Assembly: GCF_003918875.1 (NCBI RefSeq)
Contig: NW_025767202.1
Location: 310,001-374,000 of the forward strand
Reading direction: 5' to 3'
Origin: Haliotis rubra
Taxonomy: Eukaryota
DNA length: 64,000 nucleotides
This document shows positions 1 through 64,000 of the stretch, piece by piece. Under the pieces are notes generated by a model. The model did not search any database, was not told where the DNA came from, and saw only the letters and a list, made by a program, of their open reading frames with translations. Every line of letters starts with the position of its first letter. Positions within the stretch are counted from its first letter, which is position 1. A program made the position numbers and the translations under genes.

Positions 1-55
1 CGGGTCTTCGGCGTGACGAGCCAGTGCTTTAACCACTAGGCTACCCCACCGCCCC
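1..55 (-). mobile_element. SINE family A (tRNA-derived), 5' end
   Basis: Reverse complement of the head seen at 14136. Confidence 0.85.
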
Positions 56-222
56 GACCGTATACTAGTGTAAGTGAGTTTGGTTTAACGCCACCGTGAA
101 CGGTGTTTCAGTTTATGTCTTAGGCGTTTCTCAGTTTGTTAAAACCTACGGAAATGGGCATACATATATAACGCTGACAAATAATGAAACATAACCCAGG
201 CATAATCTCTGCATAGCGCCTG

Positions 223-520
223 TATGGTGGCTGATTAGGGCCATCGCTTTCTTGCGCAGACAGCACTGAATTGTGGGTAATATCGCTTTCTCGCTTTCTC
301 GCTCTATCGCTTTCTCGCGCAATGATATCGCTTTCTCGGCTCGTGCTTTCGCTTTCTCGTCTCGCGTTATCGCTTTCGCGTCTCGTGCTATCGCTTTCGC
401 GTCTCGCGTTATCGCTTTCTCGTCTCGTGCTATCGCCTTCTCGTCTCGTGATATCGCTTTCTCGCTTTCTCGCCTCCGAATTTTAAGGCGAGAAAGCGAT
501 GACCCTAATCAGCCACCATA
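223..520. mobile_element. Non-autonomous TIR DNA transposon (IS3EU-like) with internal ~21-bp tandem repeats
   Basis: ~30-bp TIRs TATGGTGGCTGATTAGGG...CCCTAATCAGCCACCATA; 6-bp TSD CGCCTG at 217-222 and 521-526. Confidence 0.8.
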
Positions 521-1486
521 CGCCTGTCATGACCGGGTCATCCTCGATCGCGGGCGCAATAGAGCCAGATTGAGACTTTCTTGTACTTAGGCGTGTTGTA
601 CTGAGACGTATTTACAAGTTGATGGAACGAAGACACGAAACGTTTTTAGTTATATATAGTTTTCATCTTGTTTGATTGCTGCTGTCTTTGGTTGTGGGTG
701 TAGTTTGCGTCTTGGTATTATGTCTAGACGACTTTCAAGAATTATTAAGATTCATCAGGTTCAAGGCGAGTGTTTAAATGATGTGCAGGTTGCACTATTT
801 TATCTGGACAAACCGCGTATTTATGTCTCGTAGAATCCACAGACAAATTTATTCGATGTCTAGGGATTTGAGATCTGAAATTAATAATCCACTGTAATCA
901 CACGTCATCCATGACACATCCAAGATAATTAACTTGACGTAATTTACATGTTACCAAACACATAATAGCGTTGTCGGGTAGTCAAGTCCACTTAAACGTC
1001 ATCATGTCGCTGTGAAGAGTTGCGTTCCTTGGGTGTGCCATGATCCGATGATCGTGGATTCAAATCTAAATGATTCCATATAGTGATCCTCGTTTGTTAG
1101 CACCGTAACCGTGTTAGTGCTAAAATATTGATTACTTTGGGATCTTCTCCCACATTAAGCTAACACTCCGTGACATCACCGAACTGAACACTCTCACTCA
1201 CGACGGATCGTTATCATAAGTAAATAATGACAATCTGTAAAATGCCAAAGCATTGTATCGAAGACATGTGTTTCATTGTAAACCAACAATAGAAGAAACA
1301 AAAACTTAAAACGTATACATTCACGATTTACAAGTAAACATATTTAACAATCTTGAGCTTCTATCCAAATATGCACACAGCTGCATATGCGTGCCAATAG
1401 TTGGATTTTAACTGAAAAAATGCTCATTATTTGATGCATCTACGTTTAAATCTCCGGATGGCATGCCGTTGCTGCACTTTGCAACC

Positions 1487-1635
1487 ATGGCGCGCATGTG
1501 CATAGTTATACTGACAACACTCGCTGCCACTGCACTAGCAACGTTTGATGACTTGCAAGCATTTGACGATGTACAGCAGTATATTGACAGAGCAGAAACG
1601 ACTGTACAATCCTGTGGAACAGATGAATCATGCGC
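1487..1635 (+). CDS. Gene 1 exon 1 (signal peptide, start of N-terminal domain)
   Basis: gcaaccATGG context; hydrophobic leader; ends GC|GTGAGT, phase 2. Confidence 0.8.
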
Positions 1636-2149
1636 GTGAGTTACAACTTTCTCTTACACAGAGTTGTTACGGTTCTAGATAGTTTGTAGATAACTCGACC
1701 TCTCGTTTTCAGTTGTTGCTCTTGTTTACAGTTGGTTCTCGTGTAGATAGTTGTGGCTCCTTTTATTTGGTGTTGTTTCTGTAGACAGTTGTTGTTGATC
1801 GTGTAGACAGTTGTTGATAGTGTCCAAAGCTGTTTTCATGTAAATTGTTGTTGCAAATATTCTTGTCTATAGTTTTGCTCTAGTGTATAGTTAGGAGGCG
1901 GATAGCTAGTTGGTGTAATGAACATTTGTGCGAAAGGGTTCGTTCATTGCCATACCTCTCGATCATGATGAGCAGAGAATTGTTCCAAATAGGGATTGCC
2001 CACGAAACGTGGTTCAGGTCAAAAGTCGCGTAAACGTGAAAAGGTGATGTATATACTTTGTAAACGTCACTTTTTGAAGTTTGTTGAAAAATGAACGGTT
2101 CATCTGCTCAGCCAATGTACAAACCAAATCCCCGGAAATCCCTTTAATT

Positions 2150-3370
2150 TCACAATAACAATTTATCATAACTTAAATTGGGATAATCTATTACTGTCAT
2201 CCAGATAGATCAGTCTGTACCAACACGTTATACAATAATTAACACATAAGTAGGTTCTATACACTTTACCAAGTAAATCATTGGTCAATACCTTTTTAAT
2301 CAACATATAAATACCGTGTAAAGAAAACACTCTGTATCTTTTCAATATTTGCACGATAAGAGTAATCCCTCATTTTCATTCCAAATAACAATAATCATTA
2401 CACTATTTTGCTGCCAAATACTGTCCAAACTACATTCCGAGAAATATCTAGATACTCCTTCTTTGAGGTAAGAATAGGAAGAGGATCATTTCTAGTTTGT
2501 AGTGATAATGTTTTGACCAAATTACTCCAGATGTGGAGACAATTCCTAGATATTTATAGTAGGATAATACTTGCATCAATCCACTTGTTTACCATCATGC
2601 TTAAATATTCCTGTGTTTTAGATATCACCAGTTTCTAAAACCTTCTTTAGATTAACTTCGAGGCACCGTTTATACCAGTATCATTTTTAAGGGTAGGACA
2701 GTGTCATACACCGATGTTACATCATCTGCAAATAAGAGCAATTTGCTATCGTTTAGTAAATATCTAAACACAAACTCCTCTCAGTCCACATCTCTTCATT
2801 TAGACTAATTGCTCATGCAGATAAATAATAGAAGGCTTATCACACACCCTTGGCGAACTCCCCTTCTAACACCTTTTCCCATGCACATCTTTCATAACAA
2901 GTACAAACAAACAGTCAAGTGCCAAAATCTCTGAAAGCTCATTAAAATCTTGATTGAAGACATTACGTTATCACTTGATGAATAGTCATTTCTAAACTCT
3001 GCTTAACATTCATGTTGAACTTGTACAATGTACAAATCGGAATTTGATCCAAGAATAGACGTGAATATACTACCTAATAAGTTAACAAGGAAATACCACG
3101 GTAATTACTAAAGTCTTAACCATCTCCTTTACACACTATGGAGTAATCATACCAACATGCTAGTTATCGGAGAAAACACCACTAACCAATATTGCAATGA
3201 TAATAATAGAGGATACAATTGAGTTAGCATGTTTAAAACATTTCAGGATGTATTTCATGATATACCCGGGGATATGCTAAATTTGAGTGACTTGAATTCT
3301 CCTTTCTGATAAATACTTTATGATAAATCATCAGTACTGCCTCACGAAAGACATTCTCCATTATGATGAT
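2150..3370 (-). mobile_element. Degenerate LINE reverse-transcriptase fragment in gene 1 intron 1
   Basis: Minus-strand GVRQGC (~2845-2862) and LLFADDV (~2718-2740) motifs, with many stops. Confidence 0.65.
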
Positions 3371-3373
3371 GTG

Positions 3374-3518
3374 NNNNNNNNNNNNNNNNNNNNNNNNNNN
3401 NNNNNNNNNNNNNNNNNNNNNNNNNNNNNNNNNNNNNNNNNNNNNNNNNNNNNNNNNNNNNNNNNNNNNNNNNNNNNNNNNNNNNNNNNNNNNNNNNNNN
3501 NNNNNNNNNNNNNNNNNN
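3374..3518. other. Assembly gap (N run)
   Basis: 145 N. Confidence 1.
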
Positions 3519-4653
3519 CGCAGCATCCTTAAAATATATACACCACTTCTCTGCCCAGAAATGCATCTACTCATTAATTCTATGGAATCCCAGAAGGGAC
3601 GTTGTTGCAATATCGCGCGCGCTTTGGTTAGTTTTGACACTTTTTGCTTGTTTGTCGACAACACGACAATGTCCCTTATAGGATTCCATACATTACGGTT
3701 CTGCAGTAGTGCTTTTATTTTTAACTAAAATGTTTCATAATCACCATCTGCAACTGCTGTGCGAATCTCATCCGTGATCGCTTTCTTGAACTGTTGTCAT
3801 TTCTCTAAGTATCTCTTAGGAACAATTATGTCTACTCAAAATAACCTTTGTTCGACAAACTAACCGCACCTTTCATAACAATTTCTAACTGAACACAGCT
3901 AACGATCCTGACAATCCAAACGGAATCGTTTTCACTGAAGTCGTCCACACTGACAAGGGTCCTGACTAACGAAGCGCATTATGCAATTTTGTTTTACGAT
4001 ACAACACAGCTGAAACAAATATATACTCATCATATAGTCACAGTTGTACAATCGACTCTACTTTTAGCAGAGAATTCTTTTGAATGTGGAGAGGGTTTTG
4101 TTGCTTCTATTACCATACATACATAGAAATTCACACCAGAAAGGATGCAGGAGGCAGTATGTTAAAATTGAGGGAATTGTTGTCTTGTTTGTTTTGTTTT
4201 GTTTTTTTAAAACCACACTTTTTTAATTTTATTTTTTTATTTACCATTTTTTTACTTGTTTAAAGGTACAGTACATGTGGCCAACGTATGACATTGAAAG
4301 GTGCAATTGTGCTGATATACAAGATTACTATAAAAAAGTCTCAAATGGCATCAGATACCATGAGGGAATGTTACTTGTGTTACTTGTAACCAATTGTTAC
4401 TGTAACTCTCCTTGTAGAATGAGGACAATTTGTAGGGACATACAACTTCTTTATTATTTCTTTTTAAGCGACGTTCCGACATAGATTCTAATGTCGTTGT
4501 CAAGCAAGTGGTTGACTACGACTTTAGAATCTTTGTCGAAACGTCACCTATACAGAATAAAGACGTTGTATATCCATGAAAAATGTCCTCTTTCTTCATC
4601 CCCTCAACTTCTAGAATGCCAATCAAAGAAGTCAAACTTTCCTTGTGTTCCAG

Positions 4654-5063
4654 CTCCGAGCGGGTAGCCTCCAAAGTCCTCCAGAGCCTCTCCATGCTCC
4701 CTATCCCCACAGTTGAGGCCATCTACAACCACTTCCTCGGCAAGAAAGACGTCTTGACAATGTCCCAGTACATCGACGCAGTGTACTTGAGGCGGCTGGA
4801 GACGGAGTTGGGGAGCGACGTCAATGAGCTGGACAAGGTCATGAAGGTGTTCTTCAACACAAGCATCACGGCCTACTACGACAATGTCAGCAACAGCGGA
4901 AAGACGTTTGAGGAGGTAGCCTCAGAGTTACTCCGACAACTGCGACATGGTCTGAAGGTCTGGGACGGCAAGGCTGCAGACTTCTGGGACGCCATCAATA
5001 CGTTGAGAGCATACGGCAAAAGTTTCGATGTCATGCAGGCTTTAGAAGGTTACACCAAGAGAA
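4654..5063 (+). CDS. Gene 1 exon 2 (unrecognised helical domain)
   Basis: ttccag acceptor, A|GTAAGA donor; 410 nt, same as gene 2 exon 2; SERVASKVL...FWDAINTLRAY aligns with gene 2. Confidence 0.9.
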
Positions 5064-5211
5064 GTAAGAGAAACGTGCTATCCTCTACGCCTACTCTGCT
5101 GTTTGGGTCTATACTTTCCTCGTGTTGTGCCTCTACGAGCCACAGACGGCTTGCTATGTAGCTAGTTCTCGCAGGCGTATTTGGGTTAAAGTGTTGCTTA
5201 GATCAATTCGA

Positions 5212-5422
5212 TTGGTTGGTTGGTTGTTCAACGACGCAATATTAATGATATTATTAACTCAGCAATTTTCCAGCTATATGGCGGTGGTCTGTAAATAATC
5301 GAGCCTGGGCCAGACAATTCAGTGATCAACAGCATGAGCATCGATCAACACAACTGGGATACGATGACATGTGTCAACCTAGTCAGCAAGCTTGATCACC
5401 CGATCCCGTTACTTGCCTTTTA
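5212..5422 (-). mobile_element. SINE-like family B copy
   Basis: Matches 13448-13685 in reverse. Confidence 0.8.
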
Positions 5423-6142
5423 TTCGGAACTTCAAAGCTAAACGTCACTTCGAAAACGAACAACACTAGTGTCGTCATTGGTTCGACATACGAAGCTATT
5501 TTCTGCTTGTTTGTGCGATTGTTCCTTCTATTAACGTCACATTGAGTAACATTCCGGTGTAAGACCGAGTCTGACCTCTCGATCCGTTAGGGCGCCCCTT
5601 TGGACCAGCATAAGTTCCAGGGAATCTGTTCTTACCGAAATCACCACAGGGTAAACCGTAAAATCTGCACACTTAGTTGACACCTGAAGCGCATGCACAT
5701 ATTTTGTCATAGGGAGAGAATATGTCCATGCCAAGACAACGTGATACTGACGAAGCCAAGAGTACAGCCACACATAAATCGCAGGAATACCAACATTATG
5801 ATTGACAATGAAAAGTATAAATTTAAATGCATTTCAACAAAATTCATCGCATTGGCATCTCGTGAAACAAAATGGTTATATTGGTGACTTTTAGTTCCTG
5901 TAAATGACAACGTTATGGGTACTCTCCATAATCCCAAGACATGTCTTGATACAGGGTAAACCTCAGACTATTAAAACATTGTCAAATAGTCATACCAGGG
6001 TGATGCCAAAAACGGATATTCCAAATTCCTTCTTGCTAGAGACGGCAATAAACAAGATACATTTTGTACTGATGAAGCCTAATGTTTTATTATTTGTGTT
6101 GTTTTTTGCCTTTTAAAGACGGTTTATTTGCACCTGTTCCAG

Positions 6143-6406
6143 CAATCATACAACTTGATTTCGAGGGTGAACAGTCAGCCTACTGCCAGGGTCTCCTCAA
6201 TACAGCCACTGCACTTGGAAACATCGATGGCTTTCAGTATCTGCAGGGGCTCATCCTGGAGGCATGTCCCGGATCTAACATAACGCTGGACGGGTCGGAC
6301 GAGACTGTTGTACTGGGTCTTCAGACCACGACAACTACACAAGCATCGACTAGCACTACAGCAACCACCACTCCAAAACCTAATACAAGCGGAACCATTT
6401 ATAAAG
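6143..6406 (+). CDS. Gene 1 exon 3 (C-x26-C segment plus Thr-rich stalk)
   Basis: YCQGLL...GFQYLQGLILEAC followed by TTTTTQASTSTTATTTP. The donor G|GTTTTA is weak, so the 3' end is less certain. Confidence 0.75.
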
Positions 6407-6859
6407 GTTTTACACCTCTGGTTTCTGTTTTCTTCATTTGTAACTGAAGTCTGGGAGTAATGAGTTGAAATACGTTTTTATATGGTTTTTAAGATTCTTA
6501 TTTAAATACTTGTCTGTGCCTATAGTCCATACATGATCACCATTAAGTCATTCCTATAAAATACTTTTAACAAACGGAGCAAGATCCCGTGAACTTAAAC
6601 GATAAAACACGATTTCATATTAAGCGACTGGGTGTGAAAAGCAGAAGACTTTGACTTCATTTCTGTGGAGGTCAAACCCAAAAAACAAACAAATCAGCAA
6701 TGAATAAGCGGCCTTTTCATGGCAGTTTATGAAACCCTTCCAAGTTGGTGTTGATGCAAATCTGGGGCAACCTTTATGTCTAATGTCTTATTTTTGCAAT
6801 ACAAAGTAAGAACTCTTCATATTGACAAAGACGTGAAAGACGTTTCCTCTGGTTTCAAG

Positions 6860-7058
6860 GTAAGTGTGGAAGCAAGTTTGACTCCACCGTGTCCAACCAG
6901 TTGAGGAACACTCTGGTGTCGCTCCGGGTCATCAACGGGAAGACAGTGGCCAAATGAGAGTATAAGTTCCTGGCCTCCCTGATGAGGAGGGGTGGTCTCA
7001 TCTGTACAGCTAGTATCATCGACCCAACACACATCCTGACGGCAGCTCATTGTACAGA
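6860..7058 (+). CDS. Gene 1 exon 4 (activation site and catalytic His; contains TGA)
   Basis: KCGSKFDSTVSNQLRNTLVSLRVINGKTVAK*EYKFLASL...ILTAAHCT; donor GA|GTAAGC. Confidence 0.85.
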
Positions 7059-7321
7059 GTAAGCATGAACACACATGCCTACACACGTGCCTACAAGCAT
7101 GCCAACACACATACTTACACATAGGCTCACACACAAGCCTTTGTGTATGCCTTGACAGATCTAAACGCGTCTACACATATGACAACATACATACCTTGCC
7201 AGATAGATTCACACATGCCTACACACATGTGTCTCAAACATCTCAACGTACCTCTGTGCCTACACATACCCCAGTAGACAGTACCACACGACTGTATACG
7301 TCAGTACAGGTCAACACACAT

Positions 7322-8520
7322 AGCTGCATACATTTACTATGTACACGCCTACTCACATGTCAAGCACAGTTAAACACACATGCCTGCACACATGACTATG
7401 TACACGCCTACTCACATGTCAAGCACAGTTAAACACACATGCCTGCACACATGACTATGTACACGCCTACTCACATGTCAAACACAGTTCTACACACATG
7501 CCTGCACACATGACTATGTACACGCCTACACACATGACGAACACAGTTCAACACACATGCCTGCACACATGACTATGTACACGCCTACTCACAGGCCGAA
7601 CACAGTTCAACACACATGCCTGCACACATGACTTTGTACACAACTACTCACATGCCAAACACAGTTCAACACACATGCCTGCACACATGACTTTGTACAC
7701 AACTACTCACATGCCAAACACAGTTCAACACACATGCCTGCACACAAAACTATGTACACGCCTACACACATGCCGAACACAGTTCAACACACATGCCTGC
7801 ACACATGACTATGTACACGCCTACTCACAGGCCGAACACAGTTCAACACACATGCCTGCACACATGACTATGTACACGCCTACTCACATGCCAAACACAG
7901 TTCAACACACATGCCTGCACACATGACTATGTACACGCCTACTCACATGCCAAACACAGTTCAACACACATGCCTGCACACATGACTATGTACACGCCTA
8001 CTCACATGTGCCAAACACAGTTCTAACACATGCCTGCACATTTGACTATGTACGCGCCTACTCACATGCCGAACACAGTTCAACACACATGCCTGCACAC
8101 ATGACTATGTACACGCCTACTCACATGCCAAACACAGTTCAACACACATGCCTGCACACATGACTTTGTACACGCCTACTCACATGCCAAACACAGTTCA
8201 ACACACATGCCTGCACACATGACTTTGTACACGCCTACTCACATGCCAAACACAGTTCTACACACATGCCTGCACACATGACTATGTACACGCCTACTCA
8301 CATGCCAAACACAGTTCAACACACTTACCTGCACATTTGACTATGTACACGCCTACCCACATGTCAAGCACAGTTCAACACACTTACCTGCACATTTGAC
8401 TATGTACACGCCTACCCACATGCCAAACACAGTTCTACACACATGCCTGCACATTTGACTATGTACACGCCTACTCACATGCCAAACACAGTTCAACACA
8501 CATGCCTGCACACATGCCTA
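7322..8520. repeat. 59-bp CA-rich minisatellite (gene 1 intron 4)
   Basis: Unit acacacatgcctgcacacatgactatgtacacgcctactcacatgccaaacacagttca, about 20 copies. Confidence 0.95.
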
Positions 8521-8609
8521 CAATAGTTCCTCCAAACATACCTATAAACACGCATACTTTAAACATGACTACATCATGTCCCCATAATAGCAGTGGTTGT
8601 GGTGACGGC

Positions 8610-8686
8610 GTAGCAGTAGTAGTAGCAGTAGCACTAGCAGCAGCAACAGCAGCATTAGTAGCAGTAGCAGTAGCAGTAGCAGTAGC

Positions 8687-8720
<34 letters not shown>
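8610..8720. repeat. (GTA/GCA)n microsatellite
   Basis: Direct inspection. Confidence 0.9.
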
Positions 8721-8975
8721 TCAGCTATAGTGCAAATATAAGTTTTGGGTCATGTTAATGCGAGTTATAATAGAATTCCATTCTTCAATAGCGGCCGTAT
8801 TGTATTTTGCGGCCATTATAATTATTTGGGTGAAACCATATCATACATGGTTTGGAATGTCATAACCTACAAGAGAACCTGGTTTTATTGTGTTATCATT
8901 GAAAAATTCAACCTATGTCTGCACTACAAGGAGGTATAGATGTTACAGGTTATGAATGGTGTGTCTTTGTGTCAG

Positions 8976-9100
8976 AGGTTCAGCGGCAAGTGACCTGACT
9001 GTAGGAGTGGCTGAGTTTGACATCACTAAGTCAGATGGGGAAAGGGTATTTCAAGTGGAGAAAGTTAACGACCATCCGAGATACGACCGGACGAAAGTCA
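8976..9100 (+). CDS. Gene 1 exon 5
   Basis: LTVGVAEFDITKSDGERVFQVEKVNDHPRY; 125 nt, same as gene 2. Confidence 0.9.
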
Positions 9101-9555
9101 GTAAGTTTGTTGACTCAAAGTACACATATTTGGATCCAATAGTGATGTTTCGTTGATATTTACGATCAACTTGTGAAACTGGGTCAAAGCTTCATGCTGA
9201 TGCTGCTGAAACCCCACGTATCAGGGGACAGTTTGTAATCGTATTTTTCACTTATTCCAATGTTAAACATTTAATAACTTTCAATTTAGTTCGCGTTAAT
9301 ATTAACACTTGATAGCTAACCAACTGCTATACATAATTTACGTAAACGCGAACTCCATTATCTCGAGATAACCATGTTAGATCATTCCTCGGATCCTGTT
9401 TTCGTTGTTCAACCAGACGCTTTTATCGAACAATTCTTCATTCAAATAACACATATCATATCAAATCATATCAAATCATATCATATCATATCGTATCAAT
9501 AGATTCTCATCATTTCGAGTCATTGGTCATTGTATTGACGTCATGTTTCCCTCAG

Positions 9556-9711
9556 TTAACGACATCTCCATCCTGACGCTGACCGAGCCCATCCAGGGCG
9601 TGCCTAACGCTGAACCCATTTGCCTTCCTCGGTGGAAGCAGTGCAAGGATATTTCCAACCGGAAGTGTGTCGTTGCTGGATGGGGAGCCAAGGAAATAGT
9701 GGATAACACAC
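9556..9711 (+). CDS. Gene 1 exon 6 (catalytic Asp)
   Basis: NDISILTL...PICLP...CVVAGWG. Confidence 0.9.
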
Positions 9712-10258
9712 GTAAGAGTTCTGCAATGTATGGTTGAGTGTGTGAGTGAGTGAGCGAATTTAGCACTGCTGTGAACAATATTTTAACCGTGGGAATATTT
9801 ATCACGTGGGAAGAGGGAGGTAGTCACGACAGCTGTTCACGTCAAAGATCATGCTATCATTTGAGTAAAACCTACATAATTCAGATTCAGGTAGAGGTGA
9901 TAGGGGCGTTGCAGAGGTGACTGGTTGAAGTATTCTGATCGTGTTGAAAACACATAACTAAATAAGTTGGTGACAATCGCATTGAAATGAATATTTTATT
10001 AACAGCAACTGCAAAATATTTCCCAAATAATGTTCTGGCATTTTGATAATTACATGTCAACAAGCAGGTAACAGATCTGTATAGAGGCCAATAAAGGATT
10101 CGCCCTGGTACACTGTTCACGCTGACTATTTGAACCGCTGAATATGTGCTTTGTTGCTTTTGTCATAACTGCAGGACAGGCGGAAGCCCAAGAATAAAAC
10201 TAACAATCTATATTCCAGTTGTGAACCATTGTTTGATACTCTTGTATTTGCCATACAG

Positions 10259-10389
10259 TGGTTTTTCCTAATGCCCCCCGCGATGCCACTGTCAGGGCAT
10301 ATGCCGGTTCCAAGTGTCCAACTAACAGACCCGCGCCGAGTGACCTCAAAACTCAGATCTGTGCCGTTGGAAACTCTGATACCTGCAAC
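10259..10389 (+). CDS. Gene 1 exon 7
   Basis: ...KCPTN...TQICAVGNSDTCN|GTAAGT; 131 nt, same as gene 2. Confidence 0.9.
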
Positions 10390-10429
10390 GTAAGTATAAT
10401 ATACATTGCATGCCGTACGTAGAAGTCAG

Positions 10430-10436
10430 GCTTCCC

Positions 10437-10472
<36 letters not shown>

Positions 10473-12505
10473 TCTCCCCATCCTCCTCCTTCATCATCAT
10501 CATCATCATCCTCCTCGACATCATCTGGATCTTCCTTCATCATCATCACCATCACCCTCCTCCTCCTCCTTCTCATCATCATCATCATCTGGATCCTCCT
10601 CCTCCTCATCATCATCACCATCCTCCTCATCATATGGATCCTCCTCCTCGTCCTCATCATCATCATCTGGATCCTCATCCCTCATCATCAACACTCATCA
10701 CCCTCCGCATCATCATCTTGATCCTCCCCTTCAACCACCTGTTCCCCTTCCGCCTCATCATCATCATGATAATGATCATCACCCACCTCCTCTTTGTCAT
10801 CTCCATCATCACCACCCTCCTCCTTATCTTGATCCTCCCTTTCTTCCACTCTGTGCCCCTTCCTCCTCCTCACCATCATCACCACCCTCCTCCTTATCTT
10901 GATCCTCCCTTTTCCACCTGTGCCCCTTCCTCCTCCTCATCATCATCACCACCACTTGATCCTCCCTCTTCCCACACCTGTGCCTCCTTCCTCCTCATCA
11001 CCATCATCACCACCACCTCTCCCTCCTTATCATTGATCCTCCCTTCTACCACCTGTGCCCTTCCTCCTCATCACCATCATCACCACCCTCCTCCTTATCT
11101 TGATCCTCCCCTTCTTCCACCTGTGCCCCCTTCCTCCTCCTCATCACCATCATCACCACCCTCCTCCTTATCTTGATCCTCCCCTTCTTCCACCTGTGCC
11201 CCTTCCTCCTCATCACCATCATCACCACCCTCCTCCTTATCTTGATCCTCCCCTTTTCCACCTGTGCCTTCCTCCTCATCACCATCATCACCACCCTCCT
11301 CCTTATCTTGATCCTCCCCTTCTACCACCTGTGCCCCTTCCTCCTCATCACCATCATCACCACCCTCCTCCTTATCTTGATCCTCCCCTTCTTCCACCTG
11401 TGCCCTTCCTCCTCATCACCATCATCACCACCCTCCTCCTTATCTTGATCCTCCCTTCTTCCACCTGTGCCTTCCTCCTCCATCACCATCATCCCACCCT
11501 CCTCCTTATCTTGATCCTCCCCTTCTTCCTCCTGTGCCCCCTTCCTCCTCATCACCATCATCACCACCCTCCTCCTTATCTTGATCCTCCTTCCTACCAC
11601 CTGTGCCCCTTCCTCCTCATCACCATCATCACCATCACCTTCTTCATCATCCTCTTCGTCATCATCTTGGTCCTCATCCTCATCATCATCATCATCACCC
11701 TCCTCCTTATCTTGATCCTCCCCTTCTTCCACCTGTGCCCCTTCCTCCTCATCACCATCATCACCACCCTCCTCCTTATCTTGATCCTCCCCTTCTTCCA
11801 CCTGTGCCCCTTCCTCCTCATCACCATCATCACCACCCTCCTCCTTATCTTGATCCTCCTTTCTACCACCTGTGCCCTTCCTCCTCATCACCATCATCAC
11901 CACCCTCCTCCTTATCTTGATCCTCCCCTTCTACCACCTGTGCCCCTTCCTCCTCATCACCATCATCACCACCCTCCTCCTTATCTTGATCCTCCTTCTA
12001 CCACCTGTGCCCCTTCCTCCTTATCCACCATCATCACCACCCTCCTCCTTATCTTGATCCTCCCCTTCTTCACCTGTGCCTTCCTTCTCATCACCATCAT
12101 CACCACCCCTCCTCCTTATCTTGATCCTCCCCTTCTTCCACCTGTGCCCCTTCCTCCTCATCACCATCATCACCACCCTCCTCCTTATCTTCATCCTCCC
12201 CTTCTACCACCTGTGCCCCTTCCTCCTCATCACCATCATCACCACCCTCCTCCTTATCTTGATCCTCCCCTTCTTCCACCTGTGCCCCTTCCTCCTCATC
12301 ACCATCATAACCATCATCTTCATCATTAACGTTATGTCATCATCTTGGTCCTCCTCCTCCTCTTCATCATCATCACCCTGACCCTCCTCCTCATCATCAT
12401 CTTGAACCCTCCTTTTTCTTCTGTTCCCCTCATCATCATCATCTTCAACATCATCCTTCTGTTCCCCTTCATCATCACCATCTTCAACATCATCATCATC
12501 AACAA
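10430..12505. repeat. CAT/CCT microsatellite grading into a ~69-bp minisatellite (gene 1 intron 7)
   Basis: Unit cttgatcctccccttcttccacctgtgccccttcctcctcatcaccatcatcaccaccctcctccttat. Confidence 0.95.
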
Positions 12506-12659
12506 CAAAGTCTTCGTGATCTAAATTCGTACCATTATCTTATGGTTGTTATGTTAATTCTTAGGGTAAGACATAATGAACAATGAGCAATCGTGTGAAG
12601 TACAGAACTGACACACATGTAAATTGGCTTTGGCATATTATTCTTTTCCATCTCAACAG

Positions 12660-12821
12660 GGTGACTCGGGCGGGCCAATATTTTGCACCTACGGCAAGAA
12701 ATGGGTTCAGTGCGGAATCACATCATTTGGGCCTAGAGAGTGCAACTTGGAAGGAACTAATGGTATCTACACCAACCTGGCCAAATACAACACCTGGATC
12801 AAGAACATACTTTTATCATAG
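12660..12821 (+). CDS. Gene 1 exon 8 (catalytic Ser)
   Basis: GDSGGPIFC...GITSFG...GIYTNLAKYNTWI, stop TAG. Confidence 0.9.
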   Translation, partial: GDSGGPIFCTYGKKWVQCGITSFGPRECNLEGTNGIYTNLAKYNTWIKNILLS

Positions 12822-13447
12822 GCAAGATCGCCCGACTGCAGCAATGGGTACTATAACGACTGCATAATAACCATGTGTTTGTATTTAGGGGAGAAGGTCG
12901 GGAAATGGCTCTTTTTGCCAGACTGGAAAGGTTTAGAACTTTGAAATATTTGCATAAAGGTTTTAAGACATGTTTAAGTGCTTAGCGCCAAGTCCATGTT
13001 CTTTCGCGTCCTTACACATTGTGAACTTTGACAAGATGGCTTTTTAACCACGTATATAATGATTTTGTGTAGATCTAAGGTGAACGGCTTAGAAGACGAC
13101 TTAGAGGACGTGTGAATTCCCCAAGCAATTGTTGAAATGAACACAGTTTCATATCCATCCACATGAACATGCATATGTCTGATAATTGTCGTCACAATTC
13201 CTCAAATCCTTCATCTCCAGTGGGAAAGTACGGACCCTTATCCTTAAGCGTTCTTTGTGACAGGTTTGACAGAAATACGGAATCCGATTATATTTAGGTG
13301 CAACTTAGTGAAATGTATCGGGACCAGTCGTAGACCAGGCGATATATAGCCATAGTCATATCTTCTTGAATAAACATAATGATTGCTTAACTTGACTGAT
13401 TGTGCTTACTGAGCACAAAGATTATCCAGTTGCATTCAGTCACTAAA

Positions 13448-13685
13448 TCGTGAAGATCGTAGTTAGAATTGATCTTCAGTAACCCATGCTTGTCGTAACA
13501 GGCGACTAACGGGATCGGGTGGTCAGGCTCGCTGACTTGGTTGACACATGTCATTGTATCCCAATTGTTTATATCGATGCTCGTGATGTTATCACTGGAT
13601 TGTCTGGTCAAGACTCGATAATTTACAGACCGTCGCCATGCAGCTGGAATATTGCTGAGTGCGACGTTAAACAGCAAACAAACAT
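13448..13685 (+). mobile_element. SINE-like family B, near full length
   Basis: cgtgaagatc...acccatgcttgtcgtaa.aggcgactaacgggatcggg...gctggaatattgctgagtgcgacgttaaac; at least 7 copies in the window. Confidence 0.85.
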
Positions 13686-14135
13686 TCCGTCACCAGCTGT
13701 GACTTGTCACTACCTTTTTCGTGACAACAGCTGACGAAACTGGACTGATCAGAAACTGTACTTTCAACAACTTTTTTATCTCCCTTTTCCTTCATATATT
13801 CATCAGAGCATACTGTTTGAACTGAGTTGATTATCAGAACAGAACCTTTCGTAAGATGTGTCGGCGACAATGATTTATATACTAGATAATATACATGCTC
13901 TGGCGGTGGCATGTGTAAACCATCCGGGTTCGAACCAGACTGTCTACACCAGTTTCTCGAGCTTCATTCTCTTAACATACTGGTAGATTTAAAGCAGAGG
14001 CGACTACGTGTCGTGTTGAGTTAATAACAATCTACCAGCCCACACGTAACTAGGTGGGACACCTGTTGGTCGTGGACTTGTTTCATCAAGCTGTTATCCA
14101 GTACACTCACACGTACGTTGCGCACTGCCGTACAC

Positions 14136-14310
14136 GGGGCGGTGGGGTAGCCTAGTGGTTGAAGCGTTCGCTCGTCACGCCGAAGACCCGGGTTCGATTC
14201 CCCACATGGGTACAATGTGTGAAGCCCATTTCTGGTGTCCCCCGCCGTGATATAGCTGGAATATTGCTAAAAGCGGCGTAAAACCAAACTCACTCACTCA
14301 CTCACTCACT
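14136..14310 (+). mobile_element. SINE family A (tRNA-Asp-like head), full length
   Basis: A box tagcctagtgg, B box ggttcgattcc, gtcacgc anticodon-like loop, (CACT)n tail, TSD cactgccgtac. Confidence 0.92.
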
Positions 14311-14819
14311 GCCGTACTCAAGGAAACCATGTCACTACACTTAAGGGAAATACGGACAGTCTTCATTTCATTGTTTGTATCAGGTTTCTTAACTTATGGA
14401 CCATGTCAGCGTCAATCCAAACTGCATGCAAATACGCTGATGACACTGGAGGTTTACTTAACGTTTATATACGGAGTAAGATGTCCAAGTGCCGTCCCTG
14501 AGTGTAAACATCTATATATACATGTATGCCAAGCCGATGTGTACCATGTCGCGTTAGGTCCACCTGTCCATTTCCTAGAGATTGTAAACTGTAACAACTA
14601 CAGCATTGGTTCCAGCTGCATGGACACACCGTGACCACATCGTCGACTACACATGCATCTCTACGTCCCTTAAACAAATTGACACACATAACACACACAT
14701 GTTTGCTTCGTTTGTCTGTGTGGGCCCGTAGTTTACACAATATGGGGTTGTTCCTAAAGAATGACGCAACGCCCGCGTTGTATATAGTCACGGACCCACC
14801 TCAAGAGAATTACTTCAAC

Positions 14820-15046
14820 ATGGCGTTCTGCGGTGCAGTCATAGTGCTGTTGTTGGCAGCGGTTTCGCCGAGTCATCAGGTTGGCATCATTATTCCAAAT
14901 CCATCCCCCTCTCAACCCACGGAAACGTTTGATGATGCTAGTGCTATGACCGATGTCGAAAGCTACAGTGAGAGCGCAGAAAGTGATTTGCATTACTGCA
15001 AAATTCAAAGCTTCTATTTTAGAGATTTGAGCTATGAAGATTGCAT
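14820..15046 (+). CDS. Gene 2 exon 1
   Basis: Signal peptide; AT|GTGAGT donor, phase 2. Confidence 0.85.
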
Positions 15047-18000
15047 GTGAGTATATATTAAAACAGTATTTTGTGAACTTGTTTCCATCTCATGTGTATG
15101 AGTGTAAATGTTTTAAGATACTTATAGAAAACAACTTTTCGTTAAGAAAGGTAACTCTTTATAGAACATGCGCTTTATGATGTGTGCTACATATACAATG
15201 CTGAGTCAGCTGTCTGGTAGCGATCAATCAAGTATCCTTAACAAACAGCCTTCCGCAGTAAGCACATAACCTTCTGAAATAAATCTCCATTAACAGACGG
15301 TTATAACATAAGCCTTTCTAAAACACACACATGAACCCTCATAGTTAAACAGCCTCCAACAATAATAGCATAACCATTCTGTGACAGACAGACTTCCGCA
15401 GTAGCGAGGTGAAAACATTCTGTTGCGGGGTTCAACAGTTCCCACTCATTTCAGCAGTAGCCTTTCTAAAACACCGATTTCAGCAATAATAATTTTGAAA
15501 ACATTCTGCTGTGATAGCAAAAGTGCAATAATTTTGAACACGACGTCAAACTTCGTTCCATCCCTTCTCACCTCCCTTTAATCCACCTCAACCACCTCCC
15601 TTTAATCCACCTCACCCCACCTCCCTTAAATCCACCTCATCCCACCTCCCTTTAATCCATTACATCCCACCTCCCTTTAATCCACCACATCCCACCTCCC
15701 TTTAATTCACCACATCCCACCTCCCTTTAATTCACCACATCCCACCTCCCTTTAATTCACCACATCCCACCTCCCTTTAATCCATTACATCCCACCTCCC
15801 TTTAATTCACCACCTCCCATCTCCCTTTAATCCTCCTCATCTAGCTCCCTTTAATCCACCACATCCCACCTTCCTTTAATCCACCTCACCCCACCTCCCT
15901 TTAATCAACTTCGTCCCTCCTCCCTTTAATCCTCCTCAGCCAGCTCCCTTTAATCTGAAATTTCATAACTTCAGCGCCGAGCGTGTCGGCACAAAGATAC
16001 TGTCAAGTTTCGACTCTCTCCCCACTGCAACCATTGAGTCAGTGTACGCCAACTCCCTGTCTGATGAGGAGGACACAAACACAACGCTGTCCTACATTGA
16101 CCGGATGTACTACACGTGGTTGGCTCAGCAATTTGGCGCTCCTATCAATGACCTGGACAACGTACTCAGGACATATTTTGGTACAAGGGTGACGAAATTC
16201 ACCGCCAAAATATTAACTGCAAGGAAACCATTCCGCCAGATAGAGGGTGAGATTCTGGCGGAAGAAAGGGCTCGGCTCAACATCGACAACACGGCTGCCG
16301 CGGCGTTCTGGAACGGCGTCAACACCCTCCGAGGATACCGTCGGCCTATCATTCGATACGGTGTCCAGTGCTACATCAGGCACTGTATGTGTAACCCTCC
16401 TTCTAGGAATAACATTCATCTTATATTTACCCATGAGGACTTTACACCACTAACAATCGCTTCACGTTTATAAACAGCTGGAGTAGCGGTGGGGTAGCCT
16501 AATGGTTGCAAGCTTGAAATTAGATGTATCAAATAATACTGATTAATATCTATGTATCCAGTAGAATGAGTTGATCTCAAAAGTCTGGACTAGTTATTGC
16601 ACTAAGTTGCACAATAGGACGGAACCCAGTCAGCAGGAAACGAGACTGCTTTGTAATCAATGTTTTGACTTGGCGGTTATAACATAATCCTTTCCCCAAA
16701 AAATAGCTAAAATGTATAGAGGTCATATTTAATGAAACTGGCTATAGCTCTTTCTAGTCACCACACTGTGTTCCCCCCTTGTGGGGGCGTGGGGTAGCCT
16801 AATGGTTAAAGCGCCGAAGACCCGGGTTCGAATCAGTCAGTCAGTCTCCCCCCCCCCCCCTGTACCTAAATCTACCATTTCCTGACCATTATGTGATATA
16901 CCAACCCAAATTTTGGGTGCAGAGATTTCGATTTCTTCTAAAGGTACAAGCAATCGCATATTCAAAATATAATTGGTCCTTGGAAGTTATTCAACATATA
17001 CCCACTTCACTTTTTCACTCATCTTGCCATTGCTTACGTTTAACCTCTAGAACTAGGTAGGTGGCACAACATTCCCCCAGACGAGACAATTTGTAAACTC
17101 TGCTGCATGTGCAAGGTTGGAGATGAATTTCATTACACTCTTCTCTGCCCTCTCATGAAACATCTTCGGAAAATGTATGTCCCAAACTTCTATGGTAAAA
17201 AAAAAATATTATCTTAAAATTTTAAAAGTTGTGTAACAAATACAAAAAATCTGCACATTCTGTAAAATCATTATGCAAACCATAAAATAATTATTTCATG
17301 TAAACCATCCCGCCACATTTAATAGACTAAGTATATATGTGCCTCTTATCCCGGCCTGAGCATAGCTTATATTTGGATAAAACTTTCTCATAAAAGTCGA
17401 GAGAGATTCTTGCACTTGTTAGGGTTGAGACCCATCCGATATTCGAACGCAGACGTACAGAATAAGGCAAATACAAACACAGATCTGTTTCATAACCGCG
17501 GAGCACACCAGGTCCACCATCAACCGGAAACCAATCAACACTGTCCCTTTTGTTTCAGTCTATGCCAGAATCGGTAGGTATGGACGACGTAGATTCTGCC
17601 GGATGTTGGGTCGCCTGGCTCGTGGGATGTACTACCGGCGGGGATACAGTCGACTACTAGGGGTCCTGGGAAGGGCGTGTCCTAACATTGCCTCTTTCCT
17701 CAGTCAAGTCTCACCGACCAGACCACCACAAACTCCACGTCCAACAACAAGACCGACCACAACTACAAGAACCACAACGACAACCACCACCACCACGTCA
17801 ACGACCACGACCACCACGACTACCACCACACCTGCACTAAAATGTACGATCATAGACAAAACATATCGTCCTCAGTCTAATATTCCAGGAGGCACCACTG
17901 TTACATATTCAGAAATAGATTCTTGAACCTAAAACTGAAAGAAAATATTACTCTTCAGAAACATACTCTAATTTCATATATATGATTTGCTTCCTGAAGC

Positions 18001-21000
18001 TTGCGGCACAGTCTTGGATCCTGCCGTCTCGAACCAAATACGAAACACACTGGTGTCCCTGCGCGTGGTAAATGGGGCTTCGGCCAATGTCGGGGAGTAT
18101 CAGTTCACAACCACCCTCCTCATCAACGGACGGTTTGCCTGCGGCGCCACCATCATCGACTCTACTCACATCATGACCGCTGCCCACTGCACTGCGTAAG
18201 TCCTTAGCCTGATTAATGTCATGATGTCATGTCATGTCATGTCATGAATGAATGAAGAATTGGTATGGCACAGCTTTCTTTTGAACATATTTGAAGATGT
18301 TTATTATTTTCTGCAACGGGCAATACCTGTGTGAAATGTTACAGTGAATGGGTATGGTTTTACGCCGCTTTTAGCAATAATCCCGCCATATCAAGGCGTG
18401 GGACACCTGAAATTGGCTTAACACATTGGACCCATGTGGAGAATCGAACCCCGGGTCTTCAGCGTTACGGGCGAACGTTGTAACCATTGGACTACTCCAA
18501 CGCCGCAAATCTAACGCGACGTGAAAATGCTTATAGTTCAATCATCCCCCTTGAAGACGTTATCACAAATCAAAACACATTTATTAAATCTATTATAAGA
18601 TAAGAAAAGCATAAATTAGTTTTAAAACAATTTTAATGCAAAATGTTAAAATTCCTGATTCTCTGAAGTTCCTGAATGCTATTCCTGATTCTCTGTCACG
18701 GTGCAGTGATCAAACTGCGTCGTCACTCTCTGTGGGCGTGGCTGAATTCGACTTGACCCAAGCTGATGGAGAGCAGGTCATCCAGGTGTCCACCATCACT
18801 GACCACCCGAACTACGATTCAGTTAACACGAGTGAGTATCAGCAACGAACACAGCAATAATACATGTGGTGTGTGCGAGTGTGATTGTACGCCACGTTCA
18901 GCAATATTCCAGCAATGTCAAGGCGGGGAATACAAAAAATAGGCTTCATACTTTGCACTCATGTGGGAAATCGAACCTGGTTATTCGGTGTTAAAAGTGA
19001 ACGCCTTATCCTCTAAGCTACCCGACCTGATGGTGGTTTGCTTTAGGACCGCTTTCCGCTAACAAACCCGAAAAGCAAGAATATTGGTTACGAGGTCGCG
19101 GAGTTCGACTTAACATATCGGTTGGTCAGGCTAGGTGACTGAATTGTATCATGCTATCGTATCCCAAATGAGTGCATCGCAATATTGATCGCTGCACTGT
19201 TTCGACCAGATTGGATTATTCTAAATCCGCTTCAATACTGCTGGAATACTGATGAGTTCGATGTTAAGATCTTGGTACAAAGCGATATTTCAGAACACAT
19301 TATCATTAACATTGTCAATTACTGACATTAGAGACATATATCCTGATACATTTCAGTCAATGACATCTCGATACTAACCCTGGAAAGGCCTATTGACGGT
19401 ATAGACAATGCCGAGCCTGTGTGTCTTCCTACTGGCTCTCAATGCACCAACCTCGTCAACCGGCAGTGCACCGTCACCGGTTGGGGAGCGACAGCTACGA
19501 CTAATGGTCGCCCAGGTACGGATTAACAATCACAGGTAATCGGAATAACTGAGAAAACAGATTTTTACAATATCCTGGTGTTGACTGTGTCTGAATAAGA
19601 TATTATACAGGTAATATTCTCATATCATTTTCCACTTGGTTTATTTTGGACCTATAGGAATACCCTTGTCTAAAGTTGAGCACTGTTTCAGTGGCGTTCC
19701 CGGACACGCTGCAGGAGGCGGTAGTCGCCACCTACGATGCCGCGAGATGCCCGACAAACTCCCCCGCTTCCTCCAACGTCAACACTCAGATCTGTGCTGT
19801 CGGCAACACCGACACCTGCAACGTAAGGCTTCACCAACTCATACACAGTGTTATACAACAACTCATACACAGTGTTATACAACCAACTCATACACAGTGT
19901 TATACAACCACTCATACACTGTGTTTACAACCAACTCATACACAGTGTTATACAACCAACTCATACACTGTGTTATACAACCAACACATACACAGTGTTT
20001 TACAACCAACACATACACAGTGTTATACAACCAACTCATACACAGTGTTATACAACCAACTCATACACAGTGTTATACAACCAACTCATACACAGTGTTA
20101 TACAACCAACACATACACTGTGTTATACAACCAACTCATACACAGTGTTATACAACCAACACATACACAGTGTTATACAACCAACACATACACAGTGTTA
20201 TACAACCAACTCATACACAGTGTTATACAACCAACGCATACACAGTGTTATACAACCAACTCATACACAGTGTTATACAACCAACTCATACACAGTGTTA
20301 TACAACCAACACATACACAGTGTTATACAACCAACTCATACACAGTGTTATACAACCAACACATACACAGTGTTATACAACCAACTCATACACAGTGTTA
20401 TAGAACCAACACATACACAGTGTTATACAACCAACTCATACACTGTGTTATACAACCAACTCATACACAGTGTTATACAACCAACTCATACACAGTGTTA
20501 TACAACCAACTCATACACTGTGTTATACAACCAACTCATACACAGTGTTATACAACCAACTCATACACAGTGTTATACAACCAACTCATACACAGTGTTA
20601 TACAACCAACTCATACACAGTGTTATACAACCAACTCATACACAGTGTTATACAACCAACACATACACAGTGTTATACAACCAACTCATACACAGTGTTA
20701 TACAACCAACTCATACACAGTGTTATACAACCAACACATACACAGTGTTATACAACCAACTCATACACAGTGTTATACAACCAACTCATACACTGTGTTA
20801 TACAACCAACTCATACACAGTGTTATACAACCAACTCATACACAGTGTTATACAACCAACACATACACAGTGTTATACAACCAACTCATACACAGTGTTA
20901 TACAACCAACTCATACACAGTGTTATACAACCAACTCACATTACAATGAAAGATTGAACCAACTGATACACTCTTAAAAACCGACTCTAACATTGTCACA

Positions 21001-21543
21001 TTACAACGTCAGATTGAACCAACCGATACACTGTGTTACAAAACCGACACTAAAATTGTCACATTACGACGTAAGATTGAACCAACCGATACACACTTAC
21101 AAAACCGATACTTACATTGTCACATTACAACGTAAGACTGAACCAACCGATACAAAGTGTTATAAAATTGTTACTTACATTGTCACATTTCTTCGAGACA
21201 TGTACTTCAGTAGTATATTTGTTTGTAGATGATTTATTTTGTGTTCATCGGTTTGCTCAGCTGAAGCTGAAGATGAGAGGCATAAAATATGCATGGCTTC
21301 ATATGGATTCGTGCGTTTCAGTTCTATCAACTTCTGAGTAAGATCAATGCAACCTGATCACACCTGTACCTCTGTTCCCAGGGGGACTCCGGCGGGCCGC
21401 TGGTGTGCCAGTATGACGGGACGTGGGTTCAGTGTGGCATCACCTCCTATGGACCTGCCAACTGTAACCTGGCCGAGACTAACGGCATCTACACCGACGT
21501 CTCCGCCTACACTGATTGGATCAACTCCGTTATCAGCAGCTAG
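14820..21543 (+). CDS. Gene 2: intact secreted modular trypsin-like serine protease, about 564 aa, 8 exons
   Basis: Exons 14820-15046, 15975-16384, 17559-17843, 18000-18195, 18707-18831, 19357-19515, 19692-19822, 21382-21543 (1695 nt, open). Signal MAFCGAVIVLLLAAVSPS; LR|VVNG; MTAAHC; NDISIL; DTCNGDSGGP. D189/G216/G226 give a trypsin-type pocket. TATA-like at 14781; AATAAA at 21565. Confidence 0.92.
15560..15955. repeat. 25-bp C-rich minisatellite just upstream of the gene 2 exon 2 acceptor
   Basis: Unit cccacctccctttaatccaccacat. Confidence 0.92.
15975..16384 (+). CDS. Gene 2 exon 2 (unrecognised helical domain)
   Basis: AERVGTKILSSFDSLP...FWNGVNTLRGY; T|GTATGT donor. Confidence 0.9.
16784..16846 (+). 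mobile_element. Internally deleted SINE A
   Basis: Head plus B box only. Confidence 0.7.
17045..17290 (+). mobile_element. LINE (RTE-X-like) 3' end fragment
   Basis: LELGRWHNIP...ICKLC...GDEFHYTLLCP zinc-knuckle region, like the 23501 element. Confidence 0.65.
17559..17843 (+). CDS. Gene 2 exon 3 (Arg-rich C-x26-C segment plus Thr-rich stalk)
   Basis: YARIGRYGRRRFCRMLGRLARGMYYRRGYSRLLGVLGRAC...poly-Thr. Confidence 0.85.
18000..18195 (+). CDS. Gene 2 exon 4
   Basis: CGTVLD...SLRVVNG...[17 protein letters not shown]. Confidence 0.9.
18343..18505 (-). mobile_element. SINE A, diverged
   Basis: Reverse match to 14136. Confidence 0.8.
18707..18831 (+). CDS. Gene 2 exon 5
   Basis: LSVGVAEFDLTQADGEQVIQVSTITDHPNY. 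Confidence 0.9.
18878..19025 (-). mobile_element. SINE A, strongly diverged
   Basis: Reverse match to 14136. Confidence 0.65.
19357..19515 (+). CDS. Gene 2 exon 6
   Basis: NDISILTLERP...PVCLP...CTVTGWG (missing from the ORF track). Confidence 0.9.
19692..19822 (+). CDS. Gene 2 exon 7
   Basis: FPDTLQEA...QICAVGNTDTCN|GTAAGG. Confidence 0.9.
19833..21190. repeat. 25-bp minisatellite (about 44 copies) followed by degenerate ~60-bp units (gene 2 intron 7)
   Basis: Unit caaccaactcatacacagtgttata. Confidence 0.95.
21382..21543 (+). CDS. Gene 2 exon 8
   Basis: GDSGGPLVCQYDGTWVQCGITSYG...GIYTDVSAYTDWI, stop TAG. Confidence 0.9.
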   Translation, partial: GDSGGPLVCQYDGTWVQCGITSYGPANCNLAETNGIYTDVSAYTDWINSVISS

Positions 21544-23549
21544 ATGTACGTGTAACATACACGAAATAAAACAGCTTGATAGAAACTACTTGGTGTATAT
21601 TTGTTTTGTCCGTTTCTTGTCTAACGTCCGTATCAGCAATATTCTACCTATATTGCAGATTTAGTGTATGTATCCTTTACGACCCCAATAAGTGATTGAG
21701 TTAAGCGTCTGCTACAATATTACAGGTCTAAAGCGGTTGTGTGGATTACTAATATATTCTATTTGCAAAAAATATTGAAATTAAAGTCTGAAGAATGATA
21801 TGTCTTTGTGATGGACACAGTACACTCATACTTTTTCAAACACCTGGTGTAATTAACACATACATTGGATAGAATGGGAATCGTAAAACAGTGTCAATGT
21901 TGTCTTATCATCGTAGTTTCATCTCTTATATCTACAAGTTAATGCATGGAGGAAGCTATCTGAGTACTTAGTGAAATATCAACGCTTTCACATGAGCTGC
22001 ATGTTCACAGGGGTAAACACGTGACCTGAAGGGCAATTATGTAGGGAATGCATCGGACACAGATACGTCACATACATGTCCACAGTGGGCGTTTTGAGAT
22101 CTAGGCGAATGACCGGCAGTCAGCAGAAACATGTGAGTAGCTAGTACTGAATGTTTTATCGTGTTACATAAATACTTCAGTAACAGTATTCAGCTATCAG
22201 TTTGTATAACAAAACTCATGTGTTTTGAAACATTATTGGTTAAATGCGTTTAGCAGTGGGAGAAAATCCTGACTGTAAAGGCTAAGACGTGTCATATAAT
22301 ACACGTACATGTCTTGATAGGAATAACTGAGCTTCTGAACAGTGAACTACGACGATCTCATACCAGAGCGATTTGGTCTCGAAATGCCGACAGCCCTTTG
22401 ATCTTTTCGGACACAGTGCAGTTTGCACTAACCGAATGGCCGATATAAACCTACAGTAGGTTAAAGAATAAACTGTACCTTAAAGTGAGCGAGCTTTAAT
22501 CATAAACCTGATATGCTGGCGCAGTGGTACAGTTCTCAGATTGGTATGGATTTGGGTATACAGCCAGACAACGTTGTGTTAAGGTTGAAGGGACCTACGT
22601 TAATACTTCGAGTTATCCGCTGTTCGACCGCAGAATAATGACACAGAGAATACGGGGAACATGCTTTTACGACACGACAGCGTTTGACCATACATACTTG
22701 CAAATATTTACTCAACCTGTTTCATATGTAATGCGTTCAGTTGACTGCTGGCATTCAGCAGCGCCAGCATCGATATTTTACGACACTGACTTACATAGGG
22801 TCCGTAAGTAGGTCACGGCTCTTCGCGAAACCTTAGCACTTCCGATGACAAACAACGTTTCACACCTTTTCGAATGGTCTCATGGTTGTCAACTGAATGG
22901 AAGGAACCGATGATCCTTGCAGGAAAAACAAATTTCCGATCTAACCACCCCCAAATTAGCCAACAGATGTGACAGCCAAACGTGCTTTTACACTTGGTCC
23001 GCTCTAGTAAAGCCATATTTGGCAATTTGGAGCCAGAACTGATTCTTGAAAATCTGGTTTGGAAGTAAGCTGGGCCCCGTCTCGCATGTAGCAAGTGGGC
23101 GGGCGCAAATGGAGCCGGGAACCAGCTTAATATCGGAAGTAGCGCTTCCCGATACTCACAAGCCCTATTGACATGGAATATTCATTTAATTCAGGAAGAT
23201 CCTGCGCGTCAGATTCATAGGGGAGGTAATTGATGTGGAACGCCTATGCCAACGCGGGTGACGTAGTCGACTTGACGTGACGATATCACAATTCTTGCAA
23301 AACGGCAGTCATATTTGAGAGTCCAGAGATGGAAGTAGTATGGTCATTGATCCGTTTTCTTTGTCACGTGGCAACATAAGCCTGCCCTTCGTAGGAAAGT
23401 GTGCGAAAACGCATCTTGTCGTAAAATCTCCAAACTATCATCACCATCAAGGTAATGCCCCTTGTCAGCACCTGGTAAACTTGTAGTCAGCTACGTGCCT
23501 TTAATCAAGACCTTTCAATATTATTTGAATTAGTCTATGAGAAAACTTG

Positions 23550-24903
23550 ACAGTTATAAGAAAATGTAGTTCATCCTCAACAGTACTCATATTACATAAC
23601 TGACATATTCTGATTTCTCTTTGTATACCTGCATACCTGCCAGTTTCAATAAATAATTCATGGGAAGAGCAACGAAAACGAGAGAGAGCTATACGGAACT
23701 TCTTTACGCCGATTTTTGCTAAATAGTCTTCAAAACGTATGTCCGATTTCCATTGGTTATAGTATAAACATTTTGTGGATAGGAGTAGTGATTCCAACCA
23801 AGACTGGAAATAGATATCTTTCATTCTTTGTGTAAATGATATGATAAAGTTTGTATGCAACTGAACATTGTGATCACACCACACATAACCATAACCAGTT
23901 TTGTACAACAACTCCCTAATATCACTCACCCAATTCCTTTTCCCATTTTCGTTATACAATTTCATCATATCATAACACTTTTTCGGAAACCTATGGCATG
24001 ACATATGCAGTAATCTTACCCAATACTTTATGGCTTTAATGGAAGAGTATATAAACAAGGGGAATCTACCTAATTCTCCGTAAACCATCCTATTACATGT
24101 GATCGGTTTTACACCAAGAACCTTTTTGCATGCATATAAATGAACTCTTTCAATACTGTCATATTGTTGTAATCCCCATATCTCAGAGCCATATAGAAGT
24201 ATTGGACTTATCTTCATATCGAATATTTTAAAGAATGTGTTAAAGGACATTTCACCCAACGATCTCATATTTTTACAAACACCGATTAGGATTTTCAAGG
24301 CTTGTGCTGACGCTTGTTTTGTGTGTTTGGACCAGGAAAGGCTATTACAAAAATATACACCAAGATACTTATAAACACTGGTAGTTTTGAGTAGTTGCCC
24401 TTTATAATACCATTTTTCTAATTTAGAGAGTTTTCCACCTTTCTTAAAGACGATAATTTTGGTTTTGTCTCTGTTTACACACAATTTATATTGGTCAGAA
24501 AATGTGTCTAATTCATCTATTTGTTTCTGTAAACCGCTAACAGTACTAGAAAATAGTACAATTTCATCGGCAAAGAGTAACAGAAATAGTTGTATTGTAT
24601 CTGGGTGTAGTTGAATCCCATTCGTACATGTGTCACATATTTGTATTGCTAATTCATGAATGAAAACGTAAAAAGGAAAGGGCTTAAAATACAGCCTTGT
24701 CTAACACCTAGTTCACTAATGAAAGGTTCAGATAAGTCATGCTGATTCCTTACACACACTTTAACATTTTCGTATATACTCTTTCAACATTTTATTCATT
24801 TTACTACTAAGACCGTGCGATTGTAGAAGTCTCCATAGTTTATCCCGCTGCACAGAATCGAAAGCCTTTGCAAAATCAACGAATAGTGCGTAGAACTTTC
24901 CAG
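23550..24903 (-). mobile_element. 5'-truncated LINE ORF2 (RT C-terminal half plus CCHC region), RTE-X-like
   Basis: FVDFAKAFDSV, GVRQGC, LFADE, YKYLGV, LLYGSEIWG, GELGRFPL, IETGRY, CQLC..VEDELHFL; 327-aa ORF still open. Confidence 0.9.
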
Positions 24904-27432
24904 CGGTGAAAAAGAACATGTATTGATGTTATACTGTAGCTGATCTATACCCATACCAAATGAATAAATATGATGACTATATTCATCTATATTATTATCC
25001 TATTCAGGTCTCGATAGTTTTGAAAAAGCACATGCATTCGTTATAAATTACATCAAGCTGGACGTCAATAGGAGTAATTCTCGAGACCGTGGTTTTAGAT
25101 AGAGAGTTTCATTTACCACCATATATAGAGTATTAAAGATGACTTTCGTCCTGAATCCATTATAGTTGCGCAATACGAAGACGCTTTGCTTCTGGAGTGC
25201 GCTTTAATCGCTATATTAGTTCCAGGGCGAAAGTGTGCTGTATTACGCCATATACAGTGGTAGAGCAAACTATATTTCTTTTCTGAGATGCCAAATCGAA
25301 TAAGGCTTTCTAAGGATAATTTTGCTGATTTAATTTAAGGCAGAAACAAAACGATGGCGGCCGGTATTCTAAATTAAGAAATATTCACTCAGGGCTACCA
25401 GGCGCGCTGTTCGTTCTATTGATGTGTCTGGTCCCTCTACGTTAAGACGTGAACGTTACCTAGAAACAAACCTAAAATTGATAATAGCTCGATGATGGTT
25501 TACGTCTGATTTTAAAGATTCTCTGAATTATTTTAATTTACATCTGGTCATTAACGTAAAACCCATATGGGGTAATTACTTCACCGTGTCGCATTTCTAC
25601 CTTCAACCAACGTGCCGAGCATTCTCTTCAGTGGCATTTAGAAGTTGCATTACTGATGTCTTCGTATATTTTATGGATTATTGTAAATTAAAATATAATG
25701 AATACGTAAAATGTGGATTACGAAATTCCAAAATTTCAAAACAAATTAAAAGCTAAAATTTAGATTAAAAATTAAAATTAAATCTAAAAAGAAGTTTAAT
25801 CCATAAAAATATCTTGGACATCAGCGTAAGGTTTAGATCAGTACATCCAGATGAAGCTGAGTAGTCAAGCGACATTCCACGATTGCAGATGCAGGGAAAT
25901 GTAAACATGATTATGAATGTTACCGTGTCGTTATGAAAACTTGTGGAGTTGAACTGTCTCATACATGCTCGCCGCGAATAGCTGCAACATTGCTGATGCG
26001 GCGTTAAGCAATAGTCACTCACTCACACAGTTATGTCCTCCGTCATATGAAGATAAAAGTATATATAAATTGTACAGTTATATAGGTCACCTAGCTCTAT
26101 GCCCGGTCGATTTTAGGCGATTTCGGACCGTTCAGTTGAAGACAAACGACTAAGTGGAAGCCACCCTGTTTTTAACATGAACGGGCGAGATCATCTGGGA
26201 AGGGCTGTATCCTCCCAAGTAGTTGTCACTCGGGGTCGACCTGAACACTGACAGTCTTTCATGTCATTAGTTTGCTGCTGTCTGATCAATAGGTTGACAG
26301 TTGGTTGATGCCAGCAACATCTCTTGCAATAGCCCTGATGACGTGCCAGCAACATCTCTTGCAATAGCCCTGATGACGTGCCAGCATCTCGTATTTCAAA
26401 TAGCTTGCCATTGTTGACAAGTTGTCAGTGGAACAACAACAGCAGTTATCAATAACAAAATCAATTGACAATTGAAGTTATCAAGCTGCGAGAACAATTT
26501 ACTGACACTTGATATTTGCTTCGTTGTGAGACTATTTACCTTCTAGCGCCTTACAAGCAGCTTGCGTTATCCGGGGTAAAAATGATCAGATTGTGCGATT
26601 GTGCAGGGCGTTTAGACTGGAAAAGGTGCGTTATGAATATTCACATGTCATTATATTTGCTTAAAGACGGGACACGTATTGTACGTGCTGGTGGCTTTTT
26701 ATCGTAGGACGTGCATTTCTGTGATCAATTTAAGGTTCAAGTAATCTTAGGGTCGAAATATTCATACATACAAACATATTTACGATATGAATACAAATGG
26801 TTTTATGATGGTTGCGATAGTGTTCCATATGTATATATTTAGCCATCAGGCTGAGCTAGCATTTCAAGTGGGTTCAGTGTATCAAACAAGGCGGTGGTGT
26901 GATATGTATCCAGATTCACGGTAGCACCACACAGAAGTGGCCACACCATGACAAGTCGTATCCTTTTAAATGAAAATGGCTACTGCATCACCATAATCAT
27001 GCTGTGAAAAAAGAACATGTATGGATGTTATATTGAAATGATCTATACCATTACCAAATGAATAAAATGATGAATATATTCTACATCTACAGTCAAATCC
27101 CGATGAGTCGAATCGCTGGGGACGAAGTAATAGATTCGACTAATCGATGTATTCGAGACATAAGTATGTCTATGAGGGTAGAAAAAACAGATGATTGAAT
27201 ATTGAACAATTCCTTTATTCAGCACATCATATCTAAATATAGCACACCAATACATTAGGTGACATAGAGAATGGATAATAATGGATAATGGAAATAAACT
27301 GTATACAAATGAGAACACATTTCAATACTAGCACAATCAAATACAAAAGACAAAATTCTGGAAAAAGCCTGACATTAATGTTTGTTTCTGTGAATGTCCC
27401 TTACATTTATCCACAAATTCACGGACGCTTGC

Positions 27433-28230
27433 CTAGTGGGAAAAATGTTCGTTGTTTGTACCTGGGACCGACTCGAGAAATTCCTCCAGTCCTTCACAGA
27501 ACTTTATCGCTTCCGATACGGATGGTGGTGGTTTGACGGCAGGGTGTGTCTCGTCTTCATCATCAGACGAGTCGTCGTTGTGACAGGTCCTGGGACCAAG
27601 CAATGACTCGATGATGTCGGCATCAGATGAAGGGGCACATGTTTTAATGTTGTCATCGACACTTACATAGTCGGCCAAAGTCACATCACCTGGAAGTACA
27701 CAGACATGTAATCTGGCTAGGGGGATGTCATCTTCATCGTCAGATTCACATGGGGCGTCGGGAGATGCGGCTTCTGTCAGAACGAATCCAGCGTGGCGGT
27801 AGCAGTTGGGGATTGTTACTGGCTTTACTTTCTGCCAAGCATGTCGTAACATACGCATGACATCAAGCACTGTGATTACACATTCCTTGCTGTCGTTGAT
27901 GGCTGCTATGTAACGGTCAAGAGCTGCATTCCTGTAGTGGACCTTCAGATTATTGATGACACCTTGGTCCATTGACTGCGTTTAGAAGTTGTGTTTGGTG
28001 GAAGGAACACAAGAGTAATGTTTGTGAGACCTGTGACTGTCGGGTGAGCAGGACAGTTGTCTAAAGTGAGAGCAATCTTCTTCTTCTTCCGTCTAATCAT
28101 TTGTTTATCTAATGATTTTACCCAATCACAAAATAAACCAGACGTCATCCAGGCAGACTTGTTGTTACAATATGAAGTCGGCAGAGATTTGACGTTCTTA
28201 AAACAACGCGGCTTAGCAGATTTATCCTAT
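27433..28230 (-). mobile_element. Tigger/pogo DDE transposase fragment, frameshifted
   Basis: PRCFKNVKSLP..., WMTSGLF, LTLDNCPAHP, FLPPNTTS, MDQGVINNLKVHYR. Confidence 0.88.
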
Positions 28231-31200
28231 TCAGCTTTGACAGTTTTGAAAGCACGTGCATTGTTATAAATACATAGTTGAATTAATCAGAGTAATTCTA
28301 TATGTGGTTTAAGAAATACAGTTCGCTCTATCACCATGTATAGTGTAATAAAGCACACTTTCGCCCTGAACTATTGTAGTTAAAGTACGAGGACGCTTGC
28401 TTTGTCACACTATGCATGGTGGTAGAGCGAACTATATTTCTTTTCTAAGATGCCAAATGTAATACTTTCTAAGGATAATGACGATTAACTTAAGGCAGAA
28501 AACAAACGACGGTGTCGGTGACCTAAATTAAGAATCCTCGCACAGGGCTTACAGGCGCGCTGTTCTATTGATGTTTCTGATGATCCCCCCCCCCCCCTTC
28601 ACGTTAAGACGAATGTTACCAGAACAAACACAAATGATAACAGTTTGATGACGGTTTACGTTCGGATTAAATATCTTCTCTGAATTATTTTAATTACATC
28701 TGTCATTAACGTAAACCATATCAGGCAATATGAACGTCGCATTTCTACTACAAACGTAAGTTTAGATCAGTACATCCAGATGAAGCTGAGTAGTCAAGCG
28801 ACATTCCACGATTGCATTGTGGGAATGTAACATTGCGAATGTTACCGTGTCGCTGAAAACTTGTGAGTTGAACTGACACATTTTAACCGTCGTAAGACAT
28901 AAATGTAATCTTTCCACCAGTGATGTTAGCTGCGTGAAGCAACTGCAAAAAAAGAAACGGGATGCAACGGAGTAGTACGAGGCGATGACAACTGACATGC
29001 ATCGTGACGTCGCTTACATTGTGACGTTATGTAAAATGGTTCGATTACGAGGGGGCACTCTAGAATGGCGCAGTGACGGGATAACGTCATTCAATTGTTA
29101 AGTCATAAAAAAACTCTACCTTTATTGTCTGATAATGTATTATTTTTTTTCGATTGTTCTAACCGCTAGGCATTTTAGAAATGACTATAAACGGTTTTTC
29201 ATGTAAATACAGTCAGGTGGAGAAATGTCAGAACCAATGAATATCAATATTACGGATGAAAAGTACTACAGTCACTACACTGGATGTTCAGTTTATTTCC
29301 AGCTTACAACAGGAGCAAATGGGCCCGAATCATCGAAATATACGTAATCAAATTGCAAAAATAAAGATGATAACGATATTTTATAATTGTGGGCTTTTTT
29401 TCTTTCTTTTTTCTTAATTTATTCATTTATTTATTTACTTATATTTTTTTGTTTTATGTGTACACATTCGTGACAATAGCGAGCTGACACGAACTATCAA
29501 CGCACAAGTGGGTGTTGAAAATGGGGTGTGTGTCATTGTTTATGTTTCGCCCATGTAACGACATGAGTTCGCCTGTGTAACGATTTTGAACATAACCATC
29601 ACAATTGACATTTGAACTTTGTCAAGGAATGGAAACATAACTCAGCTGATACTTTTTAGGACCTATTCCACCAGCTGTGCAGTCTCTAAACATCAGCAGT
29701 CAATGTCAGCCACACTGAAAATGTCACTTTGACCCATTAATCCGTCATTTATGATGTATCAGTACTGTTTTTGATTTGCTGCAAACAAAGGAGGTGATGT
29801 TCAGAATAAGTAATACCATTGTTTGTCAGGTGTGACAAGTTGTGACTATTGACTTTCATGTATTCCCGTTATTCTAATGACTCTACACATTAGCATCTGT
29901 ATGTTCATTTCCATGAGAAAATATGTGTTGTTCTAGCCGCGAATAGCTGCAACATTGTTGATGGTGCTTGAAGCAAAACTCACTGGCTTACTCACTCACT
30001 CACTCACTGTCTCACTGACTCACTCAGTCCAGTATCTGCACTGAAACAAGTTTCAAACAACAAACTGAAGCTTTGTGTGGGTGTGCAAGGATATAACGTC
30101 TCTAAATTGCTCACTTGGTCATTTGTTACTTGTCCATCTTTCATATTTTAATACTTTCAGCACAAGTGCAATTAGTCGCAGATCGCGATAAAATGAAATC
30201 AGACATGGATTGCACCTCCAACTGCTGTTATCTGAGTGCACTGGGGAGCAGGCAAAATGCAGGGTCAACATTCCAGTATATTGGACTGGTAATTACTCCA
30301 GCACAAGTCACAGATGAAACAGATCCTGCCAGCACCATCGAGGCAAGGGCAAAGGATTTCCAGCACTTCAAAGGGGGGTATACTTTTCCTTACTGCTCGA
30401 AGGTATATACCGTATGATCCTTTGAGGCTATTGTAGTTGAATGACCGTCACATTTGCACTATGCTCTGAAACATGTCCTCCCTTACACTCATAACACAGA
30501 TTGCACCGCAAGCAAAAGCAGCAGAAAACATCAATATAGACTGAATCAGATGTTACTGTCACAACGTTGGACACCTCGGCCATTAAATGTTTAGTGAGAA
30601 AATAATCAATTTATCCTGCTTAGGTGAACAGCTCCAACCCATTTTTTTTTTATAAATGCAACAAGAAACAAACAAACTCTCTCTCTCACACACACACACA
30701 CACAGACACACACACACGCACGCACGCACGCACGCACAGTGGCTACAGAGCGTGCAAGTTGAATATTAGATCTAACAACAGTTGTCTAATGTGGGAAAAT
30801 TTCAGAAATTTTATTATGTTAGTATTAGTTATGGTCTTGGCAAAACATGAAGTATATCTGGGGCGTGTTTCGATCCATAATCACAGGATTCTGGCACGTT
30901 ATACAAAGCGTACGTCTCTGAAAAGAGCAGATTTTTAAAGAAATTGATAACTGCGTTTATACTGAATTAGCCCCAGTTAGCTCGGAGATTCAGAACCAAT
31001 GGGGGTCTAGACTGGCTTCATTTTTGACAATTGCATTGCAGAAAGGGTTGGGCGGAAAGTCTGGAGTATGAGACAGCCTACTGGCATGTGTTAGGTCCCA
31101 GCGATACAGAGCGAATGTGTTTCTTACAAGGAGGGAAACTCATTTAAACAAAACTAATCTTTGGCATTCGTATTTTGGAAAATATGTATATGGACATGGG

Positions 31201-33395
31201 CAAGCAGAAGATTTCCTTCATCTTCTGACCACAGCTTCTAATCCCTGTCGGAACAATGCAGTTGACTACAGCCGACTTGGTAGTGTTCATCTGGGCGAGG
31301 GTTGTCAATATATTAGGACTGACATTGTATTGTTGACCTTCATCAGCTGATTCCCTGATGCGCTAACTATTGTCAATTCATTAACTCTCTGTTTGACTGA
31401 CAACGTAGTCCTGTAACATACTGAAATCGGAAAATGAACGACAGTTAGTGTTTTAGTATCCATCTAGGCGAGGTCACCCACTACTGTCAATATTTCAGGA
31501 TTGACATTGTATTGTTGACTTTCATCAGCTGATGAAGATAGTGATTCACGTGAGCCAAGTCCATAACTGACTATTGTCAATTCCTTCACCCTCTGCTTGA
31601 AGGACAACGTAGTCATGCGATATACTGAAATCGGGAAATGAAAGGCAGTTGGTCTTTTAGTGTCCACCTATGCGAGGTCACCACTGCTGACAATGTATCA
31701 GGACTTAATTAACCTATTGTTTCACTTCATACTCCTGAAAACCACTAAAGCTGACTTTCAGTCAATCTGTCAAATAAATCGACTATTTTTTCAGGCAGTT
31801 GACATAGTGGATCAGACAATTTACAAGTTGACTGAAAATTAGAGGTAATTTACAAATTGACTGATTTTACACATTGACTGTAACATATATGTATGATTCC
31901 TAGGTTTTCCGCGCAAAATCTAATTCTAACTCGTCTGCCAACATCTTTACCAACTTTTGTACGTGTATTGAATAGCTAACAGTTATCAAAAGTAACTTGA
32001 CAATTCCCACTCTGAGGTACGACTTGTGCAGAGACCAGTTGATATTGGCGACATACTTTCTTTTTGGGAATATTTTAGAAGTTTATTACAGTATTTGAGG
32101 CCACGTGGCCACGAGTACAAACATTTAAAACACTATTTCGCGGCTGGACTGATAAAACAATGTAATTTGGACATTTTTATACTGGCAAGTTACGTTTTTG
32201 TGTTGTCTATAATAGCATTTGGAATGACCTACAATCCATATCATGATACTATGAGACTATACATATATTCATTTACCATTCTCACAGGTTCACAAATACG
32301 TATGATCCGTAACACAATCTGGGTCAAAACTGGTCTTCAGCAACCCATGTTGTAAGAGGGAACTAATGTGAACGGGTGGTCGTTCTCACTTACTTGTTTG
32401 ATGTATGCCATCGTATCCCACTTGTGAAGATCGATGCTTATAGTGTCATGACCATGTTATGTGTAATTCTTATATGTATATCATTAGATGTTACTAAAAC
32501 TGAGGCCTGCATATTTTTATGAACGTTACAGTAAAATCAAAATGTTTATATAAATTCATCTAGGAATATCTTTGAGTTAAAAATAGGCACTTAATGTTTT
32601 GTATTTATAGCAATACGTTTCTGTCGAAATAGATCGTCTATAGATAAAAGATCAAATACTGTGATAACGTTGCAAATAAGTTTAGACTAAATCGTCCCCA
32701 TGGACGTTCTTCAGGTTCATATATGTGCATGTAAAGGTCAATGTACAGCTGGAAGGTGCAGCTGTAAGAGGTTGAACCTTCAGCATGTGGATGTGGACCT
32801 GAAACATGTTCCCGTAATCTTGACATTGTTGACATTGACTAACATGAATTTTATGAACAATAGATACGAATTGATATTAAGGAAATGTTGTTTGCATCAT
32901 GATGACATGACTGACTCATCATTCTTTGATGAGCAAAGAAAGACTTCTTTATTATAATTATACATTTAAGAGCTTTCTGTTATGTTGTGTCCAACAGTAT
33001 CTTCGACATATTTGGTATCATTGATACTATGTAAAGCATGAAGCTGTTACTGTTGAACAGACTTTATGTAATATTTTGCTGATCTGAATGCAAAGTACCA
33101 ACTTGTAATTCCTTTTCATGCATACAGTCCCAACAAAACTTGAACCTTAAAAGGGCCCCTGCACGGTAATCACACACGGTAGCTGATGACAACCGACTTT
33201 AATTCAAAGCTAATCATTCCTGATTGTGAAAAAACAGATCCCATTCGGTCGCCAGAACTGCACCACATTTTAACCATTTTAGGGGTCTGGCCATTTAGAA
33301 TATCAAATTGTAAGCACCTTAACTGCCTTTTTGTGCAGATATGTGAAATTCGATGCATGTAGTGTTTGCATCTCTTGTGTACTTGTGTACTGGAT

Positions 33396-33560
33396 GGGGC
33401 GGTGGGGTAGCCTAATGGTTAAAGCGTTGGCTCGTCACGCCGAAGACCCGGGTTCGAATCCCCACATGGGTACAATGTGTGAAGCCCATTTCTGGTGTCC
33501 CCCGCCGTGATGTTGTTGGAATAATGCTAAAAGCGGCGTAAAACCAAAACTCAGACAGTC
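33396..33560 (+). mobile_element. SINE A, full length
   Basis: TSD gtgtactggat. Confidence 0.92.
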
Positions 33561-34374
33561 CTTCAGTGTACTGGATAGTAAAGCCAATCTTCTGATATCA
33601 GGGTAAGGTAACTGCGACCTACCTAATGGGTAGCAAGTGTTCATGATGTTGTCTTTCCACTGTAACACTGTAACACTGTAACGCCATAGTTGGGAAATGT
33701 ATGATAGTTTCCGTCAGTGGTGACTTTATACACTGAGGGCTTGTGATCAGGTGGATGATCCATTTACTGTCACAAGTTCATAAAATTTGTTTTGTATTCC
33801 CTTCTTTCCTTTCGATGTAATCCCAATCTGGACCTCAAAGGGTAGACTACTGGACCCTTTCACACAAAGGAATTAGGAACTGGGTCTAATGACAATGGAT
33901 ATAGCTGAGAAGAATATTCAGATCATTCAGGTTTTCTCTTGTAGCTCAATGCTGAATGAACAGCTTGCCTAAGTTTTCAGCATGAATGCAAATTTTCTTG
34001 TACAGAATAATGTCTAATTGATATTTGTGAAGTAAATAAAAAACAAAGTCATCTACGGAAAGATATGTTGTTCTACTCTATTGTTTCCTGCAGACAAAAT
34101 GGTACCTATCCTGTGTTACTGTTTGTTGAAAGGCAAACACTACCGTAGCAACAAACATTTGTTTAAAAACAGAAAATCAGTATTGAAATATATAGATTCA
34201 AAAGGCTCTACTGTTCCATCCAGTTCACGTTAAAGAGCAAATCGAAACCAAACATGCTCGTTGTACCCCGTACAGAAAACACACTGTGTATATGCAAAGC
34301 ATATAATTCAAATTGTGTTTTTAATTTATTTCAAAACGTTTAACAAAAATAAACAGACCATTATGGGTTGTAGT

Positions 34375-34705
34375 GGTATCATACAAAGGTAGAGGCTTCA
34401 ATGAGAGGTATCACACAAAGGTAGAGACTTTAATAAGAGGTATCATACAAAGGTAGAGACTTCAATTAGAGGTATCATACAAAGGTAGAGACTTCAATAA
34501 GACGTATCACACAAAGGTAGAGACTTCAATAAGAGGTATCATACAAAGGTAGAGACTTCAATAAGAGGTATCATACAAAGGTAGAGACTTCAATAAAAGG
34601 TATCATACAAAGGTAGAGACTTCAATGAGAGGTATCACACAAAGGTAGAGACTTCAATGAGAGGTATCACACAAAGGTAGAGACTTCAATAAGAGGTATC
34701 ATACA
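34375..34705. repeat. 32-bp minisatellite upstream of the gene 3 promoter
   Basis: Unit aaaggtagagacttcaataagaggtatcatac, about 10 copies. Confidence 0.92.
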
Positions 34706-34935
34706 GAGAAACGCTTAGGGATAGTAACATCACAGAGATACATGCTTTAAGATAGTGCTATGATACAGAGAGACACTCGCACGTTGTGGAATCAAATATC
34801 TCGCCATTAGTGTACACTTAAAATCAATCACTTTTACGCATCAGCTTCGCCAATTGTTTCAAATTATTCAAATTTATTGAACAGCAAAATCCATTAATGC
34901 GCTGAAAACATACATACAGTGAACAAGTCTCAAGT

Positions 34936-34976
34936 TGACGTCACGGGCACCTGTTGCCTGCTGTTGTGGCTATAAG
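34936..34976 (+). promoter_or_regulatory. Gene 3 proximal promoter: CRE (TGACGTCA), E-box (CACCTG), TATA
   Basis: Motifs and spacing are the same upstream of gene 4. Confidence 0.7.
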
Positions 34977-35005
34977 AAGAGATCGACAATCTGAAGATCT
35001 TCATC

Positions 35006-35112
35006 ATGAGGTCGTTGCTGTTGCTTTGTGTGCTGGTCCTCCTGACCTCTGTCCCTGTTGGGGGGCGGTGGCGAGGAGGAGGATACAAAATAGTCGCTGG
35101 CTACAAACAAAC
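35006..35112 (+). CDS. Gene 3 exon 1
   Basis: Signal peptide then [17 protein letters not shown]; AC|GTAAGT; paralogous to 62568. Confidence 0.85.
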
Positions 35113-38100
35113 GTAAGTTTTGCTCAGTATCGTGATAGTTGAATATTTATACATTTGATGTTCATTTAAAAATATCTCCCAATAAGACCTTAAACATAAT
35201 TAATCAGAAAGATAACTTGTGGTTGTGGTATCCCACAGATACATACTTGAAGGCAGTGGTATCGCACATAGATACATTCTTGGGGGTAGTGATATCACAC
35301 ATAGACACATTCTTTGGGGTAGTGATATCACACAAAGATACAAACTTGGAGGTAGTGATATCACATAGAGACACATACTTGGAGGTAGTGATATCACACA
35401 AAGACAAACTTGGAGGTAGTGATATCACACAGATACATTCCTGGGGGTAGTGATATCACACAAAGATACAAACTTGGAGGTAGTGATATCACACAGAGAT
35501 ACGTGCTTGTAGGTAGCGGTATCATGTTTGCTTTTGTCAAACAAATCAGTTTCTGAGACCTTTTTATGTTACTCCTAAGAGCTGGAATCTCTGTTCTACT
35601 ACACAGTAGTCGTAAATCACAATTACCTGACTGTATTTTCCGGTCCATGGATCACTTGATTGTCTGGTTTGTTTCCAGACAGCATGGCAGGAATACTGAT
35701 GAGTAGCGTCAGGCAGAAACTACTTCCATTGCTAGGTCAGTTGTGTAAATGGGATGCCATTGGAAGGGTTGGACATGCTTACCCATTGCTAGGTCAGTTG
35801 TGTAAATTTGGATACCACTGGAAGAACAGGACATGCTTACCCATTGCTAGGTCAGTTGTGTAAATGGGATGCCATTGGAAGGGTTGGACATGCTTATCCA
35901 TTGCTAGGTCAGTTGTGTAAATGGGATACCACTGGAAGGACAGGACATGCTTACCCATTGCTAGGTCAGTTGTGTAAATGGGATGCCAATGGAAGGGTTG
36001 GACATGCTTACCCATTGCTAGGTCAGTTGTGTAAATGGGATGCCATTGGAAGGGCAGGACATGCTTACCCAATGGAAGGTCAGTTGTGTAAATGGGATGC
36101 CATTGGAAGGGCAGGACATGCTTACCCATTGCTAGGTCAGTTGTGTAAATGGGGTGCCACTGGAAAGGTTGGACATGCTTACTCATTGCTAGGTCAGTTG
36201 TGTAAATGGGATGCCATGGAAGAGGACCACCCATTGGAAAATGGGTCACTGGAAGGGCAGGACTTACCCATTGCCAGGTCAGTTGTGTAAATGGGATGCC
36301 ATTGGAAGGGCAGGACATGCTTATTGCTGGTCAGTTGTGTAAATGGGATGCCATTGGAAGGGCAGGACATGCTTACCCAATTATTGCTAGGTCAGTTGTG
36401 TAAATGGGATGCCATTGGAAGGGCAGGACATGCTTACCCATTGGTAGGTCAGTTGTGTAAATGGGATGCCAAATGGGATGCCACCCATTGCTTGGAAGGG
36501 CAGGAAGGGCAACATGCTTACCCATTGCTAGGTCAGTTGTGTAAAATGGGATGCCATTGGAAGGGCAGGACTAACTTACCCATTGCTAGGTCAGTTGTGT
36601 AAATGGGATGCCATTGGAAGGGCAGGACATGCTTACCCATTGCTACGTCAGTTGTGTAAATGGGATGCCACTGGAAGGGCAGGACATGCTTACCCATTGC
36701 TAGGTCAGTTGTGTAAATGGGATGCCATTGGAAGGGCAGGACATGCTTACCCATTGCTAGGTCAGTTGTGTAAATGGGATACCACTGGAAGGACAGGACA
36801 TGCTTACCCATTGCTAGGTCAGTTGTGTAAATGGGATGCCATTGGAAGGGTTGGACATGCTTACCCATTGCTAGGTCAGTTGTGTAAATGGGATGCCATT
36901 GGAAGGGCAGGACACGCTTACCCATTGCTAGGTCAGTTGTGTAAATGGGATACCACTGGAAGGACAGGACATGCTTACCCATTGCTAGGTCAGTTGTGTA
37001 AATGGGATGCCATTGGAAGGGCAGGACACGCTTACCCATTGCTAGGTCAGTTGTGTAAATGGGATGTCATTGGAAGGGCAGGACATGCTTACCCATTGCT
37101 AGGTCAGTTGTGTAAATGGGATGCCACTGGAAGGGCAGGACATGCTTACCCATTGCTAGGTCAGTTGTGTAAATGGGATGCCATTGGAAGGGCAGGACAT
37201 GCTTACCCATTGCTGTATCAGTTGTGTAAATGGGATGCCATTGGAAGGGCAGGACATGCTTACCCATTGCTAGGTCAGTTGTGTAAATGGGATGCCATTG
37301 GACCAGGACACATTGCCCATTAGGTCAGTTGTGTAAATGGGATGCCATTGGAAGGGCAGGACATGCTTACCCATTGCTAGGTCAGTTGTGTAAATGGGAT
37401 GCCATTGGAAGGGCAGGACATGCTTACCCATTGCTAGGTCAGTTGTGTAAATGGGATGCCATTGGAAGGGCAGGACATGCTTACCCATTGCTAGGTCAGT
37501 TGTGTAAATGGGATGCCATTGGAAGGGCAGGACATGCTTACCCATTGCTAGGTCAGTTGTGTAAATGGGATGTAAAATGGGCAGGAAACCCATTGAAGAG
37601 GTTGGAAATGGGATGCTTGGACTCAGGACATTACCTAATGGAAGGTCAGTTGTGTAAATGGGATGCCACTGGAAGGGCAGGACATGCTTACCCATTGCTA
37701 GGTCAGTTGTGTAAATGGGATGCCACTGGAAGGGCAGGACATGCTTACCCATTGCTAGGTCAGTTGTGTATATGGGATGCCATTGGAAGGGCAGGACAAG
37801 CTTACCCATTGCTAGGTCAGTTGTGTAAATGGGATGTCATTGGAAGGGCAGGACATGTTTACCCATTGCTAGGTCAGTTGTGTAAATGGGATGCCATTGG
37901 AAGGGCAGGACATGCTTACCCAATGGAAGGTCAGTTGTGTAAATGGGATGCCACTGGAAGGGCAGGACATGCTTACCCATTGCTAGGTCAGTTGTGTAAA
38001 TGGGATGCCACTGGAAGGGCTGGGCATGCTTACCCATTGCTAGGTCAGTTGTGTAAATGGGATGCCATTGGAAGGGCAGGACATGCTTACCCATTGCTAG

Positions 38101-41100
38101 GTCAGTTGTGTAAATGGGATGCCATTGGAAGGGCAGGACATGCTTACCCATTGCTAGGTCAGTTGTGTTAATGGGATGCCATTGGAAGGGCAGGACATGC
38201 TTACCCATTGCTAGGTCAGTTGTGTAAGTGGGATGTCATTGGAAGGGCAGGACATGTTTTTCCATTTCGCGAACACCTGGTGTCATCACTGATTTTCAGC
38301 GCTCCATTCATATAATTTTCACAACTATTTTTCCCTTCACACCAAACGGAAACCAAACTATTTCTGAGAATAGTTAAGGCTGGGTATTCTCTTACACTAT
38401 ATTTGTTTAACGCCGCACTCAGCAATATCCAGCTATCATAAGGGACCATACAATATGAGGATTGATATTATGAGCAACGGTTCACGCTGTCGGGTAGCTA
38501 TGCTGCCCATCCAACCTGACATCGATTACAATCGGCATAGGATGCCTGGGATTTATTTCATTGTATTTATTACTCTCGGGGATGTTGTGCTGGAGAATAT
38601 ACCCCTGCTCTGTAACATTATTCTCACGGGTGAAGAGTCGTCTAAATCAGCGCTGTTCCCTGTACAGAGTTGCGTCCCTTAAATGTTACAGGATCTAATG
38701 ATTGGGTCATCCATGGTTATTGCACGGAATACCCTCACACATGGAACGTCTTTTGATGTGTAGGTCTATGTCAGTGTCTTCAGTTCTTTAACACTATGGT
38801 CAACTGGTGAACTGTTTACATCGCCATTAACTCATTCGTGAGAGAAATATCTCCAATTTTATTTTTCGGAGATATTTTAAAAAATAAAAATAATCTTAAC
38901 ATGAGCGCAATTTTAGGGAATCAGCTATTCACGCGATTACAAGTATTCGCTGTATCAGAGAAATATCCATCGCTGGTGTGGAAATAAATTTTAAATAGCA
39001 GATTTTGGCCACAATGTGAAAACAGTCATGTACAATCTATATTCACTCTTTTCACAAGTTCCTATCACCATAGATACGACGAAATATCCATCGCTCGTGT
39101 GGTAATAAAGTTTAAAAAGCAGATTTTGGCCACAATGTGAAAACAGCCATGTACAACTTATATCCACTATTTTCATCATAGATACGACGATGTCGATAAT
39201 GACAACGATGGCAGCCACCCCGACCACCACAGCAGCCATTCAGGGTTCACTCATGATATCTACAACCAGATTCCGGACGACATCCTCGGGGATGCTCTCT
39301 GTGTCGTCTTCAACGCCCATTCTAAAGTCCGTCTTAAAGCCGTTGACCGCATCTATGAACGATATGGGTCAAATAAGAGTATCGATGTCACATCGGTTAT
39401 ACAACGGCTAATGCAGTCCGACTTCATGAGAGGTCTTGTCCGTCTACGAAAACAAGGTTAAACCCCTTTTACATCCATTCAATGTTTCATTTGAATACTA
39501 ATTGAAGTTTGTTTTGATTTTGAAGGAAATATCTACGAACATAATGTCACAGCTCTCAATGTTGAAATCCAGTCTTGTTTTCACAGGTCTATGAAGGGAA
39601 CAGAATCAAATACGATTATTGTGTGTGTCAGTAGCCGAAGCAATAGCCGTAGCTACAGTCTCAGCAGTCGCAGTAGCAGTACATGTATCAATTACTATCA
39701 TTAGTAGTAGCTATAGTTGTTGTTATTATTGTTGTTGTTGAGCTTGATGATGTTGACGTTGTTGTTGTTGTTACAATCCATATCATTCCTATAATCACAG
39801 CTTTCAGAGACATGTCCCATGCTGGACAGGCTAAGTTCTGCACTCTACTACGACACATGCCCGACACATACAACACCTGTGGCTTCCACAACCTCATCAA
39901 GGTGATGGTCGGCCAGTGCGTCCCCACACCCCAATCCTCCCAGGCGCCCCTGCCTGCAACACCAGTGACAGCTGAATCAACTACAGCAGATGCAGCAACA
40001 CCCATCACGACATCTACACGCACTCTAAGTTAGTTAAGACGTTGTTTTCCATATATACTTGTTATAATACTGTAAGATTAATACTGTCATGTCTTGATGA
40101 AACGAAGCATCTGTTGACAAGAACACAGACGTTTGTGGATAGCCTTGTTTCGGAATCGGTTGCTATGGATAAGATGTAATATTCACATGAGATTTTTGTA
40201 GCCTTTTAAGCTTGACTATGAAATAATTTGTACAGTGTATGACAAAACAGATACTTTTTTATGATGTTTATCATTCTCAAGATTGCAGGGACATAAGTTA
40301 CATCCAAAGTGTCGTCAGGACAACAAGAATTGTTGGAGGGATCACAGCACAGCAGGGCGTCTTCGACTCCTTCGCCTCCCTCAACACAGGATTCGGGATT
40401 TTTCCAACATGTGGAGCAACAATCATCGACTCCTGTACTGTTCTGACAGCTGCCCATTGTGTCTAGTAAGTGAATAATCCTTCTACATCCCATTGTGTCC
40501 AATCATTTTATCCCTGTTCTTCTGCTCATTGTCTCCAGTCGGAGCATCCATGTTGCAATTAGCCATTGTGTCCAATCATATCGTCCATGTTCTACTAACC
40601 ATTGTCTCCAGTCAGATCATCCATGTTCTACTGCTCATTGTCTCCAGTCAGGGCATCCATGTTCTACTGCTCATTGTCTCCAGTCAGAGCATCCATGTTC
40701 TACTGCTCATTGTGTCCAGTCAGACCATCCATGTTCTACTGCTCATTGTCTCCAGTCAGACCATCCATGTTCTACTGCCTATAGTGTCTAGTCAGACCAT
40801 CCATGTTCTACTGCTCATTGTGTCCAGTCAGACCATCCATGTTCTACTGCTCATTGTCTCCAGTCAGAGCATCCATGTTCTACTGCCTATTGTGTCCAGT
40901 CAGACCATCCATGTTCTACTGCTCATTGTGTCCAGTCAGACCATCCATGTTCTACTGCTCATTGTGTCCAGTCAGACCATCCATCCACGTCCTGTTCTAC
41001 TGCCTATAGTGTCTAGTCAGACCATCCATGTTCTACTGCTCATTGTCTCCAGTCAGAGCATCCATGTTCTACTGCTCATTGTCTCCAGTCAGATCATCCA

Positions 41101-44100
41101 TGTTCTACTGCCTATAGTGTCCAGTCAGACCATCCATGTTCTACTACTCATTGTCTCCAGTCAGATCATCCATGTTCTACTGCTCTATAGTGTGTCTACT
41201 GCTCAGTCAGACCATCCATGTTCTACTATCATTGTCTCCAGTCAGAGCATCCATGTTCTACTGCCTATGTGTCCAGTCAGACCATCCATGTTCTACTGCT
41301 CATTGTCTCCAGTCAGATCATCCATGTTCTACTGCCTATTGTGTCCAGTCAGACCATCCATGTTCTACTGCTCATTGTGTCCAGTCAGATCATCCATGTT
41401 CTACTGCTCATTGTGTCCAGTCAGACCATCCATGTTCTACTGCCTATTGTGTCCAGTCAGACCATCCATGTTCTACTGCCCATAGTGTCCAGTCAGACCA
41501 TCCATGTTCTACTATCCATTGTCTCCAGTCAGACCATCCATGTTCTACTGCTCATTGTGTCCAGTCAGATCATCCATGTTCTACTGCCTATTGTGTCCAG
41601 TCAGACCATCCATGTTCTACTGCTCATTGTCTCCAGTCAGACCATCCATGTTCTACTGCTCATTGTGTCCAGTCAGATCATCCATGTTCTACTGCCCATT
41701 GTGTCTCAGTCAGACCATCCATGTTCTACTGCCATTGTGTCCAGTCAGATCCATCCATGTTCTACTGCTCATTGTGTCCAGTCAGACCATCCATGTTCTA
41801 CTGCCTATTGTGTCCAGTCAGACCATCCATGTTCTACTGCCTATTGTGTCAGTCATTGACAGACATCCATGTTCTACTGCCTATTGTGTCCAGTCAGACC
41901 ATCCATGTTCTACTGCCTATTGTGTCCAGTCAGACATCCATGTTCTACTGCCTATTGTCCAGTCAGATAGTCAGATTGTGTCCATCCATGTTCTACTGCC
42001 TATTGTGTCCAGTCAGAGCATCCATGTTCTACTGCCTATTGTGTCCAGTCAGATCATCCATGTTCTACTGCTCATTGTCTCCAGTCAGACATCCATGTTC
42101 TACTGCTCATTGTGTCCAGTCAGACCATCCATGTTCTACTGCTCATTGTGTCCAGTCAGATCATCCATGTTCTACTGCCCATTGTGTCCAGTCAGACCAT
42201 CCATGTTCTACTGCTCATTGTCTCCAGTCAGATCCATGTTCTATGCCTATAGCCATTGTGTCCAGTCAGACCATCCATGTTCTACTGCTCATTGTGTCCA
42301 GTCAGATCATCCATGTTCTACTGCCATTGTGTCCAGTCAGATCATCCATGTTCTACTGCCATTGTCTCCAGTCAGACCATCCATGTTCTACTGCTCATTG
42401 TCTCCAGTCAGACCATCCATGTTCTACTGCTCATTGTGTCCAGTCAGACCATCCATGTTCTACTGCTCATTGTCTCCAGTCAGACCATCCATGTTCTACT
42501 GCTCATTGTCTCCAGTCAGAGCATCCATGTTCTACTGCCTATAGTGTCTAGTCAGACCATCCATGTTCTACTGCTCATTGTCTCCAGTCAGACCATCCAT
42601 GTTCTACTGCTCATTGTCTCCAGTCAGACCATCCATGTTCTACTGCTCATTGTGTCCAGTCAGACCATCCATGTTCTACTGCCTATTGTGTCCAGTCAGA
42701 CCATCCATGTTCTACTGCTCATTGTGTCCAGTCAGACCATCCATGTTCTACTGCTCATTGTCTCCAGTCAGATCCATCCATGTTCTACTATGCCATTGTG
42801 TCCAGTCAGACCATCCATGTTCTACTGCTCATTGTGTCCAGTCAGATCCATCCATGTTCTACTGCTCATTGTCTCCAGTCAGACCATCCATGTTCTACTG
42901 CTCATTGTGTCCAGTCAGACCATCCATGTTCTACTGCTCATTGTCTCCAGTCAGACCATCCATGTTCTACTGCTCTATCCATTGTCTCCAGTCAGAGACA
43001 TCCATGTTCTACTGCTATTGTGTCCAGTCAGAGCATCCATGTTCTACTGCCATTGTGTCCAGTCAGATCATCCATGTTCTACTGCTCATTGTCTCCAGTC
43101 ATATCATCCATGTCCTACTAGCTCATTGTCTCCAGTCAGATCATCCATGTTCTACTAGCCATTGTGTCCAGTCAGATCATCCATGTTCTACTGCTCATTG
43201 TCTCCAGTCAGACCATCCATGTTCTACTGCCATTGTGTCCAGTCAGACCATCCATGTTCTACTAGCTCATTGTGTCCAGTCAGATCCATCCATGTTCTAC
43301 TATCCATTGTGTCCAGTCAGATCATCCATGTTCTACTAGCCATTGTGTCCAGTCAGATCATCCATGTTCTACTATCCATTGTGTCCAGTCAGAGCATCCA
43401 TGTTCTACTGCTCATTGTGTCCAGTCAGAGCATCCATGTTCTACTATCATTGTCTCCAGTCAGCGATCCATGTTCTACTATCCATTGTGTCCAGTCAGAC
43501 CATCCACGTGCTACTAGCCATTGTGTCCAGTCAGAGCCTTCATGTCCTACTATCCATTCTGTCCAGTCAGATCATCCACGTGCTACTGCCCATAGTGTCC
43601 AATCATATCATCCGTGTCCTACTATCCATTGTGTCCAGTCAGATCATCCATGTCCTACTATCCATTGTGTCCAGTCAGATCATCCACGTCCTACTATCCA
43701 TTGTGTCCAGTCAGACCATCCACGTACTACTGTCCATTGTGTCCAGTCAGACCATCCATGTCCTACTAGCCATTGTGTCCAGTCAGATCATCCATGTCCT
43801 ACTATCCATTGTGTCCAGTCAGAGCATCCATGTCCTACTATCCATTGTGTCCAGTCAGAGCATCCATGTCCTACTATCCATTGTGTCCAGTCAGACCATC
43901 CACGTGCTACTATCCATTGTGTCCAGTCAGACCATCCACGTGCTACTGTCCATTGTGTCCAGTCAGACCATCCATGTCCTACTATCCATTGTGTCCAGTC
44001 AGATCATCCATGTCCTACTATCCATTGTGTCCAGTCAGATCATCCATGTCCTACTATCTATTGTGTCCAGTCAGAGCATCCATATCCTACTACCCATTGT

Positions 44101-47100
44101 GTCCAGTCAGATCATCCACGTGCTACTGCCCATTGTGTCCAGTCAGATCATCCATGTCCTACTATCCATTGTGTCCAGTCAGATCATCCATGTCCTACTA
44201 TCCATTGTGTCCAGTCAGATCATCCATGTCCTACTAGCCATTGTGTCCAGTCAGATCATCCACGTCCTTCTATCCATTGTGTCCAGTCAGACCATCCACG
44301 TGCTACTGTCCATTGTGTCGAGTCAGACCATCCACGTGCTACTGTCCATTGTGTCCAGTCAGAGCATCAATGTCCTACTATCCATTGTGTCCAGTCAGAG
44401 CAACCATGTCCTACTATCCATTGTGTCCAGTCAGCGAATCCATGTCCTACTATCCATTGTGTCCAGTCAGAGAATCCATGTCCTTCTATCCATTGTGTCC
44501 AGTCAGAGAATCCATGTCCTACTATCCATTGTGTCCAGTCAGATCATCCACGTCCTACCTTCCATTGTGTCCAGTCAGAGCATCCATGTCCTACTATCCA
44601 TTGTGTCCAGTCAGAGAATCCATGTCCTACTATCCTTTGTGCCCAGTCAGATCATCCACGTCCTACTATCCATTGTGTCAATTGAGCATCGATGCTCTAC
44701 TGCCCATTGTGTCGAGTCAGACCATCCATGTTCTAAAGTTAGCATATATACTTACCTGTCTGCAAAGGACAGTAAAACAACTAGATTATCACAGAAACAC
44801 ATTTAACACTAGTAATTAAATCTAAAATACTTTAACTATAAATGGGGGCGGTGGGGTAGCCTAGTGGTTTAAGCGTTGGCTCGTCACGCCGAAGACCCGG
44901 GTCCGAATCCCCACATGGGTACAATATGTGAAGCCCATTTCTGGTGTCCCCCGCCGTGATGTTGCTGGAATATTGCTAAAAGCGGCGTAACACCAAACTC
45001 AGTCAGTCAGTTAACTATAAATGACAACACAGTATAAAAACAGGCTATAGATCGCCAACAACTCATACTAGGGACCATAGGGACTTACAGTACCTTTGCT
45101 ACCTGCATGGGCCCTAGTTGGATTTACACCATTCCTTCAGCCGCTGGCGATTGTAGGAAATATGTAGCCAACTTAAAAAGAACAAAAATACTACGTTGTA
45201 AAAGTCAGGTAAGTTTAAATTTAGCTCTGAAAGATTTGGAACTTACGTACTTGCTAAAAGTGGTGTAAAGCCCAGCTCACTCACTCACTCGCCGGGGCAT
45301 GGCATGCTGAAATGAACCAAAGTGTTCAAGAAGACAATAGACATTCAGGATTCCAGTAATGCCATACAAGGGTTACCGATGACCAGAGATGCCATTGGTG
45401 GAGAGTGCCAAGTTTACTTATACGGATATCATGTTGGTACCTTCTTCGGTTATTCATGAAAAATGATCTTCGGATCCTGCTTTCCGCACGGAATTTAACA
45501 AGCCTTGTGTCCTTGGGCACATGGCAGCTTAGATGATTCAGTTCCCAAAAAAGTTCGTTCTTTGCAAAAGAAACACTGCCCTAACCCATTTTGATCTTTC
45601 CCTTTCTAGTCCACACAATGCTGCCCTGTTGAGCGTCAATGTCGGCGATCATACCAGAATACTTACAACCTCCCAGCTCCATGTCAAAAGAGTCTTTGTG
45701 CATGAAAACTATGATGCAGAAACTTCAGGTAACAATCATCACGGTCCTTGAGAAATAGAGCACACGAACTACTCGTAACTAGCACGGTTCTTGAGAAATA
45801 GAGCACACGAACTACTCGTAACAATCACGGTCCTTGAGAAATAGAGCACACGAACTACGCGTAACGAGCACGGTCCTTGAGAAATAGAGCACACGAACTA
45901 CTCGTAACAATCACGGTCCTTGAGAAATACAGCACATGAACTACGCGTAACAATCACGGTTCTTGAGAAATACAGCACACGAACTACGCGTAACAATCAC
46001 GGTCCTTGAGAAATACAGCACACGAACTACGAGTAACAATCACGGTCCTTGAGAAATACAGCACACGAACTACTCGTAACTAGCACGGTCCTTGAGAAAT
46101 AGAGCACATGAACTACGCGTAACCATCACGGTCCTTGAAAAATACAGCACACGAACTACGCGTAAGAATCACGATCCTTGAGAAATACAGCACATGAACT
46201 ATGCGTAACTATCACGGTCCTTGAGAAATACAGCACACGAACTATGCGTAACAATCACGGTACTTGAGAAATACAGCACATGAACTACGCGTAACTATCA
46301 CGGTCCTTGAGAAATACAGCACATGAACTATGCGTAACTATCACGGTCCTTGAGAAATACAGCACACGAACTATGCGTAACAATCACGGTACTTGAGAAA
46401 TACAGCACATGAACTACGCGTAACTATCACGGTCCTTGAGAAATACAGCACACGAACTACTCATAACTAGCACGGTCCTTGAGAAATAGAGCACATGAAC
46501 TAAGCGTAACAATCACGGTCCTTGAGAAGTACAGCACACGAACTATGCGTAACAATCACGGTACTTGAGAAATACAGCACATGAACTACGCGTAACTATC
46601 ACGGTCCTTGAGAAATACAGAACACGAACTACTCATGGCTAGCACGGTTCTTGAGAAATAGAGCACATGAACTACGCGTAACAATCACGGTCCTTGAGAA
46701 ATACAGCACACGAACTACGCGTAACAATCACGGTCCTTGAGAAATACAGCACACGAACTACGCGTAACAATCACGGTCCTTGAGAAATACAGCACATGAA
46801 CTACGCGTAACAATCACGGTTCTTGAGAAATACAGCACACGAACTACGCGTAACAATCACGGTACTTGAGAAATACAGCACACGAACTACGCGTAACAAT
46901 CACGGTTCTTGAGAAATAGAGCACACGAACTACGCGTAACAATCACGGTACTTGAGAAATACAGCACACGAACTACGCGTAACAATCACGGTACTTGAGA
47001 AATACAGCACACGAACTACGCGTAACAATCACGGTCCTTGAGAAATACAGCACACGAACTACGCGTAACAATCACGGTACTTGAGAAATACAGCACACGA

Positions 47101-50100
47101 ACTACGCGTAACAATCACGGTTCTTGAGAAATACAGCACACGAACTACGCGTAACAATCACGGTACTTGAGAAATACAGCACACGAACTACGCGTAACAA
47201 TCACGGTCCTTGAGAAATACAGCACACGAACTACGCGTAACAATCACGGTCCTTGAGAACTACAGCACACGAACTACGCGTAACAATCACGGTTCTTGAG
47301 AAATACAGCACACGAACTACATGTAACCATCACGGTCCTTGAGAAATACAGCACATGAACTACGCGTAACAATCATGGTACTTGAGAAATACAGCACATG
47401 AACTACACATAAACATTGATTGTCCGTGAAAACTACCATACATAACGAACAGGAACCCTCAAACTCCAGTTAACAATCACGGTCCATGGGAACTGAAACT
47501 TACTGTTACAAATCAAGGTCCATACAAGTCTAACACTCCCTGACCCCGAGAACTAACAGTCAAAGGTAGGTAATCAGTCAAAGGTAGGTAAACAGTCAAT
47601 GCCGGACAAAACGCGCATATCAATAATTGTGAGAAGTAAGACACACAAACTACAGATACAAATCATTGTCCGTGAGTCCTGAAAAACACACACTACAGGT
47701 ACAATACAAGGTCATTCAGAACAATAATACTCAACCTACAGGTAACAATCGCTGTCCACGAAATACACGAAATATTCACTGTCAGTGAGAACTACAACAC
47801 TGAAATTACACGTAAAACACAAGGTCCCTCAGAACGACAACACCCAAACTACAGGTAACAATCACGGTCCATGAACACTACGCTCAAACTACAAGTAACA
47901 ATCACGGTCCATGAACACTACGCTCAAACTACAGGTAACAATCACGGTCCATGAGCACTACGCTCAAACTACAGGTAACAATCGCGGTCCATGAGCACTA
48001 CGCTCAAACTACAGGTAACAATCACGGTCCATGAGCACTACGATCAAACTACAGGTAACAATCACGGTCCATGAACACTACGCTCAAACTACAGGTAACA
48101 ATCACGGTCCATGAGCACTACGCTCAAACTACAGGTAACAATCACGGTCCATGAGCACTACGCTCAAACTACAGGTAACAATCACGGTCCATGAGCACTA
48201 TGCTCAAACTACAGGTAACAATCACGGTCCATGAGCACTACGCTCAAACTACAGGTGCACTACAGAACACGAATTTCACGCAGCATTCATTGCACATAAC
48301 ACCAATGACAGCTATATGGCTTGGAAGCTTTTAAAAATTGTTGAACATATTTATATACATTCTTATGTATATTTAGATGCATATTTTACAGCCAATGATG
48401 TAGCGATCCTCAAGATTGACCCCATTGATTTCAACGCCATCCCCAACACCGCACCAGCCTGCCTAGCTACCGCCGACCTCCCTCTGAAAGGAACCTATTG
48501 CACATCAGTGGGAGTAGGACGCACTCGTCATGGTAATTCCATGGCATTCAGGTTCCTCACGGGCTGAACCCGTGAAGATCCGGGTTAGAATTGATCTTCA
48601 GTAACCCATGCTTGTCGTAAGAGACGACTAACGGGATTGGGTGGTCAAGCTCGCTGACACATGTCATCGCATGTTGATCACTGGATTGGCTGGTCCAGAT
48701 TCACCGCTATATGGCTGGAATATTGCTGAATGCGGCATAAAACTCGTTGTCTCGTAATGTTTGTTTGTCACGACGGACTATGCTGTTCATTGTGAATCCA
48801 GAAGTTGTATAACGCATAGTTTTGCTCTGGTAATATTGCTGAGGATCACGTTTTGATCACAGGGGCGTGTCACGCTTAGAAACAGCGTTAGAAAGACATA
48901 CAGGTATATAGACCCTACACTAGTACTATATAAAAGGAAAGGGATGTAACGACGGAACCATCCCCTCCTCAATCAAAGTTAGATTTCACCACGTAAACTA
49001 TTTTTAAGGCCCCGTCGAAGCCTACGGATCGAAAGCGAGATGATGTCCCTACAAAATAAGCTATAAATGGTCACAATCGAATCATTATTTCAAAAGTTAT
49101 ACCCCACGACTCACCGAAAACAGCTACCTCCGCAATTCCAAGCCAAAATCATGGCTCACCCAAGACAGCGAAAACTCACCTTTTAAATTCGTTTATTAAT
49201 TCCAGCTATAATCCCTTAAATGTCAAGGTCATCTATGGCCGACAAGTGAGTATGATTGCCGATGGTTTTGGAGAAAAAGCCTGCTAACTGTCGATGAATG
49301 ATTTGTAGATGTTGCAATAAGTTTTTAGACCCGTGGAATGCCGCTGCCGATCGAATCTAGCTTCTACATAGGTGCTGTCAACGTGGCTGGAAATAATAAA
49401 CGAATTTAAAAGGTGAGTTTTCGCTGTCTTGGGTGAGCCATGATTTTGGCTTGGAATTGCGGAGGTAGCTGTTTTCGGTGAGTCGTGGGGTATAACTTTT
49501 GAAATAATGATCCGATTGTGACCATTTACAGCTCATTTTGTAGGGACATCATCTCGCTTTCGATCCGTAGGCCTCGACGGGGCCTTAAAATAGTTTACGT
49601 GGTGAAATCTAACTTTGATTGAGGAGGGGATGGTTCCGTCGTTACATCCCTTTCCTTTTATATAGTACAAGGGTAGGGTCTATATACCTATATGTCTTTC
49701 TAACACTGTTTCTAAGCGTGACACGCCCCTGTGGTTTTAATGGTATATATACATACCTCATCCTACAAAGAATGATTGAAACGTCCCAATACACTTGGTA
49801 ACTCCTTCAGAGTGAGTGTGAGTGAGTGAGTGAGTGAGTTTAGTTTGACGCCACTTTTTTAGCAATATTCCAGCAATATCAGGACGGGGGGACACCTGAT
49901 ATGGGCTTCACACCTTGTACCCTTGTGGGAATCGAACACGGTTCTTCGGCGTGACGAGCGAACGCCTTAACCGCTAGGCTACCCCATCAGCCTACAGAAC
50001 CTCAATTTCATGATGAACGGACACAGACATGCAGTCACTGGCACAGTGTGTACGAAGGTCTTGATAACCTGTGTTCAGACACATCGCGACAGTAACAACG

Positions 50101-53077
50101 TCTGTTTTGATATTTGCAAGAACTGAATGCACCCATGACCCACGGCGTCAAAGACATCGTTTGACGAACGAATAATTAGGCAGATGGAAAGACATGCTTG
50201 AAACTGGGGCAGCACAAGATCACCTTGTTAACGTTTTTGGCGTCAGCCAAAGGGTGAACATCCGGGCATTGATTCGATACCAGATGCTTGGATTAGCTAC
50301 CTAGCAATACACGGGATCTAGAGAGCGTTCCACTACACGACCGAAAGACAGGTTATTCCTTGTTGGTTGCAGCCGAACGTCATCTCTAAGTGACTGCCAC
50401 AACAGAAATGACCTGCGGAACGCCAGTGACCTCAGCGTTTCTACTCAACAACGTGTAATCTTCTAGCATCCGATGAAGGAAGACATGCATTCTCATCCCA
50501 CTGAGCCAAAATTACAAACAGGCACGTTTGAATTGGGCTGACAGAGAGACAAGGAATGGGTTGTATGTCTTGTCGCTGACGAATATAGATACAGACTACA
50601 CTTCACTCACTGTCGGACCCGAGTATGGCGATGACAAGAGAAGGAGGTCAGGCTCTCAGTGTAGCCCAGCGTGACCAATATGCAAAGGACATAGTACATT
50701 TTCGGTTTTGAAGAACTGGAAGTCTCGATCCGACAGGTGTGCGTTACAGATATTATACGACATTCTGGGTGTATGCGTATGAAAGCTGTGATCCTCTGCA
50801 AAATGCGAGTAGTATATGTACAGGCATCAAAGCAATTAAAATATGAAACATGTTTAAAAGATGATGTTACTAATCAGTTGGAAATATTTAACATATATCA
50901 TGTGCAAATGAAGATAAGTGAACAGAGCGTCAAACTTCTGTCCCTCAGGTGGCTATCACCCATTTAATTTCCGCCTGCGACAAGTATCGACTCCAACATG
51001 GGACGGTATCACCTGCTACCACGACTCGAGGTTCCTTGTCCCGGTGTCCGACCCTCCAAACCAGATCTGTTCAGGTGCAAAGGGAAAGAACTCCTGCCAG
51101 GTCGGTAGCTGGAAAGTAAAGGTGACATTGGCGACACTCGTAGGGGATTTGTAAAGACGTTAGGAGTGTATAACGATAGCGCTAATAGGGAATATGTAAA
51201 GGTGACACTGGATTGGGAGTATGTCACTGCGTATGTGCGTGTAATGAATGCTGTGAATGCCAAGATATATATACACCTGGAAAAACGTTAATGCCCGCTA
51301 AGCATGTTGACAACTAAGAGAACTGTGTTCAATTAAGCTTCTGCATATGATAATAATGTTTATTTACAAAATCATTGCAAGTGTACTTGGAGGGCAGTGC
51401 TTTCAGAAGCAAACCCACGAATATTCACAAGTGCAGTTTGTGCACGTATAACATGGCTCCCCGCAACATGACGCTCTTTCCACCACATTTATCCACCTGT
51501 TGAACGACGTGTAGTCGTGTCAGGACAGGTCCAACTTCTGGTCTATGCTCGAATTCCCACTTCTCTCAGACGATTTGTGATGGTTTGGTCAGACATTCTC
51601 CGAAGACCAGGCACCTGTCCTGCAGTGTCCATTACTGTAGCAAATCGGTGACGTAGGTGAAACACCCGGATGAATCGGTCCTAAGCAGGAGCGGTCACTC
51701 TTGGTCTTCCACTTATAGGACAATCTTGGGTCGAACTGAAACGGGTATATCGATGCCACAATCGAGATATGGTGCTGTGATGGACGTTGAAGTCTCTTGC
51801 AACGGCAGACTGGGACTCCCCTGCTTCCAAACGTCCAATGGCATAGCATTCAATCTTGGCATTTATTATCTTCGTTTACGTGGGAAGTTTCGTAATGAAA
51901 TGATAAATTTAGTTTGGCCTTTTATAGTCGATGTCTCTACTCGTGATTTCGACATGTTGCACGTGCATTACATGTAAAACTGTCTGCATGCACTTTTCAT
52001 ACATCGGGGTTTTATTAAGACAAACGTTTACAAACAGAAACAACCACGACATGCTAAACGGGATTCAAACATAGGAATTGTCTTAATGACGATTACTGTC
52101 AAGATATATCGAAATGAACTGCTGAAAAAGCCTGGGCGTTTCTTTTTTCGAAGAGTGTATATACCTGTACCTATAAACCTTTATGGATACGTCCTCTTTT
52201 GGTTAGCATCTAGCAGTGTTTCGATGTGAATTCCTAGACTGATATCCACTTTGACAACGATATGAATCTATCTATGAGTCCAGATATTTCTTGTCAAAAC
52301 AAGAAGAAGTCTATCCCGACAATCACAGTCACATGTCCATATACCCAGGCGATCACAGTCACCTTTAAAACTACCCAGGCGATATATCTATATATACTGG
52401 ACAAAAATAGTTAGGAATATATGTACATTTTTAAATTATAAATAATTATATATTTATTCATTGACACGTTGATAAACTATCAATCATAGAAATACCAATA
52501 TCCCTAACTTATTTTGCCCAGTATAGGTAAATGCTCACAAAGCAGCAACTGTACAACTTCTGTAACAAGCTTGATAACATTATAAGGGTTTATACCGAAA
52601 CGTGCCCTTACAGGTATCAAAGAAGAAATCCATACAGTTGCTACTTTGTTGTTGCCCAACTTCTAAAGAAGCCTATCAAACAACCAAGGCAGCGATTGTT
52701 ACGTTTAATACATTACGACCGTGATGTGGGTCTTCTTCAGGGGGGGCGGTGGGGTAGCGTAGTCGCTAAAGCGTTCGTTCGTCACGCCGAAGACCCGGGT
52801 TCGATTCCCCACATGGGTACAATATGTGAAGCCCATTTCTGGTGTCCCCCGCCGTGATATTGCTGGAATATTGCTAAATGCGGCGTAAAACTAAACTCAC
52901 TCACTCATTTTTTTTCAGGGTGACTCTGGCGGTCCGTTGTACTGCCAGCATAAGGGTCGACAAGTTCTGGCCGGGGTAGTGTCCTACGGTGTCGGCTGTG
53001 GTCTAGCTCGCTATCCAGGTGTCTACATCAAGGTGTCCAGCTACACTGACTGGAACGCTTCCCATTCTGGCTGTTAA
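35006..53077 (+). CDS. Gene 3: intact secreted modular S1A serine protease, about 454 aa, 8 exons, Asn at position 189
   Basis: Exons 35006-35112, 39182-39456, 39801-40028, 40282-40465, 45610-45728, 48392-48532, 50949-51100, 52919-53077 (1365 nt, open, same phases as genes 1 and 2). Signal [20 protein letters not shown]; RTTR|IVGG; LTAAHC; NDVAIL; KNSCQ|GDSGGP. AATAAA at 53100. Confidence 0.9.
35235..35525. repeat. ~33-bp minisatellite, gene 3 intron 1
   Basis: Unit gatacaaacttggaggtagtgatatcacacaaa. Confidence 0.9.
35725..38262. repeat. 57-bp minisatellite, gene 3 intron 1 (about 44 copies)
   Basis: Unit cccattgctaggtcagttgtgtaaatgggatgccattggaagggcaggacatgctta. Confidence 0.97.
39182..39456 (+). 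CDS. Gene 3 exon 2
   Basis: [40 protein letters not shown]...[20 protein letters not shown]; aligns with gene 4 exon 2; this frame is not in the ORF track. Confidence 0.88.
39801..40028 (+). CDS. Gene 3 exon 3
   Basis: GQAKFCTLL...[13 protein letters not shown] plus Pro/Thr stalk. Confidence 0.85.
40282..40465 (+). CDS. Gene 3 exon 4
   Basis: CRDISY...RTTRIVGG...[18 protein letters not shown]; TA|GTAAGT. Confidence 0.9.
40470..44735. repeat. 36-bp minisatellite, gene 3 intron 4 (over 100 copies)
   Basis: Unit ccatccatgttctactgctcattgtgtccagtcaga. Confidence 0.97.
44844..45010 (+). mobile_element. SINE A, full length
   Basis: TSD ttaactataaatg. Confidence 0.92.
45610..45728 (+). CDS. Gene 3 exon 5
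   Basis: LSVNVGDH...[11 protein letters not shown]. Confidence 0.9.
45729..48256. repeat. Compound minisatellite in gene 3 intron 5: 43-bp array (to ~47400), degenerate zone, 40-bp array (~47845-48256)
   Basis: Units gtaacaatcacggtccttgagaaatacagcacacgaactacgc and aaactacaggtaacaatcacggtccatgagcactacgctc. Confidence 0.95.
48392..48532 (+). CDS. Gene 3 exon 6
   Basis: NDVAILKI...PACLA...CTSVGVG. Confidence 0.9.
48569..48744 (+). mobile_element. SINE-like family B with internal deletions
   Basis: Match to 13448. Confidence 0.85.
48858..49733. mobile_element. Foldback/MITE element with ~350-bp inverted arms
   Basis: 48858-49206 is the reverse complement of 49386-49733; termini CACAGGGG/CCCCTGTG; flanks gttttgat/gttttaat (8-bp TSD, 7/8 match). 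Confidence 0.9.
49811..49988 (-). mobile_element. SINE A
   Basis: Reverse match with (GAGT)n tail. Confidence 0.88.
50140..50700 (+). mobile_element. Highly degenerate Tc1-like transposase fossil
   Basis: [18 protein letters not shown]-like segment followed by decayed sequence. Confidence 0.45.
50949..51100 (+). CDS. Gene 3 exon 7
   Basis: LRQVSTP...[14 protein letters not shown]|GTCGGT. Confidence 0.88.
51300..52160 (-). mobile_element. Degenerate Tc1-like element
   Basis: Minus strand [33 protein letters not shown]; Tc1-type end cgtttcttttttcgaagagtgta. Confidence 0.7.
52395..52523. mobile_element. Tc1/mariner-type MITE
   Basis: TIRs tactggacaaaaatagttaggaatat / atatccctaacttattttgcccagta, flanked by TA. 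Confidence 0.75.
52741..52907 (+). mobile_element. SINE A inserted at the gene 3 exon 8 acceptor
   Basis: Flanked by tcttcttcaggg and tttttttcaggg. Confidence 0.92.
52919..53077 (+). CDS. Gene 3 exon 8
   Basis: GDSGGPLYC...[10 protein letters not shown]...[13 protein letters not shown], stop TAA. Confidence 0.9.
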
Positions 53078-53311
53078 ACTACAGGCGTTTTATTAGATGA
53101 ATAAATTTGTCCCGTGTTTGACAAATGATGATTGTGTCATTATTTCTAAGAATGGTGGAAGACTTCCAAAGGACGGACACTTTGCCATACAATCTCTCAT
53201 ACAAACACATTGAACGGAAGTACATCATGTGTCATGAATTTACGGAGTAACTATCAGATTATATTTGTCTCTTATTAAACCATGGACACTTCTCATTCAC
53301 AGTGATACATT

Positions 53312-53524
53312 GGTTTGGTTTGTTGTTTTACGCCGCACTCAGCAATATTCCAGTTATATGGCGGCGGTCTGTAAATAACCGAGTCTGGACCAGACAATCC
53401 AGTGATGGGCAGCATGAGCATCGATCTACGCAACTGGGATACGATGACATGTGTCAACCACATCAGCGAGCCTGACCACCCGATCCCGTTAGTCACCTCT
53501 TACAGGAGCCTCTTCAGCAACCCA
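53312..53524 (-). mobile_element. SINE-like family B
   Basis: Reverse match to 13448. Confidence 0.85.
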
Positions 53525-53956
53525 TTTACAGAAGAACAAGAAGAAGAAGAAGAAGAAAAAAGAAGAAGAAGAAATGTAGTCTATTAATGCCGCAATTCTT
53601 TAGAAGAGACTTTACATTATCACAATATGGCCTATGAGACACAGATAATATCACAGCTGTATAAAAACATTGGTAACAAAATCACACCCACACATACACA
53701 CACGCAAGCCCAGACATATACATGTACACAAACACCATCCCACGCATACATACACACACGCGCGTGCACCCACACACACATACACACGCGCACGAACCTA
53801 CACTAACACACACATTCACGTTCTTACACTAAAAAGCATAAAATATATATAAATAGCAAACATGTCCATGAGTGGATGCTGACATTATTATTGAAATTAA
53901 TTAAACTATTTTACGATAATATTTCGGCGCCTAAACATATGTTTAGGTTTAGTAAA

Positions 53957-54016
53957 TTACGACCGTGGTGTGCTTCTTCTTCGGGTGATTCCGGTGGACC
54001 GTTGTACTGCCAGTAT
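53957..54016 (+). pseudogene. Orphan partial copy of protease exon 8 ([11 protein letters not shown]) with a broken acceptor
   Basis: ttacgaccgtggtgtgcttcttcttcg-GGTGATTCCGGTGGACCGTTGTACTGCCAG matches 52713-52740 joined to 52919-52948. Confidence 0.8.
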
Positions 54017-54049
54017 ATGTTTACATATGTTAAGGCAGTTGTTTACACT

Positions 54050-54205
54050 CGATTGGTTGACACATGTCATCGGTTCCCAATTGCGCAGATCGATCCTCAT
54101 GCTGTTGATCACTGGATTGTCTGGTCCAGACACGATTATTTATTTACCGCCACCATATAGCTGGAATATTGCTGAGTGCGGCGTTAAACTAAACTCATTC
54201 ACTCA
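54050..54205 (+). mobile_element. SINE-like family B, 5'-truncated
   Basis: Match to 13540-13680; flanked by cagttgtttacac duplicates. Confidence 0.85.
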
Positions 54206-54265
54206 GTTGTTTACACATCTTAAGGCAGTTGTTTGTTTAGTAATTGGAACAGGTAAAAAGAAGAA

Positions 54266-54429
54266 GACTGACTGAGTTTGGTTTTACGCCGCTTTCAGCA
54301 ATATTCCAGCAACATCACGGCGGAGGACACCAGAAATGGGCTTCACACATTGTACCCATGTGGGGATTCGAACCCGGGTCTTCGGCGTGACGAGCCAACG
54401 CTTTAACCATTAGGCTACCCCACCGCCCC
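54266..54429 (-). mobile_element. SINE A, full length
   Basis: TSD aaaagaagaaga. Confidence 0.92.
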
Positions 54430-55189
54430 AAAAGAAGAAGATGAAGAAGAAGAATAAGAAGTTTATTCTGGTCTAGCAATACATGATTGGTATACATCCA
54501 AGTAACAGTCGCCCAGCCAGCTAGGTCCTATGAGACACAACTGTCATTAAGTTCAATATATGACAAAAGCACTATATGAGTGCTAAATACTTACATACAG
54601 ATAAAAAAAGTCAAGATAAAATATCAATTGATGTAGGAGTGGTGAATAATGTACGTTTAAACATAGTTGTAACAAGTGCAGTTACGTAACTCTATAAATC
54701 GCCGTGCTGCATGATAAATGTGGTTTGATTTGAAATGGATAGTTGGCTGAAATTTGGATTTTCAGCAATTGCGAGATTCAAAAGTGGAGTTTATAACTCA
54801 GAATATAGATTGCAGGCGATAAGAAAATGCGCCTCGTCCTCAACATTAGAAGAATTACAATAGTTACATATACACTGATGTAAGGGAGATTTTAGAACTT
54901 AAACCGACCAAGTTTTACTTCTAAGGTGAGTGTGCGACATCTATATTTTGCTAAATAACTTAGAAATATGGGCCCTGTCATTTACTGCAGTAACATAATA
55001 AGAAGTACTAAAAAGTTTTTAAAAGACGGTAATTTCTTAACTTGTGACCATTTGCTTCCCCCCTATAAAATAAAGGCAATTGTAAATTCTGCAAAAAAAG
55101 ATTCTCACCATAATCCCATGACAAAGGTTTTATTAAAGAACACCCCTGAGTAAGATGTGTAGGTTTACGCCTGTTATCATAATGAACTG

Positions 55190-55360
55190 TTCTAATCACA
55201 ACACCAAATGGGATAATGTTGAAATATTATCAAAAAACCTCCAGGACTTCACCAAAAGAAAACTGGCAGAAACTGTTCAAACCCACCGACACAAGCCCTC
55301 AATCAACAGGAACCAAGGATACCTCTTTCAATCCGCCTACAATGAACTGATAAAAACAAC
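55190..55360 (+). mobile_element. Penelope-like element, C-terminal GIY-YIG region fragment
   Basis: WDNVEILSK..DFTKRKLAE...HKPSINRNQGY....Y resembles the end of PLE ORFs. Confidence 0.6.
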
Positions 55361-55874
55361 AGAACAGAGCACTCCATCCATGATTGCTAATTAATCCTAT
55401 CTGCTATCTGTACCTTGTTCCGCCTCCTCAACATTGGCTTCCTCCTACTGTTACTGTATTATTACCTATTCCATTGTTGTTGTTGTTAATCCCGTTGATG
55501 TACTTCCTCATATTGTCTTACTTAATCCCAGTATACACTACACGCCAAAGAGAAACGTTAACCTCCTACCCTTATGAATTACTGAAAAACTATCAAAGAT
55601 ATTTTAGAAGGTTTTAGTTTACAAGAAAGCTTAACAACACAGCTTTGTGCAAATCACGAAAAGATTTCTCAAATGCATGCATATTTTGGTGAAATGCATC
55701 TTTTTCAGAAGAGTTCAATTTTCTGTTTATACATAGCAATATCAATCGCCAAAACGCAGCAATATTCAAGCAGTACATGTATTTACATCCATTTCACATG
55801 TAGAATGGTATAAAGGGTATGAAGGGTATAAAGAGAGCCTAGAAGACATGATCTTATACACAAGTACGCGAAAT

Positions 55875-56090
55875 ATGCCACGATTAACAGCTGAAGGGAG
55901 AGAAAGAGCGATTGGGGTGGTGCAGATGGGGTCGACATACAATGCTGTTGCCAACGCCCTCGAATGCCACCGTATCACGGTTATAAGACTTATTCAGGGC
56001 AACAGAGAGACTGGGGTCACAATAGACAGACCAAGAAGTGGACGTCCACGCATCACAACGCAAGCTGTACATAGATACCTTCGTCATTCT
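55875..56090 (+). mobile_element. Tc1 transposase N-terminal paired-like HTH fragment
   Basis: MPRLTAEGRERAIG...VANALECHRITVIRL...RETG...DRPRSGRPRITT. Confidence 0.85.
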
Positions 56091-57467
56091 TTTGGCGTTT
56101 AGTGTATGTAATAAGTCGGTTTGGTGCTGTATTGCTTTACTCTTGCTTGACAACGGTATAAGAAGCTATACCGAAACGTCGCATTATAATAAAATATAGA
56201 AGTTGTTATCCACAAATTATTATCCTGTTATTATCATTCATCAACTGTTTTAACGCCAATCCAACAGATGATTCTGCTGGATCACTTATAACCCTTTTAA
56301 CGTTACTGAATCAGTGAGCGAACATATGACTTATTTCATAGCAACAAAAGACAAATAGCTAGCAAATGTCGATTAAATGCCAAACCATACACCTTTTTAT
56401 GTTATGGATAACATCTTCTTTGCAATGCATCTAGCAACGTGTTGTTGTTTGAAGTATATGTATAACATTAAAAAATAGTGGCGTTATTTTATTACAAATC
56501 CTTATTTGCTACCTGTCTTTCCATCTCTGCCCGAAAGATTAACCACAATCCTTATTACAAATACGTTATTTTTATTCAAAGAAAGTATTTGAGACAAGTG
56601 GAATTAATACCGTATGGATTCCTAGACAAAAATACAAATTCAAATTGTCGTCCACATATGAAAAAGCTTTGTCTTTGATTTACAGATATAATCACGTCTC
56701 CTTCCCGAGTTTACTGCGACAACAATCTGTGCAGCTTTCGAAATTAACGTCGGTCTTTAGGCCTTGAGCCGACTGAAACCCCATTTGGACCCACAGTGTT
56801 TGTTTTCTGCAGGTCCTTATGGCCGACAGCCTTTTCGAACGTGGGCCTGGTTTGACATTTCAACATGACAACTCTACGCTATATTATATAGCATTTCTTA
56901 GATAGTTGACTTAAAGGCATATGTAATAACCTTAATCCATCTTTAATATCTTGTGAAATATATAGGAAATCTGCCTAAATCACTATAGGGGGAGGTAGGT
57001 GTAAGTGTTTTGCACATGCACAAACATATGATTTATTCCCCAGATTGCTGCCCATTATAGAAGTTTTGGTTGTATCGCAACATTAACAATTCCAGGGAAC
57101 AATACCAACATACTTTAATATTCCAATCAATATCCTTCGTGCTTGAATTTCAGCATATTTTGCATGTCATGCACAAAATAGGTGTAAAACTCCAAATATA
57201 TACGCAAGGGACTTAATTAAGCACCCCCTAATAAATTTCCTCATAGTGATATCTATGATGATGATAATGTGTCAATGATGCCATTGTTTAATAGCGCATT
57301 TCAGGTGATGAAAAAGAATGTTTCAGTTTGAGAGTGTTTGCCAGAACGAAGCCCACATGCATGTAAATCATGCAACCCACTCGTATCATGAAAAGCTCTA
57401 TCTGTGCCTGACCGTTCAAGGTTATTTAAATGTGAATATGCAACCCGTATAATCCATACACGGTAAC

Positions 57468-59200
57468 ATGGCGAGGAGAAGACTTTCATTGAGGCGGGGA
57501 TGGCAGGTAGTGTGTATACATGCAGCTGGCATGTCCTTCAAGGCCATCGGGCGTCAGTTTGGTTACCGCAACTCTGTCATCAGTAGACCGGAAACACCAA
57601 GGTGCTGTCAAGGATCGATCAGGGCCCAGGAAGGCCCTTCCAGCATTAAGATCGCAATGTGTCCCGTTACATGAGGTGTGAACCCTTGACTACGTGCACT
57701 TGTTTGTAACAATCCTTGATGCCCAACAGACGTTTGTCAACCAGGGTTGTGCGAAACTGTCTCAAGGCTTTTGGCCTGATGTCCCGAGGGATCGTCACAC
57801 GTCCATCTCTGACATCTGAACGTCAAGGGCAGTCTGCAGTGGTGTTGTGCTCTTTGGCGCTGGAATCTTCGAACCAGGAGATGGATCTATAAGTCAGACG
57901 AAAGCAGGTTCCAGCTTCATGTTACGATTGGAGGAGGAACAGTCATCCTACTGTTCCCTTTGATGGAGACGTAGCGTCTCCCATGACATTAACTTGGCCA
58001 GGGTGGCATGAGTTTAAGTTGACCAGGGTGACAAGACATTAAGTTGACCAGGGTGACATGACATTAAGTTGACCAGGGTGACATGACATTAAGTTGACCA
58101 GGGTGACATGACATTAACTTGGCAAGGGTGACATGACATTAAGTTGACCAGGGTGACATGACATTAAGTTGACCAGGGTGACATGACATTAAGTTGACCA
58201 GGGTGACATGACTTTAAGTTGACCAGGGTGACATGACATCAAGTTGACCAGGGTGACATGACTTTAAGTTGACCAGGGTGACATGACATCAAGTTGACCA
58301 GGGTGACATGACATTAAGTTGACCAGGGTGACATGACATTAAGTTGACCAGGGTGACATGACATTAAGTTGACCAGGGTGACATGACATTAACTTGGCCA
58401 GGGTGACATGACATTAAGTTGACCAGGGTGACATGACATTAAGTTGACCAGGGTGACATGACTTTAAGTTGACCAGGGTGACATGACATCAAGTTGACCA
58501 GGGTGACATGACTTTAAGTTGACCAGGGTGACATGACATCAAGTTGACCAGGGTGACATGACATTAAGTTGACCAGGGTGACATGACATTAACTTGGCCA
58601 GGGTGACATGACATTAAGTTGGCCAGGGTGACATGACTTTAAGTTGGCCAGGGTGACATGACATTAAGTTGACCAGGGTGGCATGACATTAAGTTGACCA
58701 GGGTGGAATGACTTTTAGTTGATCAGGGTGACATGACATTAAGTTGACCAGGGTGACATGACATTAAGTTGACCAGGGTGACATGACTTTAAGTTGACCA
58801 GGGTGACATGACATTAAGTTGACCAGGGTGACATGACTTTAAGTTGACCAGGGTGACATGACATTAAGTTGACCAGGGTGACATGACATTAAGTTGACCA
58901 GGGTGGCATGACATTAAGTTGACCAGGGTGGCATGCCATTAACTTGACCAGGGTGACATGACATTAAGTTGACCAGGGTGACATGACATTAAGTTGGCCA
59001 GGGTGACATGACTTTAAGTTGACCAGGGTGGCATGACTTTAAGTTGACCAGGGTGGCATGACTTTAAGCTGATCAGGGTGACATGACATTAAGTTGACCA
59101 GGGTGACATGACTTTAAGTTGACCAGGGTTACATCCTTCTGGCCAGCGCTACATCACGGACAGTCGTGGTCAGTTTGTGGTGCCTCATTTTGATAAACCA
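57468..59200 (+). mobile_element. Degenerate Tc1 transposase fossil interrupted by a minisatellite
   Basis: MARRRLS...GMSFKAIGRQFG; SDESRF at ~57893-57911; after the array GQRYI...VVPHFD. Confidence 0.65.
57982..59130. repeat. 25-bp minisatellite (about 45 copies)
   Basis: Unit gacatgacattaagttgaccagggt. Confidence 0.97.
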
Positions 59201-61540
59201 CCAATTGAAATTATAAATTAACATATTGACTACATTTCGTTGTTTTTCTTTAGTCAATTATTCAATTTACTATCAGCCCTTCTCGAAGTATGAAAGTTCT
59301 GACAGTTAAGTCACTGTTCTATAACATGGGGGAAGGGGGGGGGGGGATTAATTAAGTTACATGTGTATAAATGTATATACATTTTCATATACCACATCTT
59401 TGATTTGCCGTTCGACCAAGAACAATCAAAACCATCGATAGTTTTAATCACAACTGACAATAACGTAATGATATTTGTAAACAAATACCTTCGGAGGTCC
59501 TCAAAGTTGTTCGGTCAGATCATAGGTCACATGATGACCGGTATCTCTTTGGCTATATTCGCACATGTTTCGACAGGCCGCGAACACATCTTGATAAACA
59601 AACGTTTACACTCTCTCAATAACGGGGTGCAAATGGCTCACAAAAGTATTGAAAAATATATCAAGTTGTATATGATTGAAATCATGTATGTTGCCAAGGT
59701 AACAAGGTAACATATTGGGCTGCTTAAAACCAGCGGGAATTCATCAAGAATTGAAGGGTTTTTTAAATATAACAAGCTAACAAGATAGGTACACTCTTAG
59801 AGAATCCTCACACTGAAATGTTCGTTATAATAAGGGATAACCACCTAAGCCGATAAAAACACGCACCAGGAAAGCAGCCATGGCCCTTATTACAAACCCT
59901 AGGAGTCTATGTTTCTTTAACATTGTAACTGTGTTCTTGCTAGGTAGACTAACTAATCCCCAGCAAGTACAGTGCAGGATAATACATACTGACCTTGCAA
60001 ACATTGACCAAACTGTGTGAAAGCAAACTTTAGGAACGCAGGATACACATGAAACAAAATGCCATGAAGTGACAAATACAATATACTTTTAAATCTTCTG
60101 AAAGTTCAGTCATAAACCACATGTGTCGTCTATTTAAGGAGGAAACATGGTTTATTAGTTTCCAACCACTAGATATGAACCACTATATAAGTAACGAACA
60201 TTTCAGGCAACGTCATGTCTTCAGAAACACTGTCTTGTTCTCAGATAGATTTAAACTGGGCACATTTCAAGATATTGAAAACTGAAAACAATCATATAAA
60301 GATTAATAAGCATGTTTGGGAGCTATTATTTTTTTGCAAACTAAAAATCGACATTATCTTCATAAATCTTAATTGTTTAAAGGCAGAAAAGTAAACTATT
60401 GTCAAATCTATTTATTATCATTTAATCTTTTGGGGGTATACATTTCAAATAATGATACTGTAATTATTTAACATGAGACGAGCAACAAAAATTCTGGAAA
60501 TAATAGGACTGTAGCTCAATTTTAATTCAATCAAAGCGACAGAAATACCCGTTACTGGGATGAAATGTTCCTTGTGGTTGTTATTGATGTTAAGGTAATG
60601 TTTCTATTGCCCAATTGTAAGTCTGTCTTATCAAATACAGAGTGACATTACTTTGTAAACTCCGAGTGATGTTGTCATTGTTTATTTAGAAATGAAATGT
60701 TCGTTACATCGTTACCTCTTATTTCGGATAACTCTCAATTGAAAGTCTTTGGTGATTGTAGACATCCTCTGACTTCCCAGATGGGATAGGAGTCACATGA
60801 TATGAGAACTTCACAAGCTATATAGTTTCGAATACTCTGGTACCGAGCATTTCAGTAATGGAGGTTACATACGCTGGCAAATCAAGCAGTCAGTTACCAC
60901 TAACCACACACAAGCTTTGAATACATGTATATCCTTTCTTTTTCCATCTGGCATACTTGGGTTCTAAATGTAAATCAAACTGTGTCCAAAAAGAGCACAG
61001 TTCCCTAATGTGGCGGTGGTAACGGGCATTTCACTCTCATCTCTACGCATGGAATAGTTTCTGTGTATTGAGATATGTTATGCAGAGAGATATTCTAAGC
61101 CTCAAATAATGACAAGTACCATTAATGTAAACATAAATTGTATTCATTCAAAGTGAATGGGTGAGATTATGCTTTGTTCTACACAGGTACATGTCAAGCT
61201 GAAAATTGGTCACGGACATTTCCTCAAAACTGGCGACATGGCATTGGAGCAAATTCATTAATCAAACAACGAATGCACTGGCTTAACAATTTGCAGAAAA
61301 TGAAACTTTTGCCAAATATTAGTTTGTATACCGAACTGCATTAAGTTTAACTGCAAAGTAAAGTTTTGTTACAGGCGGCGGTAACGAACATTTCAAATTG
61401 ACCTGTTACAGTAGCTGTAACACATATACTGTTGGGGTTATTGGACTGTTTCTGCATGTTCATGATGGATGTTGGCCAGGTTGGTACCATTGTCCAACCA
61501 TACTGATAATAACATTCGCTAATAAGGTTTAAGAGAGGGA

Positions 61541-61780
61541 ATGAGTGAGTTTAGTTTTACGCCACACTCAGCAATATTCCAGCTATATGGCGGCGGTCTG
61601 TAAATAATCGAGTAACCAGACAACCCAGTCATCAACAACATAAGCATCGATCTGCGCAATTGGGAACCGATGACATGCGTCAACCAAGTCAGCGAGCCTG
61701 ACCACCCGATCCCGTTAGTCACCTCTTACGACAAGCATGGGTTACTGAAGATCAATATTCTAACCCGGACCTTCACGGGT
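61541..61780 (-). mobile_element. SINE-like family B, full length
   Basis: Ends ...cttcacgggt; TSD-like tttaagaga. Confidence 0.88.
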
Positions 61781-62492
61781 ATTTTAAGAGAAGCATGGTG
61801 GCGACAGCATTTGCACCCTGTTATCGAGAATGAGCGTTAATCACAATTTGACAATAGGTGATAGATTCAAACATGTCGTTTTACCTTACGCATCGAAATA
61901 TGTGTCATTAGGTTGATTTGATGTGGTTAGCTGTCCGCCTGATCGGCCTGGCCAGCCAGACGGATTCGTTGTCTGTCTCAAAAGAGTTTTATCGTTCAAG
62001 ATGTACAGTGCAAATGTACAAATTAAAGTGTATAATGAAAGTGGCGAATACATTTTTGTTGATATCAGGCCCACATTACCATTTACCAGCTGTTCCATGT
62101 CGATTGGTCTACCACACCCTTTCCTGGCCATCCAACAGGTGCATCGTGTGTACTGAAACAGACAACTAACAGAAACAGGTGGTTACTATTTGGATACAGA
62201 TGCAAGTCAATAGAAGAACGCCGGTGACGTTGTGAACAGACAGCATGGTGTCCCTCAGTACAACATGTACATTCTCAAGAAGATGCATAGCGTCATGTCC
62301 CTGAATCGATATCAGGCCTTGCCGCGTGTGGTCAGCATATATACTGTATATATATAATACAAATACATGTTTTAAAGAACATATATATATCCAATGTACA
62401 TATGATTGTATTTGTTAAACAATGTGTAAGTCCTACCACGTTTTATGAGCTACAATTCGAATATGTTTCCATAAGAAGTCCACCTTGGATGA

Positions 62493-62534
62493 TGACGTCA
62501 CAAGCACCTGTTCGGAATTATAGAGGCTATATAT
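62493..62534 (+). promoter_or_regulatory. Gene 4 proximal promoter: CRE, E-box, TATA
   Basis: TGACGTCA-4nt-CACCTG; TATA starts 28 nt after the last CRE base, as in gene 3. Confidence 0.7.
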
Positions 62535-62567
62535 TGCCGAGGGGTTGAAGATCTGATCATCTTCATC

Positions 62568-63484
62568 ATGAGGTCGTTGCTGGTGCTGTGTTTGCTGGTC
62601 CTCCTGACTATTGCCCATGCTGGCGGACGCCGTCGCCGTGGCCGATACAGTGGCTATAGGTCGGGGGGGGAAGTTACCGTCTTCCAGGAAGTGGAGGATA
62701 CAGACGACCGTAAGTGTGTCTCTCTATCATTATACATGGAACCTGTTTGATCGCCTTAGACAGAACATATATTTTCGTATTTGATTAAATGTATCATGGA
62801 GTCTTCAGAAAAACAGAAAAACTCTAAGGCATGTCAGGTTCCCCCTAAACATAAGGTGAAGAATTTCAAGTTATCTCTTATTGTATGCTTGCTATCCTGC
62901 GTATTTACATGTGTGTGTGTGTGTGCGTGCGCGCGTGATGTGTGCGTGATGTCGACATGAACTAAATGCATGCTAAAGACTTTGTGTGTGGCATAATCTG
63001 TCAGTTTAGGTATTTAGATAAAGTGTATGCACCTGTGTTTGAACTTTGGTAAATGTATAGATCAGGGTTCAGCCTGGTCTTGTGTTGGGCAATGAATTCC
63101 ATTTCAACATGCCGCTGGTGCCAGTTAAATCAAATTTCTTAAATCAAAACCTGAAATGATATTTGTTCACTTTGTTGAACGACAGCTACTACTACGACGA
63201 TGACCACCACTACAACAACCACGGCAACTACCCTTATTATGTAACAGCCCCTCCTACACCGCCTCCTACCGCAACACCGTTCCCGTCGGATCTCTACAAT
63301 CAGCTTCCAGAGGACATTCTTGGCAGCGCTCTCTGCATCATGTTAGGAACCGATATCAGCGCCCGTTACAGCGCTTATCATAACATAATAAATTCCTATG
63401 GGTGGAACTCTAGATACATCTTACAAACTATACAACAGTTGATGACTACATTCAAGCAAAGTCTCAGTGTTTTACGCGATGAAG
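62568..63484 (+). CDS. Gene 4 (5' part only; paralog of gene 3), exons 62568-62709 and 63186-63484, apparent 1-nt indel in a G run
   Basis: Signal MRSLLVLCLLVLLTIAHA. Exon 2 DLYNQLPEDILGSALC matches gene 3 [16 protein letters not shown]. The promoter is shared with gene 3. Protease exons are presumably beyond the window. Confidence 0.8.
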
Positions 63485-64000
63485 GTAAGAGAGAAGTTCC
63501 TGCTTTATTGTTGATGACAAATTCCTGAACGACTAATTTCCCCAACTACAACCCCCAAAGGTTCTCTCGAACAAATTGCACACTCAGTTAATGCCGACAC
63601 CTTACTTATGAAAAATACATAACTGTGATTGACATTATCGATATAATGTTGCCATTATTTAATGCATGAATGGTTCGGACAGATCCGGCATCATCAGGTA
63701 GATTACGATCATCCTTCGCTCACGGCCCATAAACCCTTTACACGTAGGTCAGCACCACACGGGATTTCTCCCGGGAAGCACTGTCTGGGATTCACCTACT
63801 AAGAACCTTCAGACAATGTGAAGACTCCCCAACACTGTAGCAGTCTGCATTACCCAAAGTGTCAGAAGCAGTGTCAATCACATTAATGTCTAAGAGGACT
63901 GTGAATTCAAACTATTGTTTTAATTGGTTTGATCAAAAGCGAACAAGGTCTGGTTTGTTGGGCCGGATACATCGGAGTCAGTGTATGACGCCCTCAATAT

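Follow-up and report, generated by a model that had tools for sequence, protein, structure and literature searches.

The locus examined here, on contig NW_025767202.1 of Haliotis rubra, raises the question of what kind of domain precedes the protease in a tandem family of secreted serine proteases, and what that domain may do for the enzyme. The window, a stretch of 64,000 nucleotides, holds four tandem paralogs, all on the (+) strand (Table 1), and comparison with RefSeq returned two proteins as exact matches. Splicing of genes 1 to 3 by coordinates gave GT-AG introns with identical phases (2,1,1,2,1,1,0). The sequence-only reading had proposed three complete eight-exon paralogs plus the start of a fourth; eight exons were found in each of genes 1 to 3, and exons 1 and 2 of gene 4 lie inside the window, but gene 1, as assembled, is stop-interrupted and thus not complete.

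Table 1. Positions of the protease genes, their exons, and associated features in the window
Feature	Position	Strand	Remarks
Gene 1	1487..12821	+	Long type, Asp189 trypsin-type pocket; exons 1-4 match XP_046585188.1
Gene 1 exons	1487-1635, 4654-5063, 6119-6406, 6860-7058, 8976-9100, 9556-9711, 10259-10389, 12660-12821	+	Spliced by coordinates
Gene 2	14820..21543	+	Long type, intact, 564 aa
Gene 2 exons	14820-15046, 15975-16384, 17559-17843, 18000-18195, 18707-18831, 19357-19515, 19692-19822, 21382-21543	+	
Gene 2 sites	Activation R-VVNG 18065; His57 18185; Asp102 19362; Asp189 19811; Ser195 21388	+	
Gene 2 exon 2, long helical domain core	15975..16384	+	Gene 1 counterpart 4654-5063
Gene 2 exon 3, Cys-flanked helical motif, then Thr-rich stalk	17559..17843	+	
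Gene 3	35006..53077	+	Short type, intact, 454 aa
Gene 3 exons	35006-35112, 39182-39456, 39801-40028, 40282-40465, 45610-45728, 48392-48532, 50949-51100, 52919-53077	+	
Gene 3 activation site R-IVGG	40329	+	
Gene 3 short helical domain	39249..39919	+	Exon 2 39249-39456 plus exon 3 39801-39919; 4 Cys
Gene 4 (partial)	62568..63484	+	Short type; exon 1 62568-62709, exon 2 63186-63484; remainder beyond window, XP_046585190.1, Asp189
Promoter block TGACGTCA-n4-CACCTG upstream of gene 3	34936..34955	+	~25 nt before TATA-like box
Same promoter block upstream of gene 4	62493..62512	+	18/20 nt identical to gene 3 copy

The in-frame TGA of gene 1 lies in exon 4 (6955-6957, + strand; codon 315), nine residues past the activation site, and RefSeq XP_046585188.1 terminates at it; past this codon, 224 codons run without a further stop, with pN well below pS. 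For exon 3 of the same gene, the RefSeq acceptor is ~25 nt further downstream than 6119. As assembled, exon 1 of gene 4 is frameshifted and ends in phase 1, so that exon 2 is out of frame; a run of eight G residues occupies 62663-62670 in exon 1. The RefSeq model of gene 4 lacks the Asp102 exon and begins in a transposon fragment. RefSeq leaves gene 1 truncated and uncharacterised and names gene 4 "transmembrane protease serine 9-like" and the Haliotis asinina orthologue "proclotting enzyme-like"; for this locus, its names and models are misleading.

Judged from their sequences, the proteins are very probably secreted mosaic S1A zymogens composed of a signal peptide, a helical head, a Thr/Pro-rich stalk, a Cys-bearing activation segment, and a protease. 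An N-terminal hydrophobic segment was recognized by hydropathy in all four genes, and no second hydrophobic segment was found in the proteins, indicating that they are not membrane-anchored. The stalk is Thr-rich as proposed, with 27-60% Thr over 37-72 aa. Activation sites read R-VING, R-VVNG (gene 2), and R-IVGG (gene 3), and the triad His57-Asp102-Ser195 occurs in order in genes 1 to 3 and the H. asinina orthologue, together with the motifs AAHC, D-I/V-x-I-L, and GDSGG. Both full-length records searched (P0004 and P0005) matched Pfam Trypsin PF00089 at 109 and 160 bits, against a curated cutoff of 20.6, and exon 8 of gene 2 matched a PDB tryptase at E 3.5e-12. Position 189 is Asp in genes 1, 2, and 4 and Asn in gene 3, so the gene 3 enzyme is probably not trypsin-like. 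The protease domains of genes 1 to 3 and the orthologue contain 11 Cys each, and a single Cys stands 15-21 residues upstream of the activation site; this lone residue would therefore complete the pairing. A tether to Cys122 had been called established. The PICLP/PVCLP/PACLA segments are indeed present, but the Cys1-Cys122 bond is putative, inferred from conservation and Cys parity (11+1).

The head occurs in a long form of ~218 aa (genes 1 and 2) and a short form of ~108 aa (genes 3 and 4). Genes 1 and 2 share a 410-nt exon 2 of the same length, with 32% identity and the consensus quoted previously, and their heads start with a Cys pair that is already encoded by exon 1. The D.YNQ.P.DILG.ALC segment occurs in both genes 3 and 4 (38% identity), although their description as a shorter version of the same domain is weakly supported outside exon 3; long and short forms appear to be tied together mainly by the exon 3 motif. 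In its relaxed form, this motif of genes 1 to 3 occurs at exactly three sites in the window and at none in 200 triplet-shuffled windows; it also matches gene 4 and the orthologue, where Leu at the [FY] position was allowed after both had been seen. To call the domain Cys-poor was an understatement, as the heads have 4, 5, 4, 4, and 4 Cys. Amphipathic helical patterning exceeded that of shuffled sequences in most domains (0, 1, 6, 14, and 42 of 1,000 shuffles reached the observed value in five of them) but not in that of H. asinina, where 223 of 1,000 did so. Charge varies along the family: the Cys-flanked amphipathic segment in exon 3 of gene 2 starts at an RRR site and has a net charge of +12 over 41 aa, whereas the counterparts in genes 1 and 3 are acidic (-5) and close to neutral (+2), respectively. 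Genes 3 and 4 and the orthologue begin with Gly/Arg/Tyr-rich tails, of which that of the orthologue has a strongly basic Arg/Gly/Tyr segment and a net charge of +7. The dN/dS of the head was 0.27 between genes 1 and 2, with dS near saturation, and 0.40 between genes 3 and 4 over 65 codons, showing purifying selection. Head identities were lower than protease identities in three comparisons (32 versus 55, 42 versus 60, and 61 versus 83%), so that the head diverges faster than the protease, as binding modules often do.

Concerning the identity of this domain, no Pfam or NCBIfam match was obtained at curated cutoffs and no S1A-associated domain was detected, in agreement with the earlier view of an unrecognised N-terminal domain; a PDB sequence search with the head gave no match better than E 0.059. 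AlphaFold models of the head were all-helical, with pLDDT values of 47 for the long form (exon 2 alone) and 69 for the short form, from profiles and folding built on only two to four sequences. The best VIA match of the exon 2 model had Z 6.2 (rmsd 3.2, 66 aligned), with none of 48,161 chains at Z of at least 8; for the short form, the best was Z 4.8 (rmsd 2.9, 77 aligned), with none of 48,161 at Z of at least 5. Foldseek returned no match at E 0.001 or better among 127 for the short-form model, re-alignment gave a best Z of 4.0, and the ESM Atlas gave weak look-alikes only (best TM, 0.38). The fold searches show neither a different fold nor a new one. We consider it unlikely that the head belongs, as a far-diverged version hidden by shallow alignments, to one of the known small helical folds (for example saposin-like, lysin/sp18-like, or other disulfide-bonded bundles): the small sequence sets, the low to moderate model confidence, and databases thin in molluscs would all allow it, but the profile and PDB searches argue against it, and the 4-5 Cys misfit the six-Cys patterns of saposin and clip domains. 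Were it so, the family would be an ordinary mosaic protease. Taken together, the searches support an unrecognised, mainly helical N-terminal module joined via a Thr-rich stalk to S1A proteases.

Relatives of the head were limited to Haliotis records and one other record in databases thin in molluscs. Since few mollusc proteins were covered, with H. rubra genes 2 and 3 themselves not retrieved, the apparent lineage-specific status of the domain depends on this coverage. A word-index search found no relative among 1,863 candidates for exon 2 of gene 2 or among 22 for exon 4. A Mycena repeat protein (P0003, E 6e-30) was rejected, as its score added up many repeats, of which no single stretch exceeded 7.6 bits. 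The H. asinina orthologue XP_067652480.1 (E 8e-15 against the exon 2 profile) carries the complete head-protease fusion in one annotated protein, which argues that the fusion is not a splicing artefact. RefSeq does split gene 1 at the stop and mis-start gene 4, as might be expected if exons 1-3 were a separate gene or unspliced to the protease exons. This is extremely improbable, however, considering the compatible intron phases in three paralogs, the RefSeq models of genes 1 and 4 that join exon 3 to exon 4, the single-protein fusion in the second species, and the lack of an alternative signal-peptide exon for the protease exons in the models.

What, then, does the head do? Our preferred reading, to which we give a probability of about 0.45, is that it holds the enzyme on a surface, i.e., that these proteins are mosaic zymogens with a tethered targeting module, probably in the gut or mucus. 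As S1A biochemistry in general would suggest, a trypsin-like enzyme would cut Arg15-Ile/Val16, the pro-region would stay attached after cleavage through the Cys1-Cys122 disulfide, and O-glycans would stiffen the stalk. The helical head would then act as a disulfide-stapled binding module keeping the active enzyme on gut mucus, food particles, or microbes, and the paralogs would combine differing head surfaces with differing specificity pockets (Asp189 or Asn189). The mucin-like spacer of 37-72 aa would be better suited to extending the head outward than to blocking the active site. The strongly basic Arg/Gly/Tyr segments in exon 3 of gene 2 (+12) and in the N-terminal tail of the orthologue (+7) also favour this reading, as does the occurrence of S1 proteases with a digestive role in abalone (PMC4527670); gut expression of the present ones is a guess. 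A shell-matrix role is disfavoured, judging by the supplements of the Haliotis laevigata shell proteome (PMC6003135): GDSGG, NDISIL, NDVAIL, VAEFD, and NTLVSLR had no occurrence in all 27 files, in which long cells were covered in shortened form, though the search database of that study may lack these genes, and DILG occurred 24 times in five files, the matches listed being unrelated proteins. The three supplement files of PMC12070547 gave no matches for the accessions.

The charges bear on the main alternative, itself somewhat unlikely, in which the head acts within its own molecule as an inhibitor or folding chaperone, an electrostatic clamp on the protease that is released or displaced under suitable conditions. 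Net charges of pro-region and protease in the four pairs were -11/+4, +11/-18, +4/+1, and +6/-18, and the most basic segments sit on the most acidic proteases (pI 4.05). Such opposite charges would also fit an intramolecular role, as in pepsinogen, where a basic prosegment lies on an acidic protease, and shedding could make use of the basic sites, which read KR in gene 1 and RRR in both gene 2 and the orthologue. Yet the four pairs are few and non-independent, the long stalk keeps head and protease apart, and S1A zymogens are already kept inactive by their canonical Arg-Ile/Val switch. The cathepsin I29 inhibitory prosegment had no match in the Pfam scans. Alternatively, the head or its basic segments could be freed by convertase-type cleavage and act as antimicrobial-type or adhesive mucus peptides delivered with the protease, as the +12 segment of gene 2 starting at RRR and the Gly/Arg/Tyr-rich tails might suggest; this is quite improbable given the charges of the corresponding segment in genes 1 and 3, and gene 3 showed no site of the convertase type. 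A bolder form of the targeting reading, which we regard as distinctly doubtful, holds that the head is a new abalone-born, disulfide-stapled helical fold serving as a swappable module. Its basic variants would attach to polyanions of algal walls (polysaccharides), to mucus, or to bacterial surfaces, and would keep the disulfide-tethered protease in place there. With net head charges of -13 in gene 1 and -4 in gene 4, a common polyanion ligand is not implied by the targeting reading in either form. If the bolder form were true, the head would do for a protease what a carbohydrate-binding module does for other hydrolases, with each paralog adapted to algal diet or mucosal defence.

The horseshoe-crab proclotting enzyme and Drosophila Stubble and clip-domain proteases are examples of mosaic S1A zymogens whose N-terminal chain is tethered. 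Like the clip-type zymogens, the abalone proteins are secreted and have an accessory domain, a Ser/Thr-rich linker, an Arg-Ile/Val site, the triad, and a putative Cys1-Cys122 tether; unlike them, they have a head predicted to be all-helical, with 4-5 Cys over 108-218 aa, and neither a Pfam clip match nor a six-Cys pattern was found. Type II transmembrane serine proteases such as TMPRSS9 and enteropeptidase, as their architecture is generally described, likewise place an S1A domain on a glycosylated stalk (the glycans being presumed here), whereas the abalone proteins have a cleavable-type signal peptide and no further hydrophobic segment. No Pfam match to SEA, LDLa, SRCR, or CUB was obtained, and the TMPRSS9-like name of gene 4 reflects catalytic-domain similarity only. 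The digestive chymotrypsin-like enzyme of Haliotis rufescens is reportedly a plain pre-pro-enzyme that has a short propeptide but lacks both head and stalk, and this description sets it apart from the head-stalk proteases. That enzyme (Degnan, Groppe and Morse 1995, cited in PMC4527670) is likewise a secreted S1A protease of abalone, with expression in the digestive system. An analogy is offered by cellulases that carry carbohydrate-binding modules (PMC7560691), in which a hydrolase is brought into place by a binding head attached via an O-glycosylated Thr/Pro linker; the abalone proteins differ in catalytic class, the binding role of their head is putative, and no carbohydrate-binding module was matched in it.

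Overall, these genes are a real, lineage-restricted variant on a well-known protease architecture, adding one more accessory module to an enzyme family that is already highly modular. The classification of S1A proteases relies largely on such modules. Those that are well known (clip, CUB, LDLa, SRCR, and kringle) are Cys-rich and mostly beta-structured; thus, a head made entirely of helices would be a further class of module and perhaps a further fold. The reach of the finding may be one family of snails, and it opens no long-standing question. It nonetheless provides a tractable example in which a young domain comes in two size classes and with opposite charges on a single scaffold, and it could be relevant to how a farmed mollusc digests its food or defends its mucosa.

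The N-terminal domain (the head) carried by the four tandem serine protease paralogs (genes 1 to 4) is an uncatalogued helical module. At the cut-off, Pfam gave no head family for nine exon pieces, four full records or four alignment members, the full records yielding Trypsin alone; NCBIfam matched none of six proteins, and the best hit of the PDB sequence searches had an E value of 0.059, which bears out the claim of the sequence-only reading that the domain was unrecognised. AlphaFold2 models were all-helical both for exon 2 of the long form found in genes 1 and 2 (pLDDT 47) and for the entire short form of genes 3 and 4 (five helices, pLDDT 69, pTM 0.57), and helical amphipathicity exceeded that of shuffled sequences, to varying degrees, in five of six domains.

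Coordinate splicing revealed that genes 1 to 3 each comprise eight exons on the forward strand, with GT-AG introns in phases 2,1,1,2,1,1,0, and that the first two exons of gene 4 lie within the window. Each gene encodes, in order, a hydrophobic N terminus, the head, a Thr-rich stalk (37 to 72 aa, 27 to 60% Thr), a single pro-region Cys and a protease domain in which His57, Asp102 and Ser195 are all present; the Cys lies 15 to 21 residues ahead of the Arg-Ile/Val site of activation, and no hydrophobic segment was found after the N-terminal one. Residue 189 is Asp in genes 1, 2 and 4, predicting a trypsin-like pocket, and Asn in gene 3. All four are members of family S1A and belong to neither the clip nor the transmembrane subgroup, from which their RefSeq names are taken. 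An extra disulfide of the protease domains is apparently type specific, judging from pairing inferred on an alignment of genes 1 to 4: genes 1 and 2 have two additional Cys, and genes 3 and 4 together with an orthologue from Haliotis asinina (XP_067652480.1) have one in a DSCT motif and a second that is C-terminal. The finding as a whole is real, and the exon count and phases proposed for three complete paralogs and the start of a fourth stood; corrections concern a stop codon in gene 1, the frame of gene 4 exon 1, and the description of the head as Cys poor, since the heads hold four to five Cys. Moreover, the heads of genes 1 and 2 start already in exon 1.

Head similarity is overwhelming within types (z 38 to 96 against shuffles) and weak between them: the score of gene 2 versus gene 4 was equalled in 1 of 1,000 shuffles and that of gene 1 versus gene 3 in 375 of 1,000. 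None of 500 shuffles reached the score of gene 2 with a short-type HMM, but 75 reached that of gene 1 and 111 that of P0002, a gene-2-like record without exon 3; with the long-type HMM, the scores of gene 3, gene 4 and the orthologue were equalled by one, none and four of 500 shuffles, respectively. Profile-profile alignment of the two types gave an E value of 0.008 and a probability of 4.9%, the confident columns lying in the exon-3 part. The exon-3 motif reported as common to genes 1 to 3 held up, its form relaxed after inspection of gene 4 and the orthologue (Leu allowed at [FY]) occurring at three sites in the window versus none in 200 shuffled windows. The core common to both types is thus the Cys-flanked helical hairpin of exon 3; the two exon-2 forms are plausibly, though not demonstrably, homologous.

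An HMM built from exon 2 of genes 1 and 2 returned three proteins from 1.84 billion representatives, among them XP_046585188.1, the gene 1 record; exon 2 of P0002 was 76% identical to that of gene 2. With the profile of exon 2 from genes 3 and 4, 2 of 423 candidates matched, namely, gene 4 itself and the H. asinina orthologue (E 8e-15), which carries in one chain a signal peptide, basic tail, head, stalk and complete protease, with 61% identity to gene 4 in the head and 83% in the protease. The head-protease fusion thus appears real, supported by two genome annotations and the conserved phases. The head is under purifying selection (dN/dS 0.27 and 0.40, rough values since dS is high). Database cover was thin, the searches having missed genes 2 and 3 of Haliotis rubra itself, so Haliotis alone marks the minimum range. 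No account of these proteins turned up in the accessible portion of the literature, and full-text searches with three motifs and three accessions, mostly covering nonsubscription papers, returned none.

In gene 1 the reading frame is interrupted by a TGA at 6955-6957, the point at which the RefSeq model stops too; XP_046585188.1 ("uncharacterized protein LOC124292179") aligns to exons 1 to 4 at essentially 100% identity. Downstream, 224 codons run without another stop, with pN 0.30 versus pS 0.77 in comparison with gene 2, so the lesion either arose recently or reflects an error in the consensus. The published H. rubra assembly, presumably the one behind the window, is a Nanopore/Illumina hybrid (PMC6774278). 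Exon 1 of gene 4 ends, as assembled, in phase 1; read in a different frame, its final codons match how the equivalent segment of the orthologue ends, and its donor lines up with the phase-2 donor of gene 3. The likely site of a frame shift is a run of eight G at 62663. The RefSeq model skirts this exon, beginning in a transposase fragment, and its product, XP_046585190.1, includes exon 2 at 100%. Together with the gene 1 match, this identifies the window as DNA of the blacklip abalone, H. rubra. Past the window, that record lacks the exon bearing Asp102 and Cys122, probably through another assembly or annotation fault.

Domain HMMs run on both strands of the window found no copy beyond an orphan exon 8, the remnant of a paralog that was duplicated or lost. 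The minisatellite arrays are mostly intronic and largely account for the 18-kb span of gene 3, and the inverted repeat is perhaps a miniature inverted-repeat element.

Relics, mobile elements, repeats and promoter blocks in the window
Feature	Position	Context	Basis
Assembly gap, 145 N	3374-3518	Gene 1 intron 1	
Large minisatellite arrays	7350-8520, 10440-12480, 19830-20940, 35740-38260, 40520-44720, 45730-47400, 58000-59130		By eye
Short interspersed repeat copies, ~160 nt	14148-14310, 33395-33550, 44845-45010, 52740-52905, 54270-54430	Both strands	By eye
LINE-type reverse transcriptase, 399-codon open frame	23504-24700 (-)		RVT_1, E 1.5e-7
DDE_1 transposase fragment	27436-27981 (-)		E 1.4e-8
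Promoter block TGACGTCA-n4-CACCTG	34936-34955	Gene 3, shortly before TATA-like box	
Long inverted repeat	48914-49240 + 49370-49710	Gene 3 intron 6	By eye
Orphan protease exon-8 fragment	53975-54013	~900 nt past gene 3	
Tc1/mariner-like HTH fragment	57468-57599	RefSeq's first exon of gene 4	HTH_38, E 4e-4
Promoter block TGACGTCA-n4-CACCTG	62493-62512	Gene 4, shortly before TATA-like box	

Digestive S1 proteases are known in abalone (PMC4527670, PMC3688566), and a term search of the main text and the supplement files of the Haliotis laevigata shell proteome (PMC6003135) turned up no S1 motif. The promoter blocks of genes 3 and 4 contain two of the three TGACGTCA copies in the window, and the block is absent from genes 1 and 2. 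It may represent a CRE plus an E-box, as in secretory-cell genes, a reading that serves as a lead only.

In S1A proteases, a trypsin-like enzyme cleaves Arg15-Ile/Val16, and the pro-chain remains bound via Cys1-Cys122. The protease domains here hold 11 Cys, an odd number whose pairing the single pro-region Cys would complete. By that biochemistry, cleavage would leave the pro-chain held by the Cys1-Cys122 disulfide, and the head would then travel with the active enzyme on a stiff O-glycosylated stalk. An inhibitory head is rather unlikely, its best support being that pro-region and protease charges run in opposite directions in the four pairs examined. A targeting role is rated highest, with a probability of roughly 45%, because of the long spacer, the faster divergence of the head than of the protease, and the strongly basic surfaces of some paralogs.
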